Assembly: GCA_036172245.1 (NCBI GenBank)
Contig: JAYWIR010000005.1
Location: forward strand, 2,480,001-2,544,000
Direction: 5' to 3'
Length of the DNA stretch: 64,000 bases
DNA from: Raillietiella orientalis
Lineage: Eukaryota
Shown here: positions 1 to 64,000 of the stretch, in pieces
How the letters are laid out: every line of letters starts with the position of its first letter
How positions within the stretch are numbered: position 1 is the first letter of the stretch
Made by a program: the position numbers and the translations under genes
Notes under the pieces: generated by a model
Seen by the model: the letters and a program-made list of their open reading frames with translations, nothing else
What the model was told of the DNA's origin: nothing
Databases searched by the model: none

Positions 1-684
1 CCCTGCAGTCGCCGAGCCTGAACAGCCCGCCCCCATGGAGGAGGGCCAACAGGTAGGCGCGACCTCACCTGAGGGTGACCCGCTTGACGCGCCGTTACCC
101 ATGGAGGAGGGGGACCAGGTGCCCGCAGCGCCTGACCCTCCTCCTCCACCTGGCGTCCCGCCCCAACAGGTGGCGGACGCCGCATCGCCATCTTCCCAGG
201 AGTAACACCTGGGCTCGCCAGTCGCCGTCGGATTCGCGCCGCCTGTTGGAACGTCAACGGGCTGCGCGACGACGGTAACAGGCGAGATACGGCCGACACC
301 CTGCGTGAGCTCGACCTGGCCCTGCTGCAGGAGATCCACGTGATCACCGCGGCAGACGCCCAGGAGATCGAGACGATCGCGGAGGGTCGGTTGTATTGGC
401 GGTGCGGCCTCCGCAACACCTGCGGGGTCGCGTTCTTCGTGAAGCCGGCCATCGACGCTGCCGTAAAGGGCGTGCGGTTTGATGACGACGGTCGGATCGG
501 TCAGCTGATTCTCAGCTGGTCCGTCAGACCATTCTCAGCGTCAACGTTGTCGGACCATTCCCGGTTAATTTTCGAGATGCGGTCTCCCGACAAGGGACCG
601 CCATGCAGGGACTAGCGTCTGCCGGGGGACTGGACGCGACTCTCAGTTGCGAAGGAACACCTTCGCGAATACCTGAGAGGCGTC

Positions 685-701
685 ACGCTCCGGAATCTCC
701 A
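685..701 (+). repeat. Left TSD of E1 (acgctccggaatctcca)
   Basis: Identical to 6235-6251. Confidence 0.95.
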
Positions 702-914
702 TTGAAACCCGGGTGTGCCGGGACGTTTATTCTCACGAAGAAACCTATACAATCTGTGACTGGACCAGTAGTCCAGCCACGCCCTGGAAAGATATAGCTT
801 GCCGGGCTACCGGTGCGCAGACCGGCGCGGTCGACCTCGGCAGCAGAGGGGAGGGGGAACGAAACAAAAAGAAAACAAAAAATAAACAAAAATCAGGGAG
901 GAAGCGGGAAGGGA

Positions 915-3900
915 TCACAGTCTGCTGGGAGGGTCCGTCATCCTCTGGAGGATGCCGGCAAGCTGTTTCTGCGTGTGTGGTTCCAGATGGGGCCATCGCG
1001 TCGCCATCCTGAGGAAACAGGCGGCATACACGTTGGCATCCCTGTCGCTGGATCCTCCCGTCGACTTGCTCCATGCCACGACGATCCCGCGTAGGCAGCA
1101 CAGGGCTGCAAGCGAGGCCGCTGGAGGCAGGGCGTCACGGACGAAGAGGGGGCGCAAAGCGTCTCTGGGGTTGCCTCCGGGGATCCCCAGGGCTGCGGCA
1201 AAGCGTTCCCACAAGGGACGGAGGGCAACACAATCCACTAACAGGTGGGGGAGGTATTCCCTCTCCCCGCACCTGACACAATTAGGGTTGACACCCCCCC
1301 TCGTCCAGTGGTGTCGGCGGGCGTTGCAAGGAAGCCCCCAATGCAACACCAGCAGTGCCGACTGTTGCCACTTCATGGGGAGGGTGCGCGAGTCCATGAG
1401 CACCGGGGGCCACTCGAGATGTTCCTCAGGAACATCCAGTAGCTCTCCCCAGCGCAACAGTCCATTTGGGGTGGTCCTCGGAATCGCAGCGTTGGTGAGC
1501 TGACCCGTTCTCCAATCCCCGATCTTCTTTGCCCTGCTGGAGATCTTGACAGTAACCTCCCATTGTGCCGCGACGTCGCTGCCCAGATGTTCCCGTAGGG
1601 TAGGCAGTACCGCAGCAAGGAAGGTTCTTTGTTCCCACGCTCTCCTTCGGGGATTCTCGATGATTTCTCGGAGCGTGCGGCGGGCATGCGGCCCGAACAG
1701 AGCTATTCGCTCGTGTTGCGGGCTCTGCTCCTGAATCATCGCCCACGTGCGGACGGTTTCCTGCAACCAGGCAGGACCGTTCGCGGGGCGTACGAGGTTC
1801 CGCGCCGAGTTGTTCTTCACGAGCTTGACCGCCCTCCGAAGTTGAAGTCCGCAGTGGCAGATGGGGCTTCGGAGTGCAAAGTAGGACGAGAGTCCTGCAT
1901 TGCCGGTGGCCCGCTCGAGGAGGAGACGTGCAGGGAGGCACCAAGGGGTGCACCAATTTTCTGCCATAAAGGCAACAACTCGGAACTGGAGCTGAAGCTC
2001 CAGCCGCTCCATCGTCAGGAGGCCCAGACCACCATCCCGACGAGGAGCGCACAAGTCCGAAAGACGGACTCGGGGCCTCCCTCTGCCCCAAAGGGCGATC
2101 CTCAGGAGGTCCTTCGTCCTCTTCTTTGACTCCGCTGAGGGGGGGCAAACAAAAAGCAAGGGGCGAAGGAGGGGGGCCGCAAACGCGTTCCACGCCGCGG
2201 CCCGTTCCTGCAGGTAGAACCTGCCGTCCTGGAACGGGCCGATCGCCGCCTGAGCCTTCTGAAGGCAGCCAGACCACGCTTCCCCAGTGGAGTAGTCCCC
2301 CAACGGCACACCAAGGTACTTGAAGTACCTCACCGTGGGGATCCCCAAACGGACCCAGTCCTGCTGCCCTGCCCACGCCGCTCCGATTGGCATTACGGAC
2401 GACTTCGCCCTGTTCACCGTCAGTCCTGTTCCCCGACTCAGTAGGTCGAAGAACTCCTCGACCGCCGCAGCCGGGGTGGACATAGGCAGCAGCAGCAGAA
2501 GGTCGTCCGCGTACGCCGAAACCGCTGGCGTACCGGGACAATCGCACGGCAGGTGCGCCAGAGTCTCCCTGTACGCTCTCAGCACCAATTCGAAATAGGC
2601 GCTGGAGAGCAAGGGGCTGAGGCTGTCTCCCTGCCGTATGCCGCGTCGCACCGGTACGCCGTACACGGTGGATCCACTAAAAAAAGCATTAATAAGCGCT
2701 TCGCGCCAGAAGGAGCGCAGGTAGGCCAGCAAAGAGGCCGGGAAGCCCAAGCGTTCCAGAAGCTCCAAAAGGAGATTCGGGTCGACGCAATCGAATGCTT
2801 TATGCAAATCGACTGCGACCGCGAGGGCTCCTGTCCCCTCCCGACCATTTCGTCCCCCACCGACGGACGCACCTGAATTCCGGTTGCTTATTATGCTCCT
2901 TCCTTGTTGGAGCTCTAACCATGTGGAAGCGTGGAACAGGTTCGCCTCCATACTTCGCCCGGGAACAGCATATGTCTGTTCCGAGCTGATGAAGATGTTG
3001 GCGACCCGTCCCAGGCGCTCTGCCCACAGCTTGGCTAGCAACTTGGCGTCCGCATTCACTATTGTGATGGGACGCCAGTTGTTCATGCTCCTAAGGTCTC
3101 CTCCCTTAGGAAGGAGCCGCACCTTTGCTGAACGAAACGAGGTGGGAACGTCACCTGTTTTGCGGATCAGCAAGGTGAGTTGCTGTACCAGGGGGGTAAG
3201 CTCAGCCGCGAAAGTTTGGTAAAACTCCGCGGGCAGGCCGTCCACCCCTGGAGCCTTCCGCCTCTTGAGCTTTCCGATGGCCGAGAGGATCTCGTCCATC
3301 GTGAAAGGCTCGTCGAGACTTCTTTTCTCCTCCTCTCCGATCGCTGGTGCACCTTCCAGAAGCAGAAGTCGTGAGACGTCTCGTTCCGGACGCGCCCTGG
3401 CGTACAGGGAGGAGTAAAATTTCCTCACTATCCCGCGTTTCTGAGCGGGAACCGAGTGCTCCCGGCCCTGGTCGTCCAGCAAGCTGGCCGACCCGGATTG
3501 CCAGGCTTGCCTCTCGGCTCCCGCTCGATACTCTGCTAACCTGCGCATGTCGGAGGTTCTCGCGTAACGTCGGGTCTCAAGATAGCACCTTTCGTTACGC
3601 GGCCCCTCTTCAAATCCCGCAGGTAGGCGATGCAGGGGGAACTGGTCGCAGAACTCCTGGACCGACCGCTTGAAGCGGTCCCAGTCCTGAAGTGTCTGCA
3701 TCCTGAAGCTCCAAATAAACGCGCGGAGGTGCTCCGCCGCGTCGGAAAACTTCAGCCAGTGTCCTGGCAGACGCCACGCTGACGAGGGGGGGCCCTTGTC
3801 GCACGGACGCACTTCGAACATGATCCGACCATGGTCCGACAGCTCGGATGGTACCTTGCCGCGCCTGCCCACCCGAGAGCATAGGTGCTGATCAAGGTAC

Positions 3901-4496
3901 ACGTGATCGATGCTGCTTTCCATGGCCGTGTCCCCGGCCAACAAGTTGCGCGTGTTCATTTCTGCGCACAACTCGTTGACGCGGTCGTTCAGTGTATCCT
4001 GCGCACCTGAAAGCAGGCGCAGGTTGAAATCACCTGCGATCAGGTGCGCTTTGCGAACTCCTGCATCAGTCAGCCAATCGCGTCTTAGGGCAAGGTAGAA
4101 TTCTTTTCTTGCCTTCGCCCTCAACGCGTTGTTTCCGCTAGGAGCGTATAGGTTGGTGACGACCAGGTCGAAAGAGTCGGACCAGAAGAGAGTCAGCTGA
4201 CCGACGCGACCTGCGTCATCGAACCGAACGTCCTTTATTGCGGTATCGATGTCTGGCCGAAGCAGGAAGGCGACACCGCTTGATTTCGCGGTGCCGCAAC
4301 ACCACAACAGCCGCCCACCCGAGATCCGTTCCATCTCCCGGGCTTGATGTGCGGAGATCACGTGGATCTACTGCAGCAGCTCCAGGTCGAAGGATGACAG
4401 GGTGGCGGCCACGTCACGCCTCTTGCCGTCGTCGCTTAGCAGGTTCACGTTCCAACAGGCGATCAGAAGACGACGGCGAGAGGCGACTTCCGGCAT
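915..4496 (-). pseudogene. E1 ORF2: APE endonuclease, reverse transcriptase, C-terminal CCHC Zn finger; one nonsense codon
   Basis: ATG at 4496. Motifs CWNVN, LQ*IH (TAG at 4368-4370 replaces the catalytic Glu), NLYAP, GDFN, IDH, SDH, APGVDG, WRPIT, DLHKAFD, RQGDSLSP, YADD, KYLG, CVRC...H...C. Otherwise open for 1148 codons. Confidence 0.95.
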
Positions 4497-6152
4497 TATG
4501 GCTGGGAAAGTGGCGTCGCGGCACCTGCCGCGGGGCAGGTGTAGGAAAGGTCCATCGGTACGAGGACCATCGGAACGAGGACGGAGGCCTCTTCAGGCGC
4601 CTGGGGTACCTGTTCGGCCTCCATCCTAACCATCCCCTCCGTGTCCAAGCGTGGAATTCTCTCGGGCGACGGGTCCCGGGAGTTTCCCACGCTCATGGCA
4701 CCCTCGCTACCGGAAGCCATCTCTTCCCCTTCGTCGGGGGAGACGATCTTCCGGGGCATTGTGGACTTTCGTCCTGCCTTTTTGCGGGGTGCCGCGGAGA
4801 TGGATGCTGTGTTTCCGGCCTTCACCTCGGGGTCGGAAGTGGCCGACTCCTAAGGGGAAGCCGGACGCCTGACGGCCTTCTTGCCAGCCTTGGGGGCAAC
4901 CGGCTGCAACGAGGCAGCCAGCTCCTCCGCGGCGCACTCGAAGGCGACGTCATCGAGCGTGGGCTCGATGACGGACGCCGCCGCCTCGCTCCCCTCCTTG
5001 TTGACTTTGTCAACGGAGGGTTGAGCAGGGGCAGCAGCGAGTTCTTTAGCGCCGCATTCGTCGATGGCGGGAATCCGCTCTACAACGACGCAGCAGCTTT
5101 TAATTTTTTCGCGGCGCAGAGCGGTTTCGCTCCGTTTCGCCACGTTCTTTCCCTTCTTATGGGAGTTTTTCTTGGGATGGACCTTCTGCCACCCTGGCTC
5201 TTGACCTTCGCCCTCGACCTTTTTGGCGTTTTTCGCCGGGGTCTCGGGGCTGGCCTTCGCCTTGGTGGCGGAAGTGACCTCCTTATCAGCAGCACGAGCT
5301 GCCAGCTTTTTCCTCTTTTTAGCCACGCGCTTTCTCGCGCTTTTCGCGGACACGACGCGGACTGTGTTTTGGGGGCACACCAGACGGGTGTGCCCCGCTT
5401 GTTTGCATTGCTGGCACTGCACGCTCAGACACATCATTTTAAGGTGACCAAAGCTGCTGCAGCAGCCGCAAAACTTGGGTTTCCCCACGTACCACACGTC
5501 AACGGATTCACCGTTGACGGTGAGTTTGTGGGGAACCTCACATCCCTCGCGAACCGTCACTCGCGCTGCATCCAGGCCGCCAAGCACCCCGTCGTAATCG
5601 ACAAAAGAAGTAGGCTTTCCCCACAGCGCGTGGACAGTTGCGAATTTTTCCAATTCGTTCCGGACGGTCTCCTTTGTCATCCGGAACGTGATACTGGTCA
5701 GGTGAATGATCACCGACCGGTCTTCAGTAATTGGGAGAAGCCTCCGGCTGCCCATAATTACGGGGGTTCGCAGAAGTCTCTGCGCAAGAGTTGCCTCCCT
5801 GCAGATAACTTCCACAAATTGACCCCCGCTTTTGACGGACATAGCCAGAAGCTCCTCTTTCTGTACGCCGAGAACGCGCATCGCCTGTGAGAAGGCGCGC
5901 GCGCTCTCGGGAGAATATAGAACGCCTAAATTATATAGAAGGGGTGGGTTATACCCCTCCTCCAGGTAAGCGCGCATTTCCGCCATAGCCGCTGGCGTAG
6001 GTGCCGCAGCTACGGCGTTCCAAGCCCTGGGTAGGGCCGGGGGCGCATCCGTGCTGGCGGGAGCCTCCACTGATGCGGGAGCCCCACCTCCATCTGCTCC
6101 GGGGGCAATGAGGTCATCGCCCCGGATCCTCACCGGTGGTGGTATCAGGCAT
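4496..6152 (-). pseudogene. E1 ORF1: gag-like protein with two CX2CX4HX4C knuckles
   Basis: CGCCSSFGHLKMMC and CQQCKQAGHTRLVC. ATG at 6152 is homologous to the F ORF1 start (MPD.TT). N-terminal frameshifts and an in-frame TAG at 4850; the frame continues to TAA at 4496. Confidence 0.9.
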
Positions 6153-6234
6153 TGCTGCCTAATCCTCCACCCACACCACGCACAAGCACGAACGGAAATG
6201 GAACTCGGGAGCAACGAAAGGACACGTCCGCTCG

Positions 6235-6251
6235 ACGCTCCGGAATCTCCA
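6235..6251 (+). repeat. Right TSD of E1
   Basis: Identical to 685-701. Confidence 0.95.
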
Positions 6252-8049
6252 GGACTGGGACCTTTTTAAGGAATCGGTCCGCGAGTTCTGTGAGCAGTTC
6301 CCACTGGATCGCCTGCCCCCCGGATTCGGCGGGCCTATTTACAGGCTCGTAGGTACGAGTGAACCCCTAATGTCCGTCGCCTGGCCGAGTACCGCGCCAG
6401 GGCCGAACGCCAAGCCTGGCAATCCGGGTCGGCCAGCTTGCTGGACGACCAGGGCCGGGAATGCTCGTCCCCGGCGTCGGTACGGCATCTCGTGCGGAGT
6501 TTTCATTCCTCACTTTACGCCAGGGAGCCCCCGGATCGAAACGCCTCTCGGCGCTTGCTTCCGGATGACGCCCCGGCAATAGGGGAGGAGGAGATGGAAA
6601 GCCTCGACGAGCCTTTTACCACCGGCGAAATTCTCGCCGGTATCAAAAGGCTCAAGAGGCGTTAAGCTCCAGGGGAAGACGGCTTGCCCGCGGAGTTCTT
6701 TCAAAGCTTCGCGAAAGAGCTGGCACCCCTGCTGCTTAAGTTGATCAGGCTGATCCGAGACGAAGGCGATGTTCCCGCCTCGTTTCGGTCAGCCAGAGTG
6801 AGGCTCCTTCCTAAAGGGGGAGACCTCAGGGATTTAAAGAACTGGCTTCCGATCACGATCGTGAATACGGACGTCAAGTTGATAGCAGGGCTATGGGCTT
6901 CGCGTCTGGGGAAGGTGGCAGAATCCGTAATTAGCCCGGAGCAGACTTATGCTGTTCCCGGGCGAAGTATGGATTCCAACCTCTTCTTCGCCAGCACATG
7001 GGTGCACCTGCAGAGAAGAGAGAAGAAAGGGATAGGGAAAGTCGGCAACCCCATATTGGGGCCGCCAGCCGGGCTGGGAAGGGACCCCCGGGCAGGGAAG
7101 GGGGCCCTAGCGCTCGCAGTCGATCTCCACAAGGCGTTCGACTGTGTAGACCAGGAACTCCTCTTGGAGCTCTTAGGTCATATGGGCTTCTCATCCTGCT
7201 TGATTTCCTACCTGCGCTCTTGCTGTCGGGACGCGATTATCTCAATCTGTTTTAGCAGTCAGAAGGTTTTTGGCATTCCGTTGCGGCAAGGCATAAGTCA
7301 GGGTGATAGTCTCAGTCCCCTGCTCTTTAGCAAATACTTTGTGTTGGTGCTGAGAGTATATAGGGTGACTTTGGCCCCCTTTCCGAGCTCGTGCCCCGGC
7401 ACGCCCGCCGCAGCAGCGTATGCCGACGGTCTTCTGCTTTTGTTGCCGATGTCCACTTTGGCAAAGTCGGTCGGGGATTTCTCCGATCTGCTTAGCCGCG
7501 GGACCGGACTACAGGTCAACAGGGCGAAATCGTCGGTGGTGCCAATAGGTGCGGCGTTGGCAAAGCAGCAGGACTGGGTCCGTTTGGGGATCACCACGGC
7601 CAGGTGCTTGAAGTACCTTGATGTGCCGTTGGGGGATTATTCCCCTTCGGATGCGTGGTCCATCTGCCTCCGTGAAGTCGAAACGGCGATCGGCCCGTTC
7701 CTGGAAGGCAAGTTTGACTTGCCCGAACGGGCCGGTGCTTGGAACGCTTTCGCGGCCCCCATCCTCCGCCCCTTGCTTTTTTTTGCATCGTCTTCTTTGA
7801 ATGAAAGAAGCGAACGAAGGAACTCGTCCGCATAGCCCTTTAAGGCAAGAGAGGCCCGAGCCCCTTTGAAGGATTTGTGCTTCCCGCGTCGGGACGGCGG
7901 TCTCAGCCTCCTGACGCTGGAGCGCGTGGAGAAACAGATGCGATGGCGCACCCTTGCCATTGCAGCGAAGCTATGGAGCACCCCTTGGTGCATTCCGGCC
8001 CGCCTTCTCGACAGCCGTGTGTCCCAGTGCGAGAGACTCGCGTCCCTTG

Positions 8050-10665
8050 GCCTTCATCTGGTCCCAGTCTTGGAGATTCCGGAGGATGACGCCTCGCAGT
8101 ACTTAGCGGAAATGTTCCGCCTCACCTGAGATGCGCGTCCAGTCCCCGAGGATACGCCACGCTCTGTATGGTGGTCGTTTGTCGCGAGGCATAACCTCGA
8201 ATATCAACCAGAAATGGTCCGATAGCGTCCACGGAAGTTTCCCTCGTCTGCCGACCCGTGGGCACAGGTTGGCGTCAAGGAATACGTGGTCTACGCTTTG
8301 GACCATTTCCGGTAGGTCCCTCAACAAGTTGCGCGTGCGCATAGCAGCGCACAGCTCGTTGGCTGCGTCTTTTTGCCCGCAAGGCACACCTGAGAGCAGG
8401 CGGATGTTGAAATCCCCACCGATCAGATGTGCCTTGCGTACGTTTGTATCCGCCAGCCAGTCGCGCTTGAGGGTTTCGAGGAACCGGGAACGTTCCCCGT
8501 ACCCGCGTCCTCCGCTCGGAGCGTACACATTAGTCACGACAAGGTCGATAGAGTCGGACCATCTAAGGATAAGCTGGCCAACCCGACTGTCCTTGTCGAA
8601 TCGCACGTCCTTGACGAAGGAAGCGACTGCTGGCTTCATAAAAAACGCGACGCCACAGGTGTTGCGAGCGCCTCATTGCCAAAATAGACGACCCCCTGCG
8701 ATCCTTTCGATCTCCTGTGCGTTCTCCGCGGTGATCACGTGGAGTGCCAGGTCGAAGTCACGCAGGGTGTCGGCCATGTCTCGCCTGTTGCCGTCATCGC
8801 GCAGCCCGTTGACGTTCCAGCAGGCTACGCGGATCCTACGGCGACAGGCGAGCCCAGGTGTTAATCCTGGGAAAGTGGCAATGGTGCTCCCGCCTCCTTG
8901 TCGGGTGGGATGCTAGGAGGAGGAAGTGGGTCGCGCACCGCTTCTCCCTCCTCCATGGAGGCCGAGTCTTCGTCAGGGACGTGCAGAGGAAGGGGGGTTT
9001 TACCCACCTGTACTTTCTCCTCCATTAGGGTCGCCAGCTGCATGGTGTCGGGAAATGAGAGATTCCCACCCTCGCCTCCCACGCTGCCGGCTTTTCCCTC
9101 AAGTGCCAGTTCATCCTCCTCCTTCTTGATCCGTATGCGCCTCCTGGGATTCTGGGACTTGCGTCCCGTCTTCATTTGTGGCGCCTTCGTTAAGAAGGAC
9201 GCACTTCCGACATCCGGTTCGGCCTCATTTGCATCCGGAGACTTCCTCGCGGCCGGCCTTCGTAAGCCTTTCCGAGAGTTCTTCTCACGGCCTTGCAGTT
9301 CAGCCGCGAGTTCTTCCACCGCCTGCTGGAAGGCGGCCTGCTCGATCGCGTCGAGCGCGGCGCGCTGTTCCCCCTGTTTCTCCAGAGGGTTCGCCATCGA
9401 CCGTCGCGGCTTCGGCGGACGCGACGGGGGGGATTGCTTCCCCGGTGGCGGCATCGAGTACCTCCACACGCTCTAATTTTTCGGAACAAGCCCGAAGTTT
9501 TTCGCGGCACGGTATTTTGCGCTGCGTTTTTGTTTTCCCCGCGCTTCGTTCGGGACTCCTGGGCTTTCTTCTGGGCTGTACCGTCTGCCAGCCTTCGCCG
9601 TCGCCAGCGTCGTCGGGAGTGCTCTCAACAAATGTTTGCTTGGATGGCTTAGGGACTGGCATCTGGCTCTTTACAGCCTGCTTCATGGTATTCGTCTCTC
9701 CCGTTCGTTTCCCCTTTGCCTTTTTGGCAGCGGGAGGGACCGGGATTTCTCGTCTTGGGCACACCTTGCGGATGTGGCCCTTGTTTCCACATAAGTGGCA
9801 TTAGATGTTAGGGCACCGTTTTTTTAAGTGCCCTTTAGCATCGCAATGGCCACAATACTTGGGCTTTCCCACGTACCAAACATCGACTTTTTCTTCGCCG
9901 ATATTCAGTTTGTGGGGAAGCCCACCATTCTCTGGTAGGGTGACGCGGGCTACGGCCATCCCACGGAATAGTCTTCCGTACGTTCGGAAGACATTGGGTT
10001 TGGCCCAATACGCTTGCACACTACTATGCTTCGACAACTCCTCATGGACGCTGGTTTTGTCCATTTGGAGTGATACGCCAGTGAGATGGACCACGACGGA
10101 GCGGTCCTCCGTCACAGGGAAGATCCTGCGGCCGTCCACCGTGATGGGGGTGTTCAGCAGTCGCTGTGCCAGACTTGCCTCTTTGCATGTCAGCTCAACT
10201 TGCTGGCCCCCACTAAGGACGGATAGGCCTAAAAGGTCTTCTTCCCTCACGTTCAACCTTTGCAGCTCCATTTCGAAGGAGCGTGCAATTTTTTCATCAA
10301 ACACACTGCCTACCTTATTGATCAGAGACGGCTTGTAGCCGCTGTCCTTGTAGGCAGTCTGCTCCGCTACTGCATCCGGGGATGGTGCAGGAACGACGTC
10401 ACTCCAACTCCTCGCCAATGGCGAAGAAGGTCGCGAAGGGGCGGTTGCCCCTGATTCCGATGGGGCAAGTGCCCCGGATTCCGTGGGGGCGGATGCCCCC
10501 ACTTTCATTGGTGGAGGAGAACATGTCGCTTCTCCTCCTCCAACTTCCATCGCGGTGTCCTCAGGCATTTCTGCCATGGGACACCGGTGCTCCCATACAC
10601 CAGACAACCAACGAAATGCTTACCACTAACCAGTCCGTGGAGCGATTCCAAACCACCTCCGCTGC
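8050..10665 (-). mobile_element. 3'-truncated Tx1/L1-like element E2 (ORF1 and APE)
   Basis: ORF1 fragments 9801-10607 (CGHCDAKGHLKKRC), 9300-9764 and 8861-9469. APE at 8103-8860 (NVYAP, GDFN, VDH, SDH). 5' motif near 10640-10665. Confidence 0.9.
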
Positions 10666-11264
10666 CTGGAAGGACGCGGGGAAGTGTAAGGCCTGAGTGT
10701 GCGAGTTGTGGGGAGCGGGAATCGCTCCCCCACCTACTTCTTGACCCTATGGGAACGGTTCGGGACGACCCTCGGGCTTTCGGTGGGCATCCAACCCAGA
10801 GACGTTTTCCGTCATCTCTTCGTGCGTGAGGTCCTGCAGTCAGCCGCAGCCGTGGCAGCACTCTGCTACATCCGAGGCATCGTGGCGGCCTGAAGCGATG
10901 CACGCGACGGAGGATTGGACGCTATCGAGAGGGATGTCTTCCCGTATGCGGTCTGCTTCATGCGGAGATCTACAGGATGGCCCCAGCTGGGTTCAATGCT
11001 GATGGACCTCGAGGAAATCTGCGAAGGTTGGACCCTCCTCTTAGTGGAATGTGATCCCTTCCCCTTCCTCCAAACTCTTTTTGTTTTTTCTTTGTTTTTA
11101 TTTTATTTTTTGTTTTCTCCCACATTTCCCTCCACTGCCGAGGAGAGTCATGGCGGGCTGCGTATCAGCAGGTCCGATGTTGTTAGGCCGTTAGTGAGGC
11201 CTCGTACCACGTCTTGTAGAGTTTTATTTTTTCAATAAACGCCTTGGTCATACCCGGGTGGAAA

Positions 11265-12770
11265 CCCCAAATCCCGCAGCTAAGCGGTGCAGAGGGAACT
11301 GGTCGCAGAACTCCGGGACCGACCGTTTGAAGCGGTCCCAATCCTGGAGTGTCCGCAGCCTGAAGCTTCGTATGAACGTGCGGAGATGTTCCGCTGCGTC
11401 CGGGAGTTTCAGCCAGTCCCCTGGCAAACGTCACGCTGACGATGGGGGGCTCCTGTCTCGCGAAAGAATCTGGAGCACAATTGGGCGATGGTCGGAAAAC
11501 TCGGACGGTAATTTGCCGCGCATGCCCACAAGAGTGCACAGGTGCTCGTCAAGGAACACGTGATCGATGTTGTCCTCCATCCTTGGATACGCGCTCGATT
11601 TTAACGCGGCATTCCTTCGTAGCATAGCACGGAGATTTCACCTTCGGTTTCGCAACTGTCTGCGAAATTTTCGCGTTTTCCATTGTTTTATTTTTGAGGG
11701 ATTTGATTTTGTTTGGCACCAGCTTTCAGCCATCCTCGTCGATTCCCTGTTCAGGAGTCGCTTCTTGCGATTACGTGCTAGGATGTACGACTGCCTTGTT
11801 AGCTGGTAGCTAATCCTCTGCTTGTTTAGTTCTATTGTTTTCTTCAGCCTTCTCCCCCTTTTTATTTTCCAGGTTTTCTGGCTGTGTAGCGACGTTCTTA
11901 GGGCACACAACGTTAGTGTGGTCCTTTTCGCCGCATGTTCGGCACGTTGCATCCGGACATCTCTTCCGTAGATGCCCGAAAGTCATGCATTTCCCGCAAT
12001 ATTTTTGCTTCTTAACGAACCAGATATCAACGAGCTCATCGTTGACTTCCAGTTTGTGGGGAAGATAGATGTTATCGCGGAGAGTTACTCGCGTGGCCAT
12101 GCGCCCACTAAATGTGCCTCTGAAACTGAAGGCGTTGGGCTTACGTCACATCGCGTAAATCTCCGCGTATTTGTTCAGTTCTGTGAAGATAAATTCTTCG
12201 TCCATCCGCACGGTTGTACCAGTTAGGTGGATCACTATTGAGTGATCCACCGTGTGTGGTAGGAGATTACGTTTCTCGAAAGGCACGGGCGTGCAGAGCA
12301 GTTGATGCGTGAGCGCTGCATCTCTGCAGATGAGCTCCGCAAACTACCCCCCGCTACGCACCGAAAGCCACGTGATCTCCTCATCGGAAATGCCCATCCT
12401 ACGGATGGCATTTCCGAATTTGCAAGCTGTAATTGCAGAATACAAGTTGCCTACCTTATATAGAAGATGTGGATTGTAGCCCTCCTTGATGTAGGCTGAG
12501 AGTTCGGCGGCCACTTCGGGACACGCCGACGCAGCAAACTTGTTTCAAGCCCTCGCCGGAACGGCGGGGGCAGATTTGCTGATGGGGCATGCAGCCACAT
12601 CCACGGGATGGGGAGAAGTGGGTCTCACGTCTCCCGTCGCAGGTTTTGCGGCGTCTTCTGGCATTTCTGCCTTCCAACGGCCGCCTTCCAACACACACTA
12701 ACTACTACTTGGCTTCGGTTTCAGGAGCTCGCCAAAAACGCGTGCGACCACCAGTCCGCTTTAATGCAGT
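11265..12770 (-). mobile_element. Degenerate Tx1/L1-like element E3 (5' end, ORF1, late APE); internal deletion at ~11590
   Basis: Knuckles CGKCMTFGHLRKRC and CRTCGEKDHTNVVC. IDHVFLD...SDH follows directly after the ORF1 tail. Confidence 0.85.
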
Positions 12771-15751
12771 GTCTTTTTTTTAATTAGTGATTAGTCTTCT
12801 GCACTTCTGTTTGCTTTCGAAGAATATCTGGCTTAATTTTTCGAGTTAAAGCAGCTGAAAAAAAAAAAAGTGAACAAAATTAATGAGGGTAGATTAATAA
12901 ATGGAACTATAGACAGGCATCTTTGATATCAACGTTAGATGAATTCATATTCTGGCAACGTCATTTTGCTGTGAAATTTTTTATTAGCGTTAACAATATT
13001 ACATTTATTTATTGAGCTTTCAATAGAATTACTGATTACATCTCTCGATCTAATTAGTTCACACATGGTCACTCAGATTGGCTACCTCGAAAATTTACAT
13101 ACTAAGTTTAGTAAGGAAGCTTTTCAAGGCTAAGGAAAGCTTTACTCAAACACTCACGCTGAAAACTCGAAATAAAATAAGGATTTTTTTTTATATAACA
13201 AGCTATTGAAAATCCTAATGGTTAACCATTAAAATTGTAGAATGCAACAAGAAGTAACTGTTTTGATAATAGAAATGATTTTCGCTAACAATTTTTACAT
13301 TAAAAGAACTCTTTGGTCTTTTTTTGAAATTATAGATATAGAGCTGGAAGACATTTTCATTGAAATAAATGCCAATAGTGTGATTTCTACTTACGTCCTC
13401 TTGAAAGAAGATACTTATCGGGTGTATTTGATTTAAATCGGGTGTCACTTTTGCGTTTCTTGAGTGTTCTTATGCATCAGAGCACAGAGAACACGAAAGC
13501 ATGTGGCATTCTGTTTTGTTCTCATTTCGTTCTAAAATGATTTTGCGTAACGATTACTGTATTTTCATTTTCTAAACCTTTTTCACCGATTTATAGAATC
13601 GATCAAAGTGCATTGGGGATAATAAAAGTTTATTCGTTTATCGGTTGTTTTCACCGCAAATGAAAATTTTTCTTTTAGCTAAACGATCAATTTTAATTCT
13701 AAAGTGCTTTACTTTGGAGTATCAGCTTAAAATGCCCAAATATTAAGCAAATGAAGCTCAGAGTGGAGTTCAATAGCTATTAGAAAAGGAAGTCAAAAGA
13801 TGGTTAAAAACTGATGTAGCATTCCAAAATGAAGAGAGAATAGATACCAAATTGATATGAACCTAGGAAACTAGAATCACTCTTTATGCAAAGAATTTGG
13901 CACCATGATACATACGACTAATTAGAAACAAGTTCAAGAAGTTAGCAAATTATAAAAAATTATGAGGAGGTGCTTTATGGTACAATTAGACTTAAGACCA
14001 ACTGATTTGATCCTGGAAACTAGACAGTAATCCACAAGCAACACTCTCTTTGTGTACATTTCACAATTTTGCTGTGTGTATTAAAATGATGTCTTTTAAA
14101 GATAGTTCTTCACATGGAGAAATTGGGTAATGCGTTCCATCGCTTTGACAGAACAGAAACTTGGTGGTTCTTGCAAAGAGGCCTCAGAAGGAGTTTATTG
14201 GTTGAAAGCATAGGATAGAAAGAAACGGAAGATCAAAAGGGATTAAACCCACTGATGTTCTGTATTTGCATTCTATCTAGTGGTGAGTATTTATGCATTT
14301 CCTCTGTAATTTTTGCTACGTACAGGTAGCAAACAGAAAACTTTACTGTCAAGAAATTCAGTAATTTCCAAGAAGTTCGATTCAATAGTTCCACCTATGC
14401 TTGAAATGCAACAGTTCTCCTCGAATATCTTCAGAGCAATAAAAATAGTCGAATGCTCTTTTTATTGTCCTGAGCATACTCGGAGCTGTCTACATGGTCT
14501 GTTTTAGAGCTTTCCAAAATATTGAATCTCTCAGGATAAGCCTCACTTTTCAGTTGGCTGAAATAAAAATATCGAAATCAAATGTGCAATGAGGTCTAAT
14601 CGAATGAATCATTTCTTCTATTGATCAACAAACACTTTTCAGTACAATGAATAAATGTGTTTAGAAGTTTTCGGTTCTTCAGAAGAGACAGCATTAAGTT
14701 TATTTACAATAACAAGCATGTTTCCTTATGTAAGCCTTGATAAGTAGGGGTTTCCAATGCTTAGCTACTAGAAACCAAGCCTGTGGGATCTGTTTTTTTT
14801 TTTTTATTTTTACGGAAACTTATTTACTTTCAAGAAATAACTAGAGTTTTACGGCTATTTTGATAACTGCCTTGATAACTCAAATAACAGACTCAGTACA
14901 CTAAAGCCTGTAGAAATCTTAAATATGATGTGACTGCAAGTGTTTGTGTGGACGTACTAGGTAGCACCTAATGCATCTGAATAAGGTAGAAAACGAGCTC
15001 GTCTTTCAAGTTAAAAAGCATTCAGGATTCAGGTTAGATAATGCTGTTTTTTGTAGCAAATATAGCATTCTAAATCTAATTTCCTTGTCTACATGTGTGG
15101 GTGTTTAGGATTTATGACAAAAACTTTTACAGCTGTTGTGTATGTTGAACATCATTATTTTGCTTGAATATTTTCTCCTGATGTTCATGTAGGCAGTTAA
15201 TTCGGCGTGCATCTTCATAGACACGTTCTCTTCTCGCGAATAAGTTCTGAGTGGCTGTTCTTCGAGTAGTTTCCACTATATATGCTGTTTCTTTGTCTGT
15301 ACAAATTGCTGAGTCAGTTTACACCATGTCCTATCACATGAGCTTTTAGTAAAGCCAAACCACATTATTTATGCATAAATTAAGAAATCTTGTGATTTCG
15401 TGATATACGAAATGAATACAAAGGAGCTGATTTGAAGTATTATATTCAAGGATTTTCAACGACAGTAGGTGCTAGAAATCGGTCGCATTCAGGAAAAGCT
15501 GATTGCTTTCATAATATGAGTACATAAAGCTTTTGGCAGCATACGCATTTTTGATTTGCATAAACGCATCAATGCAAATCAGAATTTCTTGCAAGCATTT
15601 TGTGTTTCCATCGCTCCAGAGAAGTGGGAAATCTCATAGTGGAAGAAACCTTGAGGGTTCCTTTACATCTTCCCTTACATTCATTATCCTTTTTCATTCG
15701 TTTCATATCTTGCAAAAAATATTGTTAATACAATTTCTCTAGCATGGCATT

Positions 15752-16831
15752 CTAAAAGTCGTCGTCTTTTTTCTTTGGAGAGCAAATGGATTCCATGTTG
15801 TTAGAGAATTTGGATTTTCTGCAATCACCGATGTCCAGTTCGTCAGAAAACTTCTTAGCCATGCTGCTGTTACATTGCGTGGAAAAGTGGCATTGGGAAT
15901 CCAAGTGAGCACGTGTACATGACGTGTTTGCACAAGAGAAGGTGAGCGGTTCTTGCAGGCATCTTTGAATTTCCTTAAGGCGTTCCGAAAGTGCTAATTT
16001 CGTTTCTGAATCACTAGAACATGCACTTTTCTTGCATAAATGTATTAGGAATTTGCTTTCTTCTTGGAGGCAACAGAGGATTTGTTCGATTCTTCTATCC
16101 TTTTTGCAGCGTTCTTCATTGAAAGCTTTAAAGCAGTGTTCATTCTTCTCCCTTTCTTCGCACAAAGTGTTGTTCAGGCGTTTAATCATCTGCTCAGCGC
16201 TGCATAAAGTTCCCCGGCACTCTTCCAAAGATCTGATTGCATTGGATTTTTCTAGCTCCAGCTTTTCCGTTAGGTGCTTATGTTTGTTGGCATCCAATTC
16301 TATTTCCTGGCATTTTTTCTGGATGCCTTCGTTGTACTCGACAGCAGCTTTAAGTTCGTTAATCATGTTTTCTTTCAGTTTGATCTGCTGATTAAGGCAC
16401 TCAAACCGTGACGTGATCTCCGAGCAGTCCTTCATGACCCTTAGATTTATGTTCCTCGACTGCTCCAGCTCGTTGAGAAGTTGACACACGACCTTTTCGG
16501 GTGTGACCTCTTTTTCTCCGTATTGGCTCACTATGTGTTGAGTCTGAGGCATTATCACGCTTTTTCTCATCTTTTCTAAATCTTCTTTTGCAAACTGCAA
16601 TTGCTGCTGCAGAGCTCCTTGGGAGCACTCCTCGTGTTTCTGTCCTCCTGGAGTATCTTTCGACTTCAGGGCTTTGATTTGATTCGCGATCTTTGTGAGT
16701 TCACCGTCCAAACCTTCCGTGATGCTGCTTATAATGGAGTCGTATCGTTTGTCGGAACTCTGCTGGGAAAACTGGAACTCCCTTTTGGTTCTGTCATACT
16801 CATCAAGCATTTGATTCAGTCTCTCTTCCTT
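15752..16831 (-). CDS. Host gene terminal exon, uncharacterised Cys-containing coiled-coil protein
   Basis: 360 uninterrupted codons with E/K/Q/L heptad-like composition in AT-rich DNA. Upstream 3' splice site: branch GCTAAC (16851-16856), pyrimidine tract, AG at 16832-16833, in frame with the ORF. Confidence 0.75.
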   Translation of the reverse strand, partial: KEERLNQMLDEYDRTKREFQFSQQSSDKRYDSIISSITEGLDGELTKIANQIKALKSKDTPGGQKHEECSQGALQQQLQFAKEDLEKMRKSVIMPQTQHIVSQYGEKEVTPEKVVCQLLNELEQSRNINLRVMKDCSEITSRFECLNQQIKLKENMINELKAAVEYNEGIQKKCQEIELDANKHKHLTEKLELEKSNAIRSLEECRGTLCSAEQMIKRLNNTLCEEREKNEHCFKAFNEERCKKDRRIEQILCCLQEESKFLIHLCKKSACSSDSETKLALSERLKEIQRCLQEPLTFSCANTSCTRAHLDSQCHFSTQCNSSMAKKFSDELDIGDCRKSKFSNNMESICSPKKKDDDF

Positions 16832-19800
16832 CTACGAAATGAACGAAAAAGTTAGCAAGAACTGTAATGATACTGAACGTTGGAGTTGAATCATAATAAA
16901 ATTGATTTCATCTTGCTGGAGACGGAAACAAGGAACCATACAAGTTTTCATGAGCTGAACTCGCACGTGCATTCGCGCCATTCAGCTGCACTATTCAGAT
17001 TACTTACTCAACCCATTTACCCAGTGAAAACGCCAGATACCTACTGACTATCCAATGCTGTGGAAAGTTTTCCTTGAAAAATGTGCCCCTCCACTGTGAT
17101 TTCACATTCTGCATTATGGTTTCTAGTCAAGTAACTTACCTTTACTGTGAGGTAATGAGGCAAATGAGGCAAATGTCATCGCGTGTCATTTGAACTGTAG
17201 GCACCGAATTCAAAATTAATTAATCGATTGCTTATTTGCATTTGTCTACGTTTATGAGTTGACGAACAGGGTTACGAATACTTCGCATGAAAGCTGTATA
17301 TCATTTATTAGCAACATCATTTTCACAGTTCTTCCATTATAATTGCCATTAGTGTTGGCTTTCTGCTATCATTTCTTTGGCATAGTACCTCAAAGAAACT
17401 GCTGAATATTTTCAGTAATAACGAGCATTTGTTCTCACATATCAATACCAATGATAATTAGGAAAATTTGTCTGTAATTGTCATAAACTATGCACATTTT
17501 AAAAAATAATTGTTCATTATCTTCATATTTGTTCATTCGAGGATGTGGAGGTCTTTTCTGCCATAGTGTATCTGCCATAATGCAAATAGCAGAGAATTAT
17601 AATGTCTTATTGGTGGAAGTCCTTGAGTAGGAAATTCATAAGCAAATAGAGTATTCTACTTTTTAACTTATTTTTAATTAAATAACTGACTCACTAAGAA
17701 ATTACAAGGATTTGTATGATCATGCTGTTGTTGCCATTTGAAACATCGATTTATAGAATTGATCAAAGTGCATTATCGGTTATCGGTTGTTTTCATGTGC
17801 TAACATAGTGGAATAATTAGCACATTTAAAGAACATGATTCCTCTAATATGTTACCAGTTATACGGACTTTTGGCTTTTCACATGAATTTGGTTTTCTTA
17901 CTTGGTGAGCTAAAGAGTGACGGAAACGAAAGTAACACATTAATAAAACCTGTTGAATGACTGAGCCAAAAAAAATCAAAGCATTCTTTACATTAATTCT
18001 TAAGATTCTTCTGAATTAATTGGTTTGGGATCCAGGACTCTGATACAGAATCACCAGCAATTACCATGTCCTAATAGAAAAGCATGTTGTCGTAAACAAG
18101 AGCTTAGTTTTACCGACATTTTTAAATGTGTTCTGTTTTTTAATAATGAATAAGAAACAGCTTACCATTCTCCTCTTGTATTTTTCTATGGAATGGTACC
18201 AGAGGAATAAAATAGTGAAGATAACTGCCGTGAAGCACAAAGTAGAGAAGCTGATTCCATTTCCGAAACTAAATGATGTTTCTTTATTTACTTTGGGCGC
18301 CATTACTTTTGGACGTTTTAATTTCTCTAAAGAATGTACAGAAGAAGAATTCAGAGAGGAACGTTTTCAAAAACAAAATATAGGAAGGGCTGAGAGGAGA
18401 AAAGAAAAAAAACAAATTTCAGACTTTAATAACTATAGTAACATGATTGTCAGTAAGAACTCCTACCACTGCCCATTCAGAACTTCAAAAGACAATCTGT
18501 CATCTCAATAACATACTGAAATCTTTTCTCAGTTATGTGCATCCAGACATGTAAATACATTTTTGAAAATACATGTTTGTGTGACATGAACAGCATTTTA
18601 ACATTTTCTCACTATTATTCCGAAATTTTTCGTATCAATTACAAACAGTTGTACTGATGATAAAGTCTCTTCTCTGAATCCGAATTTCCTATTTTTTGAT
18701 GGGAAGAGGCGCTGGAGCCGACCCATGGAATCCGCTGCATGTCCTGCTCAGCGAAGGCTCGAAAGCGCTCTTCTGGTCAGGTTTCCATAAACAAGGGATG
18801 TACTGTGGTCAAGAATGGCCAACGAACGCAAAATGTCGCGCGAAATCCAGAGGTTAGCAGCAGCTTCAGTTCTCCTCAACAGCCTAAAACAGAATGGCAT
18901 CGTGACGGGTGATGCTGGCATGCAGCGGAATGATTCGACATCTCCACTCATCCGACGAAGTTACATTTCTGAGAACGAACCCTGTGGATCTGGGGCCAGA
19001 GGATTACACAGTCAGGCAACAGACGCTACGTTTAATGGAGTGCTTGGAACATCCAGCATGCAAGAGACATAGACTGGCTACATCGGTTGGGCTAGCGGTA
19101 AGCAATCCCTGGAAGAGGAGAAGAGTAGGATGATTCTGAAATGGGGATTTCCCATCCTCATGGATTCCACCGTCCATTTAGTATTTCTTCTGACAGCTTA
19201 ATCGTGAATAAAATTGCTTATTCTTCTCATTGAGATCACCGTCCCAAGTCAAGAGGGTCTGTCCCTTTCTCTCGAAAGCCGTGGATTCGGATAACAACAG
19301 GCTGGAATGATCTCATAAGAGATGAAGGGCACATTCTTAGTGCGCGGTGCACTAAAATTAAGATAGTCCATTCTAGGTTGTTCTATTCAAGTGTCATTTA
19401 GGCTTCTTATGGAACAAAACACTTGTTCAGTGTCAGTGGCTTCAACCTTTTCCATCCTCCAGCTTTCCTTAGAAGCATTCTGAGCTCAGAAATGCTCGTT
19501 CCGTTCTCTTACTTCATCTCAACCATTTTACTTCTTTGCGGTCGTAACAAACAAAGACTTCCTTACTTGAGAGGGAATTATTTAGAACTACTGCAAGAAG
19601 CATCGCCTCTGAAAGAGTTTGAGATCTGTTTCGTAGAAGCAGTCGGTGGAATGAAGCTTACATCATTTAACACGAATCGTTGAATCTGTTCTGTGGATCC
19701 ATTCCTGCCACAAAGGTGTCTTCAAGGAATGGATTAGCGGCTAATTGCTCCGAACCACGTAACCTCGCTTCTAATTCTCCTGATTCTCATGAGTTTGTCT

Positions 19801-22469
19801 TCCGAGATCGCATCCCATTCTCTTTGCAATCTAGAGAGCGTACCACCAATTCTTGTTTCAGCCATGATCGATTGGGTGTCTTGGAAATCCGGTTCAACTG
19901 CTTTGAGATTACTTAGACTTCAGTCGTTTGCTAGTCACTGTCGAAGTCAGTCTTGGGTTGGTGGTTTCTCACGTGCGCTCGTCTGGAGCAATTTGCGTCA
20001 ACGCTATCTCATTTTCTTTAATTGCCGCGGCTGCTGTGAAGTCGTTAGAAACCACAGTCAGCTGTAGTTGCCTGCATCTGGCTGAGTTCATCTACGTCGA
20101 CTCCTACATGCTCTCTAAGATGGAAAAGTTTAGGATGTGCTTTCCATAGGCTACCTGAACCATCAAACGACGGAAATAACTACAGAAGAAGAACTATCTG
20201 GGGAGAGCTTTGATACTCCCCAAAGTGGCTTAGTTTCCGGTGCATCTTGCAGCAAAACTGAGAACAAGAAAACAGAAATCAGACCACGAGAACAGCAATA
20301 TTTTCGTTGGATATGTAAGCTAATGAAAGTATTGCTTAATCGGCGCGAACTATAACATACGTTTAAGAAGAGAACAAGCAAATATAGGAAGAGGGATTTT
20401 AGGATTTTCTCTGCCAATCTCTTTTTCTCTTCCCTCTCATTGTTCTTAAGAGGTTTGCACATTACCGGAGATACCCAGTGTGTGTTTCCTTAGAACACTG
20501 CACATCTGGGTGTGAATGCATTCCATCTGCCCATTGAAAATTACCGTTCCTCCCAGTATTTCATGATTGGCTAAGTTCCAGGATTACGGAGATCCTGCTG
20601 TTAATCCCCTTCCTGTGGCAGGCGCTCCTTTGGAAAAGCGAAGGGCCTATTCTAGATGTTTATTCTCCTTTCTACGTCTCGCCTCTTCCAGTGCTATTGA
20701 GAAGTACTCACATGAAGCAAGAGACATCCAAGAGTTTTCCTTCGTTCTGAGTGGGGTGCTGCAGAATGCAATACCCCATCTGGCCATAGCCTTGAATCAG
20801 TTTAAGCAATTTTCTGATTGGTGGTCACCAACTCCCACTGCTTCCATATGTGGTCCTTGATTTGGGTTACCAATTCTTTGGACCTTTATCAAGCAATAGT
20901 TGTTCCGTATATCCTTTCAGAAGGCCATCTAGCAGTGCTTGTGCTGCTTCTAGAAGCAAAGTTTTTGACTCCATATTCTCAGGATTGGGATGAGACTTGG
21001 AGCTCTTCATGTCACAGTGCATTTTTCCTGGTTTCTGCTTCACCATTTAAGTGTTACATATGTTGAATCTCTGTGTGGCCATAGAGACTAAGCGAATTGC
21101 CTCAATCTCTTCTAAGTTCACTATCCCTTGATACTGCTCCTCACGGTTGCCATCTGCTCCATGGACAGTATCTAGTACGGCATACAATGCTTTCCTTAAA
21201 GAAGGGCTCGATCCCCGATGTCGAGAACTGATGGAAATGAATGTCTCATTTTCCTGTATGTCGGTTTTCATCGTGCCTGAGTCCTTGCTCTCTATTTTGA
21301 TAACACTTGCATTGGGATTGCTTTCCGAGTTCATATCGACTGCGGCTAAGTATGCGCTTACTGATCGTTGTGGAATAGGAGAATCCTTTCCCTCTAGGAA
21401 TCCTGATTTTACCGTGTTTCCCCTGCGTCTGTGCCCCTTCACTTGCCAGTGCGTATGGTCCATCACCGTCTTTTAATCGACATATCACATTTTGCATTGA
21501 TATTCTAAAGTGGATTCCGACACCGGTAGGCGTCTGAACAACTCGAGTCACTCATATGATTAGCGCACGTCCTGTGTTGTGGAAATTTTGAAAATGAATT
21601 AAAATATTCTTTGCTGTTGAATTTTCTGGATACGGTAGTACGAGATCCATTGTAAAGGACGTTGCGAAAAGTGGTGAAAAAAATCGATCGCAAGCATCGG
21701 CATGTGATGGAGATTTGGAGGAATGCATGTCTAGAGAGCGCCATGCGAGGTAAACAGAATCATAGAAGGTATATTTCTTTGCACAGTGAGGAGATGAGAG
21801 TCCACAAAAATGGAATAAGAAAGACTTTTGTGAAAGAAATGTCCTAAACAACATGGGGCGACTTTACGATCCATACGCACACGAAGAAGAAAATCACTCG
21901 AGTCTGCAGACAGCTCAATGCAAAACACCTCTTTGCTGCAGAGCGCTCAGATCAAGGGAAGAACATGCCTTGTCTTAGACCAACATCAGTCATCCCAGTT
22001 ATCGTCTGTACAACGACAAACATCTGAGGTCCTCAGACTGCACATTTATCCATGAAGTGACTACTGTAGCTTCGGCAAATACGGATACCATGCACCAAGA
22101 ATGGAAGAGATTGTCCATGCGGAAGATGTAAGTGGTGGAAGCAATTCCTAAGACACATTCTCAACAGATGTATAATAACGGAAAGGCATGAAATATTCGT
22201 TACCGCAAATCAAAAAACACGTAATGAAATAGTGTCCATGCTGAAAAACTGTATAAAGTACCTATCGGTATTTTCAAAGGATTCTTAATGATCCTTCATA
22301 CAGTTTATTATTCTGCTCATTGAGATGTCTCATCAGAACTCAGATATCTGCATTTTATGGGATTTGCACTCCACTCACTGAGTCTCGGGCGCTGATGCTT
22401 TGCTGTGACCTCACTTTCTCTTTGCTCTGTGTTCCTGCACTGCCTTCCACATCTGCAGAATCAACAAAG

Positions 22470-22960
22470 GAATTTGAAGATCAGCCCTGAGACCCCGGTG
22501 GAAAAAGCTAAGGTCGAGCATAACGGTCAGGAACCTGGATGGCAGATGGTCGAGTCAAAGAGGCTGAAAAAGCAAGAAAAAAGAAAAACAGATCGCAAAA
22601 CGCATCAAGAAACAGAAGCGTCGAGAACAAATAAAAAGCTGCACTGTAGTACTCGAACGCATTCCTGCGGTCGAACAGTGCGGCAAATCCGAAGTCGTCG
22701 CTACCGACTCTCAACCTTCCGCAAATGTCAGTGCAGAGGCTAACGACTCGGCGGTGGCGTCCGTCATCGAAAGCATGCTCCATGACGTCCCTTTCGAGAA
22801 AGTGGTGGAGGAGCACGCTGCAACGAACTCGAAAGGCCGCCAAAAAAGTATTAAGGTGCTCTACCTCTATTAAAAGTCGGAAATTTCCAACTCCGACGCG
22901 GAGGCGGAAAACAGTCTTCAAAATCGCAGCTGTGCGAATCTGCACCGCGAGTCAAGCTTC
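22470..22960 (+). mobile_element. ORF1 C-terminal fragment of a Tx1-like element (E4-like)
   Basis: EHNGQEPGWQMV and IKSCTVVLERIP, homologous to 34629-35072. Confidence 0.8.
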
Positions 22961-22989
22961 TTCCGGCGAAATTATAAATTCTAACTTGT

Positions 22990-25900
22990 ATTTAAAAGAT
23001 GTTTATGTGTCCTCGTGAACTACGATCGACACCACCGCGAGTGTAAGTGCATAAGAACTGCAATTGGAGTGCGATGAAGTGTCAGTCACAGCTCCTTCCT
23101 TCCTTGCCGCCCTTTGCACTCGAGGGCGCGCAAAGACAGTGAACAGGGACTCTGCCCACCCACCAGTGCAATGCAGCTGAGGACACTCGTTGCCACCGGC
23201 AGCGCCAGGGAGTCCACGGTGGAGGACCTGCGTCCCTTCCGAGCGGCGGCGGCAGTTCACCAGCCCGCCGAGAGGATGCAGCAGGGTGCGCAGGAGAGAC
23301 CAGAGTCGACCCAGCCCATGAAGGTAGCGTCCGGCGAGTGTGCGGCGGCGGCGTCGCCGATGGTTGCCTGCGCGACGGCTAGGCCTACGGGCCCCCCGTT
23401 GCGGGGGACGCGACGCTATCTTGTGAGGCTGCGACGGCGCGGCTGATTTCCTACGCAACAGTGGCGGCGGGTACATCAACCACCCGACCGGCCCAGAAAT
23501 TCGGAAAGCCTAAAACAGGCAAAATCGAGAATATTGACGATCCCATCGTTCGTATCGAACCAAATGTGAAGCCGATAACCTTCAAGACCGGTTCAATTCG
23601 AATTAATATCATCAAAGAGGTCTATTTGGCCTTGTATAAAGAAAATGTCAACTTTGACGGGTGCAGGCAGTTATTCCCAGCACACGGGCTTTACGGTCTA
23701 CACCGACTGCGAACAGCTGACCGAGGTCCTCATCGAGAGGGGAATTAATATTCAGGGAAGGATGTTGCGCGTCATGGGGGACATATCGTACACAACGGTG
23801 TTTCTTGGTAGTGTCTGCATCACCACAAGCAAGCAGGCGGTCGGGTCGTTTCTCGCCAAGTACGGGGAGGTTCTGGAAATGGAATTCCGGAACTACTCTG
23901 GAAAGGTGTTCTCTGGCGATGTGGTTACTTAGATCAAAATTTGCCGGGGGTCGCAGATTCCGGTTCTTGCCCACGTCGATGGGGATTCTCAGAAGGTGTA
24001 CATTCGATACCGACAACAGCCTGTGTTTTGCACTGGGTGCAAGCACTTTGGGCATCGTTTCAGTGCTTACCCCAGGTCTCGGTGTTTCCGCTGCCGGAAA
24101 CAGGGTCACCAGGTGAGAAATTGCAATAAACCAGAGTTCTGCGCATTTTGCAAGGCGCCGGGAACCCGCGAGGTGGTGCTGTCCCGAGTACTCCAACTGG
24201 CGTACTATGCGTGAGCTCTCCCCAGTGAGAATGAAAGTTCAAGCGAAGGTGGCGAAGCCTCGAAAACCTGTGGAGAAACCAAGAAAGGTGGAGGAAGCTG
24301 CCCCAGTTCCGGCGGACGGCTTCGTCGAAATGAGGAAGAAGAGCAAGAGGAGGTTGCTCGTCGAGGAGCAAGAACCCTCCCAGAAGCCCGAACAAGCAGA
24401 AGCAGAGAAAGGCGAAAAAATGGAGATGAATCAATCCACCCCGGCGACACAGGTAACCCTGCAAATAACCAAGAAATTGGTCAAGCTGGTAGAGCAAGTA
24501 CGCCAAGGAGCGACTGCAGAGCAGTAGGAGCAACTCCTGCAACGCATCTGAGAGGTCCAGGAGGACATCAGTCAACTGATTGGGGTGTCGCAGTGTGAAA
24601 AGCTAGAAAACAAGCTTTTCGAGGGCAAGACGAACTACTGCGCCATGGTCAACTTGGAGACCCTCCAGCACAAGACGGTCGCCAAGGCCGAGCGCTCGAC
24701 CGAGGAGACAGATCTCACCGACTTCACCGACAGCGATGCCGGTAGCGAGAAGCTCGCTTCTTCTTCGGGAAAACTGCAACGCTCTCCCCGGCAGAATAAG
24801 CTAAGAAAGAAATCCTCCTGATCACCTCTTCCTTGTTTACCGCCAGGAGAGTTATGATCCCTCCTGGAACATCAATGGACTCACCAACCAGGCAGGAAGA
24901 AAAAGGATTGCACGCAACATCGCGCACTACCACATTGTATGCCTGCGAGAAACCCACGTGATGGGGCAGCAGATCAGCCTGGAATTGGAACGGCGATTAA
25001 ATTCCAAACTGCTTACCAGCGAGGGACTGACGTACACTATGGGTGTGCCGATCTCAATCAAAAACGAGCTCGTCCACACCATCCTGGAAACCTGTCCCGT
25101 TCTTGGTATAATTGTCGCCGTACAGTTCTCCTGGCCCGCAAACGTGCATCTGTTCCTGGTGAACGCTTATGGACCCCACCAACACAACCACTGGTGCTTG
25201 GAGGCACTCCATGAAGCCCTCCGACAGAAGGTCGCACCGAAGGACATCGTTATCATCGTGGGGGATTTCAACATCCCGGACGAAATTATTCCTGGGACGC
25301 CAGAGTCAGGACGGCATATCAACGGCTGTCCGAAGAGTTCAAACTGCTGTGGCTAACAGCCAGCCACAAGCCGATCGACCAGGTCCTCTACAGCTCCGAC
25401 ACAGGGAACCTCATCCTCGGGTTTCGCTACACGCCCCAACTCTGTGTCCGACCACCCGATGATGAGGTTTCCCCTCAGTACTGAGAACCCTCGTCAAAAG
25501 AAGCTATCCAGGGCGGCGCTCATCAGCATGCCCACCTGGTTCGCAACGCTTCCCTACCACCATCAGCTTATGGACGCCATTCTGCCGAGGACCATCATCA
25601 GCAGATTCGCCGACTGGGATAGCTTGAAACAGCGAGTCCACCTCTTCTGCAACATGCAGTTCGGTGACAAGAGATTGAGGTAGGAAGCGTACCGGAAGCT
25701 GAACATCTGAGATCGCTCCCTCCCGAAGTACTGGCATCAGGACGAGAGTCGGTTCGTCTTCCAAAACATCAAGAGACAAATCGGCGTGCTGGAGAAGAAG
25801 AACCTGGCAACAGATATATTCTGTATCTAGTACGAAGGTCAAGCCAAGCACACGTCGGAGGATATCACTGAAGCCTTCCAAAGGCACTAGGTGGAACACT

Positions 25901-27290
25901 TCCGACGCAGGCATCTGTGCAAATCCTACCAAAGTAGTTTTTTAAAACATCTGGAAAGAGGAGTTGATGAAAAGAATAGAAAGATGCTGGAAGACGAAAT
26001 TTCCTAGGAAAAAGTGAAAGCTGCGTCCAAAGAAATTCACAAGACTGTGGTAGCGGACCCTGATAGTGTTCCTATCTCACACTATCAACGGTTCCTGCAT
26101 GCCTGTTAGTGTTTGTTTTACCAGCTGACCCGAAGCATCAGGGAAGAAGGACGACTACCACAATCCTTCTACGAGAGTAGGATGAGATTGCTGCCAAGAG
26201 GAGATGACCTAACGCAGGTCAACCAATGAAGGTGAATTTCGATCCTCAACTCCGATGCCAAGTGGTTGACGAAGATCTGGGCCAACCGCTTATGCAAGGT
26301 CATGCCGAAGCTGATCTCTCCGTTCCAATCATGTGCGGTGCCTAGACGCCACGTGTCGGACAATGTCAAGTTTGCCGAAGCTACGTTTGGACTCAGCCGA
26401 CATATCGGCGAGAACTTGGTACTGCGCTTCACTGACATGGAGAAAGCTTTCGATACAGTGGACCACGGGATGCTGCTGAAGATTCTAGGAAAACTGAGAC
26501 TCCCGGAATACTTCGGAAACTTCGTGAAGATGGTACTCAAAACACAAAATTTCCGCATTAAGATTAATGGTGAAATGATAACTGCGATCCGGATGGAACG
26601 CGGAGTTCTCCAGGGCGATGCTCTGAGTCCGATGCTGTTTGTCATTTACATGAAGACCCTCTCGTCGCTCATCGAGAGAAGTAAATAACTCAACTGAAAA
26701 ACAATGGATACACCAAAGCACACCCATCTAGCCTACGCAGATCTTCCTAAAATAGGAGAAAAATCAGCGATGGTTTCTGCTTGTGGTGGAGCAAATGGAA
26801 CAAGAAATGGGCTTAAGAATCAATGTCCAAAAAAGTCAGCATTTGCCCGTCGGAATCCTGAACCTCCCTACTCTTACAAAGGAAGGTTTCCGCACAGTGG
26901 ATCAAGTGAAATACCTGGGTGTCCACATTGGCGAAGCACCAGCATCTCAATTACTGTGGAAAGAAATTCTGGGGAAAGCAGCAGCAGAAGCAGCGAAGTA
27001 TAACCGATAGGACTTTAACATGAAGAACAGAGATAATCTTTGGAACGGAGTATTCCTTCCGAAGATACTCTTTCGAGCGACCTTCTACAGAGTGTTCAAA
27101 ATTACCAAGAGAGAGATACAAAAGCTTCAGAAGACCCTTTGAGGAGGATACCAAACGAGAGTATGCCTGAAACCACTATGTCGCCCTAAGAAAGAAAGTG
27201 GGACCGAGATGAAGTCTCCTGCACACATCGTGGACATCTTGGACTTGCGACAAATCCTGGACATGTCTTCCAATTAGGACGACTGACCGT
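22990..27290 (+). mobile_element. Degenerate L1/Tx1-like element C1 (family C), 3'-truncated
   Basis: Collinear homolog of C2: KFGKP, CTGCKHFGH, GDFN, SDHP, DMEKAFD, QGDALSP. Many stops and frameshifts. Confidence 0.9.
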
Positions 27291-27329
27291 GCGCAGTGCT
27301 CAGGGTGCACTCGCTGTTTTCCTGTACGC

Positions 27330-29100
27330 TGTTGTCTCGCTGTCGCGTGCGCTTATTCCTAAACTATCTAGAAACAGAGTTCCCGGACAAAAGACACAGA
27401 AGAAACGAAGGGGGCGATCACCGACACGCAGGTCGGTAAACCAAAAGTCCGGAAGGGGAGGGAGGAGACCACAAATAAACACATAAAAAATAAAAATAAA
27501 CATATGGGAGGGCAAAGGACAGGGGTCTTTGGTTTATCCGTTCGTTTCCTTCAGAACCGGCTATGGATGCCGGTAATCTCGCTCCTAACGTCCTCTGGAA
27601 GAGGAGCCCACTCGGTAGCCGACGACATGCTATTCCGGTGGTGTGTGGACGAATCGCCAGCTTCTCTAGCTCTCAAAGGGCCTTGTCGATGGCGCATCAA
27701 GTCTCTTGAGGTGTCTCCCTGGTACAGGAGAGCTGAGCTGAGGCCAGTCCCCGCCACAGTCCTTGGAGGACACCGCAGTCCAAGAGCAGTTGCGGGAGCG
27801 TTTCCACGTCTCCGCACCGTTTACAGTTCGGGAAGGCAACTCTCACGGAAACACGGTTCGTCCGCTGGTTGGAGTGAAATCCCTAATACACCAGCATGAT
27901 GACGTCCTGTTTCCAGCTCAAAGGAAACACAGAAGTGTTCAAGCAGGAGGAAGGGACCACAAGTTCTTCGGGGGCACACTCAACAGTTCGCTTCACCGCT
28001 GGAGTCCCTTCGTAATGTTGCGAGGCATGGCGGCGTCTGCCAGCTCGAAAGTCCTCCTGCCGCCTATATGTCGGGTTGCCCCTGCGATGGTGAAGGCGAC
28101 CTCCCACATCGCCGATAGGTAGCTGTCATCACTTGCCCTGAAGGATGGCAGCTTGTCGGCGAGGGGAATGGCGGCCAGGCGAGTCCACTTCTGGCTATTC
28201 CAGACCTCATCCACCGTACTGCACGAGGAGAGGTTGGTGCAACGGAGTTCCAAGAGGGTAACATCCTGTTGCTTTGCCCAGTCATGCAACGATTCCTGCC
28301 TCCAGACGTCAAAGTTCGTTGGGCGGCAGGAGATCCATGAGTGCGCTACTAGGAGCCGGTGAAGCGGTTTCATCGGGAAACCGAAGCTTCTCGTGGCGTG
28401 CTCCGTATGCAGCTGAAGCGATTAAAGGCCATTGCTGTCGGTGCAGCTCCGGAGGAGCAGGCGCGCGGGATCACACTAAGGAGTACACCAAAGGTTGGCG
28501 TACAGGGCCAACATTCGAAGCTGCACCTGCAGCTCGATTCTCTCCAGAGTCAGGATGCCGCTTGGGCACCCGAACGCAGAGCCGCCAAGTCTTTAAGGCA
28601 GATCCTGGACCTCGCGGGTTCCCTCAGAGCGTTTCTCAACAGGCTTTGCGCCTTGGCCGAGTAGGAAGTCGGACAAACAAAAAGCAGGGGGCGTAAGTGG
28701 GGGGCTATGAAGGTGTTCGATACGGTGGCCTGGTTCGGCAGGAGGAACCCAGCTAGGTGGAACGGGATTGAAACACTCGTAGCTTTCCGAAGGTAGTCCG
28801 ACCACGCTTCCACTGGGCTGATGTTCCCAGCGGTACGCCCAAGTATCGCAAACACGTAGCGGTCGGTATCCCTAAGAGGATCCGGTCGGACTGCCCCTCT
28901 TACGCCGCACCAATAGAAATGACCACGCTCTTGCTCCGGTTTACGCTCATGTCCGCTACCCGGCGAATCAGTTCGAAGAAATCCTCGAAAGTGGACGCCG
29001 GGGTGGTCTTGGATAAAAGGAGAAGCAGGTCATTGACATAGGCCATCACGGATGGCGTACGTGGACAAGAGATCGGCAGGCTGGCCAGCGTCAGCCTGTT
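27330..29100 (-). mobile_element. 3' part of Tx1-like element D1 (late RT, Zn finger, 3'UTR)
   Basis: FIAPHLRPLLFVCP, CGDVETLPQLL-like finger, T-rich 3'UTR with CTGCG hairpin. Confidence 0.85.
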
Positions 29101-32100
29101 CGCTATTTGCTATTTTCCAACAACAAAAAGACTCATTCCAACCTTTGCCTGCCGAAATTCTCACACTGACTGATTCTTCCATCCCTGTGCAACTGGAAAC
29201 AGATCACAATGCCCAATCACCCCTGGATTCTCGTCAAATGAAATCTACTCTGCCCTCTTCATCACCGACATTTGCTGATGTCGTGGAAAATCAGCCTCGC
29301 GTGATGGTCACGAAAACTCACGTCCCTAATGCGTCTTCTCAGCCCCCCTCACTCATCACCCAAACCACTTTTACCATAAGCTGCAGTACATCTCCCGTTA
29401 AAATGCGATCCCTCGGGAAGATTCCTGTAAAGTCTTTAAGCCTATACCCTGTAGAGAATGCTCCATTCATCATGTACAGCAACGCACAATCAATTTCTGT
29501 TCCAATACTTGACAGAAAAGACAACCCATTACCTCCTACCTCATAACCATTATATACTGCCGCTCCCTGGTCCCTTAAATCTATACAGCGCACAGGACCC
29601 TCTACAAAGCACAACCACAATTTAGTAGCATCTAGATTCCGTTGATCTCATCGTCAGTGTGTAAAAACTTCGCCTCTCGATCACGCCCTTGCTACCTCTA
29701 TTGTACCTTCACCCCCCACTTCCCATCCTACTACCCCCCGCTTACGGACGTTACACACCCGCCTATAGCCGAAAACGCTGTACCTATTGCATCTAACAAC
29801 GTATTTTTAGTGCGATTTTCCATATCCCGTACCCTAAGCTGCATAATACCTTCCTGTCCCTGGCGAACACAAACTCTCGATGCCAGTTACCCGCTTCGGC
29901 CTCTCAAACGTCACTTAAGCACTGCACACAAGCTACCTTTTCGCAAACACAAGTTGCTCTGTAGGAAATGCAACTCGGATATCTCCCATCCTACACACCA
30001 CCACCCATGCTTTAAACACATCGCTCCCCCACAGCTTCCCGTGGCACTTCTTTTCTTCCAATGCAGCATTCCCAACGGTAAAGCCACTTTTCCCTCAATG
30101 CATGAATTACACAATCATACTTGCTGGCACATGCGACTGCAAAATTAACACAAGAACCCACTTCCTACACCACGTGCTCGTCCTTTGTCAGTCATATTTA
30201 ACCGTTTTGCTGCAATAGCAACACACCAACCCGTTACACCTACAGCCCTAGAAATGACGGATCCATTGCCCACAGCAAACTGTGTTTTGACAGCTTCTGA
30301 ACCTCCAAGAGTACAATCACCATCCCTTGTTTCCCAAACCTCACAACAGGACGCGCCACTCATACATCTAACTCCCCCGTATCCTTTGCGCTCATCCAAT
30401 GAACCTGCAGCCAGTAACCCTGAAGTACAACAGTTACTGCCAAATTTTCAGCATATACTACACACAAACACACATTCTGTGCTCAGAGCTTACACCCCGA
30501 ATCTCACATCTCTCCTAACCCAATTAAAGTCTAACGACAATTGGCGATGTACCATTGACATCCTCAACAAAGTCATGAATACGATGACTTCTACATTTAA
30601 CATACGTTCCTTCAAGCCTTCCAGAAGACCCGCTGTATCCTGCAATGTTTTTTGTCTAACCACACCAAGGCATCTCCAAACCTTGTATCGATGCAACAGA
30701 AAGCGAACCATCCGCACTCTTCTGCACCCAACTCCCATCGAATTCAACGGCTCTATATCGAAAGTGGAAACCATCTCCATTGAGAAATTCTCAGCAAAGA
30801 ATATTAACACCGAAATTCTTCAGAAAAGCTCTTTAACTCCAGCTTATTGGGAATTTAATTACACGATCATTACCCCTCAGGAAGTTGTGTTCACATTACG
30901 GAACGCTCAGGACACTGTCCCTGAAAATGATGCAATCACCTACTCCCTCCTAAAAGCTGATCCAGACGGATCTTGTCTTGCCGCCCTTTACAATGTTTGT
31001 ATTCTCCACCTGCGAATTCCTAAAGACTGGAAGAGTTCTCTTACAGTTCTATTCCCAAAATCTGAAGCAACTGACCCCATGGACGTAACACAATTCCGTC
31101 CCATCGCCATCTCCAATACCATGGGCACACTGTTCTGCAAAATCCTCGCGAAACGGTTGCGAACCCGGATCCTCAATAATGGCATCCTTGGACATCATCA
31201 GAAGGTGATCTTATGAAGGTGTTTTAAAAGAGAAGTTTGTCCTGACCACCCTAGTCGAGCGCTCTTGGGTCCACCACAATGACATTGCCATCGCTTGGAC
31301 AAGTTTTAAAGACGCGTTTTCCTCCATCCCCCACCAGCGCATCCTAGACACGTTGACTTTACTAGGGGCTGGTCATCAATTTCATGGTCTCATATCCGAA
31401 ATGTATTCGGAATCTACAACAATTGTAACCTCGGAAGGACCCACCTACCCGATTCCAATCCGTTCCGGAGTACTACAAGGGTGCCCTCTGAGTGGTTTAT
31501 TATTTAACATCGCGCTAGAACCCTTTATCAAAATTCTGAAGCACCACCACACCTCTATCATTCCACTTGCATATGCAGATGATGTTGCACTCATAGCAAG
31601 TTCCATAGACGAGCCTCAACTTGCCATCACCACATTTGCAGATGCAACCCGTGCTGCAAAGTTACAAATCAACCCCAATAAATGCGGCCCGTATCACTAC
31701 GTAGTCTTCCCACCGCATGTGCAAAATACATCGATGAATGGTGCACCAATTCCATCCCTTCCCCCCCGAAAAACGTATAACTATCTAGAAAAACCGATTG
31801 GTTTTCCCCCCTTATGTATGACAGAAACGTAGATACATTCATTATGCGCTTCAAAATTACTGCAGACTTCTCGTTAGCTCCATGGCAGAAACTAGATGCA
31901 ATTAAAACCTGTTTCCTGCTAACTTTAGTACACGACTTACGCCAAGGTACAAAACCCATATCGTCTTGGGCCAAGATCAACAAAATAATACGGAATGAGT
32001 TCAAGCAAGCTATTCTTCTCCTTATTGAAGGCTCAGTCAACGTATACTCTTACGTAAGTATCCGTGATGGATGTCTTGGGATAATGCTCCTCGTTGAAGA

Positions 32101-32290
32101 AGCACGAACCAAGATTGCTGACCCTGCGTTTAAGCTATTTACATGCCCGGATCCCCATGTGACCGATCCTGCCTTCTCTACCCTTTCCGTTGCTGCACGT
32201 AGAAAGGGAAACTCCCACCCGATCTACTCCTGTTTTGAAGGTGAAGTGGCCCCCAGCGTGCTGGAACGATGGCTCCCTTCCCATTAAGTG
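29100..32290 (+). mobile_element. Degenerate Utopia/NeSL-like (R2-group) non-LTR retrotransposon; C-terminal RLE endonuclease not seen
   Basis: N-terminal Zn fingers (CIIPSC...HLSTAH, CRKC...HPC, C...HNHTCWH), LQTLYRCNRKRTIR, FRPIAISNT, GVLQGCPLSGLLFN, LAYADD, LAPWQKLDAIK. A/C-rich composition distinct from its neighbours. Confidence 0.8.
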
Positions 32291-32364
32291 TCAGGAGATG
32301 GCGTTACTCGTTTGGCATTGAAGACTCGCATGCAGAGCGCGCGTCACCCACTGGATACGTGGGA

Positions 32365-35300
32365 GTTTCCACTGGTCATTCCGAAGCGTTTATTAAAAAA
32401 CTATCAAACCTCGTCGCCAACGGGGAGGAGATGGAGTGCCGTCGTTACTGCACCATTCCCGGCTACAGTTGTGGAGAAGACTGCCCACTGCGGCTGCAAA
32501 CTTCGCTGATCTATTAGGTAGGTAGTGTATTTGATGAAAAAATAGGTCAGCAAAGAGACCGGAAAGCCAAAGCGTTCCAGGAGCTCCAGCAGGAGCCTCT
32601 GGTCGACACTGTCTAATGCTTAATGCAAATCGAATGCGATCGCGAGGGCTCCCTTCCCTCCCAGCCATCCTGTTCCCCAACTGCGGATATTCCGGAATTC
32701 CGGTTGCCCATCCTGACCCTTTCCTGTTGGAGCGAGAACCAAGCGCTGGCAAGGAACAGGTTGGCATCCATGCTCCACCCGGGAACAGCATATGTCTGCT
32801 CCGGGCTGAATAAACTTTCCTCCAAGCGCCCCAGGCGTTCAGCCCACAACATCGCAAGCAGCTTGGCGTCCGCGTTTATCACGGTAATCGGGCGCCAGCT
32901 GCTTATCCTGCCTCTCAAGCCTTTCGATGGCCGAGATGAACTCGGCTATCGTGAAAGGCTCGTCGAAACTCCTTCTGTCCTCCTCCTCGATAGCCGGAGC
33001 GCCTTTCGGAAGCAGAAGTCGCAAGGCATTTTGTTCGCGCGTATAAGGAGGAGTAGAACATTCGCAAGATACCTTCCACCTGTGCGTAGGCCAAGTTCTC
33101 CGAGCCCTGGTGGTCCAACAAGCTGGCCGACCCGGATTGCCATGCTTGCCTCTCGGCTCCCGCACGGTATTCGGCTAGCCTGCGTACGTCAGGAGTTCGC
33201 GAGTAACGTAGAGATTGTAAATACCATCTCTCGTTACGCACGCTTTCACCAAACCCGGCTGGCAGGAGGTTCATAGAGAACTCGTCGCAAAAATCCCGGA
33301 CCGAGCGCTTGAAGCGGTCCCAGTCCTGAAGCGTCTGCAAGCTGAAACCTCGTATGAATCCGCAGAGATGCTCCACGGCTTCCGGAAGTTTCAGCCAGTC
33401 CCCTGGTAAGCGCCACGCAGATGACGGGGGACCTCTGTCGCGTGGGCGCACCTCGAGCACTAACCGGTCATGGTCCGACAGTTCCGACGGTAACTTGCCG
33501 CGCCTGCCCACGCGGAAACATAGATGCCGGTCAAGAAACACGTGATCGATGCTGTTGGCCATTTTTGGATCTTCTGTGAACAAGGTGCGCGTGTGCATCT
33601 CTGCGCACAGCTCGTTCACGCGGTCCCGAAGTGTGTCGGACGCACCTGACAGCAGGCGCAGGTTAAAGTCACCTGCGATTAGGTGCGCTTTGCGCACTCC
33701 CGCTTCGTCCAGATATTTGCTCCTCAGGGTAAGGAAGAAATCTCTCCTTGCCTTTGCCCTTAGCGCGTCGCTGCCGCTTGGGGAGTACACGTTGGTAATG
33801 ACCAGATCGATGGAGTCGGACCACCTGATGGTCATCCGGCCGACGCGACCGGCACTATCGAACCGTACGCCCTTTGTTGCGGCCTCGACAGCTGGACGAA
33901 GCAGGAACGCGACACCGCAAGATTTAACGGTGCCGCAATGCCAAGCAGCCGTCCACCGGAGATACGCTCGATGTCCGTTGCATCGTCTGCGGAGATGACG
34001 TGGATCTCCTGCAAAGCACCAGACCGAACGATGCCAGGGTGGCGGTTACGTCTCCACTCTTGCTGTCGTCGCTTAGCCCGTTGAATTTCTAACAGGCAAT
34101 TCGCAAACGGCGGCAAGAGGCGATTCCCGGCATTAAGGCTGGGAACATGGCGTTGTAGCACCTGTCAAGAGACATGTGGGAGGGATAAGCAAAGGGATCG
34201 CGGACATCGCAGGCATCTGAAGCACCTGGGGCACAGACTCCACCCTTCCCATCCCTCCGGGGTCGCAGCGTAAGGTTACCACTAGAGGCGAGTCCCTGGA
34301 GTTCCCCACGTTCTTCGCACTCTCGTTTCCCCCGATTATCTCTTCCTTTTGAATTGAAGAGATAATCCTGTGGGTCGCCTCCGTCATGAGACTAGGGTGC
34401 GTACGGGGAACAGCGATGCCGCAGCCTATGTTTTCCGCCTCCGCGATGCAGTCCGAATTCTGCGACTTTTTGGAGTTCGGACGCCTTAAGGCCTTTTTTG
34501 CGCCTTTAGGGGGACGAGGCAGGGCCGCTGCAGGGACGAAGCGAGCTCTTCTGCCGCTCACATAAAGGCGACGTCATCGAGCATGCGCTAGAAGACAGAC
34601 GCCACCACCGGGCCGATAGCCTCCGTGTTTACATTGACGAAGGGTTGAGAGTTGGCAGCGACGAGTTCGGTTTTGCCGACCACCATGTCTGTTCGACCAG
34701 AGGAATGTGCTCGATGACGATAGAGCACCGTTTGATTTTTTCGCGACGCGTCAAATTTTCGCTGCGCTTCGCGATGCTATTTGTTTTATTTTTTTCCTCG
34801 AGGTTTTTCTGCCTCTTGGACTGTACCACCTGCCATCCTGGTTCCTGGCCGTTCTGCTCAATCTTGTCCGCGTTTTCCGTCGGGCTCTCGTGGCTGACCT
34901 TCATCTGGGGCACGATAGCTTCTTCTTTAGCGGTGGCCAGCGCTCGCGCTGCTAAAATTCTTAGTTTTTTTGCCGTGCGCTTCTTCGCATTCCGTGCAGA
35001 CGCTACGCGGAATTGATTTTGCGGGCACACCGGACTTGTGTGCCCGGGTTGCTTGCATTGCTTGAACTGCAAGTAGGGGCACCTGTTTTACAGGTGACCT
35101 GAAGTGCTGCAATACCCGCAGAAATGCGGCATCCCAACATACCAAAGGTCAACGGGCTCGCTGTCGACCTCCAGCTTGTTGTGTAATGTATAGCCCCCGC
35201 GGACTGTTATCAGGGCGGCTGCCAGACTGCATGCGAACCGGCGGTAATCCGAAAACGAAGTCAGCCTCTTTCTCCATCATCATCTTCATTGCTTTTGGAC

Positions 35301-35872
35301 AGCCTCTTTCTCCATCTGAAAAGTGATACCGAGGTGGTGGATCTAGGTGGATCTATCCTTTGTGATGCGGAGGAGCTTGTGATTGCCCAAAGAAACAGGT
35401 GTACGGAGCAGACGCTGGGAATGACTTGCTTCTTCGCAAATCACTTCCACGTACTGTCCATCGCTCCTGATGGTCATCGCGAGAAGCTCTTCCTCCGAAA
35501 CTTTCAGAGAGTGTATCGCTTTCGAGGAAGCGCGCGCCCTATCGAACGAATAAAGGTTGCCTACCTTGTAGAGCAGGAGGGGATTGTAACCCTCCTTCAG
35601 GAAGGCCTTGAGCTCAGCCGCAGCCACCGGCGATGGCGCCGGAGCCACGGAACTCCAACTTCATGCCAAAGCAGAAGACGCTACTGGGGGGGGCGGTTGC
35701 ACCCATATCCATTCATTCTGAAGGCGACATAGACATAGCCCCCTCCGTATCAGTGGTGGTGGTCTCAGGCATTGCATCCTACTTATCACCAAATCCACTG
35801 GCACACCAGAAAAAGGGAAAACCGCAATTGGTTTACGAGCAAAATAAACACCCGTCCGCTCTCGCTCGCTAC
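32365..35872 (-). mobile_element. Tx1/L1-like element E4 (5' end, ORF1, APE, partial RT; probable 3'UTR at 32365-32520 after an internal deletion)
   Basis: 5' AGCGGACGGGTG motif. ORF1 GYNPLLLYKVG. TAATG junction at 34131-34135. APE at 32915-33835. AATAAACGCTTCGG...GGAAA terminus near 32370-32395. Confidence 0.85.
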
Positions 35873-36475
35873 TCACACGGTTGCGCAGGGGAGTTTATTC
35901 TTTCGAATAAAACGTGACACTGTGGCTAACCTGGTGGTCAAGCCAGGCACTAGCAAACAAAATTAAGCCTTCCGAGTCACCGGTTTGCACTCCGGTACGG
36001 TCCACCACCACAGCAGGGGAAGCAGGTACAAAACAAAAAGATATAACAAAAAATAAAAAATTATGTAGAAACAAGATCTGGGAGGCACGTGAAGAAATCA
36101 CAGTCTGCTGCGGGGCCGTTACATGCTATCTAGGATGCCAATAAGCCGTTTTTGGATTTGCAAATCCAGATGGGCCATCCTGTTGCCGTCCTCATAAATT
36201 CGGCTGCGCATTGGAGAGCACCCTTATCACTTGAACCTCCCGTTGCCTTGTTCCAAGCAGCGACGATCCCGCAAAAGCTGCACAGGGCTGCTAACGAGGT
36301 CACAGGCCGAATCGCATCGTAAAGGAAGAGGGGTCTAATTGCGTCTCTGGTGTTGCCACAGGGGATACCGATTGCCGCGGCGAAGCGGTTCCAAAGGGGC
36401 CGAAGAGCAACGCAATCCATAAGAAGTTGGGTGAGGGACTCCCGTTCCTCACAGTTTACACAGTTGGGATTGAAC
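35873..36475 (-). mobile_element. 3' fragment E5 (Zn finger and 3'UTR), head-to-tail with E4
   Basis: NPNCVNCEERESL..DCVALRPLW. 3'UTR hairpins and AATAAAC terminus. Confidence 0.85.
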
Positions 36476-36484
36476 GTATTCCAG

Positions 36485-36720
36485 GTTTTTCACAAAGGTG
36501 AGCCGGAGCTTTTATTACTAAAATTTCTTACTAAGGAAAAAATTCTGTAATAAAGTCAATATTTTTTCAACAATGTTTCTCTTTTTGTCAGCACAGTAGG
36601 AAATTCTGTTTTGTGGCACTTGTCCTTACCAACCCGCAGGCCGAGAAGTTCCTACACACTGGCGCAGGGGCGGGAAAAATCAAAAAATAAGAAATAAAGC
36701 AAAAAAAAAAATAACACACA
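36485..36720 (-). repeat. E6: diverged tandem duplicate of the E7 3'UTR
   Basis: Aligns with 36730-36960 (ggcacttgtccttacc.acccgcaggccga, ttttattactaaaattt). Confidence 0.85.
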
Positions 36721-36729
36721 TTCCCGAGG

Positions 36730-39445
36730 TTTTTCACCCGTGAAAGCCGGGGCTTTTATTACTAAAATTTTTGAGTACAAAAATTCCATAATAAAGTCTC
36801 AATTTTTCTCAATTAAAGTTTTTCCTTCTTCGCTTTGTTTTTCAGTCGGGACATATGGCCCGACTGTCTTGAGGCACTTGTCCTTACCGACCCGCAGGCC
36901 GATAAGGTCCTCCACACTGACGAAAGGGCGGGAAAAACAAAAATAAAACAAAAAATAAAACGCCTGGGGGGTAATGTTCTTTCGGAGGGGGAGAAGGGAA
37001 GGGATCACGGTACGCCGTGAGGAGGCCTCTGCATCGGTCACGGATGCGGACGAGTGCCTGTAAATGTTTTCGAAGTCGGCGCCAACGGCAGACCTTCTCT
37101 AAGGAGATGGCTGCCCAGTGGATGGCATTCCGACTGGTATGGCCTCTCCTTGACGCGGTCCACTTGTCCAGTATTCCGCGTATGCAACAAAGCACTGCTA
37201 CACACCCGGAGGCTGGCAAGGCGTACCGCATCAGGAGGCGTCTAAGAATGTTCTTGGGATCGCCCCCTGGAATGTTCAAGATCGACGACAGTCGGTCCCA
37301 TATCTCTTGAAAGGCAACGCACTCTAGGATCAAGTGAGGGAAGGTCTCTCTTTTCCCACAGTCTGTACAATTAGCATCCACACTCCCCGATGTCCAGTGA
37401 GACAGGGGCGCTCTGCTTAAAAGTCCCCAATGGAGCAGAAGCAACGCCGTCTCCTGCCACTGCAGGGGAAGGGTGCTGTTGTCCCATGACGCTGGGGGCC
37501 ACTTCACCTCCTCCGGAGGTATACCAAGCAGCGCGCCCCAGCGTAAAAGTCCGTTCGGCGGGACACTCGGGGTACTAGCGTCCGCTAGTTCCCTCGGCGT
37601 CCACGCCTTCAGTGATTTTTTCCTGCCTCCGATGAGGCAGGACGTTCTCCAGGTACAGCGATGTCGGCGGGCGTTGCAGGGGTCCCCAATGCAGCAGCAG
37701 CGACTCCAAGTCCTGCCATTTTAAGAGAAGGGTGGAGGTGTTTATCAGCACCCAGGGCCACTTCAGTTGCTCCAGCGGAACTTCTAGTACCTTGCCTCAG
37801 CGCAAAATTCCAATAAAGGTGGTGACCCGGGGCGCAGTATTGCAAAGAATCATCGTTTTCCATTCCTCGATCTTTTTTTCTGTGCCGGAGATTAGCGCGA
37901 CGACTTTCCATGCGGCCGCAGCGTTGCTGTACGGATGGACCGCGAGGGAAAACAGCAATGCAGCGAGGGGAGTTTTCCGTGCCCACGCTCATTTTGCGTG
38001 GTTCTCCAGGATCTCCCGGAGGGTGTGACGTCGTTACGCGCAAACAATTGTCTTTGATTTTGATGGGTGCGTTGCTCGTTGCTCCACGCCTACGTGTGAA
38101 CGGTTTCCTGCAGTCATGCAGACCTGTTAACGGACTGACAGAAGAGCGATTCCGCGTTCATCCTCATCAAATTTGCAACACTCCGCAGCTGCAAACCGCA
38201 GAATGCGACTTGGCGGCGACGACGGAGCGCAAGGAAGGATGAGAGTTCCTTCTTCCCGTTGGTCAGTCTGACGAGGAGACGTGCAGGCTCGCACCAGATA
38301 CTGCTCCGATTCCTCGCCACTAGGGCGAGTAACCGAAACTGGAGCTGCTGCTTCAGTCGCTCCAGCGTTCAGGAGGCCGAGACTGCCGTCCCGTCACGAA
38401 GCACTCAAGTCCACAAGCCCTCCCCCTTCCATACAGGGTAATGCTAAGGACAACCTTTATCCACTTTCTTGTCTCTTCAGTAAGGGGGCGAACAAAAAGT
38501 AGGGAACGGAGAAGGGAGGTTGCGAACGCGGTCCTCACCGCGGCCCGTTCCGGCAGGAAAAACCTGCGGTCTTGGAACGGGCCGATCGCCGTCTCTGCCA
38601 TCTAAAGGCAGCTTAATCACGCATTCGCAGGGAAGTAGTCCCCCAGCCGTACACCTAGGTACTTGAAGTACCGTACCGTCGGGATCACGAAACGGACCCA
38701 GTACGGCTGCCCTGCCCGCACAGCGCCGACTGACCTTACGGATGACTTCGTCCTGTTCACCGTAAACCCGTTTCCCCGACTTAGCAGGTCGAAGAACTTT
38801 TCGACTGCCGATGGCGGGGTGGACATGAGGAGCAGTAGCAGAAAGTCGGGCGCGTATGCATAAACCGCAGACGTTCCGGCACAGTCGCGCGGCAGGTGCG
38901 CAAGAGTTTCCATGTACGCTCTCAGTACCAACTCGAAGTAGATACTGAAGAGCAAGGGACTCAGGCTCCCTCCCTGCCGTATGCCACGTTGCGCTGACAC
39001 GCAGTGCACGGTGTGTCCACTGATGGAGATATGAAATAGCGCTTCGAGCCAGCGGGATCGTAGGAAGGTCAGCAAAGAGACAAACAAGCCCAAGCGTTTC
39101 GGGAGCTCCAGTAAAAGCGTCTGGTCGACACATCGAATGCTTTATGCAAATCTAACCCGACCGCGAGGACTCCCTCCCCCTCCCAACCACCCCGTTCATT
39201 AGCGGCGGACATTTTGGAAGTCCGGTTGCCCGTTCTGACCCTTTTCTGTTGGAGCGCGAAAAAGGTGCTGGCGAGGAACAGATTGGCGTCCATACTTAGC
39301 CTGGAAGCAGCATATGTCTGCTCCGGCCTGATGAAGCTTTCCGCCAACTACCCCAGGCTTCCAGCCTACAACTTCGCCAGCTACATGGCGTACGCGTTTA
39401 TCACGCTAATCCGCCGCCAGCTGCTCATGAACCGAAGGTCTTCCC
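36730..39445 (-). mobile_element. Tx1-like element E7 (RT to 3'UTR)
   Basis: DLHKAFD, RQGGSLSP, KYLG, CTDCGKRETFPHLILEC, 3'UTR. Confidence 0.9.
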
Positions 39446-41046
39446 CTGGTGCAGGAGAGCAGAGGCCAGTATCCGCCACAGTCCTTCGAGGACACCGTAG
39501 TCCAATAGCAGATGGGGGAGCGTGAACACTTACCCTCGCCGCTTACAGTTCGGGGAGACATCTCCCCCGAAAACAAGGTTCGTCCACTGGTTGGATCCAA
39601 ATGCACCAGCGTAATGACGGTTCGTTTCCAGTTTAGAGGGAACACAGAAGTGTTCAGACACGAGCAAGGGACCACAAGTTCTGCGGGGTGCACATTCAAG
39701 TGTTCACTCCACCGAAGGAGTCCCTTCGAGATGTGGCGAGGCGTTGCGGCGTCTGCCAGCTCACAAGTCCTACAGCCCCGCCAATGGGTCGTGTTGGTGC
39801 CGCTATGGTGCAGGCGACCCCCCATCTCGCCGGTTGGCGGCTCTCATCTCTTGCCCTGAGGGCTGGAAGCGCGTCGGCGAGGAGAGTGACGGCCAGGCGG
39901 GTCCACTTCTCCTGGCTGCTGCAGACCTCATCCACCGTGCAGTACGGGGAGAGGTGAACGCAACGGAGTTCCAGGAGGGAGACATCCTGTTGCTTTGCCA
40001 AAGCATGCAACGGTTCCTGCCGCCAGGCTTTACAGTTCGTTGGGCGCCAGGAGATTAATTCCTGGGATGCCACGAGTCGGTATAGCTGTTTCATCGGGAA
40101 ACCGAAGCTTCTCGTTGCGCGCTCGGTATACGGCCGCAGCGACAGAAGTCCATCGCTGCCGGTGCAGAGCCGCAGGAGCAGACGCGTAAGAGCGCACCAC
40201 GGAGTGCACCAAAGGCTGGAGAAAAGAGCCAACATTCGGAGCTGCACCTGAAACTCGATTCTCTCCAGCGTCAGGATGCCTAAGCCGGCATCCCGACGCG
40301 GAATTGCCAAGTCTTTAATGCGGATACTGGAAATCGAAGGACCACACAGAGCGTTCCTCAGCAGGCTGTGCGCCTGGAGCTTGACCGAGTTGGAGGGTGG
40401 GCGAAGAAAAATCAGGGGGCGCAAGAGGGGCAACGAAGTTGTTCCATATCGCGGCCCGCTCCGACAGGAGGAACCTTCAATAGTGGAACGGGCTGAGAGC
40501 ATTCGTGGCCTTCCGAAGGCAGTCCGACCACACTTCTACTGAGCTGATGTTCCCCAGCGGAACGCCCAAGTAATGGAAGGACGAAGCGGTCGGGATCCCT
40601 AGGCCGATCCATTCGGACTGCTTCTCCCACGGCACACCAAAAGCAACGGCCATGCACTTATTCCAGTTTACACTCATGCCCGCTCCCAGGCGAATCAGCT
40701 CGAAGAAATCCTCGAGACAGGACCCCGGGTAGATCATGGGTAAAAGGAGAAGCAGGTCATCAGATTAGGCCGCCACGGACGGCGTTCCTGACCAAGAGCT
40801 CGGCAGGTTGGCCAGCGTCAGTTTGTACGCCCTCAACATCAACTCAAAAAAGTTGCTAAAGAGTAGCGGACGTAAGCTGTCGCCCTGCCTGATGCTCCGC
40901 CGCTCCGGCACGCCGTACACATGGCAGCTGCTGAAGTAGTTCGAAAGCAGCGCGTGGCGCAAATACGCCACGAGGTGCACCGGGTGACCACGTCTCTTCG
41001 GGAGCTCTATAAGGAGCTGCTGATTCACGCAGTAAAACGACTTATG
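39446..41046 (-). mobile_element. Tx1-like element D2 (RT to Zn finger); its upstream part resumes at 63954-64000
   Basis: HKSFYCVNQQLL, RQGDSL, HYLG. Homologous to D1. Confidence 0.85.
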
Positions 41047-41684
41047 CGCTCGAAAGCGGACGTGTTTTCTCGGTGCTCCTCGTGCCAGGAAGTCTCCTCT
41101 AATGCTAGCGTCGTGTAATTCGGTGGTTGAACAGGCAGCGATGCCTGACGCGACCACCAGGGATGGACAGGGGGCGGTGGCAACGTCGCCCCCAAAGGCG
41201 ATGAAGGTGGGGGCATCCGCCCTCACAGAATCGGTCCCCGCTGCAGCACGGGCGTCGAGCGCCGTTGTGTCGGCGCCATTGCCTGCAGCCGCGGCGGAAT
41301 CAACCTATGTGGAGGAGGGGTATTACCCCTCATTGTTCTACAAGGTAGGCAATCTATATTCTTTAGAGAGCGCGCGCGCCTTCACGAAGGGGATGCGCTC
41401 TCTCGATGTGAAAGAGGAGGAGCTCAGCTCTATGACCATCCGCAGCAGGGGTCAGTACGTTGACGTCATCTGCAAACAAGCAGAGCTGGCCCAGCGACTG
41501 CTTCAAACCCCCTTGGTGATGGGGACGCGCAGGCTTCTCCCCATTACGGCGGACCGCAGCATGGAGGTCTACCTATTAGGCGTGACCACGCGGATGCGGA
41601 AGAAATAGGTTCGCGCCGCGTTGGAGGAAGACGGTACGGTCCACGCGCAGTGGACGAAAGTTAGTCCTTTTGAAGACAACACGC

Positions 41685-41779
41685 GGCTGCATCAGGGCCT
41701 TACGGCTGCACGCTTGACCGTTTGGGAGGGCTGCATCAGGGCCTTACGGCTGCACGCTTGACCGTTCGGGAGGGCTGCA
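41685..41779 (+). repeat. 44-bp tandem duplication in F ORF1
   Basis: Unit ggctgcatcagggccttacggctgcacgcttgaccgtt(t/c)gggag occurs twice, bounded by ggctgca microhomology. Confidence 0.9.
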
Positions 41780-44761
41780 CTCTTCCCCACAAAATGGTGG
41801 TCGATGGCGAAACCGTCGACCTAAGGTATGTGGGGAAACCGAAACACTGGGGCTTCTGCAATACGTGAGGCCAACTTAAAAATAGGTGTCCCAACGTGCA
41901 GTGCCACGAATGTGGCACAATGGGTTACATGAGGGATGTGTGACCAAAAGCAGTGCGGGTTGTTTCCAAGAGAAACCTTACAAAACGCGCTCGGCTGCTG
42001 CAGGAAAGGCTGGCGGCGAAAGCTGCCGCGAAAAATGTGCCACTTGCCCCTAAGACCGAGGCCGCAAACGAGATCTAGGAGAACAACGCCGAAGTAGTCG
42101 AGAAATCCTGCCAGGAGCCTGGGTGGCAGGTTACAACCGCCAAAAAGAGCAAAAAGGAGAGAAGATTGGAGAAAACACTCGCGTACCGCCAGAAAAAACA
42201 GCAGGCAAGCAAGCAGATTAAGGAATGCAGAGTTGTCGTTTATTACCCGGTTGCGGATGACGTTTATTGATAATATATTCTGGGAACTGTGTTTCCAGGC
42301 AATGGGAACAGAAGATTGTGAGTAGATTTCCCGGAACACATGCCGGGCACACTGAGAGTTCGGAACAAGAGGGTAGGGGACAATAAATAAATAAATTAGG
42401 TGGAAGGGCGGGGAAAGGGGTAGGCAGTTTAACCATTCCTATTTTTGGAAAAGGCGGTAAATGCCGCCGATCTGCGTCCTCACTTCTGCTCCCAAGTTTC
42501 GCCACCCGGCAGCCATTTGCAGGTTGCAGACTGCGATGTCGGGGACCGATGTTGGGACTGCTCGCATCTGCAATACGTGGCGGGCCCTGAAATTGACGCG
42601 GACGCAGCAGATGATTGCGACGACCGCTCCAAGAGAAAGACCGACACGCGTATAGAAGCGGCGCATCCAATCCAGTGGGGTGTCTACAAGGTGCAGAAGC
42701 GCTTAAGACAGCCGCTGCCACAGCTCCTGGAGGGCACCGCACTCAAACAACAAATGCGGAAGCGATTCCACCGCTCCGCATTTGGCACAGTTCGAGGACG
42801 CAACTCCCCCGGAAATCAGGTGCGCTTGCTGCTTGCAGTACAAACACCAATGCACCAGCAGAAAAGCGTCCTGTTTCCACCGAAGGGGAAAGAGAGTCGC
42901 GTCCAAACACGCAGAAGGGACCACAAGTTCATCGGTGGGTACCCCGAGGAGCTAACTCCACCGGAGAAGTCCCTTGGCACGAAGGCGAGGTGTGGCAGCG
43001 TCTGGCACTTCGCAAGTCCGCTAGCCTCCCAGCAGTCGGGTTTGGCCTGCGATTTCGCAAGCGATCTCCCACCTCGCCAGCAGGTCACTGTCGTCTCGCA
43101 CCATCAGTGCACACAGTGCTTCGGCGAGTGGCGTAGCGGCTAGGCGTGTCCACTGGTCCTGGTCTTCCAGCACCCCCCCCACTGGACAGTATGAGGAAAG
43201 GTTCACGCAACGGAGTTCCAAACGGGACACATCCTGTTGCTCTGCCCAGGACGATAAGGCTTCCTGCCTACAGGCGTTGAACTTCGTCGGCCGGCAGGAG
43301 AACCACACATGCTTCCCCAGAAGCGTGGCGAGCTGCTTCAAAGGGAAGCCGGATCCTCTCTGGGCGCGCTTCGTGCGCAGATGCAACGAACGTAGTCCGT
43401 CGCCATCCGTGCAGCGCCGCAGCAGCAGCCGCGCTGGAGTACACCAGGGAGTGGTCCAGAGCTGCGCACAAAGTGCCAGCATGCGGAACTGCACTAGCAG
43501 TCCGATCCGCTCCAGCGTCAGGATGCCCAATACTGCATCCCGCCGAGGAGCCTCCAAGTCCTTCAGGCGTATCCTGGATCTCGCCCGTCCCCACAGGGCA
43601 ACAGGCGTTGCGCCCGGCGCTAAGCCGAGTAGGGAGGGGGACAAACAAAAAAGAGGGGACGGAGGAGGGGGACAACGAAAATGTTCCACACGAAGGCCCG
43701 TTCCTACAGGAGAAACCTGCCGCCTTGGAACGGGCCAAAAGCAGTCTCGGCCTTGTGAAGGCAGTCCGACCACGCTTCTGCTGGACAGAAGGCGCCCAAG
43801 GGAACGCCGAGGTACTTCAAGCACCTGCCCGTGGGATCCCCAGGCGGATCCAGTAGGACTGCCCCTCCCACGTACAGCCAAGCGGTACAACGGTTGATTT
43901 CGTCCTGTTGACGCTCAGGCCCGCTGCCCGACGAATGAGGTCGAAGAAGTCCTTGAGCCTGGACGCCGGGGTGGACATGGGCAGCAGCAGGAAAAGGTCG
44001 TCAGCATAGGCGGCCACGGCCGGTGTTTCCGGGCAGGAGCTCGGCAGATTGGCCAGCGTCAGCCTGTACGCCCTCAGCACCAACTCAAAGAAGATGCTGA
44101 AGAGCAGGGGGCTTAAGCTGTCTTCCTGCCTCATACCCCGCCGTATGGGAATGCCGTACACGTGGCGCCCGCTGAAAGAGATACAGCATAACGCGTGGCG
44201 CCAGCAGGAGCGCAAGTAGGCGATGAAGTGCGTCGGGAGGCCCAGGCGTTCCAGAAGCTCCAGAAGGAGGTCCTGGTTTACGCTGTCGAACGCTTTGCAG
44301 AGATCGACGGCTACCGCTAAGGCTCCCGGCATTCCATCATGCCTTGAACACCGCCGCTTACCTTTGGCAGCGGCGATTTTGGCTGCCTAGCTCTGCTGCG
44401 CCACGCGCTGCTGCAACTCGAACCATGTTTGCGCGAAGAAGAGATTCGCGTTCATGGACCGCCCCGGAACAGCATACGTCTGCTCCGGACTTACCAAGGA
44501 CTCCGCGATTCTCCCCAGGCGCGCGACCCATAGCTTGGAGAACAACTTGACGTCCGAATTCACCAAGGTGATCGGACGCCAGCTGCTGAGGTGGCGCAAA
44601 TCACCGCCTTTCGTCAGGAGCCGCACCTTTTCTGAGCGGAAAGAAGCGGGAACATCTCCCGTCTCAAGCATCAGCGACGGTCGCGTACGGACGTGCTTTT
44701 GCGTCGCTCCGCGGTAGATTTTCTCTTGTGTGTTTTTGTTCTGCTGTGCTTCTGTGCTGCA

Positions 44762-46167
44762 ATGGGAGCAAAGAAGAACATCAGCCGCAAGAAGGGAACG
44801 CCACCTACTCCTGAGATTGCTGCTTCGGCTGCTAGCAAGGAGCCTCTGTCCTCGGCGACGGCGAGTACATTCGCCCAGGTCGCTGCCCTCGCGGCTACGA
44901 TGGGACCTTCGCCCGATAGCCCTGAGCTTCAGGCGTATGTAGCAAATGGCTACACGCCTGCACTCAGGTATAAGATAAGTGTCCTTATGCCTGAGCGGGT
45001 TGGGAGCGAGTTTGGCCACGAACTCCAACGGATTGGAGTTCAAAAAGGCCAACTGGAGTCCATCATGCCCATGAGTGGGTGCAGCTACTGGGAGGTGTCC
45101 AGTAAGGACGTTCTCCTCACGCAGCGTTTGCTGCACACGGCGCTGCTCATTCGTGGGCAGGAAATACTCCCTGTCACAACGGACCAGTCGTTCGTTGTCC
45201 GGCTATGTGGAGTGTGTAAGGGCCTTTCGGACCTCCAGGTCGTGGAGGCCCTTGAAAAATTCGCTACCGTCCACGCGCTTTCGAGGCTGCCAAACCCAGC
45301 TGAAGGGTTCGAAGACCACCACAGCGGGCTCGCGCAAGTGCGAGTGACGATGACGGATCGCCGTGCAATGCCCACGCGACTGCAGGTAGATGGAATGACC
45401 GCCCGCCTGTGGTTTGCCGGGCAAACGCGTGTATGCGCGGAATGCGGGCAGGAGGGTTACCGCATTACGAAGTGTCCCTCGGCCGCTTGCCGTTACTGCC
45501 ACGAGCACGGGCACACTAAAGGAATGTGCCCGGAGCTCCTTTCAAAAAACGAAAAGCGCAGGAACGAATCGCGTTCCGCATCGCGGAATAATCGCCGCGA
45601 ATCGAGAGAAAGAAACATCAAAGCTTCGAAAAGCGTTGCAAAAACCGCGACCACGCACGTGCAGAAAACTGTTTCTCGCCCCCACAAAGAAGGGGTGAAA
45701 AACACAAAAAAAATCGTCGCGGCAAAGCCTCCGGCTATCGACCCGAAGGAAGCTCGCGAAAAATGCGACCTTTCTACGAGACTTCGCAGCCAATTGTTGA
45801 ATGCAGGAGACATTGTGCCGAAGGTCAAAGAGCCTCGTACTGTCGGCATCACGACCGCAAAGCCACCTACCAAGGCCTCGACGAGCGGCGCGGAATGCGG
45901 TCGTTCGCCCGATACGGGAAAAACGCGCCCGCGGGCAAAGAACACCGCGCCGTCTGAAGCTACCGCGGCCAAGGTGCCCCAGGAGCCGAGTGCCGCGAAG
46001 AAACAGCCGGCAAACCCACAGTCCTCGCGCGCGTATGCAGCGCCTACTGCGGCCAAGGAAGAAACTGCTAGGGTTAGCACAACCGCTACAGCAGTGCCCC
46101 CAACGGTCGCAAAGGCAACGCGCGAACCCTCCGATCTGGAAGAGGCAGCGCCTCTCGCGATCGCTAA
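44762..46167 (+). pseudogene. G ORF1 N-terminal part (gag-like, zinc knuckles); continues at 51889-52564
   Basis: CAECGQEGYRITKC and CRYCHEHGHTKGMC. Interrupted by C2. Confidence 0.85.
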
Positions 46168-46349
46168 GTTTCCCCAAGTCCCACAAGGGGTGGGGTAAGT
46201 TTATTTTTCTATAAAAATACAATATTACATTCGCACTCTCATTCACTCAATACAAACATTTTGCACTTGGGGGTTCCTGGGTTGCACTAGAGTTCTGCTT
46301 CTCAGGGGGGAATAACAGCTGGATGGTCCCGGGCGTCGTCCTGGATCCT

Positions 46350-49300
46350 CTACAGGATGAATCGGTACGCCCAGGCGTGGATCTTCCCGCAGTTCCTGAT
46401 GCCGATTTCCCTCTTCAAGAGCCCTTGTAGGATCTCCATCGGTGGTGCGGCTCTCCTGGCTTTCCTCATTTTCCACCACCGCACAAGAATGGCAGTGATG
46501 AAGAGGGCTATGGTCGTCCTCACCATGGGATTGTAACAGGGAACATTGCCATCCCCATGAAACATCCCGGCGAGGATCAACATAACGGACTTGTTGGTAA
46601 GTCCTATAATCCTTTTCAGGATCAGCCAGTCATGCAGCAGTGTGGGACACGTCAAGACGTGAAGTCTCGTGTCGTCGTCTCCACATGCTGCGCAGTCTCG
46701 GTCTTCCCGTCTTCCTGTGAAGTGCTGCAATCAGGACCCACTCTGGATTCCTCCGTGATAAAACATCAGGAGGTCATCCTGGGTGCCCGGCGGAAGGTCA
46801 CTCCTCCAGAGAGTCGTGCCGATCGCTAACAGGTTGAACCGTTCACTCCTGTAGCGTTCGGTGGATTCCTGGAGGGCACTGGTATCACGGTCGTTTTCTT
46901 GGATAAGCCTTCGGAGGTTTGTTCTGGTTACCCTCGACAATGCGAAGTCGTTGTGGTTGAACCACACTTCGCGGGTCCTGTGGATAAACCTTCCTCACAT
47001 CATCTCTGTATACCGAAGTATACGATTTTGATGTAGGTAGCCTCCTCGCCTCCACTCCTGGATTTGCAGTAGGGTAACACTGGACCGCTGGTAGATCCAG
47101 CTTCTCGTGTCCGGCGGGACAGGATGCAACCAAGGGATCACCAGGATGGACTCGTCCTGCCAGAGTTCCCTGCTTCGCGGCACGATCTTGATTTGGTGCT
47201 TCCGCACCAGCCGTTGCTTCCTCCTCCAGGTCGGGTCGAGTGTTATTCATTCCCCTACTTTGCCTAGCAGCGCAGTCATCAGGCCTTTCGAGTTGTTAAG
47301 CAACAACGCGTAGGCCCGGTGCGCCGCATACGGCCAGTCATCCCAGTAAGTGGCCATGTCCAGGATGTGTCGCGTATCCATGATTTCCATGGAATGTGGA
47401 AGCGACTTCATCCCGGAACCGCCTTCTTCCCTGGGACGACACAGGGGTTTCAGTCTTACTCTTGGGCGATAGTGGCCCCAGAGTGTTTTTCTTTGCAGCT
47501 TGTCGAACTCCCTAGTAGTGTCCTTGTTCATCCTCGCGAAGGCCGCCCCTAAAAGCACTTTCGGAAGGAGTACTCCGTTCCATATGTTGGCCTTTCGCTT
47601 CATCCCAAGGTCCGTTCGGGTGTACTTGGCTGCTTCTGTCGCCGTTTTTCCCAGGATTTCCTTCCACAGCAGCTTCGACGCAGAGTCGTTGCCGATGTAG
47701 ACTCCCAGGTACTTGGCCGTGTCCACCGTACGGAATCCACTACCCGTTAGAGTGGAGAGGTTCAGGATTCCGACGGGCAAAAGCTGGCTCTTCTGGGAAT
47801 TGATTTTTAAGCCCAAGCCCTGTTCCATCAGGTCCACCACATCCAGAAACGCACGCTGATTTTTCTCTCCTTTGATGAAGATGAGTAGATCATCAGCGTA
47901 TGCCAGATGGGTAAGACGCTAACCATCGATGGTAATTCCGCTTAGTCGTCCGCTCTTCTCGATAAAGGACGACAACGCCTCCATATAGATGACAAACAGC
48001 ATCGGACTTAGCGAGTCGCCCTGTCGGACTCCTCTTTCCATCCTGATTGCTGCCGTCTCCTGGCCGTTGATCTTGATCCGGCAGTACTGGTTCTGAAGTA
48101 CCGCCCTCACGAAGTTGCTGAAGTGTTCCGGAAGCCCTAGCTTCTCCAGAACCTTCAGCAGCATCCCGTGGTCGATGGAGTGGAAGGCCTTCTCCATGTC
48201 AGTGAACACCAGCACCAGGTTCTCGCCGACGTATCGACTGAGTCCAACAGTGGCCTGGGCACACTTGACATTGTCCGACATGTGTCGTCCTGGGACTGTA
48301 CATGTCTGGACCGGAGAGATCAGCCTCGACATGACCTTGCCTAAGCGGTTGGACCAGATCTTCGCCAACCACTTGGCATCGGAGTTTAGAATCGAGATTG
48401 GCCTCCATTGGGCGATCTGGGTAGAGTCGCCTCCTTTCGGCAGCAATCTCATCCGACTCTCGTGAAAGGACTGAGGTAGTCTGCCTTCTTCCCGGATGCA
48501 GAGGGTCAACTGGTGGAACAAGCGCAGGTAGGCGTGCAGGTACCGCTGATAGTGCGTGATGGGTACACTCTCAGGGCCCGCTGCCACGTCCTTGCGAAGT
48601 TGCCCAAACGCAGTCTTCACCTCTTCTTCGGAGAACTCCTCCTCCAGTCTGTTCCGCTGGAGTTCGTCGGTCCTCTTCTCGAGATAGCTCAAGAAGGCCT
48701 GTTGACTAGAGCGACACAGCTGTTGTCGCCTGAAGTGTTTCGTGTAATGCCTGTGAAAGGCATCCACGATGTCCTCAGACGGCTGTCGCTTTTGGCCGTC
48801 GTACTGGATGCAGAAGATATCTGCTGCCTGATTTCTCTTCTCCAGCACGCCGACTTCTCCTTTTATGTTATTGAGGACGTACTGACTCTCGTACTGATCG
48901 AAGTACTTTGAGAGGGAGCGATCTTGGATGTTCAGCTCCCGGTACGCCTCTTACCTCAAGCGCCTATCCCCGAACTGCATGTTCGCAAACAGGTGTATCC
49001 TGTGTTTCAGTCTGTCCCAGTCGGCGACTCTTCGGATTGTTGTTGCGCTCAGAATCGCCTCCAGGACAGCCGGATGTCCGGGATGGGTAGCGAACCAGGC
49101 GGGCATGCAGATGAGCGCCGCCCTGGTGCCTTGCCTCCGCCGAGGATTCTCCGTTCTTAGGGAAAACCGCACCAGGGGGTGATCGGACACCGTAGTCATA
49201 GTGTCGCGAAACCCCTGGAAGCGGTTCCCAAGTTCCGTGCTGTGCAGGACGTCATCGATCGTCTTCTGGCTTGCTGTTCGCCAGACCAGTCCGAACTCGT

Positions 49301-49820
49301 CGGATAGCCGTCGATACGCCGTCCTTCCTCTGGCGTCTTCTGAATGAATGATCTCATCCAAGATGTTGAGATCGCCAGCAACAATCACGACGTCCTTGGA
49401 AGCAACCTTTCCACGGAGTGCTGCATGCAGCGCCTCCGCACAACGATGTTTTAGACTGTGCGGCCCGTACACGTTCACCAGGATAAGGTGAACAGTTGCG
49501 GACCAGGCCAGTCGCACGCCGATGGTTCGTCCGGGTTGAAGACAAAACACTCCCAGAATAGTGGGGACCAAGTGGTTCTTTATTAGCACCGCCACACCCT
49601 TCGTGTTCCGTTCTGCTTCGCTGACGAACATCTGCCCGTTGAATTGCCGTTCCATTCGCTGGCTGATCTCCAGACCCATCCTGTGGGTCTCCTGCAGGCA
49701 CACGATGTCTTGTTGTGCGATGGTCCGCACAATCCTTCTTCTTTTTCCCTGGTCGACCACACCGTTTACGTTCCAGGAGGCGATGTTCAGCCTCCTGGCG
49801 GTCGATAGGGTAAAGGTCAT
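46350..49820 (-). pseudogene. C2 ORF2 (APE, RT, Zn finger) with a few stops and frameshifts
   Basis: SWNVNG, LQETH, NVYGP, GDLN, SDHP, QWRPIS, DMEKAF, RQGDSLSP, AYADD, KYLG, CAACGDDDTRLHVLTC. Confidence 0.9.
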
Positions 49821-49833
49821 AAAAGGGGAAGAC

Positions 49834-51782
49834 CTAATTCTTGGCCTTCCTGAGCTTCTTCTGTCTGGGAGAGCGTGCTCTTCTAGACGTCGAAGAAGCA
49901 GCGGGCTTCTCGCTGCCGGCGTCACTCTCCGTACCTGTGAGGTCGGTAATTTCCGCCGCCTCCGTAGAGTGTTCCGCCCGCGCGATCAATTTTCGAGATA
50001 GCGCCTCTATCTCGACCTTGGCGCAGAAGTTCGTCTTCACGTCGATAAGCTGTTCCTCTAACTTCTCGCGTTCAGTGACCTCCACAACCTGGTTGATGTT
50101 CTCTTGTGCAGTGCAGATCTTCTGCAAGATTTTCTCTTGCTGTGGACCGCTCTGCTCCTCCATGATCTCCTCCGGCCGTGTTGCCAACTCCTCCGTGGTC
50201 TGCAGAGCCTCCTGCGACACTTTAGTGGCTTCCTGTCTCACTTCCTTCGCGCCTTCCTGCGCTACCTCCATCTTCTCGCCTTCCTGCTCTGCTGCTTCCA
50301 GGATTTGAGGAGTTCCTTGCTCCTTGACGAGCATCCTCCTCTTTCCCTTCTTTCCAACTTCTATGGAGCCGTCCGCCGACACCGGGACGGCTTCTTTCAC
50401 CTTCTTCGGCCTTTCTGCCTTCTGAGGCTGTTCGGCCTCCTTGATGTTTCTCTCTCTCACGGGAGAGAGACCTCGAATCCTTCTGCAGTTTTCAAACTCC
50501 GAACAGCTCCATTTCGCATGTCCGTGTTTCTTGCAGAAGGAGCACACCTCCGGCTGCGGGCAGTTTCGGACTTGATGTCCTACTTTGCCGCAGCGAAAGC
50601 AGCGGCAAGTTGGGCAAGCGCCGGCCCTGTGGCCGAACTGCTTGCACCCGGTGCAGAATACCGGTTGTTGCCGGTAACGCACATTCACTCCCTGGGATTG
50701 TTCGTCAATAACGGCCAATCCAGGGATCACCGCTCCCTCCCTCAACTTCATCTTGGCGATCATGTCGCCAGAGAAGTTCTGGAAATCAAGGTCCAGAACT
50801 TCTTCAAAGTGCTCCAAGTAATTCCACACCGCTAGTTGCGATGTGAGGATGGAGATGCCGTTTAAAAAGACGGTTGTGTATGGCATCTCGCCAATACACA
50901 AACCATCCGTCTTTGTATATTAATCCCCTTCTGGATCAATCGCTCTCTAATGTTTTCACAGTCTGTAAAGACTGTGAACCCGTTGTTCGTTGAAATGATC
51001 GCCTAAATGCGATCAAAGTCTATGTCCGTCTTGTCGAGGGACAAATAGACCTCCCTGATGTCATTAAATTTTATTAGCCCGGTCTTGAAGAGAATGGGCT
51101 TCACGTTGGGGCCTATTTCGACTATTTGTCGGTCCACTTTTAGAACTTTTCCGCTAAGCGGCTTACCAAATTTCCTAGGTGGGTGGACACTCGCCTGTCC
51201 AGCCGCCACCGACGCATAAGAAAAGGGCTGCGACGCCGCAGCCGAACAAGATGGCGTCGCTCTCTGCACCGCGAGGACGCCCGCGGGTCCCGCCTGGGAC
51301 GCCGCCGCCGCGGGCGCAAACCTCGACGTTGCCACCGTTACCGCCGCGGGCGGCACCCTCGGCATCGCCGCCGCAGGCGCGACCTTCCCCGCCGCGGGCA
51401 CGATTCTCGGCGTTGCCGCCGCGGGCACGACCTCCGCCGTCGTCGCCGCGGGCACGACCCTTGGCAACGCCGCCGCCGGCGCAGCAAAGCCCTCCGCGGG
51501 CGCGATCCTCGGCATGCCTTCCGCTACCTCGCCGTTGCTGCACGTTACCTCCATGGCTTCCATGGGGGACGATGGCCTCACCACTCCTCCAACTCCAGAT
51601 GCCGGCATCCTGGCAGCTGTTCCGGCTGCTCGGGGCGACTGCTGGACTTCCACCGTGGACTTCTTGGCGCTGCTGCTGGTGATGATGATGGTCCCCGGTT
51701 GCACTCTTTCCACACTGGCGTTCACTCGAACACTTGCCTTCTCAGGGCACTCAAAAATTGCCTTGGCAGTGGTTTTAAACAC
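49834..51782 (-). pseudogene. C2 ORF1, three CCHC knuckles and an Ala/Pro repeat N-terminus
   Basis: CTGCKQFGHRAGAC, CFRCGKVGHQVRNC, CSFCKKHGHAKWSC. Stop at 51003 and a frameshift near 50900. Confidence 0.88.
51290..51520 (-). repeat. GC-rich coding minisatellite (~27 bp, PRVVPAAAT-like units) in C2 ORF1
   Basis: Repeated gccgcgggc(a/g)cga motifs. Translated repeats PRVVPAATT, EVVPAAAT, PRIVPAAG. Confidence 0.75.
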
Positions 51783-52542
51783 TGCCTTGGCGTGTTATTG
51801 GGTATAGTTTTAAACTAGCAATAATCACGCCTCCCTTTCGTTCAGCGGCGGCGATACCGCCCGTGCGCAAGGCTCTCGCGATCACTAAAGGAGTTGCTTA
51901 CGCCTGCGTGGAGGCAGCACTTTAAGATTCATCCAAGGCAACGCCGCTTACATCCGTGGAAGCAGCGCCATCTCAGGATGGCAAAGATAACTGCGACGCG
52001 AAGGAAGACGGCTGGATGCAGGTGAGAAAGATCATTAGAAAGAAATCATCAAGGTCTTCGCAGCTCTGTGTGAAGATAAGTGGGCGAAAGAAACCCGCAA
52101 AACCTTCCCAGAAAAAGATTGCGATTATTTCCTCCTGCGCAGTCGTCCTCTCGCGGCTGGAGCGGGAAGCTGCTGCTGCGGCTAAAAGGACGAAAGTCCC
52201 AGCCGCAGTTGCAGAAAGCGCTGGGAAACAGGCAGCGAACGATTTTCCTGATTCCGGGGAACAACAGCAGCGGCTGGCAAGCCCTCGACTGTCGGATTCT
52301 GGTCCAGAGTCTGACAGAAAGAGCACACAGCGCGACAACCGCCCGAAACCGCGCAATCGCCTCCCGAAGACCCGCAAGCGCGTGGTTGCCGAGGAGGAAC
52401 TGTTGCTGGGGAGCAAAGAGGAGGAAAAGGACCTCACCTCTGAGCTACCGGCAACAAGCAGTGCGGCTTCGAATGGAGATGTCCAGTCTCCGAGATCGAC
52501 CTCTCTGTCTCGTGACCACTAGCCGGACAAGACGAGAAATCT

Positions 52543-55500
52543 GTGCTCACCTTCCCAGCCTTAAAGCAGGATGTCGCCTCTATTCGTCGATTCAGCGTAG
52601 CCTGTTGGAACGTCAATGGGCTGCGCAGGGACGGAAAGAGGCGCGACGTGTCAGACACCCTGCGACATTTCGATTTGGCGATCCTTCAGGAGATGCATTA
52701 CATCTCCGATGCGGAGGTTGCCGAAATCGAACAGTTCGCGGGTGGCACCCTGTACTGGCGAGAAGGTTCTGCACAATCGTGCGGAGTCGGTTTTCTCGTC
52801 AATAGTAGGATGGCGGGAGTGGTGCGCAGCGTTCGATTCGACCAGGAAGGGCGAATGGGCCAACTTGTACTCAAGTGGTCAGATTCAATCGACCTCGTCG
52901 TAACGAACGTCTACGCGCCAAGCGGCTTTCATCGGCCTGTCGAAAGAATCGAGTTCTTCGACGTGCTGGAGAGCCAATGGCTCAGAAACTCCGGACCTAG
53001 AGTGGCGCATCTCGTCGCAGGGGACTTCAACGTCCACCTGCTTTCCAACGAGACGCGGTCCGTGGCGGAACGGTCGCGGGTGGAAGAGGCATGCGCGTCG
53101 GTGCACGCGCGTAACTTGGAAGCCGGCGAGCCTGGACTGGAAAGGTGCGTGGATCACCTCTACCTCGATGAACACCTACTCTCGCGAGTGGGAAGGAGAG
53201 GCAGGGTGCCGTCCACGTTATCGGACCATGATAGGCTGGAGTTCGAGCTACTCCCGCCGGGCAAGGGTCCTCCAAACAATGTTCGGAGGATGCCGGCGAA
53301 TTGGCTGAGTCATCCGGAAGCGGCGGAGCATCTTCGCCAGTTCCTTCGCGGCTTTGCCATCCGGGAAATCGCAGACTGGGACCATCTTAAAAGATCGGTT
53401 CGCGAGTTTTGCGACCGGTTCAGGGAAGGCGTGGTCAATAGCAGAGCATTTCTGCAGGCGCGCACCTTCTCGAGACGTGCGGAAGTCCGGCAACTCGCAG
53501 AGTACAAGGCGAGGGCCGAGCACCAGGTCTGGAAGTTTGGAGCGGCTATTCTGCTCGACGACCAAGGCCGGGAATGCACGGCTCCTGCCGAAGTGCGACG
53601 AGCACTAAAGCTTCAATTCTCCTCGCTCTACGCTAATTCCCCGACGGAAAGAGTCCTCTCCATACTACTTTTGCCGCGGGCTGCACATGGCATCGGCGAG
53701 GAGGAACGCGCTCGTCTCGACGAACCCTTCACGTTGGAGGAAGTTTCTTCCGCCATCGCAGGACTCAAGAGACGGAAGACGCCAGGTGAGGACGGACTGC
53801 CCTCGGAGATCTATCAGAGCTTCGCGGAGGAACTCGCCCCACTGGTGCTTAGAATCTCGACGCTGATGAGGGTGACCGGCGATGTCTTTTCTTCCTTCCG
53901 TTCAGCAAGGGTGCGTCTCCTTCCGAAAGAAGGGGATCTGCGCCAACTCAACAACTGGCGTCCGATCACATCAGTGAATACGGACGTCAAGTTGTTTTCG
54001 AAGCTGTGGGTCACGCGCTTAGGGAAAGTCGCGGAGTCCGTGGTAAGCATGGAGCAGTCTTACGCTGTACCGGGTAGATCCATGGATGCGAACCTTCTTT
54101 TCGCGCGCACCTGGTGGCAGCTTCAAGAGCGCGTTGCTTCGGATAGCCGAACAGCGGGAAGACCTTCTGCCGACTGCGTGCGCCATTGCGGACGGACGGG
54201 AGAAAGGCCGGGAGCCTTGGCACTAGCAGTACATTTGCACAAAGCATTCGACTGCGTAAACCAGGAACTCCTCTTGGAGCTCCTGGAGCGTCTTGGGCTT
54301 CCGAATCATCTTCTCCTGTACTTGCGCTCCTGCTGGCGCCATGCGATTATCAACTTGTATTTCAGTGGCTCCCGCGTGTACGGAGTGGCCGTGCGCAGAG
54401 GCATCAGACAGGGCGACAGCTTAAGCCCGTTGCTCTTCAGCATCTACTTTGAGTTGGTGCTAAAAGCGTACAGGCTGACGCTGGCCGTCCTGCCCAGCGC
54501 CTCTCCGTGCACTCCGTCCGCGGCAGCATACGCCGACGACCTTCTGCTTCTGTTGCCCATGTCTACTCCGCCGGACTCGGTCCAAGACTTCTTCGAGCTG
54601 ATCCGTCGTGGAGCGGGCATGAGCGTTAACAGGGCGAAGTGCTCCGTCGTGCCGGTGGGTGCGTCGTGGGAGGGACAGGCCGACTGGATACGCCTGGGGA
54701 TCCCCACTGTCAGGTACTTCAAGTACCTTGGAGTACCGTTGGGCGACTTCTGCTCGTCTGAATCGTGATCGGCCTGTCTTCAAAAGGCAGAGATGGCCCT
54801 AGGTTCGTTCATGGAAGGCAAGTTCGTCTTGCCGGAAAGGGCGTGCATATGGAACACTTTCCTTGCCCCCCTCCTCCGCCCCTTATTTTTTGTTTGCCCG
54901 CCTCCCTATGTGGTTAAACTCCGGGCGCAGCGTCTCCTACGTAAGGTCTTGTGGGGCGCTGCGCGATCCAGGGTTCGCCTCAAAGATTTGGTGGCGCCAT
55001 GCCAGGACGCAGGCCTGGGCATCCTGACCATTTAGAAGATTGGACTGCAAGTGCAGTTCCGGCTTCTATCCCTATGTGGGAAATTGTGGTCTAGTCACTG
55101 GTGTACTCCGGCTCGCCATATTCTCCAGCGATGTGTCGGCAGTGCAGGATTGCTTTCGTTGCTGCCGCGCAAGCTTCGCCGGAGAACTGGATTTGGCTAC
55201 CCACTAAGGCAGTTGTCCTCGTTGCTGTTAGCCCATTCCTGGATTTCCTGCTGCCCCTCCAATTGGAATGCTTGGCAGCAGGAAGCTGTGGAGCACTGGA
55301 CGTCCACTTTGGATGTGCGCTCAGAGCAACTGCGACCCTTACAGGGCCTCTTACGCAAACCGCTAGGAGTGATCCTACAGGACTGGTCGCTTTGGTCCCG
55401 GATAGTCGTCTCACCCATTGCCGCAGCGCTGTCTGCTCTCAGGGCAAACAACGACATTAGCCAACCGGCAAGGTGGGAGTTCTTCTGCAGCATTTCAGGA

Positions 55501-56094
55501 GTGGGAAGACTGCTGAGCGGCTGGAAAACGAGCGTGTTGGTAGACGCTGCCACTCCTCGTTACCTGGCAAAGGGACTTCTTCGTTGAAGTGAGGTTCTTG
55601 GATTACTCCCGAAGATCTCGTGGTTCCTATTGTGTGGACAGCTCCGTGTTCCCGCTTCGATGAAAACATGATGTTCTTCTTTTTCTGCACTGAAGATTCC
55701 AGTGCAATAAGCGCAGAAACTTGGTTACAGCAAGAGTCGTTACCCCGAACTGCCTCAGGTGCGGGGCGATAGAATCGCTTACGCACCTGCTCCTTGAAAG
55801 TAGTGACTTGCGGGAGTTCTGGCGGAGACTTGCTTCGGCAATTCGTCGTCCTCAGGACACTGCCACAGACCTGCTTCGACGCTTCTTCAGCAAAGACGGA
55901 CTGGATAAAGGCGCTGTTATCGCAACAATCTCTCGCATTCGCGCCATCGTGATCGCCCGCCGTAAACCAGAAGGAAGCTCTCAGCGAACAGACGCCTCCA
56001 GAATCGCTGCGAACCTTATGAAAGCAGCTGTCAGGTGGCCTCATCTGCCTAGAAAATTCTCCAGGGAAGTCGCCATTGTCAAACAGCCCTTCTA
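52543..56094 (+). pseudogene. G ORF2 (APE, RT, Zn finger) with late stops
   Basis: 741-aa open stretch with the APE and RT motifs. Continues in fragments to CLRCGAIESLTHL. Confidence 0.9.
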
Positions 56095-59000
56095 GAAAGA
56101 TTAGGAACGTTTACTACCAAAGATCCCTGACCTCACCCTCCACTGTTTTTTTTGTTTGTTCTCTTATGTTTTCTTTATTTTGTATCCCTCTCCCTCCGTT
56201 CCTTTCTTTTAGAAGGCACCCTGCGTGCCGGTGATCTTTCTGAACTGAACTTTCTGTATGGGCGTTTCTTGTGTCTTGAAAGGATGAATTTGCCTTCAAG
56301 ATTGTGGTTTGTTTATACAAATAAACGTCCCGGCGCAACCAAGTTTAAAACGCATCAGCGAGGAAAGGCTTAGCACCAGAGGGACGAGCTCCGCCGCGAA
56401 GCACTGAAAGAACTCCGCGGGCAGGCCATTCTCCCCAGGCGCCTTATCCCTCTTCAGGCCCGCAATGGCGAAAGATACTTCTTCCGCCCTGAAGGGCCAA
56501 TCCAATCTGGCGCGTTCCTCCTCGTCGATAGCAGGGTTGCCCTTCGGAAGAAGCAGCTCGGAGAGACTGCGTTCCGTGGGTTCCTCCGCGTACAACGAGG
56601 AGTAGTAGCGTTTGACTACGCGGTGTACTTCGGCTGCAGCCGAGCATTTCTGGCCACCGTCATCGAGCAGACAAGCCGCTCCAGACTGCCAAACCTGGCG
56701 CTCAGCCCTGGCCTTGTACTCCGCCAGACGCCGGACGTACGGGCATCGGAAGAAGGTACGCGCCCACAGATAGGATCTGCTGTTCGCGGCACCCTCCCCG
56801 AAGCCGTGGAGAAACAGGTGCAAAGGGAAGCGGCAGCAGAACTCGCGGACCGATCTTTTCAGATCGTCCCAGTCCTCGAGTCCACGGATGGCGAAGCCCC
56901 GGAGGTGTTGGCGAAGATGCTCCGCTAAGCCAGTCGGCCGGCAACCTCCAGACATTTATCGGAGGCCCTTTGCCAGGCGGGAAGAGCTCAAACTCCAGTC
57001 TCGGATGATCCGAAATCGCGGACAGCAGGCGCCCTCTCCGACCTACTCGTGAGAGCAGGTGTTCATCGAGGTACGCATGGTCCGGCAATCTTTTCATCCC
57101 GGGCTCACCAGCAAGCAAGTTTTGCACGCGCACGGACGCGCATACCTCGCTCACCAGTTGCTTCTCCTCAAGCGGCATCTCTCCTCTGTTAGCAGGTGGA
57201 CGTTGAAGTCTCCTGCAAGGAGGTGCGTCACGTTAGGGCCGGAGTCAGCGAGCCAGCGGCTGCGAGGGTCACCCAGGAATGCAAGTCGCTGGGCGTAATG
57301 CCGGCCCCCGCTCGGCGCGTCGATGTTCGTAACGACCAGGTCGATCGATTCGGACCACTTGAGGACAAGTTGGCCCACACGACCTTCCTCGTCGAAACAA
57401 ACGTTCCGCACCGCCTCCGCCACCCTGCCTCGGACGAGGAACGCGACTCCCCACGTATGCGCGCAGCCTTGCTGCCAGTGTAGCGTCCCGCCCGCGCGCT
57501 CTTCCAGATCCGATGCCTGCCGTTCGGAGATGCTATGTATCTCCTGCAGCAGCACCAGATCGAAAGAGCGGAAAGCGTTGGCTACCGTCCGCCTTTTGTC
57601 AGCATCACGCAGCCCGTTGACATTCCAACAGGCCACGCTGACCCGACGAGCGGACGTGAGTCCACGCATCACTGCTGCGGTCATGACGGCGTGCTCCTCG
57701 CCCCGCCCGGCGAGAAGTCAGCTGGTAGGAGAGCGGATTGGGAAACGGAATCGCTTCCGTTCGCCACCACATCGCGCCCCGCTGAGTCCTGGGAGCCGAG
57801 GATCATCGCCTCGGTCTTCGTGCCGGAGCCGGAACCGCCTCCGGCAACAGACTCGTACTTTCGCACTTTAGCCCGGCGCGCTACCGGCTTAACCCGGGAT
57901 GCGCGCTCCATGTGTTTGCACTCGGACTCCACCTCGGAGTCCGAATGCCCAGCGCGAGACTTGCGTTTTGCCAGTCTCTTTTTGTTCCGGCAGGTGGAGG
58001 CTTGCCCTGTCCGCGCGGGGGTCGTCGCAGTCGCCGACGCAGCTTCCGGAAATTTGGCTTCCGCAGTCGCCCTCTCGCGCGAAGCGACGGGAACAGAGCA
58101 CGCAGCCTTGGTGCGTAACCAGGTACGCGCTTTCTTCGGCGTGCTTCTCTTTTGCCTCCCACCCACCTTAAGGATGGGGAATATTGAAGGGTCAACCTTC
58201 TTCTTCCCCTTTGTGAGCGTCCTGAAGACGAGAGTCCAGCCCGCGTCGGGGACGCCCTCCTGAGAGGCCGACGCCTCCCTCAATTGTTTGGCCGGAGATG
58301 CCGGCTCAGGTTTCGCGCTCGCGGCGGGAGACGGCTCCGTCCCCGTTACGCACTGCACCTGCTCCTTTGCCAATGCGGGCGAAACGGCGGTCATTGCCCT
58401 CGTCCCGCGAGGCGCTATTGCAGCCTACGCCTCTAGTGCCTTCGGCGTAAAAGACGTGATCTCCTCCGCCGTAGGAGGAGACTGCCGTTCCGAGGCAGCT
58501 CCGAGGGTACCCGCGCACGGTTTTCCGTGTGTTCCGCTGGACGAGTAAGCGGACGCGGACGGTTCAGCAGCCTTGATTGAGAGCGTGCCCGCACTCTTAG
58601 GCTGCTTCGAAGGGGGTGATTTGCCCTCAGGGCGACGTGGCATCTTTCCCGTCTGCGCGGCTGTCTAAGATGGTGGCTTCCCTAAAGCAACCGCACCCTT
58701 TTTCGCGGGACCGCCACTCGGAGATGCCCCGCCCTTCGCGCCCGAATTCTCACGTGGCACAACTAAGGACCTTTTCGGCGCGGAAGGGGTCGATTGTTGG
58801 CGGCTTTTCGCCTGCCGCTTTCTCTTCAGCTCGGCGCACTCTTTGATGGAGTGGCCGAGCTGTTTACAATAGCGGCAGTTGCGTGAGGGGCACGTCCACG
58901 GAAGGTGGTCCTCTGCACCGCAAACGCCGCAAGCCGGTCGCTGACCTGCAAATTTAAGGTGGACGATCGCATCGCCCACCTGCAAGTGCGGAGGCATTTG

Positions 59001-62000
59001 CCTCCTATCCGCCTTGGTGACACGCGCCATGGCAAGTCCGCTGTGGAGAGATGCAATCCTTTTGATCGGATTGTGTGCTCTCCACAGCGCGTGCACCGTG
59101 GCGAATGCACTTAGTGCAGCGACGAGCACGCGATCGGGCGTGTTCACCTAGACGGCGGATAATCGGACCACCAACGACTGGTCCATGGCCGACCGGACGA
59201 CCTCCTTCCCGCGGATATTTAGCGGGGTGCCGAGGAGGCGCTGGACTAGGGATGCCTCTTTGCAGTGCACCTCCCAGTGTCCAAGCGCGTTAACCGGCAT
59301 GACGGCCAGGAGGTCGTCCTATCGGACCCCAACGCGCAAAAGCTCATTCCACAAATTTCCTCCGACCCCGTGGGAGATAGCAAAACTCACCGAATAGCAG
59401 AGCGCAGGCTTGTTGCCATGGGCTGCATATGCCTGCAGCTCCGCTTCGTCGGGCAGTGCTCCGTTGGCTGCCGCCACCTTGACGACGGCTGCGAAGCTTC
59501 TCGCCGGTGGCGAGACACAACAATCAGAGGCGGAACGGACATCTGGAGTAGACTCTCCACTTCCAGTAGCAGCCCATACATCCATCTTTTGCTGCAGGGG
59601 CTCCGTGGACATCCCAGTGGACGCACTCGGGCACATCACACACAAGAAGACGGAAAGGAATCACGTTTGAGGAGCAACAAAGAACACGTCCGAGCCGAAG
59701 TTGTGGAGCGTATTCCCTACCTCTGCGAAAAAGAACTCGCCGCTACTGACGACAATTCTCCTGTTGACTCTGTCAAGAGCGAGGGGAGCGAGCCGGCGGC
59801 GGCGTCCGTCATCGGCACCACCATCGATGACGTAGCCTTCGCGTAAGCCACGGAGGAGCTGGCAGCCTCGCTGCAGCCAGAACCCTCCAAGGCTGGCAAG
59901 AAGGCCGCAAGGCGTCCGGCCTCCCCTCTGCAGACACCCACTTCCGACCCCGAGGTGCAGGCTGGAAGCGCAGCCTCCGTTTCCACGGCACCCCGCAAGA
60001 AGCCTGGACGTAAGTCCACAAAGCCGAGGAAGCTCATCTCCCCCGTCGAAGGGGAAGAGATGGCTTTCGCAAGCGAGGGTGCCATAGGCGTGGGAAACTC
60101 TCGGGACCCGTCGCCCAAGAGACTCTTACGCGCAGACACGAAAGGGATGGAGGGGTGGAGGCCGAACAGGTGCCTCAGGTGCCTGAGAAGGCCGAAAACC
60201 CCATGCACATCCCTCCCGCACGCAAGAGGTGGGCTCCCCCACACCTTAATCTTCCCAGCAGTAATGCCGGGAATCTCCTCCCGGCGTCGTCTGCGCATCG
60301 CCTTTTGGAACGTGAACGGCATGACAGACGCCGGCAGGACACGAGACATGGCCGCCCTTCTGGAGTCCTACGACCTTGCGCTGTTGCAGGTGATCCAGGT
60401 GATCTCTGCAGAACAAGCGCAAGAGATCGAACAAATCTACGGTAGGCGGCTATGGTACAGGTGTGGAAGACCGAAAAGTTGCGGTGTCGTTTACCTGCTT
60501 AGGGCAGCCGTCCAGGCCGCGGCTTGAGGCGTGCAGTTTGACGATCACGGTCGTGTCGGTCAGCTGAGTCTCAGGGGGTCCGACTCGATCGATCTGATCG
60601 TCACGAACGTGTACGCACCGAGCAGCGTGGACCTGATGAACAGGAGGGCGAGGAAAGAGATTTTCCTTGCCCTCCGGCGCGACAGGCTGACCGAAGCAGC
60701 CGTGCGGAATGCTTATCTGGTTGCAGGCGATTATAAAGTTCGCATCGACCACGTGTTTCTTGACCAACACCCGTGCCCTCGCGTTGGCAGGCGCTGCAAA
60801 TTACAGTGCGAGCTGTACGACCATCGCCCGATAGACCTCGAGATCTATCCGCGCGACAGGAGCCCCCCCTCGTTATCGTGGCGTCTCCAAGGGGACTTCC
60901 TGAAGCACCAGGACGCGGCGGAACATCTTCGCACGTTCCCACGGAGTTTCAGGCTGCGGACACTTCAGGATTGGGACCGCTTCAAGCGGTCGGTCCAGGA
61001 GTTCTGCGACCAGTTAACTCTGCACCGCCTACCTACGGGTTTTGTAACCGGGGTTCGTAACGAACGAGCCTACCTGCAGGTCTGTTCTTACGCCAGGTCC
61101 CCCGACATCCGCAGGCTGGCGTAATACAAAGCGGGAGCCGAGGAACAATCCTGGCAGTGCGGATCGTTTAGCTAGCTGGACGATCAGGGCAAGGAGCACT
61201 CGGCACCCGCTAAATCCGCGGCCTGCTGCGGAGTTACTACTCCTCCCTGTATGCCAGGCCACTTCGGAGAGGAATGTCTCACGACTTTTGTTTTCGGAAG
61301 GCGCTCCACTGATCGGGGAGGAGGAGAGAATGTCCCTCGACGAGCCTTTCACGATGGACGAGATCGTTTCGGCCATCGAAAAGCTCAAGAGGCGTAAGGC
61401 TCCTGGGGAGGACGGTCTGCCCGCGGAGTTTTAGCAAACTTTCGCGGCTGAGCTTAACCCCCTGGTACAGCAACTCACTTTGCTGACACGCGAGTAAGGT
61501 GACGTTCACGCCTCGTTTCGTTCAACAAAGCTGCGGCTCCACCCTAAGGGAGGAGATCTAAGGAGCATGAACAGCTGGTGTCCCATCACAATAGTGAATG
61601 CGGACGCCATGTTCCTGGCTAAGGTTTGGGCAGAGCGTCTGGGACGGGTTGCCAACATCTTCGTAAGCCCGAAATTGACATATGCTGTTCCCGGGCGAAG
61701 CATCGAGGCGAACCTGTTCCACGCTTCCACCTGGCTAGAGCTCCAACAGAAAAGGAGCTTGGTGCGCAGCGGGAATTCCGGTGCGTGCGCCGGCAAGGGG
61801 TTGGATGGTCGGGTTGGGGAAAGAGCCCTTGCGGTCGCAATCGACTTGTGCAAAGCATTTGATTGCGTCGACCAGAATCTCCTTTTGGAGCTTCTGGAAC
61901 GCTTGGGCTTCTCGGCCTCATTAGTAACCTATCTGCGCTCCTGCGGGCGCGACGCGCTCATCAACGTTACTTTCAGCGGGCAGACCGTGCACGGCGTGCA

Positions 62001-63953
62001 GGTCCGGCTTGTGATCCGGCAGGGAGACAGCCTGAGCCCCTTGCTCTTCAGTACCTACTTTGAGTTAGTACTGAGAGCGGACATGGCAACTCTGGCGCAC
62101 CTGTCGCACGACTGTGCCGGTACGCCGGCCGTTTCAGCGTACGCGGACGACCTTCTGCTGCTGCGTTATATGTCCACCCCGGCTGCGGCGATCGAGGAAT
62201 TCTTTGACCTGCTGCATCGGGGAACCGGACTTACGGTGAACAGAGCAAAGTCGTCCGTGATGCCAGTTGGTGCGGCGTGGGCAAGGCAGCAGGACTGGGT
62301 CCGTTTGGGGATCCCCACGGTGAGGTACTTCAAGTACCTTGGTGTGCCGTTGGGGGACTAATCCCCTGCGGAAGCGTGGTCAGGCTGCCTCCAAAAAGTA
62401 GAGACGGCGATTAGCCCGTTCCGAGGCTGCATTTTTTTCCTGCCTGAACGGGCCGCGGTTTCGAACACGTTCGCAGCTCCTCTCCTCCGCCCTCTGCTTT
62501 CTGTTTGCCCCCCCACAGAGAGAATTAAAAAGCGGACAAAGAACCTCCTCCGTATTGCCCTTTGGAGCAACAAGAGGGCCCGAGTCCGCTTAAAGGACTT
62601 GTGCGCTCCGCGTCGGGACGGTGGTCTGGGCCTCCGGACTCTGGAGCGGCTGGAGCTTCAGCTCCAGTTATGATTGTCGGCACTTGTTCCAGAGTTGTGT
62701 TGCACCTGTCGTTGCGTCCCTGCTCGTCTCCTTCTTCAGCAAGCCACGGGCAAGACGGAACTGACGTCGTTTCTTGCACTCCGTCTCCGCGTCAACCGAT
62801 GGGGACTCCAGCTACGGAGGGTGGCTGCGCTGTACCGGAGAAACCCAGGATTGGTCACCTGTCGCCCTTTGAACGGTGGTGCCTCGTTGCAGGAAACCGT
62901 TGGAACGGGGTACAGTTCGGCATGCAACGCTCCCAACAGGAACGAAGGTTCCTGTTTAGGGGTTACAGAAGTTGCACGCTCCGTGAGATCCTGAAGGATC
63001 CAAAGAAGAGAGCGTTGGCAGAAAGAACCGCCCTCGCTGCTGCGCTGCCCTCCCTAATGGAAGATCTGGACAGCGAAGTTGCGGCGAAGTGGGAGGTTAC
63101 AGTACCAATCTCCTGGAAGGAGAAGAAGTTTGGATAGTGGAAGACGGGTCAGCTGACTGGCGCTGCCACCTCGAGTACGCACCCCCATGGACTTCTACGC
63201 TGGGCGCGCTGCTCGACATTCTCATTGAACGTTTAAAGTAACCCCCGGTACTGAAGAACACCTCTACCCTCCCCTTAAAATGGCAGGAGTCGACTCTCCT
63301 GTTGCTGCATTGAAGACTCTCCTGCAACGCCCGCTGGCACTACTGGACATGTTGAGCACTGGACCCCAATTCCGTCCGGTGCTGGGAACGGTATTGCCTC
63401 CTCCACGTGCTTGTGGAGTGTGTTGCCCTTCGGCGCCTTTGGTTTCGCTTTGCCGCGGCCATCGGAATCCCCTGCGGCAATCCCAGGGTCGTTCTGAAAG
63501 CCCTCTTTGCTGCCGACGCCCTGCGGCCAGCGGCCTCGTTAGCAGCCCTGTGCTGCCTCCGCGGGATCGTCGCCGCCTGGAGCAAGGCTACGGGAGGACC
63601 ACACGACCAGTGTGCCAGCCAGCCAGTCTCTTAGTTCCTGAGGAGGGCGTCCAGATGGCCCCACCTGGATCCAAGCATGCAGCAAGAGCTTGCCGGAATC
63701 CTGCAAAGGATGCAACGGCCCCACCAGCAACTGTGATCTCTTTCCGTACCCTCCCAGTTTTTTCTTTTTTTTTTGTTTTGTTTTTTGTTTTTCCCCCTTC
63801 CCTCTGCTGCCGTGGTGAACCGTACCGGTCTGCGAATTGGTGACTTGGCAGGCTCTGTGTTTCTTCGTGCGTGGCTGGAGCAATGGTATGGCCACTGCAT
63901 GTCTTTGTAAATGTTTATTTTATAATAAACGCCCCAGCGAAATTCGGGTTCAA

Positions 63954-64000
63954 ATCGAACGCCTTGCGGAGATCGACCGCGACCGCCAAGGCACCTGGCG
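63954..64000 (-). mobile_element. Continuation of D2 RT (PGALAVAVDLRKAFD)
   Basis: Minus-strand translation directly precedes the D2 sequence at 41046. Confidence 0.75.

Follow-up and report, generated by a model that had tools for sequence, protein, structure and literature searches.

Target-specific LINEs of the L1/Tx1 group, which reside inside other repeats, have reportedly been described by Kojima and Fujiwara, and twin-primed (5'-inverted) L1 insertions are said to go back to Ostertag and Kazazian in 2001. Two CCHC knuckles in ORF1 are seen in plant-type and Tx1-type L1 elements. With regard to insertion products, the length of L1 target-site duplications (TSDs) peaks at 14-16 bp in the part of PMC2912911 cited here. 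Non-classical L1 insertions (NCLI) are 3'-truncated and lack both TSD and tail; target-site deletions were present at 18 of 21 loci, and the cited part of the study also takes up terminal microhomology (Sen et al. 2007, PMC1920257).

We analysed a stretch of 64,000 nucleotides of Raillietiella orientalis DNA, henceforth the window. Positions 1-12760 are best explained as a stack of decayed L1-like LINE copies (endonuclease plus reverse transcriptase) that belong to two lineages and came about as one retrotransposition after another landed in a copy already present. We assign a probability of roughly 0.55 to this explanation as a whole. The left 12.8 kb is ordinary LINE-in-LINE nesting for a repeat-rich eukaryotic genome, and one of its copies, E2, probably had an unusual, tail-less mode of entry. 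Like the target-specific L1/Tx1-group elements, the copies belong to an L1-superfamily family and lie within other mobile elements. Unlike them, independent insertions here differ in target sequence and in ORF2 position, and most copies are unbroken at ORF2 codons 223-250.

Organization of the nest

The features of the nest are as follows, with ORF2 codons of B1 in E1 numbering.

1-701, plus: B1 left piece, with the region between the ORFs and codons 1-61 and 172-225 of ORF2 (tblastn, translation)
685-701, plus: first TSD copy, the last 17 nt of the B1 left piece (direct repeat)
702-6234, minus: E1, full-length L1-like LINE of 5,533 bp (termini, translations, Pfam)
702, minus: E1 3' end, ..ACCCGGGTTTCAA (terminus comparison)
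4496-915, minus: E1 ORF2, 1,194 codons, interrupted by a single in-frame stop (4370-4368)
about 6152/5986-4850, minus: E1 ORF1 (two CCHC knuckles)
6234, minus: E1 5' terminus, CGAGCGGAC, canonical
6235-6251, plus: second TSD copy (ACGCTCCGGAATCTCCA), part of B1 (direct repeat)
6252-8046, plus: B1 middle piece, ORF2 codons ~226-826, reverse transcriptase part (tblastn, RVT_1, alignment)
8037-8046, no strand: 10-nt overlap at the B1/E2 junction, ACTCGCGTCC (alignments, overlapping tblastn ends at 8045 and 8037)
8037-10637, minus: E2, B-lineage LINE, 5' 2.6 kb only (tblastn, alignment, translation)
8738-8037, minus: E2 ORF2 codons 1-236 (tblastn, alignment)
ATG at 10577/10568 to ~9453, minus: E2 ORF1, one stop (translation)
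~10637, minus: E2 5' terminus, ..CACGGACTGG, near-canonical (terminus comparison)
10638-11264, plus: probable B1 3' piece, ORF2 codons ~1005 to the end and 3' UTR (tblastn, tblastx)
11265-12760, minus: E3, 5' part of an E-lineage LINE (alignment, tblastn, terminus comparison)
~12760, minus: E3 5' terminus, AGCGGACTGG, canonical

The elements have a GC content of 58-62%, compared to 39% in the host DNA.

The elements resemble the L1 superfamily

Two ORFs are present in these elements, and their ORF2 begins with an apurinic-type endonuclease at the N-terminus, continues with a reverse transcriptase and closes with a Cys-rich C-terminal part, as in the L1 superfamily. In E1, the translation of 915-4361(-) matched Pfam RVT_1 (5.5e-21, 75.6 bits, cut-off 29.6) and Exo_endo_phos (7.7e-07, 29.5 bits, cut-off 24.5), while zf-RVT scored below cut-off (0.0065). 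Among solved structures, human LINE-1 ORF2p is the nearest (E 1e-42), with R2 proteins at 7e-13 or weaker; the APE-type endonuclease followed by a reverse transcriptase is seen in E1 both by Pfam and by comparison with human L1 ORF2p. No protein more than 26% identical was found among the 5.8 billion searched. ORF1 shows two CCHC knuckles and matched no Pfam family, and in E1 the long ORF is read in a different frame from the conserved ATG (6152). The TSD of 17 bp at E1 and the 5'-truncated copies elsewhere in the window are further likenesses to the L1 superfamily.

In contrast to the L1 clade proper, these elements end in a conserved AATAAAC..CC(G/A)(G/A)GT box and 3-6 mostly A residues, and poly(A) is absent at the 3' ends ..ACCCGGGTTTCAA, ..ACCCGGGTGGAAA and ..CCAAGTTTAAAA. 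Based on the Pfam and PDB comparisons, we would file the elements as L1-like APE-type non-LTR retrotransposons and not as L1 clade in the strict sense, because a poly(A) or simple-repeat 3' tail is absent. The canonical 5' terminus of E1 is common to four other copies and the canonical 3' box occurs in others as well. The E1 3' end (..AATAAACGTCCCGGCACACCCGGGTTTCAA) resembles the plus-strand LINE 3' end at 11264 (..AATAAACGCCTTGGTCATACCCGGGTGGAAA).

E1 inserted into ORF2 of B1

The first-pass annotation had placed E1 antisense inside B1 ORF2 with a perfect 17-bp TSD, and this was borne out. Copies of the 17-nt direct repeat ACGCTCCGGAATCTCCA occupy 685-701 and 6235-6251, immediately next to the two ends of E1, and B1 ORF2 is continuous across the element: codons 172-225 stop at 702 and codons 221-250 start at 6238 (E1 numbering). 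The TSD had no match in 100 dinucleotide shuffles, and none of 200 block shuffles of positions 1-14000 contained any repeated 17-mer. The other repeated 17-mers in 1-14000 occur only within the homologous ORF2 stretch of E1 and E3. The insertion of E1 into B1 is proven by this TSD. Since L1 TSDs peak at 14-16 bp (as described in PMC2912911), its length of 17 bp fits L1-type target-primed reverse transcription, by which E1 (-) entered B1 canonically at ORF2 codon ~223. E1 is a full-length, nearly intact copy of the E lineage.

B1 probably continues beyond E2 and may lie within E3

The left piece of B1 is truncated by the window edge and is 75.5% identical to E2 and 72.7% to E1 by blastn. It has a private deletion of ~330 bp at ~523-541 by which codons 62-171 are gone. 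One Logan contig matches B1 from 538 on and carries 136 different letters ahead of that point, which suggests that other copies of the family may lack this deletion. The reading frame of the middle piece is broken by one frameshift near 6300-6327 and by three in-frame stops; the piece is 62.7% identical to E1 in amino acids (tblastn, 6297-8045), matches RVT_1 at 3e-14 over 6684-7835 and aligns with E1 as far as ..ACTCGCGTCC. Plus-strand sequence reaches codon ~826 (8046) before E2 and starts again at codon ~1005 (~10638) after it, such that the segment for codons 827-1004 (~0.53 kb) is missing.

The piece at 10638-11264 contains one frameshift near 10746, one stop at 10891, an AATAAAC box and the tail ..ACCCGGGTGGAAA ending at 11264. 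Its best tblastn and tblastx matches are the E1 C-terminus and 3' UTR, and it is 70% identical to E1 as compared to 72.9% for the B1 middle piece. The identity predicted for this piece is ~69% if it came from B1 (72.9% × 0.945, the ratio being taken from the copy R60) and 56-62% if it came from E2; the piece spans only ~600 nt and the calibration comes from that one other copy. Assignment to B1 would fit, because the piece lies on the same strand, its codons are collinear with the middle piece (826, then ~1005) and its identity to E1 is as predicted.

The B1 tail stops at 11264, and homology of E3 to E1 and to the copies R33 and R60 begins at 11265-11268 without filler. From there E3 carries ORF2 codons 147-250 on the minus strand (80% identical to E1 in nucleotides, 71% in amino acids). 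Its ORF1 starts with an ATG at 12664 and is decayed, and ~1 kb has been deleted internally near 11590. E3 would fit as the oldest copy of the nest because it is the most decayed, has short ORFs in several frames and is the least GC-rich of the pieces (52.5% vs 58-65% for the others). Its canonical 5' terminus lies at ~12760, and the end at 12770 given previously was incorrect. The abutment of the B1 3' end and E3 ORF2 at 11264 was confirmed, but not in the middle of that ORF as described before: of its about 1,190 codons, the break falls at codon ~250, where the endonuclease part ends.

We propose that E3 (-), an E-lineage copy, adjoined AT-rich host DNA, as one junction would indicate. B-lineage B1 (+) may then have entered E3 at ORF2 codon ~250 by target-primed reverse transcription, and therefore the canonical B1 3' end (11264) would touch E3. 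The putative placement of B1 inside E3 comes from a single junction. The 5' end of B1 lies to the left of the window, and so would a TSD copy of CCCCAAATCCCG.. and the E3 codons above 250. The order E3 > B1 > E1 is the simplest reading of the window content. As put forward in the first-pass annotation, it holds by TSD for E1 in B1, but for B1 in E3 it depends on that single junction. Since a TSD was found at the E1 junction only, all other steps of the nest rest on collinearity and parsimony.

E2 is not an ordinary insertion

E2 had been annotated as an E-type element lying antisense between B1 pieces. Its position and strand held up and its type did not; the flanking pieces are collinear. The closest relative of E2 is B1 (74% identity vs 58-60% to E1 and E3), which places E2 in the B1 lineage rather than the E1 lineage on sequence comparison. 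It lacks ~2.9 kb, namely ORF2 beyond codon 236, the 3' UTR and the tail; Exo_endo_phos was seen below cut-off on 8103-8639(-) (E 0.003). No shared direct word of at least 6 nt was found between 7990-8050 and 10620-10690 as a TSD candidate. At the junction, the 10-nt overlap ACTCGCGTCC reads as B1 sense, where E1 has ACTCTCGTCC at the same place, and as E2 antisense, GGACGCGAGT, which matches ..CGCGAGT in B1 and other copies (R52 and R57 were compared). E2 is not a simple insertion, because its 5' end is complete, everything 3' of codon 236 is absent, no TSD is present and ~0.53 kb of B1 was lost.

These features fit either a microhomology-primed insertion of the endonuclease-independent type or a later deletion, and the sequence alone cannot separate the two. 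We propose that E2 took a non-classical route into B1, at a site between codons 826 and ~1005. A free plus-strand B1 DNA end (...ACTCGCGTCC-3') may have annealed to the complementary 10-nt stretch at codon ~236 of the E2 RNA and primed reverse transcription as far as the RNA 5' end. The E2 cDNA would then have been joined to the far side of the break with a loss of ~0.53 kb of B1, and the copy would have been left without 3' part, tail or TSD. E2 shares with the NCLI described by Sen et al. 2007 (PMC1920257) a truncated, tail-less 3' side, the absence of a TSD, ~0.53 kb of missing target and microhomology at the 3' junction. It differs in that the human cases in that description are mostly strongly 5'-truncated, 18 of 21 by at least 3 kb, whereas E2 reaches the very 5' end.

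Alternatively, ordinary target-primed reverse transcription may have brought a complete E2 to B1 codon ~1005, with the nest otherwise the same, and a single loss of ~3.4 kb between two chance 10-nt direct repeats ACTCGCGTCC may later have taken the 3' 2.9 kb of E2, its TSD copy and ~0.53 kb of B1. The exact canonical 5' end of E2 adjoins B1, the overlap at 8037-8046 is equally expected from a microhomology-mediated deletion, and the pile has other internal deletions (~330 bp in B1, ~1 kb in E3). Yet two events are needed where one is enough, the deletion must begin in B1 and finish in E2 at a 10-nt match, and no remnant of the E2 3' end or of a TSD was found at the flanks; we regard this course as possible but rather unlikely. 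More doubtful is a joint origin of E2 and the 10638-11264 piece from a single B-lineage RNA by one plus-oriented, twin-primed event, in which the tail primed at the E3 site while a second DNA end primed internally at codon 236 and copied to the RNA 5' end. In that case B1 would stop at 8046 and lie outside E3, and both flanks would have been joined by a large deletion of target. As in the twin-primed L1 insertions modelled in PMC2912911, the inverted 5' segment is indeed head-to-head with a tailed sense 3' segment, and its 3'-most point is at the left, outer junction with microhomology; as E2 and B1 are of one lineage, either of them could be the source of the 3' piece. Unlike in such insertions, where a TSD around the whole unit and contiguous flanks are required, the left flank here is B1 in sense at codon 826 and the right flank is E3 in antisense at codon 250, they have no TSD and no word longer than 5 nt in common, and ~2.3 kb (codons 236-1005) would be absent at the inversion junction. 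The segments also differ in distance to E1, since the 3' piece (70%) is as near to it as B1 is (72.9%) and E2 is not (59-65%). That the B1/E2, E2/3' piece and B1/E3 junctions are in part assembly chimeras is hardly credible. The region does consist of related repeats, and the Logan contigs are fragments of 226-411 nt from copies 95-99% similar, with none of the listed pieces spanning a junction; but the partners are just 58-80% identical, too divergent for collapse or mis-joining, and the junctions fall at canonical element termini, with a perfect TSD at those of E1. The break-primed entry of E2 is the reading we retain.

Strand alternation and breakpoint positions

A stretch of 93 nt of ORF2 contains three breakpoints: that of E1 into B1 at codon ~223, that of E2 at codon 236 and that of B1 into E3 at codon ~250. 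The chance reading does not account for this odd cluster. We considered whether these LINEs prefer to enter or prime, antisense, on the short stretch of ~90 nt with which the endonuclease part of sibling ORF2s closes (codons 223-250), so that the nests would not be random. If so, new insertions would be confined to dead copies and strand-alternating nests would build up, and E2 would show that the same RNA stretch is also used for break-primed, endonuclease-independent entry. Besides the cluster, all three relations are antisense and a fourth antisense case is found on the right, where a plus copy ending at 56349 lies in a minus ORF2. However, that case is at codon 400, outside 223-250, and five of the eight copies that cover codons 223-250 are unbroken there. 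The targets share no motif (TCC/TGGAGATTCC, ?/CCCCAAATCCC and ../CGCATCAGCG), and unlike in target-specific LINEs the target sequences at the three readable 3' junctions are unrelated. A rough scan statistic over ~9 internal breakpoints, by hand arithmetic, gave p ~0.13, and elsewhere in the window neighbouring copies commonly share a strand. We therefore consider such a preference very improbable; among the copies in the window, there is no evidence for site-specific or mutual targeting.

The left nest had been described as alternating and as repeating a right-hand pattern. Alternation was upheld for strand but not for family, as E2 is a B-lineage copy inside B1. A spot check on the right confirmed that the plus copy ending at 56349 adjoins a minus ORF2 at codon 400, but no TSD for it was found among the listed direct repeats of at least 11 nt in 51000-57600. 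With all three relations of the left nest antisense, the chance is 1 in 8 under random orientation, and strand alternation is most likely due to chance. Same-strand neighbours elsewhere in the window include four consecutive minus copies at 35.9-41.0 kb.

Composition of the left-hand pile

The first 12.8 kb of the window was resolved by self-blastn and by tblastn with the two proteins of E1, and codons are given in the numbering of E1 ORF2.

Pieces of 1–12760 (coordinates, strand, content)
1–701, +, left part of B1, codons 1–61 and 172–225
702–6234, −, E1, a full-length element
6235–8046, +, middle part of B1, codons 221–826
8037–~10637, −, E2, ORF2 codons 1–236 and ORF1
~10638–11264, +, 3′ piece, codons ~1005 to the end and 3′ UTR
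11265–~12760, −, E3, ORF2 codons 147–250 and ORF1

The alternating nest proposed in the first-pass annotation (E3 > B1 > E1 and E2) was partly confirmed as an observation and partly supported as an interpretation. The region is ordinary LINE-in-LINE nesting in which E2 is non-classical in structure, and it has little significance beyond annotation. B1 also carries a private in-frame deletion of ~330 bp at ~523–541, which removed ORF2 codons 62–171 (the endonuclease core).

The GC content is 54–62% over 1–12000 and 36–43.5% over 12001–22000, within the AT-rich host island to the right. The host island itself (12771–22400) has a GC content of 38.7% and a CpG observed/expected ratio of 0.72. The LINE pieces have 52–65% GC and ratios of 0.87–1.10, with CpG depletion in none of them; of these two age markers, GC alone was informative and was lowest in E3. 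The four longest ORFs of the host island matched no Pfam family. In annotation terms, there are no host genes in the 12.8 kb that precede the island.

Two lineages of L1-like elements

The minus-strand ORF of E1 at 915–4361 matched the Pfam families RVT_1 (5.5e-21) and Exo_endo_phos (7.7e-07), with a weak zf-RVT match under the Pfam cut-off. The best solved relative of E1 ORF2 is human LINE-1 ORF2p (E 1e-42), with R2 proteins far behind. ORF1, upstream of ORF2, encodes two C-x2-C-x4-H-x4-C knuckles; it matched 0 Pfam families and 0 PDB structures. Among 5.8 billion proteins no relative exceeded 26% identity, with 17 matches in the 7,999 candidates scored. By these sequence criteria, the elements of the pile are classed as uncatalogued L1-like LINEs of two lineages, E and B.

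The elements are tail-less and their termini are conserved. The 5′ terminus (A)GCGGAC(G/T)(G)GT is common to five copies of different lineages (6234, ~10637, ~12760, ~35840 and ~41060), which indicates that the full-length 5′ ends are precise and the 5′ leader conserved. The consensus fold of five 3′ ends is only a weak stem of 8 pairs (−1.84 kcal/mol) with one compensatory pair, too little for a claim about structure. At ~35875 two minus-strand LINEs lie head to tail, the 3′ end of one, ..AATAAACTCCCCTGCGCAACCGTGTGAGTAG, running straight into CGAGCGAGAGCGGAC.., the canonical 5′ terminus of the second copy.

Insertion of E1 into B1

The claim that E1 lies antisense inside B1 ORF2 with a perfect 17-bp target-site duplication (TSD) was fully confirmed, with exact repeats at both ends of the element. 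The 17-mer ACGCTCCGGAATCTCCA occurs at 685–701 and 6235–6251 and at no other mismatch-free site. It is not expected by chance: 100 shuffles gave 0 matches, and none of 200 block shuffles contained any repeated 17-mer. The 5′ terminus of E1, CGAGCGGAC.., is also found in four other copies in the window; its 3′ end, ..AATAAACGTCCCGGCACACCCGGGTTTCAA, has no poly(A) and carries an AATAAAC..CC..GT box common to other copies. The insertion of E1 is canonical target-primed reverse transcription (TPRT), and its 17-bp TSD fits the peak of L1 TSD lengths at 14–16 bp given in PMC2912911.

ORF2 of E1 runs from a methionine at 4496 to a stop at 917–915 with one internal stop, at 4370, and the conserved ORF1 ATG at 6152 is not in frame with the long ORF. 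E1 is thus young yet not intact. That it is nearly intact suggests recent activity.

The junction between B1 and E3

The 3′ end of B1 had been described as abutting the middle of E3 ORF2 on the opposite strand, and the junction bore this out, except that the break lies at the end of the endonuclease part of ORF2. Position 11264 is the last of the plus-strand 3′ end ..AATAAACGCCTTGGTCATACCCGGGTGGAAA, and the antisense of an E-lineage ORF2 begins at 11265–11268. By self-blastn, E3 is 80% identical to E1 3611–3923, 82% to a copy at 60.7–61.0 kb and 75% to a copy at 33.2–33.6 kb. In the alignment it tracks these relatives to ..GGGATTTGGGG, beyond which it reads as the B1 tail in reverse complement. 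An insertion of B1 into E3 predicts just this, a canonical LINE 3′ end set against a broken element with no filler, and from this right junction B1 would have entered E3 at ORF2 codon ~250. E3 as a break-primed insertion beside the B1 end was considered and rejected; its E-lineage homologues have no complementarity to the B1 tail there.

The candidate TSD at this junction, CCCCAAATCCCG.., occurs once in the window, and its second copy is expected to the left of it, together with the B1 5′ end and the E3 codons above 250. The other matches were the homologous site in E1 (2 mismatches) and a second match with 3 mismatches, which is at chance level. For extension of the window to the left, metagenome contigs scanned with an exact 60-nt word gave 0 matches; a protein-guided scan gave 7 loci, all distant (26–42% identity over parts), which were not used.

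E3 is the most decayed piece, with a GC content of 52.5%, short ORFs in several frames and a deletion of ~1 kb from the end of ORF1 to ORF2 codon 147, and so fits the oldest layer. The pile fits a relative dating series for LINE insertions in which E3 is older than B1, by one junction, and B1 is older than E1 and E2.

A proposed non-classical origin for E2

E2 does lie antisense between B1 pieces as claimed, but it is neither of the E type nor an ordinary insertion, being 3′-truncated and lacking a TSD. Over 160 columns common to all copies E2 is 74% identical to B1 and 58–60% to E1 and E3; E1, E3 and two other LINE copies in the window, R60 and R33, are 68–80% identical among themselves. Since it is nearer to B1 than to E1 or E3, we assign E2 to the B lineage on sequence identity. 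Its 5′ terminus at ~10637 is near-canonical (..CACGGACTGG vs AGCGGACTGG in E3). At the other end it stops at ORF2 codon 236 and lacks ~2.9 kb of ORF2 as well as the 3′ UTR and tail. A LINE inserted by ordinary TPRT always retains its 3′ end.

B1 and E2 overlap by 10 nt at 8037–8046, ACTCGCGTCC. The overlap extends the alignment of B1 with E1, where E1 reads ACTCTCGTCC, and is also the antisense of E2 ..GGACGCGAGT, which aligns to ..CGCGAGT in B1 and in the LINE copies R52 and R57. No direct word of at least 6 nt is common to the two flanks of E2, and between them B1 codons 827–1004 (~0.53 kb) are missing. We propose that B1 was broken and its plus-strand end paired through these 10 nt with the interior of an E2 RNA, that this end primed cDNA synthesis up to the 5′ end of the RNA, and that the cDNA was then joined to the other broken end of B1. 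Such a break-primed, non-classical event is a candidate that would account for all the features of E2 at once. E2 has the pattern of the non-classical, endonuclease-independent L1 insertions of Sen et al. 2007 (PMC1920257), a paper that describes 3′ truncation with no TSD and no tail, reports 18 of 21 loci as having lost target sequence, and discusses microhomology. E2 would then be a candidate break-primed, 3′-truncated LINE entry outside mammals, of modest interest if many such copies exist in the genome.

The 3′ piece probably belongs to B1, although little sequence stands behind the comparison. The piece is on the same strand as B1 and collinear with it (codon 826 to ~1005). Its identity to E1 is 70% over 590 aligned nt, 330 of them coding, near the ~69% predicted for a part of B1; 56–62% is predicted for a part of E2, itself 59–65% identical to E1. 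The ~69% follows from the middle of B1, which is 72.9% identical to E1, and from R60, whose identity falls from 77% overall to 72.8% in the C-terminal part. A single twin-primed insertion, with E2 forming its inverted 5′ segment and the 3′ piece its sense part, would have the right topology by the model in PMC2912911. It is improbable nonetheless, as its flanks would be B1 sense and E3 antisense with at most 5 nt shared, and a 2.3-kb gap would be left at the inversion junction. Less improbable, though still doubtful, is a complete E2 insertion trimmed later by a 3.4-kb microhomology-mediated deletion, which needs two events. E2 and the middle of B1 were also considered as halves of one inverted element and rejected; their 49-nt overlap is only 78% identical, whereas the TSD is perfect.

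Strand alternation and assembly

All three left-hand nesting relations are antisense, and a 93-nt stretch of ORF2 contains all three breakpoints (codons ~223, 236 and ~250). The left-hand nest was said to repeat the pattern on the right, and there a plus copy ending at 56349 does abut a minus-strand ORF2, but the break is at codon 400 and no TSD of this copy was found among the direct repeats of at least 11 nt listed in 51000–57600. While four antisense relations and three breakpoints in 93 nt are what a targeting mechanism could produce, we consider one very improbable. The target sequences are unrelated, the right-hand break is at another codon, and 5 of the 8 copies covering codons 223–250 are unbroken there. 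Moreover, same-strand runs occur, such as four consecutive minus copies at 35.9–41.0 kb, and by our own rough scan statistic p is ~0.13 for ~9 internal breakpoints. The clustering is probably due to chance and is otherwise unexplained.

In the public sequencing run X1, 0.34 of the sampled words were present. Its Logan contigs on 1–13000 are fragments of other copies with 95–99% similarity, mostly over 1–7400 (B1 and E1), so both families are multicopy in this sample. The pieces listed are 226–411 nt long, and no junction is spanned by any of them; the uncovered stretches 8681–9114 and 9983–11284 carry no information. One contig, from another copy, diverges exactly at the ~330-bp deletion of B1 (loose end 538). 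The sole match in runs X2 and X3 was a 30-nt low-complexity stretch near 862–893. Chimeric assembly at some junctions is unlikely because the partners are just 58–80% identical.

Other features of the window

A full-length match to U4 snRNA (92.6 bits, model positions 1–138) lies at 51736–51874 (−) amid the right-hand LINE pile, ~670 nt upstream of a plus LINE copy whose 5′ end is near 52548. The match, which could be either the functional gene or a retro-pseudogene made by a LINE, adjoins a GC-rich imperfect tandem repeat at 51305–51528 with CCGCCGCGGGC.. units at spacings of 27–54 nt. Together with the LINE-type ORFs, it marks the window as eukaryotic. At 41046–41122, 44674–44891 and 59444–59610, a minus ORF2/ORF1 fragment meets a plus 5′ UTR/ORF1 head to head; these junctions could be 5′ inversions or more nests.

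Follow-up and report, generated by a model that had tools for sequence, protein, structure and literature searches.

Structured 3' tails are already known in L2, R2 and monocot L1 elements. In the L2 clade, the stem-loop of eel UnaL2 adjoins the start site and its loop is required (PMC1636434), and in zebrafish L2 the tail is bound by the linker between endonuclease and reverse transcriptase (EN-RT linker), with the stem read generally and the loop specifically (PMC4176376). Within the L1 clade, the LINE1-1_ZM group of the monocot L1 lineage is described as having a covarying 3' hairpin with compensatory changes (PMC3472496), and L1-1_CR of Chlamydomonas provides a further structured tail for comparison (PMC3747384). 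A poly(A) end is found in the algal pair and in 224 of 233 flowering-plant L1 families (PMC3472496). Stem-loops have also been proposed for human L1 (PMC5135761), and the 3' UTR of A-clade R2 elements is reported as a pseudoknot-hinge-stem (PMC12180492). Among Tx1-clade elements, Tx1 in Tx1D and Tx1-Mar are cited as targeting other transposons (PMC4494074). A 3' hairpin by itself is an ordinary kind of signal; the tail described here is an unusual form of it in animal L1-like LINEs. We found no published description of this tail in a literature search of limited scope, with Repbase outside it.

Sampling and Sequence Analysis

The window analyzed here is a 64,000-nt stretch of a Raillietiella orientalis contig (JAYWIR010000005.1), and all coordinates refer to it. 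The actin of this genome has Drosophila Actin-5C and other cytoplasmic actins of animals as its best matches. Tails were collected from 864 kb of the 210-Mb genome, consisting of the window and 80 stretches beside it or near copies of the element E1. A first tail set of 119 matches was reduced to 111 by removing 4 matches without the terminal motif and 4 that were short or mis-anchored. A set of 156 tails, less one short sequence, gave 155 tails in 36 groups, of which 34 had ORF2 coverage and two did not. Removal of the 11 groups with fewer than three copies left 23 families, for which consensuses drawn from extra genomic copies replaced decayed single copies. Tail alignments were made from sequence alone. 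The covariance model for the hairpin P2 was built from 21 family representatives, and pairing was evaluated against a purpose-built, tree-based null in the style of R-scape.

Element E1 and the Surrounding LINE Nest

Except for one AT-rich stretch, the window is a nest of related LINEs (Table 1). The AT-rich island (about 12750-22450) is free of these LINEs and contains a 359-aa open frame at 15752-16831 (minus strand). A full-length U4 snRNA gene (Rfam RF00015, 92.6 bits) lies amid the nest at 51736-51874 (minus strand). Element E1 is inserted antisense in the ORF2 of another family, within the EN-RT linker. Its ORF1 carries two CX2CX4HX4C knuckles, identified by eye, and had no match in Pfam. 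In the ORF2 of E1 an in-frame stop lies immediately upstream of the open frame, within the endonuclease. Full-length copies of several families open with a shared 5' motif, approximately GAGYGGACGTGYTTT, seen at 6205-6234 (minus strand) and at tandem junctions, which is a candidate internal promoter or 5' signal.

Table 1. Positions of E1, its tail elements and the other tail copies in the window
Feature	Position	Strand
E1 target-site duplication, 3' copy, 17 bp	685-701	-
Element E1, full-length L1-like LINE, about 5.5 kb	702-6234	-
Terminal module of E1: AAUAAA, two bases able to pair with the loop, CCCGG/CCGGG hairpin, T + 5 nt, end, no poly(A)	702-731	-
P4, AU-rich hairpin with AAUAAA in its 3' arm, variable among families	725-745	-
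P3, second hairpin, 10 bp in E1	756-780	-
P1, outer stem (838-842 with 800-804), enclosing a 2-bp mini-stem and P2	800-842	-
P2 of E1, hexaloop CUGCGC at 815-820	809-826	-
U-rich tract after the stop codon (E1)	857-893	-
E1 ORF2 open frame: APE endonuclease, RT, weak zf-RVT	915-4367	-
E1 ORF1 reading frame, stop to stop, extending beyond the 5' end of the element	4850-6265	-
E1 target-site duplication, 5' copy, 17 bp	6235-6251	-
Additional copy, 3' UTR: P2 degenerate, terminal module 11234-11264	11127-11264	+
P2 of D1; terminal hairpin lost in this copy	27418-27439	-
E5: P2 with variant loop 35979-35996, terminal module 35870-35899	35870-35996	-
Additional copy: P2 36622-36647, terminal module 36487-36516	36487-36647	-
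E7: P2 36882-36907, terminal module 36731-36760	36731-36907	-
Additional copy: decayed P2 42330-42349, terminal module 42239-42268	42239-42349	-
G: register-shifted P2 56215-56229, terminal module 56320-56349	56215-56349	+
F: decayed P2 63824-63841, terminal module 63924-63954	63824-63954	+

A Pfam search of ORF2 placed Exo_endo_phos and RVT_1 above the cut-off and zf-RVT below it (E 0.0065), so that ORF2 has the APE endonuclease, RT and C-terminal CCHC expected of the L1 clade. Compared with solved structures, E1 ORF2 was closest to human L1 ORF2p (E 1e-42), with R2 at E 7e-13; the nearest database relatives of the window elements share only some 30% identity with them. A quick RT tree, with SH-aLRT support only, placed the window elements in a lineage of their own (SH-aLRT 99), which split into the hairpin-bearing families (SH-aLRT 100) and a sister lineage, K. 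By sequence the elements are L1-like, as judged against a reference set without labelled Tx1 sequences. Lineage K ends in its own AAUAAA and conserved hairpin module, without poly(A), and the covariance model gave no match to P2 in this lineage. The K copy in the window (46170-46205, minus strand) has a near-invariant AAUAAA-plus-hairpin module with a few As; seven copies of this module were present in the 864 kb, 72-100% identical to the window copy.

Architecture of the 3' Tail

P2 was found to be one of four to five helices (P1/P2, P3, P4 and the terminal module) in a tail of about 150 nt. The last 150 nt of the 23 family consensuses had a median folding z-score of -2.3, while single window copies folded weakly (z -2.9 to +0.5 in eight copies), and the consensuses regained P2 pairing that decayed single copies had lost. 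With the sequence-only alignment of the 21 representatives, RNAalifold returned two helices only, P2 and the terminal hairpin. P1 is limited to one clade. P3 is widespread, confirming the earlier observation that a second hairpin often follows the first, and it is retained in form with sequences that are unrelated between families. In one clade, a pseudoknot-like unit stands in place of P3; its second stem changes between U-A (22 copies) and C-G (17 copies) and is paired in 39 of 42 copies, and its first stem showed no covariation. This clade-specific candidate for an H-type pseudoknot is seen at 11185-11215 (plus strand) and in relatives of that copy. In several families the AAUAAA can be paired into P4. 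The U-rich tract of E1 is conserved; we speculate that it could pair with any poly(A) tail carried by the RNA and so exclude poly(A) from the copy.

The terminal module has a 30-nt consensus, AAUAAA-N-G-Y-CCCGG-loop-CCGGG-T-N5, and is better conserved than P2. It lies at the end itself, and P2 lies about 105 nt upstream of it. The base after AAUAAA and the second base of the terminal loop are Watson-Crick partners in 22 of 23 families (C-G 17, U-A 3, A-U 2, mismatch 1), and an adjoining G-C is likewise held in 22 of 23. This suggests from sequence comparison that the terminal hairpin may be closed by a 2-bp pseudoknot, noticed post hoc at rank 4 of 18,145 (E 1.9) with about two events in one clade. 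A degenerate terminal-like module without recognizable P2-P4 upstream is present at 32360-32394 (minus strand).

We also searched for a match between the tail and described RNAs. Rfam covariance models gave no match at E ≤ 1 on the window tails and, on 10 tail loci, only matches far below the gathering score. Neither a known ribozyme nor a known Rfam family was found in the tail by these searches.

Copies of P2 in the Window

The sequence-only reading of the window had quoted six hairpins with a conserved (C)UGCG loop. All six are present in element sense at the positions it gave, although only E1, D1 and E7 are clean. The ATTGGT arm of F proved to be decay after insertion, the family of F having ACCGGT, and the loop of E5 is a variant and not UGCG. 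The family G hairpin does pair, but in a shifted register (GGCAC/GTGCC) in which the last bases of the loop are paired, as seen in the consensus of 11 copies. The covariance model detected nine copies in the window at E<0.01, the next match having E 0.59; since its training set contains copy G and relatives of the other copies, this search is not an independent test. Three of the nine matches had been missed before, at 11127-11183 (plus strand), 36614-36670 (minus strand) and 42316-42373 (minus strand).

Covariation of P2

The 34 groups are 24-87% identical in the C-terminal part of ORF2, with a median of 39%. For a 19-pair structure, none of 500 column shuffles matched the observed pairing or covariation score. 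This control is blind to relatedness, and therefore P2 was ranked against all possible 6-bp helices of the same alignment. It ranked first of 17,766 helices for the 34 groups and first of 16,290 for the 23 family consensuses, where it was 88% paired with two-sided changes at all six pairs. The loop-closing pair is C-G in nine families, U-A in seven, G-C in three and unpaired in four. Under the tree-based null this pair had P of about 3.5e-5 and E 0.64 across all 18,145 column pairs; it is thus significant for a proposed structure of 6-19 pairs but above the threshold over all column pairs, and as the best of the P2 pairs it leaves none that passes the all-pairs correction individually. The remaining four gap-free pairs had P values of 0.016-0.42. 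When the scores of the five gap-free pairs were summed and compared with 6-pair null helices, P was 1.7e-4.

With decayed single copies included, the E-value of the closing pair was 28.6, and its single-branch paired changes were no more frequent than chance (2.0 observed, 1.9 expected). This branch-by-branch co-change test was above chance for one of the six pairs only. Departures from Watson-Crick pairing were equally divided between G-U and A-C (four each), so that the strand was not distinguished, and the arms of P2 are often self-palindromic. The covariation predicted for the hairpin is therefore good for the whole helix and thin for single pairs, none of which is significant after all-pairs correction. 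At the helix level, P2 is a conserved 3' UTR stem-loop with compensatory changes, as expected of a stringent tail.

The P2 Loop

Sixteen of the 23 families carry a CUGCGN loop, and the other seven have CUAUGC, CUAGAA, ACUCAA, CUCAGA, AUGGA, CUGUGC and AUACGA, the last derived from three mixed copies. By position, C1 is conserved in 30, U2 in 32 and G5 in 31 of the 34 groups. Two of these seven, the CUAUGC and the CUAGAA family, are young as well as abundant (40 scored matches for each, at 96-100% and 88-100% identity, respectively), which indicates that the loop can change with the stem retained. The earlier proposal that stems change while pairing and loop are kept thus holds for the stem, whose letters change under preserved pairing, but not for the loop, which is not invariant.

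A cross-loop pair between C1 and G5 would make a pseudo-triloop of the IRE/TAR type. These positions are C-G in 19 of 23 families, with no covariation (P 0.35). A kissing interaction between the P2 loop and the terminal loop was also considered and rejected, as its four pairs showed no covariation in the 23 families (P 0.10-0.69). Single copies had given it a compensatory look, which was decay in one case; one family fits the kissing pairing perfectly and at least six break it.

3' Ends, Insertion Sites and Search for a Partner SINE

The 30 E1-family loci all share one terminal base and have no A tail; across 155 ends, the 14 nt following the terminal hairpin contain at most 6 consecutive As. 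The 3' poly(A) that marks insertions of relaxed, mammalian-type L1 is thus absent. Of the 32 ends where a target duplication could be detected, 22 have it starting exactly 5 nt downstream of CCGGGT; hence the last bases of the element do not match the target. As is usual in the L1 clade, target-site duplications are present. They measure 12-17 bp in 20 of the 32 ends; the remaining 12 are longer, and tandem junctions or nested repeats account for at least 10 of these. In E1-family copies L004, L006, L010, L011 and L029, the 3' target duplication differs from copy to copy in its opening bases, with a frequent shift to A that may be the trace of a few A residues on the RNA end.

Insertion is target-specific, as in Tx1-type elements: 23 of the 30 E1-family loci, some of which may be duplications of one insertion, are at one site in another family's ORF2, with five in tandem, one elsewhere and one at a contig end. 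Each of many families has its own codon-exact site in sister elements, the RT 'KAFD' codons being one example; in several older families the insertions have no target in common. The codon-exact targets in sister ORF2 and ORF1 are mostly entered antisense, even where host sequences differ (window and L031-L110). In E1 numbering, the sites are at approximately residues 52, 112, 228, 255, 311, 404, 446, 527 and 1007 of ORF2 and 396 of ORF1.

The sequence-only reading had also suggested that a covariance model might reveal partner SINEs. ORF2 lies upstream of 148 of the 155 tails, and the other seven come from separate groups whose upstream sequences are unrelated to one another; of 132 strict terminal motifs, 131 fall in these tails. 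No partner SINE sharing the tail was detected in 864 kb of the 210 Mb, in stretches chosen near E1 copies. Both the missing poly(A) and the constant 3' end fit recognition of the stringent type. The L2-type arrangement of a stem-loop directly before a terminal short repeat was not found, P2 being some 105 nt upstream of a fixed end that has no repeat.

Discussion

A helix is kept across families, the end is fixed and tail-less, and insertion is site-specific. Our preferred reading, to which we give a probability of about 0.5, is that ORF2p binds a folded 3' tail of the stringent type, some 150 nt long, in which P2 is one helix and acts as an upstream grip. Recognition by ORF2p is what we infer: the protein would bind its own RNA through the folded tail; P2 would be an internal grip with a stem read generally and a loop co-evolving with the protein, as in zebrafish L2; the near-invariant terminal module would bring the final base into the RT site where the target is nicked in a sequence-specific manner; and copying would begin without pairing between poly(A) and a T-tract. 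Retention of the stem with a changed loop in young families fits such a stem-general, loop-specific model (PMC4176376). P2 is distant from the start site, unlike the UnaL2 stem-loop, which makes the terminal module the likelier start-site signal. Several further points count against a grip by ORF2p: the CUGCGN loop is common to 16 families and cannot separate them; lineage K, which gave no match to P2, also ends without poly(A); none of the pairs passes the all-pairs correction, and single-branch changes of the closing pair are at chance once decayed copies are included; the strand is not distinguished; a partner SINE was not found in 864 kb; and single window copies fold weakly. The original proposal of a structured RT-recognition element in an L1/Tx1-like family is thus upheld as regards an RNA structure under selection in the 3' UTRs of L1-like elements with APE endonuclease and RT, whose ends fit the stringent type. 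To choose P2 over the terminal module as the RT-bound part goes beyond the evidence, given the better conservation of the terminal module, the absence of a P2 match in K and the other loops of young, abundant families.

It is possible, if somewhat unlikely, that P2 binds a host factor of 3'-end processing, export, translation or localization, and that the RT uses the terminal module only. P2 has the U-rich tract on one side and, on the other, an AAUAAA placed 30 nt from the end, which is the layout of a polyadenylation signal; a single loop is shared by families with ORF2 C-termini only about 39% identical, and lineage K has a conserved terminal module but lacks P2. However, a host protein with a fixed loop preference would disfavor the recently amplified families with other loops, and the AAUAAA can be paired into P4 in several families. 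We consider it improbable that P2 is a scaffold with an unread loop, in a compact fold that protects the tail-less RNA from 3' decay or presents its end. The persistence of several helices in form but not in sequence (P3), and the replacement of P3 by a covarying pseudoknot-like unit in one clade, would be expected of a scaffold, but C1, U2 and G5 are conserved beyond what it needs, and the loop-loop contact with the terminal hairpin was rejected when tested.

Still less credible, in our estimate, is that P2 lacks an RNA function and was simply inherited as a CCGG-rich palindrome, or is a dyad site of the DNA. The palindromic arms, the single individually strong pair and the lack of strand asymmetry are compatible with this explanation. 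Against it stand the three kinds of Watson-Crick pair found at the loop-closing position, the two-sided changes seen in all six pairs, the restored pairing of family consensuses and the top rank of P2 among helices of the same alignment, with relatedness retained. A more far-reaching and rather doubtful extension of recognition by ORF2p is R2-like priming, in which a portable P2 and a pseudoknot-closed terminal module would set the first copied base without poly(A) or target pairing. Because the module is common to most families and each endonuclease cuts a different codon of the sister elements, families could cross-mobilize RNA into each other's sites; if so, one RNA handle would serve many interchangeable site-specific nickases.

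Whether the L1 clade was once stringent, and how an L1-type RT chooses RNA without poly(A), are open questions in the cited literature (PMC3472496, PMC4176376, PMC5135761). With over 20 naturally occurring RT/tail pairs, in which loops are mostly shared and sometimes swapped, ends are fixed and targets differ, the lineage described here makes the question directly testable. Builders of gene-insertion tools might also take an interest in a short, defined 3' module carried by site-specific APE elements.

As far as the cited descriptions go, the tail shares with the L2 stem-loops (UnaL2, ZfL2-1 and ZfL2-2) a short 3' UTR hairpin with a conserved loop, a swap-tolerant stem and no need for poly(A) (PMC1636434, PMC4176376). 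It differs in belonging to another clade, in the location of P2 far from the end as one of several helices, and in having no terminal simple repeat, a loop common to many families and no partner SINE found in 864 kb. With the stringent L1-clade elements LINE1-1_ZM and L1-1_CR it shares an L1-clade ORF2 and a conserved 3' hairpin with compensatory changes and conserved loop bases, but here the host is an animal, poly(A) is lacking, the end is fixed, the tail has multiple helices and insertion is site-specific. A-clade R2 is a comparable site-specific element whose protein positions the template via a folded 3' module that includes a pseudoknot; R2, however, has a restriction-like endonuclease and one ORF, in contrast to the APE endonuclease and the inferred cross-pair of only 2 bp in our elements. 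Tx1 elements (Tx1 in Tx1D, Tx1-Mar) are also APE and RT elements with family-specific targets inside other mobile elements, whereas the targets here are codon-exact sites in sister LINEs. On our preferred reading the tail works like a stringent tail; it is neither of the L2 type, from which it differs in position and end, nor that of a relaxed L1.

Follow-up and report, generated by a model that had tools for sequence, protein, structure and literature searches.

Chromovirus integrases carry a chromodomain that steers insertion to heterochromatin. The Ty5 integrase likewise contains a targeting domain, a short module that binds Sir4 and steers insertion into silent chromatin (described in the accessible part of PMC5911963). 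How non-LTR retrotransposons choose safe sites is largely open, besides the use of sequence-specific endonucleases and the case of the Dictyostelium element TRE5-A, whose ORF1 protein binds TFIIIB and is, within that same part of PMC5911963, the one documented contact of a non-LTR ORF1 protein with a chromatin-bound insertion-site factor.

Docking on HP1 has been worked out for host proteins. The HP1 box of the human co-repressor KAP1 includes R483, K484, P486, R487, V488, S489, L490, E491 and R492, as numbered in the excerpted sections of PMC12126490, where the peptide slots in as the central strand, flanked by the C-terminal tails of the two chromoshadow domains, and a V488E mutation abolishes binding. 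The HAC signature, published in 2025 for Drosophila HP1a on the basis of 173 sequences, has a hydrophobic residue at position −2, an invariant V/I at 0 and an aliphatic residue at +2; only 2 of the 173 lack a basic residue at +4. Basic residues are favoured at +3 and hydrophobic ones at −5, +5 and +7; three to six basic residues are required between −4 and +4; and acidic residues at −6, −3, −1, +1 and +5 and aromatic residues at −4 and +6 are excluded, the sites being conserved and located in disordered regions (all from the available sections of PMC12526061). CxVxL, which an earlier sequence-only reading of the DNA studied here had put forward as an accepted HP1-ligand variant, is named as such in those sections, and LxVxI is accepted beside it (PMC12526061 and PMC11833287, both in excerpt).

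Here, we characterize a nine-residue block in the ORF1 protein of a LINE family from the window (the whole stretch of DNA that was analysed, 64,000 nucleotides), compare it with these host ligands, and weigh what it might bind. We consider it a plausible candidate mimic of an HP1 box, a reading that its residue pattern suggests and that we hold tentatively.

The block came to attention in E1, a whole element of 5533 bp on the minus strand (702..6234) flanked by a perfect 17-bp direct repeat (685–701 and 6235–6251). E1 is inserted within ORF2 of another copy of the same family, and together with the target duplication this bears out the self-nesting that the sequence-only reading had set out to explain. 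ORF1 of E1 (4850..5986, minus strand; 378 aa) encodes a folded N-terminal part of two RRM-like alpha/beta units, two CCHC knuckles (each C-x2-C-x4-H-x4-C) and a tail, and an in-frame TAG closes it at a point past which other copies continue. ORF2 matched the Pfam families RVT_1 (5.4e-21) and Exo_endo_phos (1.1e-06), as well as zf-RVT at a value below the cutoff of that family (0.0064). The family is an APE-type LINE with a type-I ORF1p, combining an APE endonuclease and reverse transcriptase in ORF2 with RNA-binding folds and CCHC knuckles in ORF1; it may belong to an L1/Tx1-like clade, and its host is probably a chordate. A Pfam search with ORF1 returned no match at E up to 0.1, and a PDB sequence search with a 38-residue block returned none at E up to 10; the clusters nearest to ORF1 in feature space carry the zf-CCHC and RBD_ZCCHC3 families.

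A six-frame translation of the window contains 16 matches to the expression C.[VI].[LIV].[RH], five of which occupy equivalent positions in ORF1 tails. All eight instances listed by the sequence-only reading were found where it had placed them, and the seven-residue CxVx[LIV]xR motif that it had defined is real and conserved, but too short. The full block spans nine residues, C-x-[VI]-x-aliphatic-E-R-aliphatic-P, or in a tighter form C-x-[VI]-x-[VLI]-E-R-[IV]-P. In E1, the site of the original observation, it reads CCVVVERIP (ORF1 aa 298–306; 5069..5095, minus strand), with the seven-residue CCVVVER at 5075–5095. E3 has CRVKIERVS (11585..11611, minus strand; CRVKIER at 11591–11611) and E4 has CSIVIEHIP (34701..34727, minus strand; CSIVIEH at 34707–34727), while a tail fragment on the plus strand carries CTVVLERIP (22640..22666; CTVVLER at 22640–22660). 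G, which belongs to a distant subfamily, reads CAVVLSRLE (52136..52162, plus strand; CAVVLSR at 52136–52156). Two further instances are weaker: E2 has an E in place of the central V (CSEKLERVE at 9462..9488, minus strand; the looser CSEKLER at 9468–9488), and E8, of the same distant subfamily as G, has CSVPVAS (58080..58100, minus strand).

The remaining instance, in F, was said to be split by E8, and indeed its two halves border the two ends of that element. The 5' half, CRVVV (42226..42240, plus strand), adjoins the 3' end of E8, and the 3' half, VVERIP (59700..59717, plus strand), follows directly after the E8 5' end at about 59696. Because the breakpoint of the inserted E8 falls within the motif, the F instance cannot be read unambiguously. 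We rejected the idea that the tail piece at 59.6 kb is a separate 5'-truncated copy, as the sequence upstream of VVERIP matches the family 5' UTR on the other strand; the alignment row made from this half therefore partly reads the end of E8.

We scored the conservation of the motif, as had been proposed, on an alignment of 14 ORF1 tail rows (A1), in which F and its other half occupy two rows and one row comes from a doubtful distant subfamily. The block stands out as an island, with a nine-column mean score of 2.34 against a tail mean of 0.77, and is second only to the GW island described below. Position −2 is the best conserved column, with C in 12 of the 14 rows. V or I occupies position 0 in 11/14 rows, the departures being E2 (E), the row that reads the end of E8 for half of F, and the doubtful distant row; +2 is aliphatic in 13/14. 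Farther along, E is found at +3 in 11/13, R at +4 in 11/14 (with H in one more), an aliphatic residue at +5 in 12/14 and P at +6 in 9/14. Mean BLOSUM pair scores reach 6.12 at −2, 1.92 at 0 and 1.98 at +2, and drop to 0.34 and 0.05 at the variable positions −1 and +1. Judged from these residues, the way conserved positions are interspersed with free ones is what a peptide adding as a β-strand with one buried face would show.

The conserved V, E, R and P are kept through differing codons (GTC/GTA/GTT/ATC, GAG/GAA, CGG/CGC/CGT and CCC/CCT, respectively), so that conservation acts at the protein level, and the block is under selection as protein. Outside the window, three of the four tail-bearing homologs, P0001, P0003 and P0041 (41–43% identity with E1), carry the motif, and P0002 has A for C with the rest of the block kept; each of the five outside homologs lies on a single short metagenome contig, and the source may be the same species or one closely related to it. 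A word-indexed search for further family members with the E1 ORF1 returned one protein only, and the same kind of search with alignment A1 returned no match, known members included, probably because low-complexity words dominated it. Two scans of metagenome DNA yielded no confirmed relative.

The sequence-only reading had described the tail around the motif as basic, disordered and otherwise unalignable, and these properties fared differently. Far from being unalignable, the tail has a better conserved island upstream of the block, E-x-G-W-x-x-V (E-P-G-W-Q-K-V in E1, at 5180..5200, minus strand), which scores 3.2 in A1 and lies at a spacing that varies from 27 to 45 residues; the remaining nine-column windows score at most 1.26. 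Downstream of the block lie the islands DDxAFExAxEEL, KKAVRRPA and PRKxGRKSxxPRK. A third conserved island of the tail is an acidic amphipathic helix, DDVAFECAAEELAASLQ (4907..4957, minus strand), predicted to span residues 346–359 at a pLDDT of about 80. The tail of E1 is basic upstream of the motif (K+R 29 vs D+E 8 in aa 206–297) and not downstream of it (8 vs 12 in aa 305–378). A basic helix is predicted for aa 282–297 (5096..5143, minus strand; pLDDT about 67–72) and reaches the motif.

Disorder, by contrast, is supported by both AlphaFold models. The E1 model shows the motif as coil immediately after helix 282–297, with pLDDT dropping from 72 to 52, and in the P0003 model residues 235–252 lie below pLDDT 50. 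A location of the motif within a folded domain, which would have spoken against a tether, was looked for and not found, neither monomer model packing the block on the folded domains. On these predictions the block is a short linear motif in a long, apparently disordered linker that runs from the ORF1p CCHC knuckles to the start of ORF2. A self-association prediction for two copies of the 167-residue E1 tail gave scores of 0.00 and 0.00 in a run without controls and counts neither way. Three other readings of the tail were dropped: a second zinc site in which the downstream Cys would take part (C-x12-C-G occurs only in E1 and the 22.6-kb fragment), a B56 LxxIxE-type pattern in IPAIDE (present only in E1 and P0001), and a classical bipartite NLS, which did not fit.

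Read against the HAC signature, whose rules derive from Drosophila HP1a and may not be those of the host, the conserved positions −2, 0, +2, +4 and +5 of the block coincide with HAC-defining positions. It has the hydrophobic −2, V/I at 0, aliphatic +2 and basic +4 of that signature together with predicted disorder and conservation, and the hydrophobic-x-[VI]-x-aliphatic core is satisfied in 11/14 rows of A1. The number of basic residues between −4 and +4 falls short of three to six: at least three are found in 2/14 rows (four in E3, three in E2), two in nine rows, and one or none in three. Glu stands at −3 in 3/14 rows (F, E3 and P0003), a position at which the 173 Drosophila HACs have no acidic residue. 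The E1 block has none at −6, −1, +1 or +5, and in rows that are broken or doubtful, +5 is Tyr in F and Glu in E8, and −6 is Glu in the half of F that comes after the end of E8. The conserved Glu at +3 is unlike the HACs, which favour basic residues there; KAP1 likewise has Glu at this place. The Cys weighs against an HP1 ligand, as it is the most conserved residue and exchanges to L, V or P would be expected if only hydrophobicity counted at −2. Their absence may arise because none of the three is one base change from TGC/TGT.

To gauge how common such a pattern is, distant ORF1 proteins served as a background (134 tails, 22,542 residues). The five-residue core is common (77/134 tails), adding a basic +4 makes it rare (16 sites in 12 of the 134 tails), and the core with the E-R heptad occurs in none of the 134. 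The proposal of a candidate HP1 chromoshadow ligand thus draws support from the core, the +4 R, the E-R pair, conservation and predicted disorder, and fails on the count of basic residues; the likeness to an HP1 box was a post hoc observation, made with many motif classes open to comparison.

Conservation, predicted disorder and an alternating pattern would suit any β-augmentation ligand, and the block may instead be a short linear motif that forms a strand on some other partner. That partner could be a non-HP1 host factor (for example one acting in import, RNA granules or chromatin) or ORF2p of the element itself, and the HP1 likeness would then be coincidental. Pro at +6 and the strict Cys go beyond the HP1 rules set out in the available sections of PMC12526061, and the basic-residue count under the HAC range points the same way. 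All strongly conserved positions except Pro +6 nevertheless match HP1-ligand positions, the x-V-x-aliphatic-E-R heptad is missing from every background tail, and no alternative motif class that we checked fits, so we regard another partner as somewhat unlikely while giving it serious weight. If the Cys were itself the point of the motif, S-acylation or another modification could associate ORF1p with membrane or lipid. Acylation sites have a Cys near a basic run and an aliphatic stretch, and here the top-scoring Cys column has a strongly basic flank upstream and aliphatic residues downstream. For ORF1 proteins of the esterase type, lipids have been proposed to play a part in retrotransposition (accessible part of PMC3905857). 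P0002, however, has Ala at this position and keeps the rest of the block, and a modified Cys would account for neither the V at 0 nor the E-R-aliphatic-P stretch, making this reading improbable.

The block might also need no host ligand, if it formed a strand in a folded or oligomeric ORF1p assembly, as an intermolecular sheet or zipper that arises only in the multimer or on RNA. LINE ORF1 proteins form multimers, as established for L1, and the AlphaFold confidence for residues 282–300 is moderate rather than very low, as is often the case in conditionally folding segments. We give this explanation a slim chance, as the block is unpacked against the folded domains in the two monomer models and the linkers on either side of it vary in length. 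The aliphatic run followed by Glu (VVVE, VVLE, IVIE) recalls a SUMO-interacting motif, the core of which has four residues, three of them aliphatic and including positions 1 and 4, with flanks that are usually acidic or phosphorylated. That four-residue core is present in 0/14 rows, a looser ELM-like pattern in 1/14, and the upstream flank is basic, so a SUMO-interacting motif is very improbable. Scarcely credible is conservation at the nucleic-acid level, through an RNA structure or binding site within the ORF1 coding region, for which we found no supporting point and against which stands the free variation at third codon positions where the amino acid is retained.

Returning to the HP1-box reading, which we rank as the most likely of those considered, the block would bind as a ligand of the HP1 chromoshadow-domain dimer, and ORF1p, along with the RNP that contains it, would dock on HP1 dimers through it. 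The purpose of such binding might be to steer insertion into heterochromatin or to compete with KAP1-type silencers for HP1. In the full scenario, the LINE family would have evolved a KAP1-like HP1 box with which ORF1p docks the RNP on H3K9me chromatin coated by HP1, directing new insertions into older, silenced copies; a bolder variant would have the box additionally compete with KAP1-type silencers for HP1. We think the full scenario unlikely. Two or three further retroelement families occur in the window as well, and a passive pile-up in a transposable-element graveyard therefore explains the nesting equally well.

Were the scenario true, this would be the first case of a non-LTR element tethered to heterochromatin, and also the first tether placed on ORF1p rather than on an integrase; the tethering model of Ty5 and chromoviruses would then reach LINEs. 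A mobile element would, moreover, be seen to mimic the HP1 box of a co-repressor class that silences retroelements. A nine-residue HP1-type docking motif in an ORF1 protein would offer a directly testable handle, and should HP1 binding fail, the block stays a well-defined conserved motif of one LINE family, of modest interest. In the literature covered, with subscription journals largely outside it, no report described an ORF1 protein that interacts with a chromoshadow domain or through a PxVxL motif.

The architecture of this ORF1 protein, with RRM-like units and CCHC knuckles, is shared with type-I LINE ORF1 proteins and ZCCHC3-like proteins. In the tails of 137 such proteins, a CxVx-aliphatic motif is not enriched (8 observed vs 7.4 in shuffles), indicating that the block is a speciality of the present LINE family. 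TRE5-A differs in its partner and in its target, tRNA genes, and the accessible part of its description defines no short motif. Ty5 and the chromoviruses are LTR elements that act through an integrase, whereas here a non-LTR element would use ORF1p and target-primed reverse transcription, with HP1 as the putative partner. Like the Drosophila HACs and the LCVKI of HP2 (PMC12526061 and PMC11833287, in the sections available), the block combines three alternating hydrophobic residues, the central one V/I, with a basic +4, a hydrophobic +5, disorder and conservation; it differs from HACs in that most copies have two basic residues between −4 and +4 rather than three to six, in its conserved Glu at +3, and in an acidic −3 in three rows. 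KAP1/TRIM28, a member of the PxVxL class (P486-R-V-S-L-E-R492 in the excerpted text), shares with the block the run hydrophobic-x-V-x-aliphatic-E-R, a basic residue at −4 and a disordered setting. The block departs from KAP1 in having Cys rather than Pro at −2 and in being carried by a retrotransposon ORF1 protein, as a candidate ligand, rather than by a host co-repressor.

Copies of non-LTR retrotransposons are densely nested in the window, and E1 is the best preserved of them. E1 spans 702-6234 between the two copies of a perfect 17-bp direct repeat (17/17; 685-701 and 6235-6251) and ends after an AATAAA signal with no poly-A tail. Its minus strand holds ORF1 (4850-5986, 378 amino acids) and ORF2 (915-4334, 1139 amino acids). 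Pfam matched ORF2 to RVT_1 (5.4e-21) and an APE-type endonuclease family (1.1e-06), with a weak zf-RVT match below cutoff at the C-terminal end, and gave no match for ORF1 at E up to 0.1. ORF1 contains two C-x2-C-x4-H-x4-C knuckles, AlphaFold predicts a confident alpha/beta fold for residues 1-205 (pLDDT above 90), and the nearest protein-atlas clusters are zf-CCHC and ZCCHC3 RNA-binding domains. Searching the window with both E1 frames (tblastn) recovered about 12 more same-family copies or fragments at 27-71% amino-acid identity.

An in-frame TAG at 4850-4852(-) cuts E1 ORF1 short, as judged from the other copies and two homologs from outside the window (P0003 and P0041), in which the same frame reads on. 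Read through this stop, the E1 frame continues as far as a TAA (4496-4498) overlapping an ATG of the ORF2 frame (TAATG; 4494-4498(-)), an arrangement known from elements in which translation of ORF2 is coupled to termination of ORF1. In three copies the ORF2 frame is -1 to that of ORF1 (offset 2 mod 3), with junctions at 4494-4498(-) in E1, near 52516-52522(+) in G and at 57684-57717(-) in E8; G has no ATG ahead of its endonuclease domain. E1 is defective in both frames, with a further TAG at about 4360-4362(-), near the start of the ORF2 endonuclease domain. Both frames are broken, yet the target duplication is perfect; the source of E1 may already have been defective, or E1 may have been copied in trans.

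A sequence check found every instance of the CxVx[LIV]xR motif that the sequence-only reading had listed in the ORF1 tails at the places it had named. The full block is C-x-[VI]-x-aliphatic-E-R-aliphatic-P (central V or I as position 0, Cys as -2, Arg as +4; CCVVVERIP at 5069..5095(-) in E1). To examine its conservation, we searched the whole of a library of 1.84 billion representative proteins with HMMER, obtaining 239 matches at E up to 0.001, only four of them at 1e-10 or better. The close family in this library comprises five proteins (P0001-P0004 and P0041), each a single sequence on a metagenome contig of 1.1-2.1 kb. Four reach the tail, where they carry CAVVVERVP (P0001), CSVALERVE (P0003), CTVQLERIP (P0041) and ATVQLERIP (P0002, with A in place of C). 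We aligned these four with nine tail pieces from the window and one doubtful distant subfamily (14 rows) and scored columns over the stretch of tail that eight or more rows reach. Two sharp islands emerged, an E-x-G-W-x-x-V stretch (9-column mean 3.2) and the motif block (2.34), with every other alignment window at 1.26 or less and a tail mean of 0.77. Within the block, positions -2, 0, +2, +3, +4, +5 and +6 are kept, and -1 and +1 are free. Among 137 more distant ORF1 tails the pentamer C-x-[VI]-x-aliphatic was no commoner than in shuffled tails (8 versus 7.4), and the block is therefore particular to the LINE family of E1.

The surrounding tail, previously described as otherwise unalignable, proved to hold conserved features besides the block. 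The best conserved is the acidic-x-G-W-x-x-V island, followed by basic residues (5180-5200(-) in E1, likewise in nine other rows), whose G and W are the same in every one of the ten rows that reach it. At large, [ED]xGW is enriched in ORF1 tails (8 of 137, versus 1.45 in shuffles; five of the eight outside the close family), and from these counts the island may be a wider ORF1 motif. Three more features lie downstream of the block: an acidic amphipathic helix, DDxAFExAxEEL (4907-4957(-); predicted helix 346-359, pLDDT ~80), and, extending to ~4700(-), KKAVRRPA and PRKxGRKSxxPRK, the latter beyond the E1 ORF1 stop codon. This last basic stretch resembles nucleic-acid-binding hooks. The downstream islands were found in E1, E2, the 22.6-kb and 59.8-kb pieces, P0003 and P0041.

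Because the ORF1 frame continues past the E1 TAG, the motif sits not at the ORF1 C-terminus but about one third of the way into a linker that is almost 300 residues long in the read-through frame. The linker is basic upstream of the motif, as had been claimed of the whole tail, and slightly acidic downstream. Disorder is supported by two AlphaFold models (E1 and P0003), both of which put the motif outside any fold; a folded domain containing it was looked for in them and not found. In the E1 model (67 rows) the motif (298-304) is a coil ending a moderately confident basic helix (282-297), with pLDDT of ~67 in 281-290, 72 in 291-300 (covering the helix end and the first three motif residues), 52 in 301-310 and below 50 in 309-341. 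In the P0003 model (39 rows) the motif (235-241) falls inside a stretch below 50. The spacing from the GW island to the motif varies from 27 to 45 residues across ten rows. In these respects the block resembles a short linear motif within a linker predicted to be disordered. The original motif observation holds, with corrections to the tail islands, the motif's place and the downstream charge.

The motif had been proposed as a ligand of the HP1 chromoshadow domain. According to the available text of Colmenares et al. 2025 (PMC12526061), LxVxL, LxVxI and CxVxL are known HP1 ligand variants, and the bare pentamer is uninformative, matching over half of the fly proteome. The redefined Drosophila ligand (HP1a Access Code, HAC), as given there, is hydrophobic at -2, always V or I at 0, aliphatic at +2 and basic at +4; contains 3-6 basic residues from -4 to +4; favors hydrophobic residues at -7, -5, -1, +5 and +7; lacks acidic residues at -6, -3, -1, +1 and +5; and lies in disorder, conserved among homologs. 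Compared with the rules in that text, the LINE block has all four core positions, the +5 preference, the disorder and the conservation. It falls short in basic residues, of which only 2 of the 14 rows have at least three, and three rows carry Glu at -3, where the redefined ligand has no acidic residue. Copy G alone also carries an LCVKI pentamer (52064-52078(+)), lying upstream of the main motif in that copy. Its sequence is identical to the LCVKI by which Drosophila HP2 binds HP1a (PMC11833287, available text); it fails the HAC rule because +4 is Gly, and may be there by chance.

A validated vertebrate ligand, the HP1 box of human KAP1 (R483, K484, P486, R487, V488, S489, L490, E491, R492), shares with the LINE family E at +3, R at +4 and a basic residue at -4; the available text of PMC12126490 describes its Pro, Val and Leu as buried in the chromoshadow groove and binding as abolished by V488E. 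In a rough background count over 134 distant ORF1 tails, 77 had the five-residue core, 12 had it together with a basic +4 (16 sites in all), and none had it followed by E-R. The match between block and HP1 box, noticed after the fact, is therefore non-trivial. The HP1 reading survives all the tests run, and two features support it specifically: a basic residue at +4, and a sequence identical to the KAP1 box over positions 0 to +4. Judged from sequence, chromoshadow binding by the block is plausible, if tentative.

Other readings of the block fare unequally. It is unlikely to be a SUMO-interacting motif, as none of the 14 rows shows the consensus four-residue core of such motifs, and the flank upstream of the block is basic. 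Constraint at the nucleic-acid level is contradicted by the codons of the conserved residues, which differ between copies; selection therefore acts on the protein. A ligand of another partner is an open alternative: the alternating pattern suits any strand-addition ligand, and Pro at +6 and the strict Cys go beyond the HP1 rules. That Cys is the best conserved block residue also leaves open a cysteine-centered function, although no single base change turns a Cys codon into one for L, V, I or P, and this may suffice to explain its conservation.

HP1 docking had been put forward to explain self-nesting, and the nesting itself is real. E1, with its 17-bp repeat, interrupts ORF2 of another same-family copy, and F is split exactly inside the motif codons by E8 and the inserts that E8 carries, the two ends of E8 abutting the halves of F. 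F reads to CRVVV (42226-42240), where the 3' end of the inverted E8 adjoins directly, and its tail resumes with VVERIP directly after ~59696, the E8 5' end as placed by a minus-strand match of the E1 5' UTR. With the breakpoint inside its codons, the F instance is not cleanly readable, and the alignment row 59610-59843 is in part E8's end, not tail. E8 spans ~17 kb (42241-59696) because of later inserts: a distant subfamily copy (44636-46198(+)), another LINE family (47247-50919(-)) and G (~51900-56349(+)). This LINE family and elements at 24805-26700(+) and 29600-32300(+) are the other retroelement families of the window, and the motif was not seen in the frames of theirs that we read. Two of them, both LINEs, encode an endonuclease and a reverse transcriptase of their own, and one of these has a three-knuckle ORF1; the third has a reverse transcriptase-like frame. 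An AT-richer, element-poor stretch holds a coiled-coil-rich open frame of 359 amino acids (15752-16831(-)). In the protein atlas it lies nearest to clusters of chordate coiled-coil proteins (low recognition score, 1798), no more than a hint at the host. At least two other LINE families lie within the same 64 kb, and in this single window the nesting would be explained equally well by active targeting and by passive build-up in a region that is rich in repeats and probably silent.

The full model, in which HP1 docking would steer insertion, is unlikely. Our literature search, which left subscription journals largely outside, found no paper on a LINE ORF1 protein with a chromoshadow or PxVxL interaction. 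Tethers of related kinds are described in the available text of PMC5911963, where the Ty5 integrase binds Sir4 and the ORF1 protein of TRE5-A, a non-LTR element, binds TFIIIB; the latter is the precedent closest in kind to the proposed LINE tether. If true, the model would bring HP1-box ligands and retroelement tethers, both known in themselves, together in a new form.

Follow-up and report, generated by a model that had tools for sequence, protein, structure and literature searches.

A five-level nest of L1-like LINEs in Raillietiella orientalis with a U4 snRNA–LINE chimera as its innermost insertion

Zepp and ZeppL, L1-type LINEs of Coccomyxa, Chlorella and Chlamydomonas, form self-nesting clusters; as these are described in two reports, LINE copies lie within earlier copies, tandem arrays consist mostly of 3′ ends left by 5′ truncation, and the clusters have a higher GC content than the DNA around them (PMC3446292, PMC8226300). 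For human L1 inserted in L1, Table 3 of one survey gives 21559 sense and 9899 antisense cases, a strand bias explained there by features of the host-strand sequences (PMC2836564). Within the Tx1 clade, Tx1L inserts into Tx1D, Keno into U2 genes, Tx1-Mar into Mariner-N4_AMi, and Tx1-8_Crp and Tx1-4_AMi into LTR retrotransposons; many Tx1 families, not all, are described as target-specific (PMC4494074). Fusions of the snRNAs U1 to U6 with LINE-1, flanked by target-site duplications (TSDs), have also been described (PMC13174262).

The window analysed here is a 64,000-nucleotide stretch of a R. orientalis contig, and five L1-like LINE copies (endonuclease plus reverse transcriptase) are nested within its positions 39447–64000. 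A tblastn map, with the best-kept copy, E1 (ORF2 at 918–4367(−), ORF1 at 4853–6265(−)), as the query, reproduced the order proposed by an earlier, sequence-only reading: D2(−) > F(+) > E8(−) > G(+) > C2(−). The parts of the nest, and E1 itself, are as follows.

39447..41049, − strand: D2, 3′-ward part (ORF2 q522–1060), from tblastn and the D1/D2 alignment
41050..42236, + strand: F, 5′ part, with its start TCGAAAGC-GGACGTG (41058) and ORF1 to E1 coordinate ~1134
42237..44680, − strand: E8, 3′ part, ORF2 q400–1139 and the 3′ end
44681..46168, + strand: G, 5′ part, ORF1 preceded by the 5′ start (GGACGTG at 44689)
46154..46168, no strand: left TSD copy of the U4+C2 insertion (CTCGCGATCGCTAAG)
46169..51735, − strand: C2, LINE body (second L1-like family; CCHC ORF1, APE, RT), from Pfam and the PDB search
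51736..51874, − strand: U4 snRNA copy, full length, from Rfam RF00015
51875..51890, no strand: right TSD copy of the U4+C2 insertion (CTCGCGATCACTAAAG)
51875..56351, + strand: G, rest, the ORF1–ORF2 linker, ORF2 and the 3′ end (AATAAA at 56320 + 26 nt)
56352..59698, − strand: E8, 5′ part, ORF2 q1–402, ORF1 and the 5′ start (GGACGTG at 59691)
59699..63955, + strand: F, rest, the ORF1 end, ORF2 q1–1150, the 3′ UTR and AATAAA (63924) + 26 nt
63956..64000, − strand: D2, 5′-ward part, reading PGALAVAVDLRKAF and running off the window, from the E1 comparison
701..6235, − strand: E1, full-length, antisense in B1(+), TSD of 15–16 bp, GGAGATTCCGGAGCG(T)

In the tblastn map, D2 is matched over ORF2 q522–1060 at 39455–41046. 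ORF1 of F is matched at 41162–42240 and picks up at 59610–59927, with ORF2 q1–1150 at 60210–63733; ORF2 of E8 is matched over q400–1139 at 42460–44674 and picks up with q1–402 at 56350–57540, its ORF1 lying at 58701–59444. ORF1 of G (44924–45535) picks up with ORF2 at 52516–56086, which includes a 750-aa open stretch at 52516–54765, and the second L1-like family, C2, is matched at 47250–50919. Every host resumes beyond its guest at the same element coordinate, as had been claimed: the break points, in E1 coordinates, are 3466|3421 for D2, 1134|1152 for F, 3075|3050 for E8, ~1363|1545 for G and 2549|2529 for B1. Only 45 bp of D2 lie beyond F within the window; this far side (PGALAVAVDLRKAF) and the near side (AHKSFYCVNQQLLIEL) both match E1 ORF2 at GALAVAVDLHKAFDCVDPNLLLELL.

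The nested position of D2 as outermost host stands, but the boundary at 39446 is not a native 3′ end of D2, which is interrupted at 39446/39447 by the start of K, a 5′-truncated (−) copy. The D1/D2 alignment also stops at 39446; because D1 itself continues to its own 3′ end at ~27325, a truncation point common to D1 and D2 was rejected. Two other fragments were tried as missing pieces. Y (35875–36485) was ruled out as the lost 3′ part of D2 by a ~110 bp overlap of merely homologous sequence, and the D1 tail is likewise without a match to Y. M (32362–32909), which is 80% identical to K, was ruled out as the rest of D1; a sequence comparison of M with D1 and D2 listed no match.

Candidate TSDs were scored against 20000 random flank pairs. 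The E1 duplication matches at 15/15 positions (P=0.00045). For G, GCATCAGCGA, at 44668–44677 and 56352–56361, is identical at 10/10 positions (11/12 by the earlier count) and better than random flanks (P=0.001). The 15/16 match proposed for C2 holds with one indel, and is 13/14 when ungapped (P=0.0006). The AGTTGT candidate of E8 (6/6, ACAACT) is present at 42231–42236 and 59699–59704, and the decayed duplication of F (7/8) at ~41034–41049 and 63956–63970; taken alone, neither exceeds random flank pairs (P=0.10 and P=0.15, respectively). The four E-like guests, E1, F, E8 and G, share the 5′ start TCGnnnnC-GGACGTG...GCTCC. All five guests (E1, F, E8, G and C2) end in AATAAA followed by ~26–31 nt with a short hairpin and without an A-tail. 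The sequence AATAAACG has eight matches in the window, seven of which are at six element ends, two of them overlapping at the E8 end; these seven are followed by ~26 nt and then by flank, without an A-run, and the remaining match is internal. The C2 3′ end reads ...AATAAACTTACCCCACCCCTTGTGGGACTTGGGGAAA, with the terminus ...GGGGAAA. Thus the window's elements carry neither a poly(A) nor a simple-repeat 3′ tail. Such tails are common, not universal, in the L1-superfamily group of non-LTR elements.

Repeat-rich regions are a typical place of mis-assembly, and the nest could in principle be a mis-join of separate repeat copies. We regard this as highly improbable: each junction has a partner junction with host continuity and a TSD, and the copies are only 66–82% identical to each other, so that collapse or confusion during assembly is not expected.

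At the core of the nest, a single duplication encloses a chimeric insertion that joins a LINE to a full-length U4 snRNA. C2 had been correctly placed at the centre of the nest, and its extent is here corrected to 46169–51874, U4 snRNA included. The only U4 copy found by the Rfam search of the window (RF00015, 92.6 bits, model positions 1–138 of 138) sits exactly between the TSD and C2, in sense at the C2 5′ end, and a single TSD (46154–46168 / 51875–51890, P=0.0006) encloses the pair. The alignment of C1 with C2, which bears on the 5′ end of the C family, is unreliable upstream of ~23420/51275. The C2 RNA would have been copied first and then the whole U4 snRNA, through either a template switch or prior RNA ligation. 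The closest described counterparts are the snRNA/LINE-1 chimeric retrocopies (U6/L1, more rarely U1–U5), which likewise have a full-length sense snRNA 5′ of a LINE within one TSD (PMC13174262). By contrast with those described there, the LINE part here is long (5.6 kb) and not strongly truncated, the partner is U4, and the LINE is non-mammalian, L1-like and devoid of a poly(A) tail. The locus therefore adds a U4–LINE chimera and A-tail-less 3′ ends to the record beyond human L1 chimeras.

Pfam Exo_endo_phos and RVT_1 domains were found in 10 of 112 and 10 of 117 ORFs in two ORF sets. Both domains fall in a single ORF in G (52516–54765) and E1 (918–4367), and in successive ORFs in C2; ORF2 thus has the APE-type arrangement, with the apurinic-like endonuclease at its N-terminus and the reverse transcriptase behind it. 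In a PDB search, the best solved relative was human LINE-1 ORF2p (E=1.1e-42 for E1 and 1.1e-35 for C2), with R2 proteins weaker (E=6.8e-13 and 3.2e-21, respectively), so that, among LINE enzymes of solved structure, L1 ORF2p is the one nearest to this reverse transcriptase. A zf-CCHC match in C2 ORF1 scored 22.3 bits (cut-off 20.8), with only 12.5 bits for the E-like ORF1s; zf-RVT in E1 ORF2 scored 17.5 bits, under the cut-off of 27.5. The database relatives of the window's LINEs number 53, mostly unnamed, at 21–31% identity. Domain order and the PDB search make the window's LINEs members of the L1 superfamily, a placement that applies at superfamily level; the Tx1 assignment made in the sequence-only reading is a candidate one. 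The nested lineages share 28–67% ORF2 identity with each other and 66–77% in DNA.

Coding damage, counted as stops plus frame switches against E1 ORF2, amounts to 16 in 1162 aa for F, 11 in 1136 for E8, 6 in 1137 for G, 6 in 560 for D2 and 0 in 1150 for E1, in which ORF2 is open over 1150 aa and a single in-frame stop lies further upstream, within the endonuclease. Outer copies thus carry more damage than inner ones, which indicates that the outer ones are older. On balance, we consider it somewhat probable that the region grew in chronological layers through ordinary LINE insertions by target-primed reverse transcription, with the strand alternation likely to reflect a small sample or a moderate bias. 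Several co-resident L1-superfamily lineages would have landed successively in older, already dead copies within a GC-rich LINE cluster. The guests are full-length, C2 probably so; C2 begins with a U4 snRNA copy, unlike the E-like four, and each guest is bordered by a 6–16 bp duplication of host sequence. Nest order, element ends, flanking duplications, relative ages and the U4 fusion are shown, and the reading of the strand alternation is inferred. Such a cluster may grow because LINE DNA is the largest, and perhaps preferred, local target. The locus offers a clean, datable example of serial LINE-in-LINE insertion.

The five nests resolved on both sides, including E1 in B1, are all antisense, as are the one-sided cases E2/B1, B1/E3 and D1/C1, in agreement with the sequence-only reading; a fourth one-sided case was found at 32361/32362, where the E5 3′ end joins the (+) fragment Z. 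If every junction between a native element terminus and internal sequence of another LINE is counted, nine antisense junctions are obtained. On their own, 9/9 antisense junctions give a two-sided P=0.004, which counts against a small-sample reading, and clean two-sided nests in the same sense number zero within the window. Four alternations in a row have a one-sided chance of 1/16; with E1 in B1 this becomes the 1/32 originally proposed, a figure that is right when one-sided and is 1/16 when two-sided. However, orientation is not strictly antisense across the window. At 32.4–39.4 kb, copies on one strand follow each other head to tail as D2|K|K′|Y|E5, all (−); the chain members K, K′, Y and E5, listed below, directly abut the start of the nest and were absent from the first count.

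32362..39446, − strand: same-strand head-to-tail chain E5, Y, K′, K
32362–35865, − strand: E5, native 5′ start at 35857
35875–36485, − strand: Y
36485–36731, − strand: K′, 3′ UTR only
36732–39446, − strand: K, 5′-truncated

At the chain junctions, a native 3′ end meets the 5′-truncated or full 5′ start of the next copy; X1(+)|C1(+) is another same-strand junction. With two to four same-strand junctions counted, the antisense share is 9/11 to 9/13 (two-sided P 0.065–0.27), and the antisense excess is therefore not significant. Same-strand junctions, of a 3′ end with a 5′-truncated start, are of another kind; they may have formed by another route and so may stand outside the same count. The antisense pattern was chosen after the fact and the sample is one window, which cannot tell an opposite-facing rule from luck. 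Chance in a small sample is the likeliest source of the alternation; at most it reflects a moderate bias like that of L1-in-L1 nests. Human L1-in-L1 nests resemble those here in LINE-in-LINE insertion by target-primed reverse transcription and in a guest/host strand bias, although the human bias is ~2.2:1 towards sense and the apparent excess here is antisense (PMC2836564). The elements here also differ in being without A-tails, and no T-rich nick motif was seen.

True antisense self-targeting, in which the endonuclease or the priming reaction would favour nicks in the sense strand of relatives already in place, for example one exposed by putative host transcription, would account directly for the nine native-end-to-opposite-strand-interior junctions, five of them resolved on both sides, and on our reading the priming nick lies on the host sense strand in all nine. 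We nevertheless consider it improbable, given the small sample chosen after the fact, the same-strand head-to-tail junctions in the same window and the decayed state of the hosts; a nick motif common to the sites was not found, and an ORF2 hot spot is used both ways, antisense by E5 and E2 and same-sense by K′. Its wider form is equally doubtful: a community of L1/Tx1-like lineages priming on the sense strand of relatives and so building alternating nests, with one defined double-nick site in the 3′ part of ORF2 usable from either nick, would be a counterpart of Zepp self-targeting outside green algae with an added strand rule. If true, an antisense rule would mean that a LINE distinguishes the strands of copies that preceded it, and would bear on the growth of retrotransposon-built clusters and centromere-like islands and on the origin of nest orientation bias, whether in endonuclease, transcription or purging.

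Alternatively, insertion might be orientation-neutral, with same-sense nests lost through direct-homology recombination or template jumping, which would leave hybrids and 5′-truncated-looking tails. The same-strand junctions fit this pattern: in K|K′|Y a native 3′ end is followed by a copy starting in ORF2 or the 3′ UTR, the Y 3′ end lies directly on the E5 5′ start, E5 has a 170-bp internal deletion, and K and M begin at the same nucleotide. Yet lineages with 66–77% DNA identity are a poor substrate for homologous recombination unless they were once closer, and the two positions joined at K|D2 are not homologous (E1 coordinates 3139 and 5048). We consider such loss an unlikely explanation. 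For K′, a comparison of flanks for a TSD gave only CT..GGAAT in common, which is too weak, and K′ could just as well be a tandem duplicate of the 3′ UTR.

The 12 insertion sites lie at E1 coordinates 1140–5048. Of the 12 breakpoints, three cluster within 15 bp at a single ORF2 site, CACTGGA..ACG.GGG (E1 coordinates 4932–4947): the end of Z and the starts of B1c and Y. Had the sites been placed uniformly, such clustering would have P=0.005 in this post hoc test, which argues against fully random targeting. The proposal that the family targets its own relatives keeps this one site in its favour, but the other nine are scattered and without a common motif, and no nick-site consensus was seen in the flank contexts read. 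Insertion into one fixed target sequence does not describe the window. In this the elements differ from Tx1-clade LINEs, with which they share L1-superfamily architecture: here there is no single fixed target but 12 sites across the host element. The clade does offer precedent for other transposons as preferred targets and for snRNA-derived sequence at 5′ ends (PMC4494074). The (+) fragment Z stops at the point where the (−) copy Y begins. Microhomology joining, twin priming and an inverted Y were each weighed as causes and set aside by reasoning, as none agrees with how the pieces are ordered.

A regional or site-preferring mode of the Zepp type, in which existing LINE DNA is preferred irrespective of orientation and nests and tandem 3′-end arrays result, draws on the shared ORF2 site, on the tandem array of 3′ ends and on base composition, the LINEs having 52–62% GC and the uninterrupted unique stretch 39%. 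That AT-rich stretch, 9.7 kb at 12.7–22.4 kb, has zero insertions, and the 54 kb around it are LINE on LINE, which counts against the ordinary stack of insertions. The five-level nest and K|K′|Y|E5 do show copies inserted into copies, with nests and tandem 3′ ends together, much as Zepp is described as targeting existing copies and forming tandem 3′-end arrays in GC-rich clusters (PMC8226300, PMC3446292). The likeness is one of structure, and here the best-resolved cases pair a full-length guest with an antisense host, several diverged lineages being involved. Moreover, nine of the 12 sites lie elsewhere in unrelated sequences, two of the three breaks at the hot spot might reflect 5′ truncation recurring at one point, and by our estimate a preference-free growth model already sends most later insertions into LINE DNA. 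A Zepp-like preference is an outside prospect beside the ordinary stack of insertions that we favour. To call the locus an undescribed self-targeting system, as had been suggested, goes too far, since Zepp/ZeppL clusters, transposon-targeting Tx1 lineages and the human L1-in-L1 bias are already in print.

The observed/expected ratio of CpG is 0.9–1.2 in the LINEs and 0.73 in unique DNA, values that speak against vertebrate DNA. The window also holds a 359-aa coiled-coil ORF at 15755–16831(−); no relatives were found for it among longer proteins, and a protein atlas returned only generic coiled-coil clusters, mostly chordate.

A search of the window with the ORF1 and ORF2 proteins of E1, the best-kept full-length LINE copy, nested in B1(+), reproduced exactly (tblastn) the five-level order D2(-) > F(+) > E8(-) > G(+) > C2(-) that the sequence-only reading had proposed. 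With motif-defined ends, the nest resolves as follows.

39447–41049 and 63956–64000, minus strand: D2, the outermost copy
41050–42236 and 59699–63955, plus strand: F
42237–44680 and 56352–59698, minus strand: E8
44681–46168 and 51875–56351, plus strand: G
46169–51874, minus strand: the C2 insertion, innermost
51736–51874, minus strand: full-length U4 snRNA (Rfam, model positions 1–138 of 138, 92.6 bits)

The termini of the E-like copies (E1, F, E8, G and kin) are sharp. Their 5′ ends read TCGnnnnC-GGACGTG...GCTCC, with GGACGTG at 41058 in F, 44689 in G, 59691 in E8 and 6229 in E1. Their 3′ ends consist of AATAAA plus ~26 nt that include a short hairpin or inverted repeat (for example, CCCGGCACACCCGGG) and a short A-rich end (for example, 701–731, 11234–11266, 56320–56351 and 63924–63955); no poly(A) tail or microsatellite was found at them. 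Seven of the eight matches to AATAAACG in the window fall at six element ends (two overlapping at the E8 end), the match at 3714 being the sole internal one. Each host resumes beyond its guest where it had stopped, at E1 coordinates (positions along E1) 3466|3421 for D2, 1134|1152 for F, 3075|3050 for E8 and ~1363|1545 for G. Translation of the window's final 45 bp gives PGALAVAVDLRKAF, and D2 on the near side encodes AHKSFYCVNQQLLIEL; because both align with GALAVAVDLHKAFDCVDPNLLLELL of E1 ORF2, the decayed duplication RKAFD/HKSFY ascribed to the F insertion is correct. The nest structure is real and well resolved, and its chronology is sound.

Target-site duplications (TSDs) were assessed by comparing the 25-nt flanks outside the motif-defined ends with 20,000 random flank pairs from the window. 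The duplication of E1 matched at 15/15 positions (P=0.00045). Among those proposed earlier for the nest, G (10/10, previously counted as 11/12; P=0.001) and C2 (13/14 ungapped, 15/16 with one indel; P=0.0006) surpassed random pairs, whereas E8 (ACAACT, 6/6; P=0.10) and F (7/8; P=0.15) did not, so the case for the latter two insertions rests on host continuity. That ACAACT abuts both E8 ends exactly is suggestive only, as the E8 and F boundaries were partly chosen by the analyst. Stops plus frame switches relative to E1 ORF2 (0 in E1) numbered 16 over 1,162 aa in F, 11 over 1,136 in E8, 6 over 1,137 in G and 6 over 560 in D2. Scored on D2, F, E8 and G, coding decay therefore drops toward the inner copies, as nesting demands; C2, whose ORFs are split into at least four pieces, stands outside this comparison.

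The U4 copy, the single one found in the window by Rfam, retains its Sm site and lies in sense at the C2 5′ end, within the 15/16 TSD. Its first base adjoins the right TSD copy (51875–51890) and its last base adjoins C2. This exact placement indicates that U4 and C2 arrived as a single insertion; the innermost event is a U4–LINE chimeric retrocopy. It has the same architecture as the snRNA/LINE-1 chimeras described for U1 to U6, which are ascribed to template switching or RNA ligation (PMC13174262). Additions at the 5′ end derived from snRNA are also described in Tx1-mobilised elements (PMC4494074).

The sequence-only reading had further found its nests to be all antisense and inferred either self-targeting in antisense orientation or purging of same-sense nests. 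We counted all junctions in the window between the native end of one element and another LINE.

Antisense, two-sided (n=5): E1 in B1; F in D2; E8 in F; G in E8; C2 in G
Antisense, one-sided: B1c 3′ end (11266) on E3 interior
Antisense, one-sided: E2 5′ start (~10668) on B1c
Antisense, one-sided: D1 3′ end (~27325) on C1 interior
Antisense, one-sided: E5 3′ end (32362) on fragment Z, 32223–32361, plus strand
Same strand: K′ 3′ end on the 5′-truncated Y start (36485)
Same strand: K 3′ end, 14 bp, then K′ (~36731)
Same strand: Y 3′ end directly on E5 5′ start (35875/35865)
Same strand: X1(+)|C1(+), ~22.8 kb, C1 end undefined

Left out as unassignable were the two flanks of element H, the K|D2 contact (39446), the B1b|E2 deletion junction (~8040) and two LINE/unique borders. 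If only opposite-strand interiors are counted, 9/9 are antisense (two-sided P=0.004); adding same-strand junctions gives 9/11, 9/12 or 9/13 (P=0.065, 0.15 and 0.27). Every one of these P values is weaker still because the pattern was picked from among very many windows. Antisense nesting stands at five two-sided and four one-sided junctions, with two to four same-strand junctions alongside them; the claimed rule, based on 9 versus 2–4 junctions in one window, is a candidate at most.

Three of the same-strand junctions form a head-to-tail array, K|K′|Y|E5 (32362–39446, minus strand), in which every native 3′ end directly abuts the copy that follows; the array begins at the exact base where the nest interval had been started. 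K is 5′-truncated, K′ is 3′ UTR only, Y spans 610 bp and E5 has its full 5′ end. In form the chain is similar to arrays of the Zepp type or built by end addition, or to the product of serial template switching. M and K, K-like pieces 80% identical, share the starting nucleotide of AT[A/G]AGCAGCTGGCG (32909/32910; 39446/39447) and are preceded by different sequence (E5 at E1 coordinate 2978 versus D2 at 5048).

The 12 placeable host positions span E1 coordinates 1140–5048, and no common motif was seen in the nick sequences among the host positions examined in the window. Three of these breakpoints, independent of one another, coincide at the ORF2 site CACTGGA..ACG.GGG (E1 coordinates 4932–4947), to which they align in six intact copies and which lies just ahead of the C-terminal cysteine motif, and each is joined to the native end of another copy (3/12 within 15 bp; P=0.005 under uniform placement, post hoc).

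32340–32361, plus strand: Z ends at ...CACTGGATACGTGGGA
10669–10690, plus strand: B1c starts at CTGGAAGGACGCGGGG
36470–36485, minus strand: Y starts at CTGGAATACGT

The guests there are E5 and E2 in antisense and K′ in the same sense; a preference for cutting at this site, should it exist, would therefore follow no strand rule. Alternatively, two of these breaks may mark points of recurrent 5′ truncation.

Self-nesting LINE clusters are described for Zepp/ZeppL, which reportedly target existing copies, build tandem 3′-end arrays and are conspicuously GC-rich (PMC3446292, PMC8226300), and Tx1-clade lineages preferring other transposons are described too (PMC4494074). Human LINE-in-LINE nests are reported as biased to sense (21,559 versus 9,899), ascribed to host-strand sequence features (PMC2836564), in contrast to the apparent antisense excess here. 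No antisense rule for LINE-in-LINE nesting was found in the parts covered of the literature on nested LINEs, orientation and Tx1 targets. We file the locus as a fresh example of a known phenomenon, LINEs inserted one after another into LINEs within a cluster of them; three side observations deserve to be kept, namely the U4 chimera, the breakpoint site used more than once and the 3′ ends that lack an A-tail.

Compared with itself, the window contains many copies of related repeats at 66–82% DNA identity. Among its 229 stop-to-stop ORFs of ≥100 aa, Pfam matches, nearly all to Exo_endo_phos, RVT_1 or zf-CCHC, occur in 10/117 ending at or before 38 kb and 10/112 ending beyond it. E1 (701–6235, minus strand) is nearly intact, with an open ORF2 of 1,150 aa and an ORF1 of 471 aa; a single in-frame stop (~4368–4370) upstream of the open ORF2 interrupts the endonuclease part at ...FDLELLQ*IH, the position of the conserved Q-E motif. 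The nearest solved structure to its reverse transcriptase (RT) is human LINE-1 ORF2p (E=1e-42; R2, 1e-13), and the C family (C1, C2) is likewise L1-like (E=1e-35). All 53 matches in public protein collections are distant (21–31% identity). Element H (29105–32220, plus strand), a C-rich LINE unlike the others with C2H2-like motifs upstream of RT, is nearest to solved R2 proteins (E=9e-15, versus 2e-7 for L1); no APE match was found in it, and D1(-) and Z(+) flank it left and right.

LINE DNA in the window is 52–62% GC with CpG observed/expected near 1, and R2-like H is 46% GC. The LINE-free unique stretch at 12.7–22.4 kb (9.7 kb) is 39% GC with a ratio of 0.73; within this AT-rich stretch (12700–22400), a 359-aa coiled-coil ORF (15755–16831, minus strand) had no relatives found in databases. 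The cluster would be consistent with a target preference for GC-rich or LINE DNA, and also with plain accumulation where LINE DNA makes up most of the target. Tandem repeats are present in the F ORF1 region (41685–41779; 44-bp unit, 2.2 copies, 98%) and the C2 N-terminal (ORF1) region (51341–51480; 27-bp unit, 5.4 copies, 69%).
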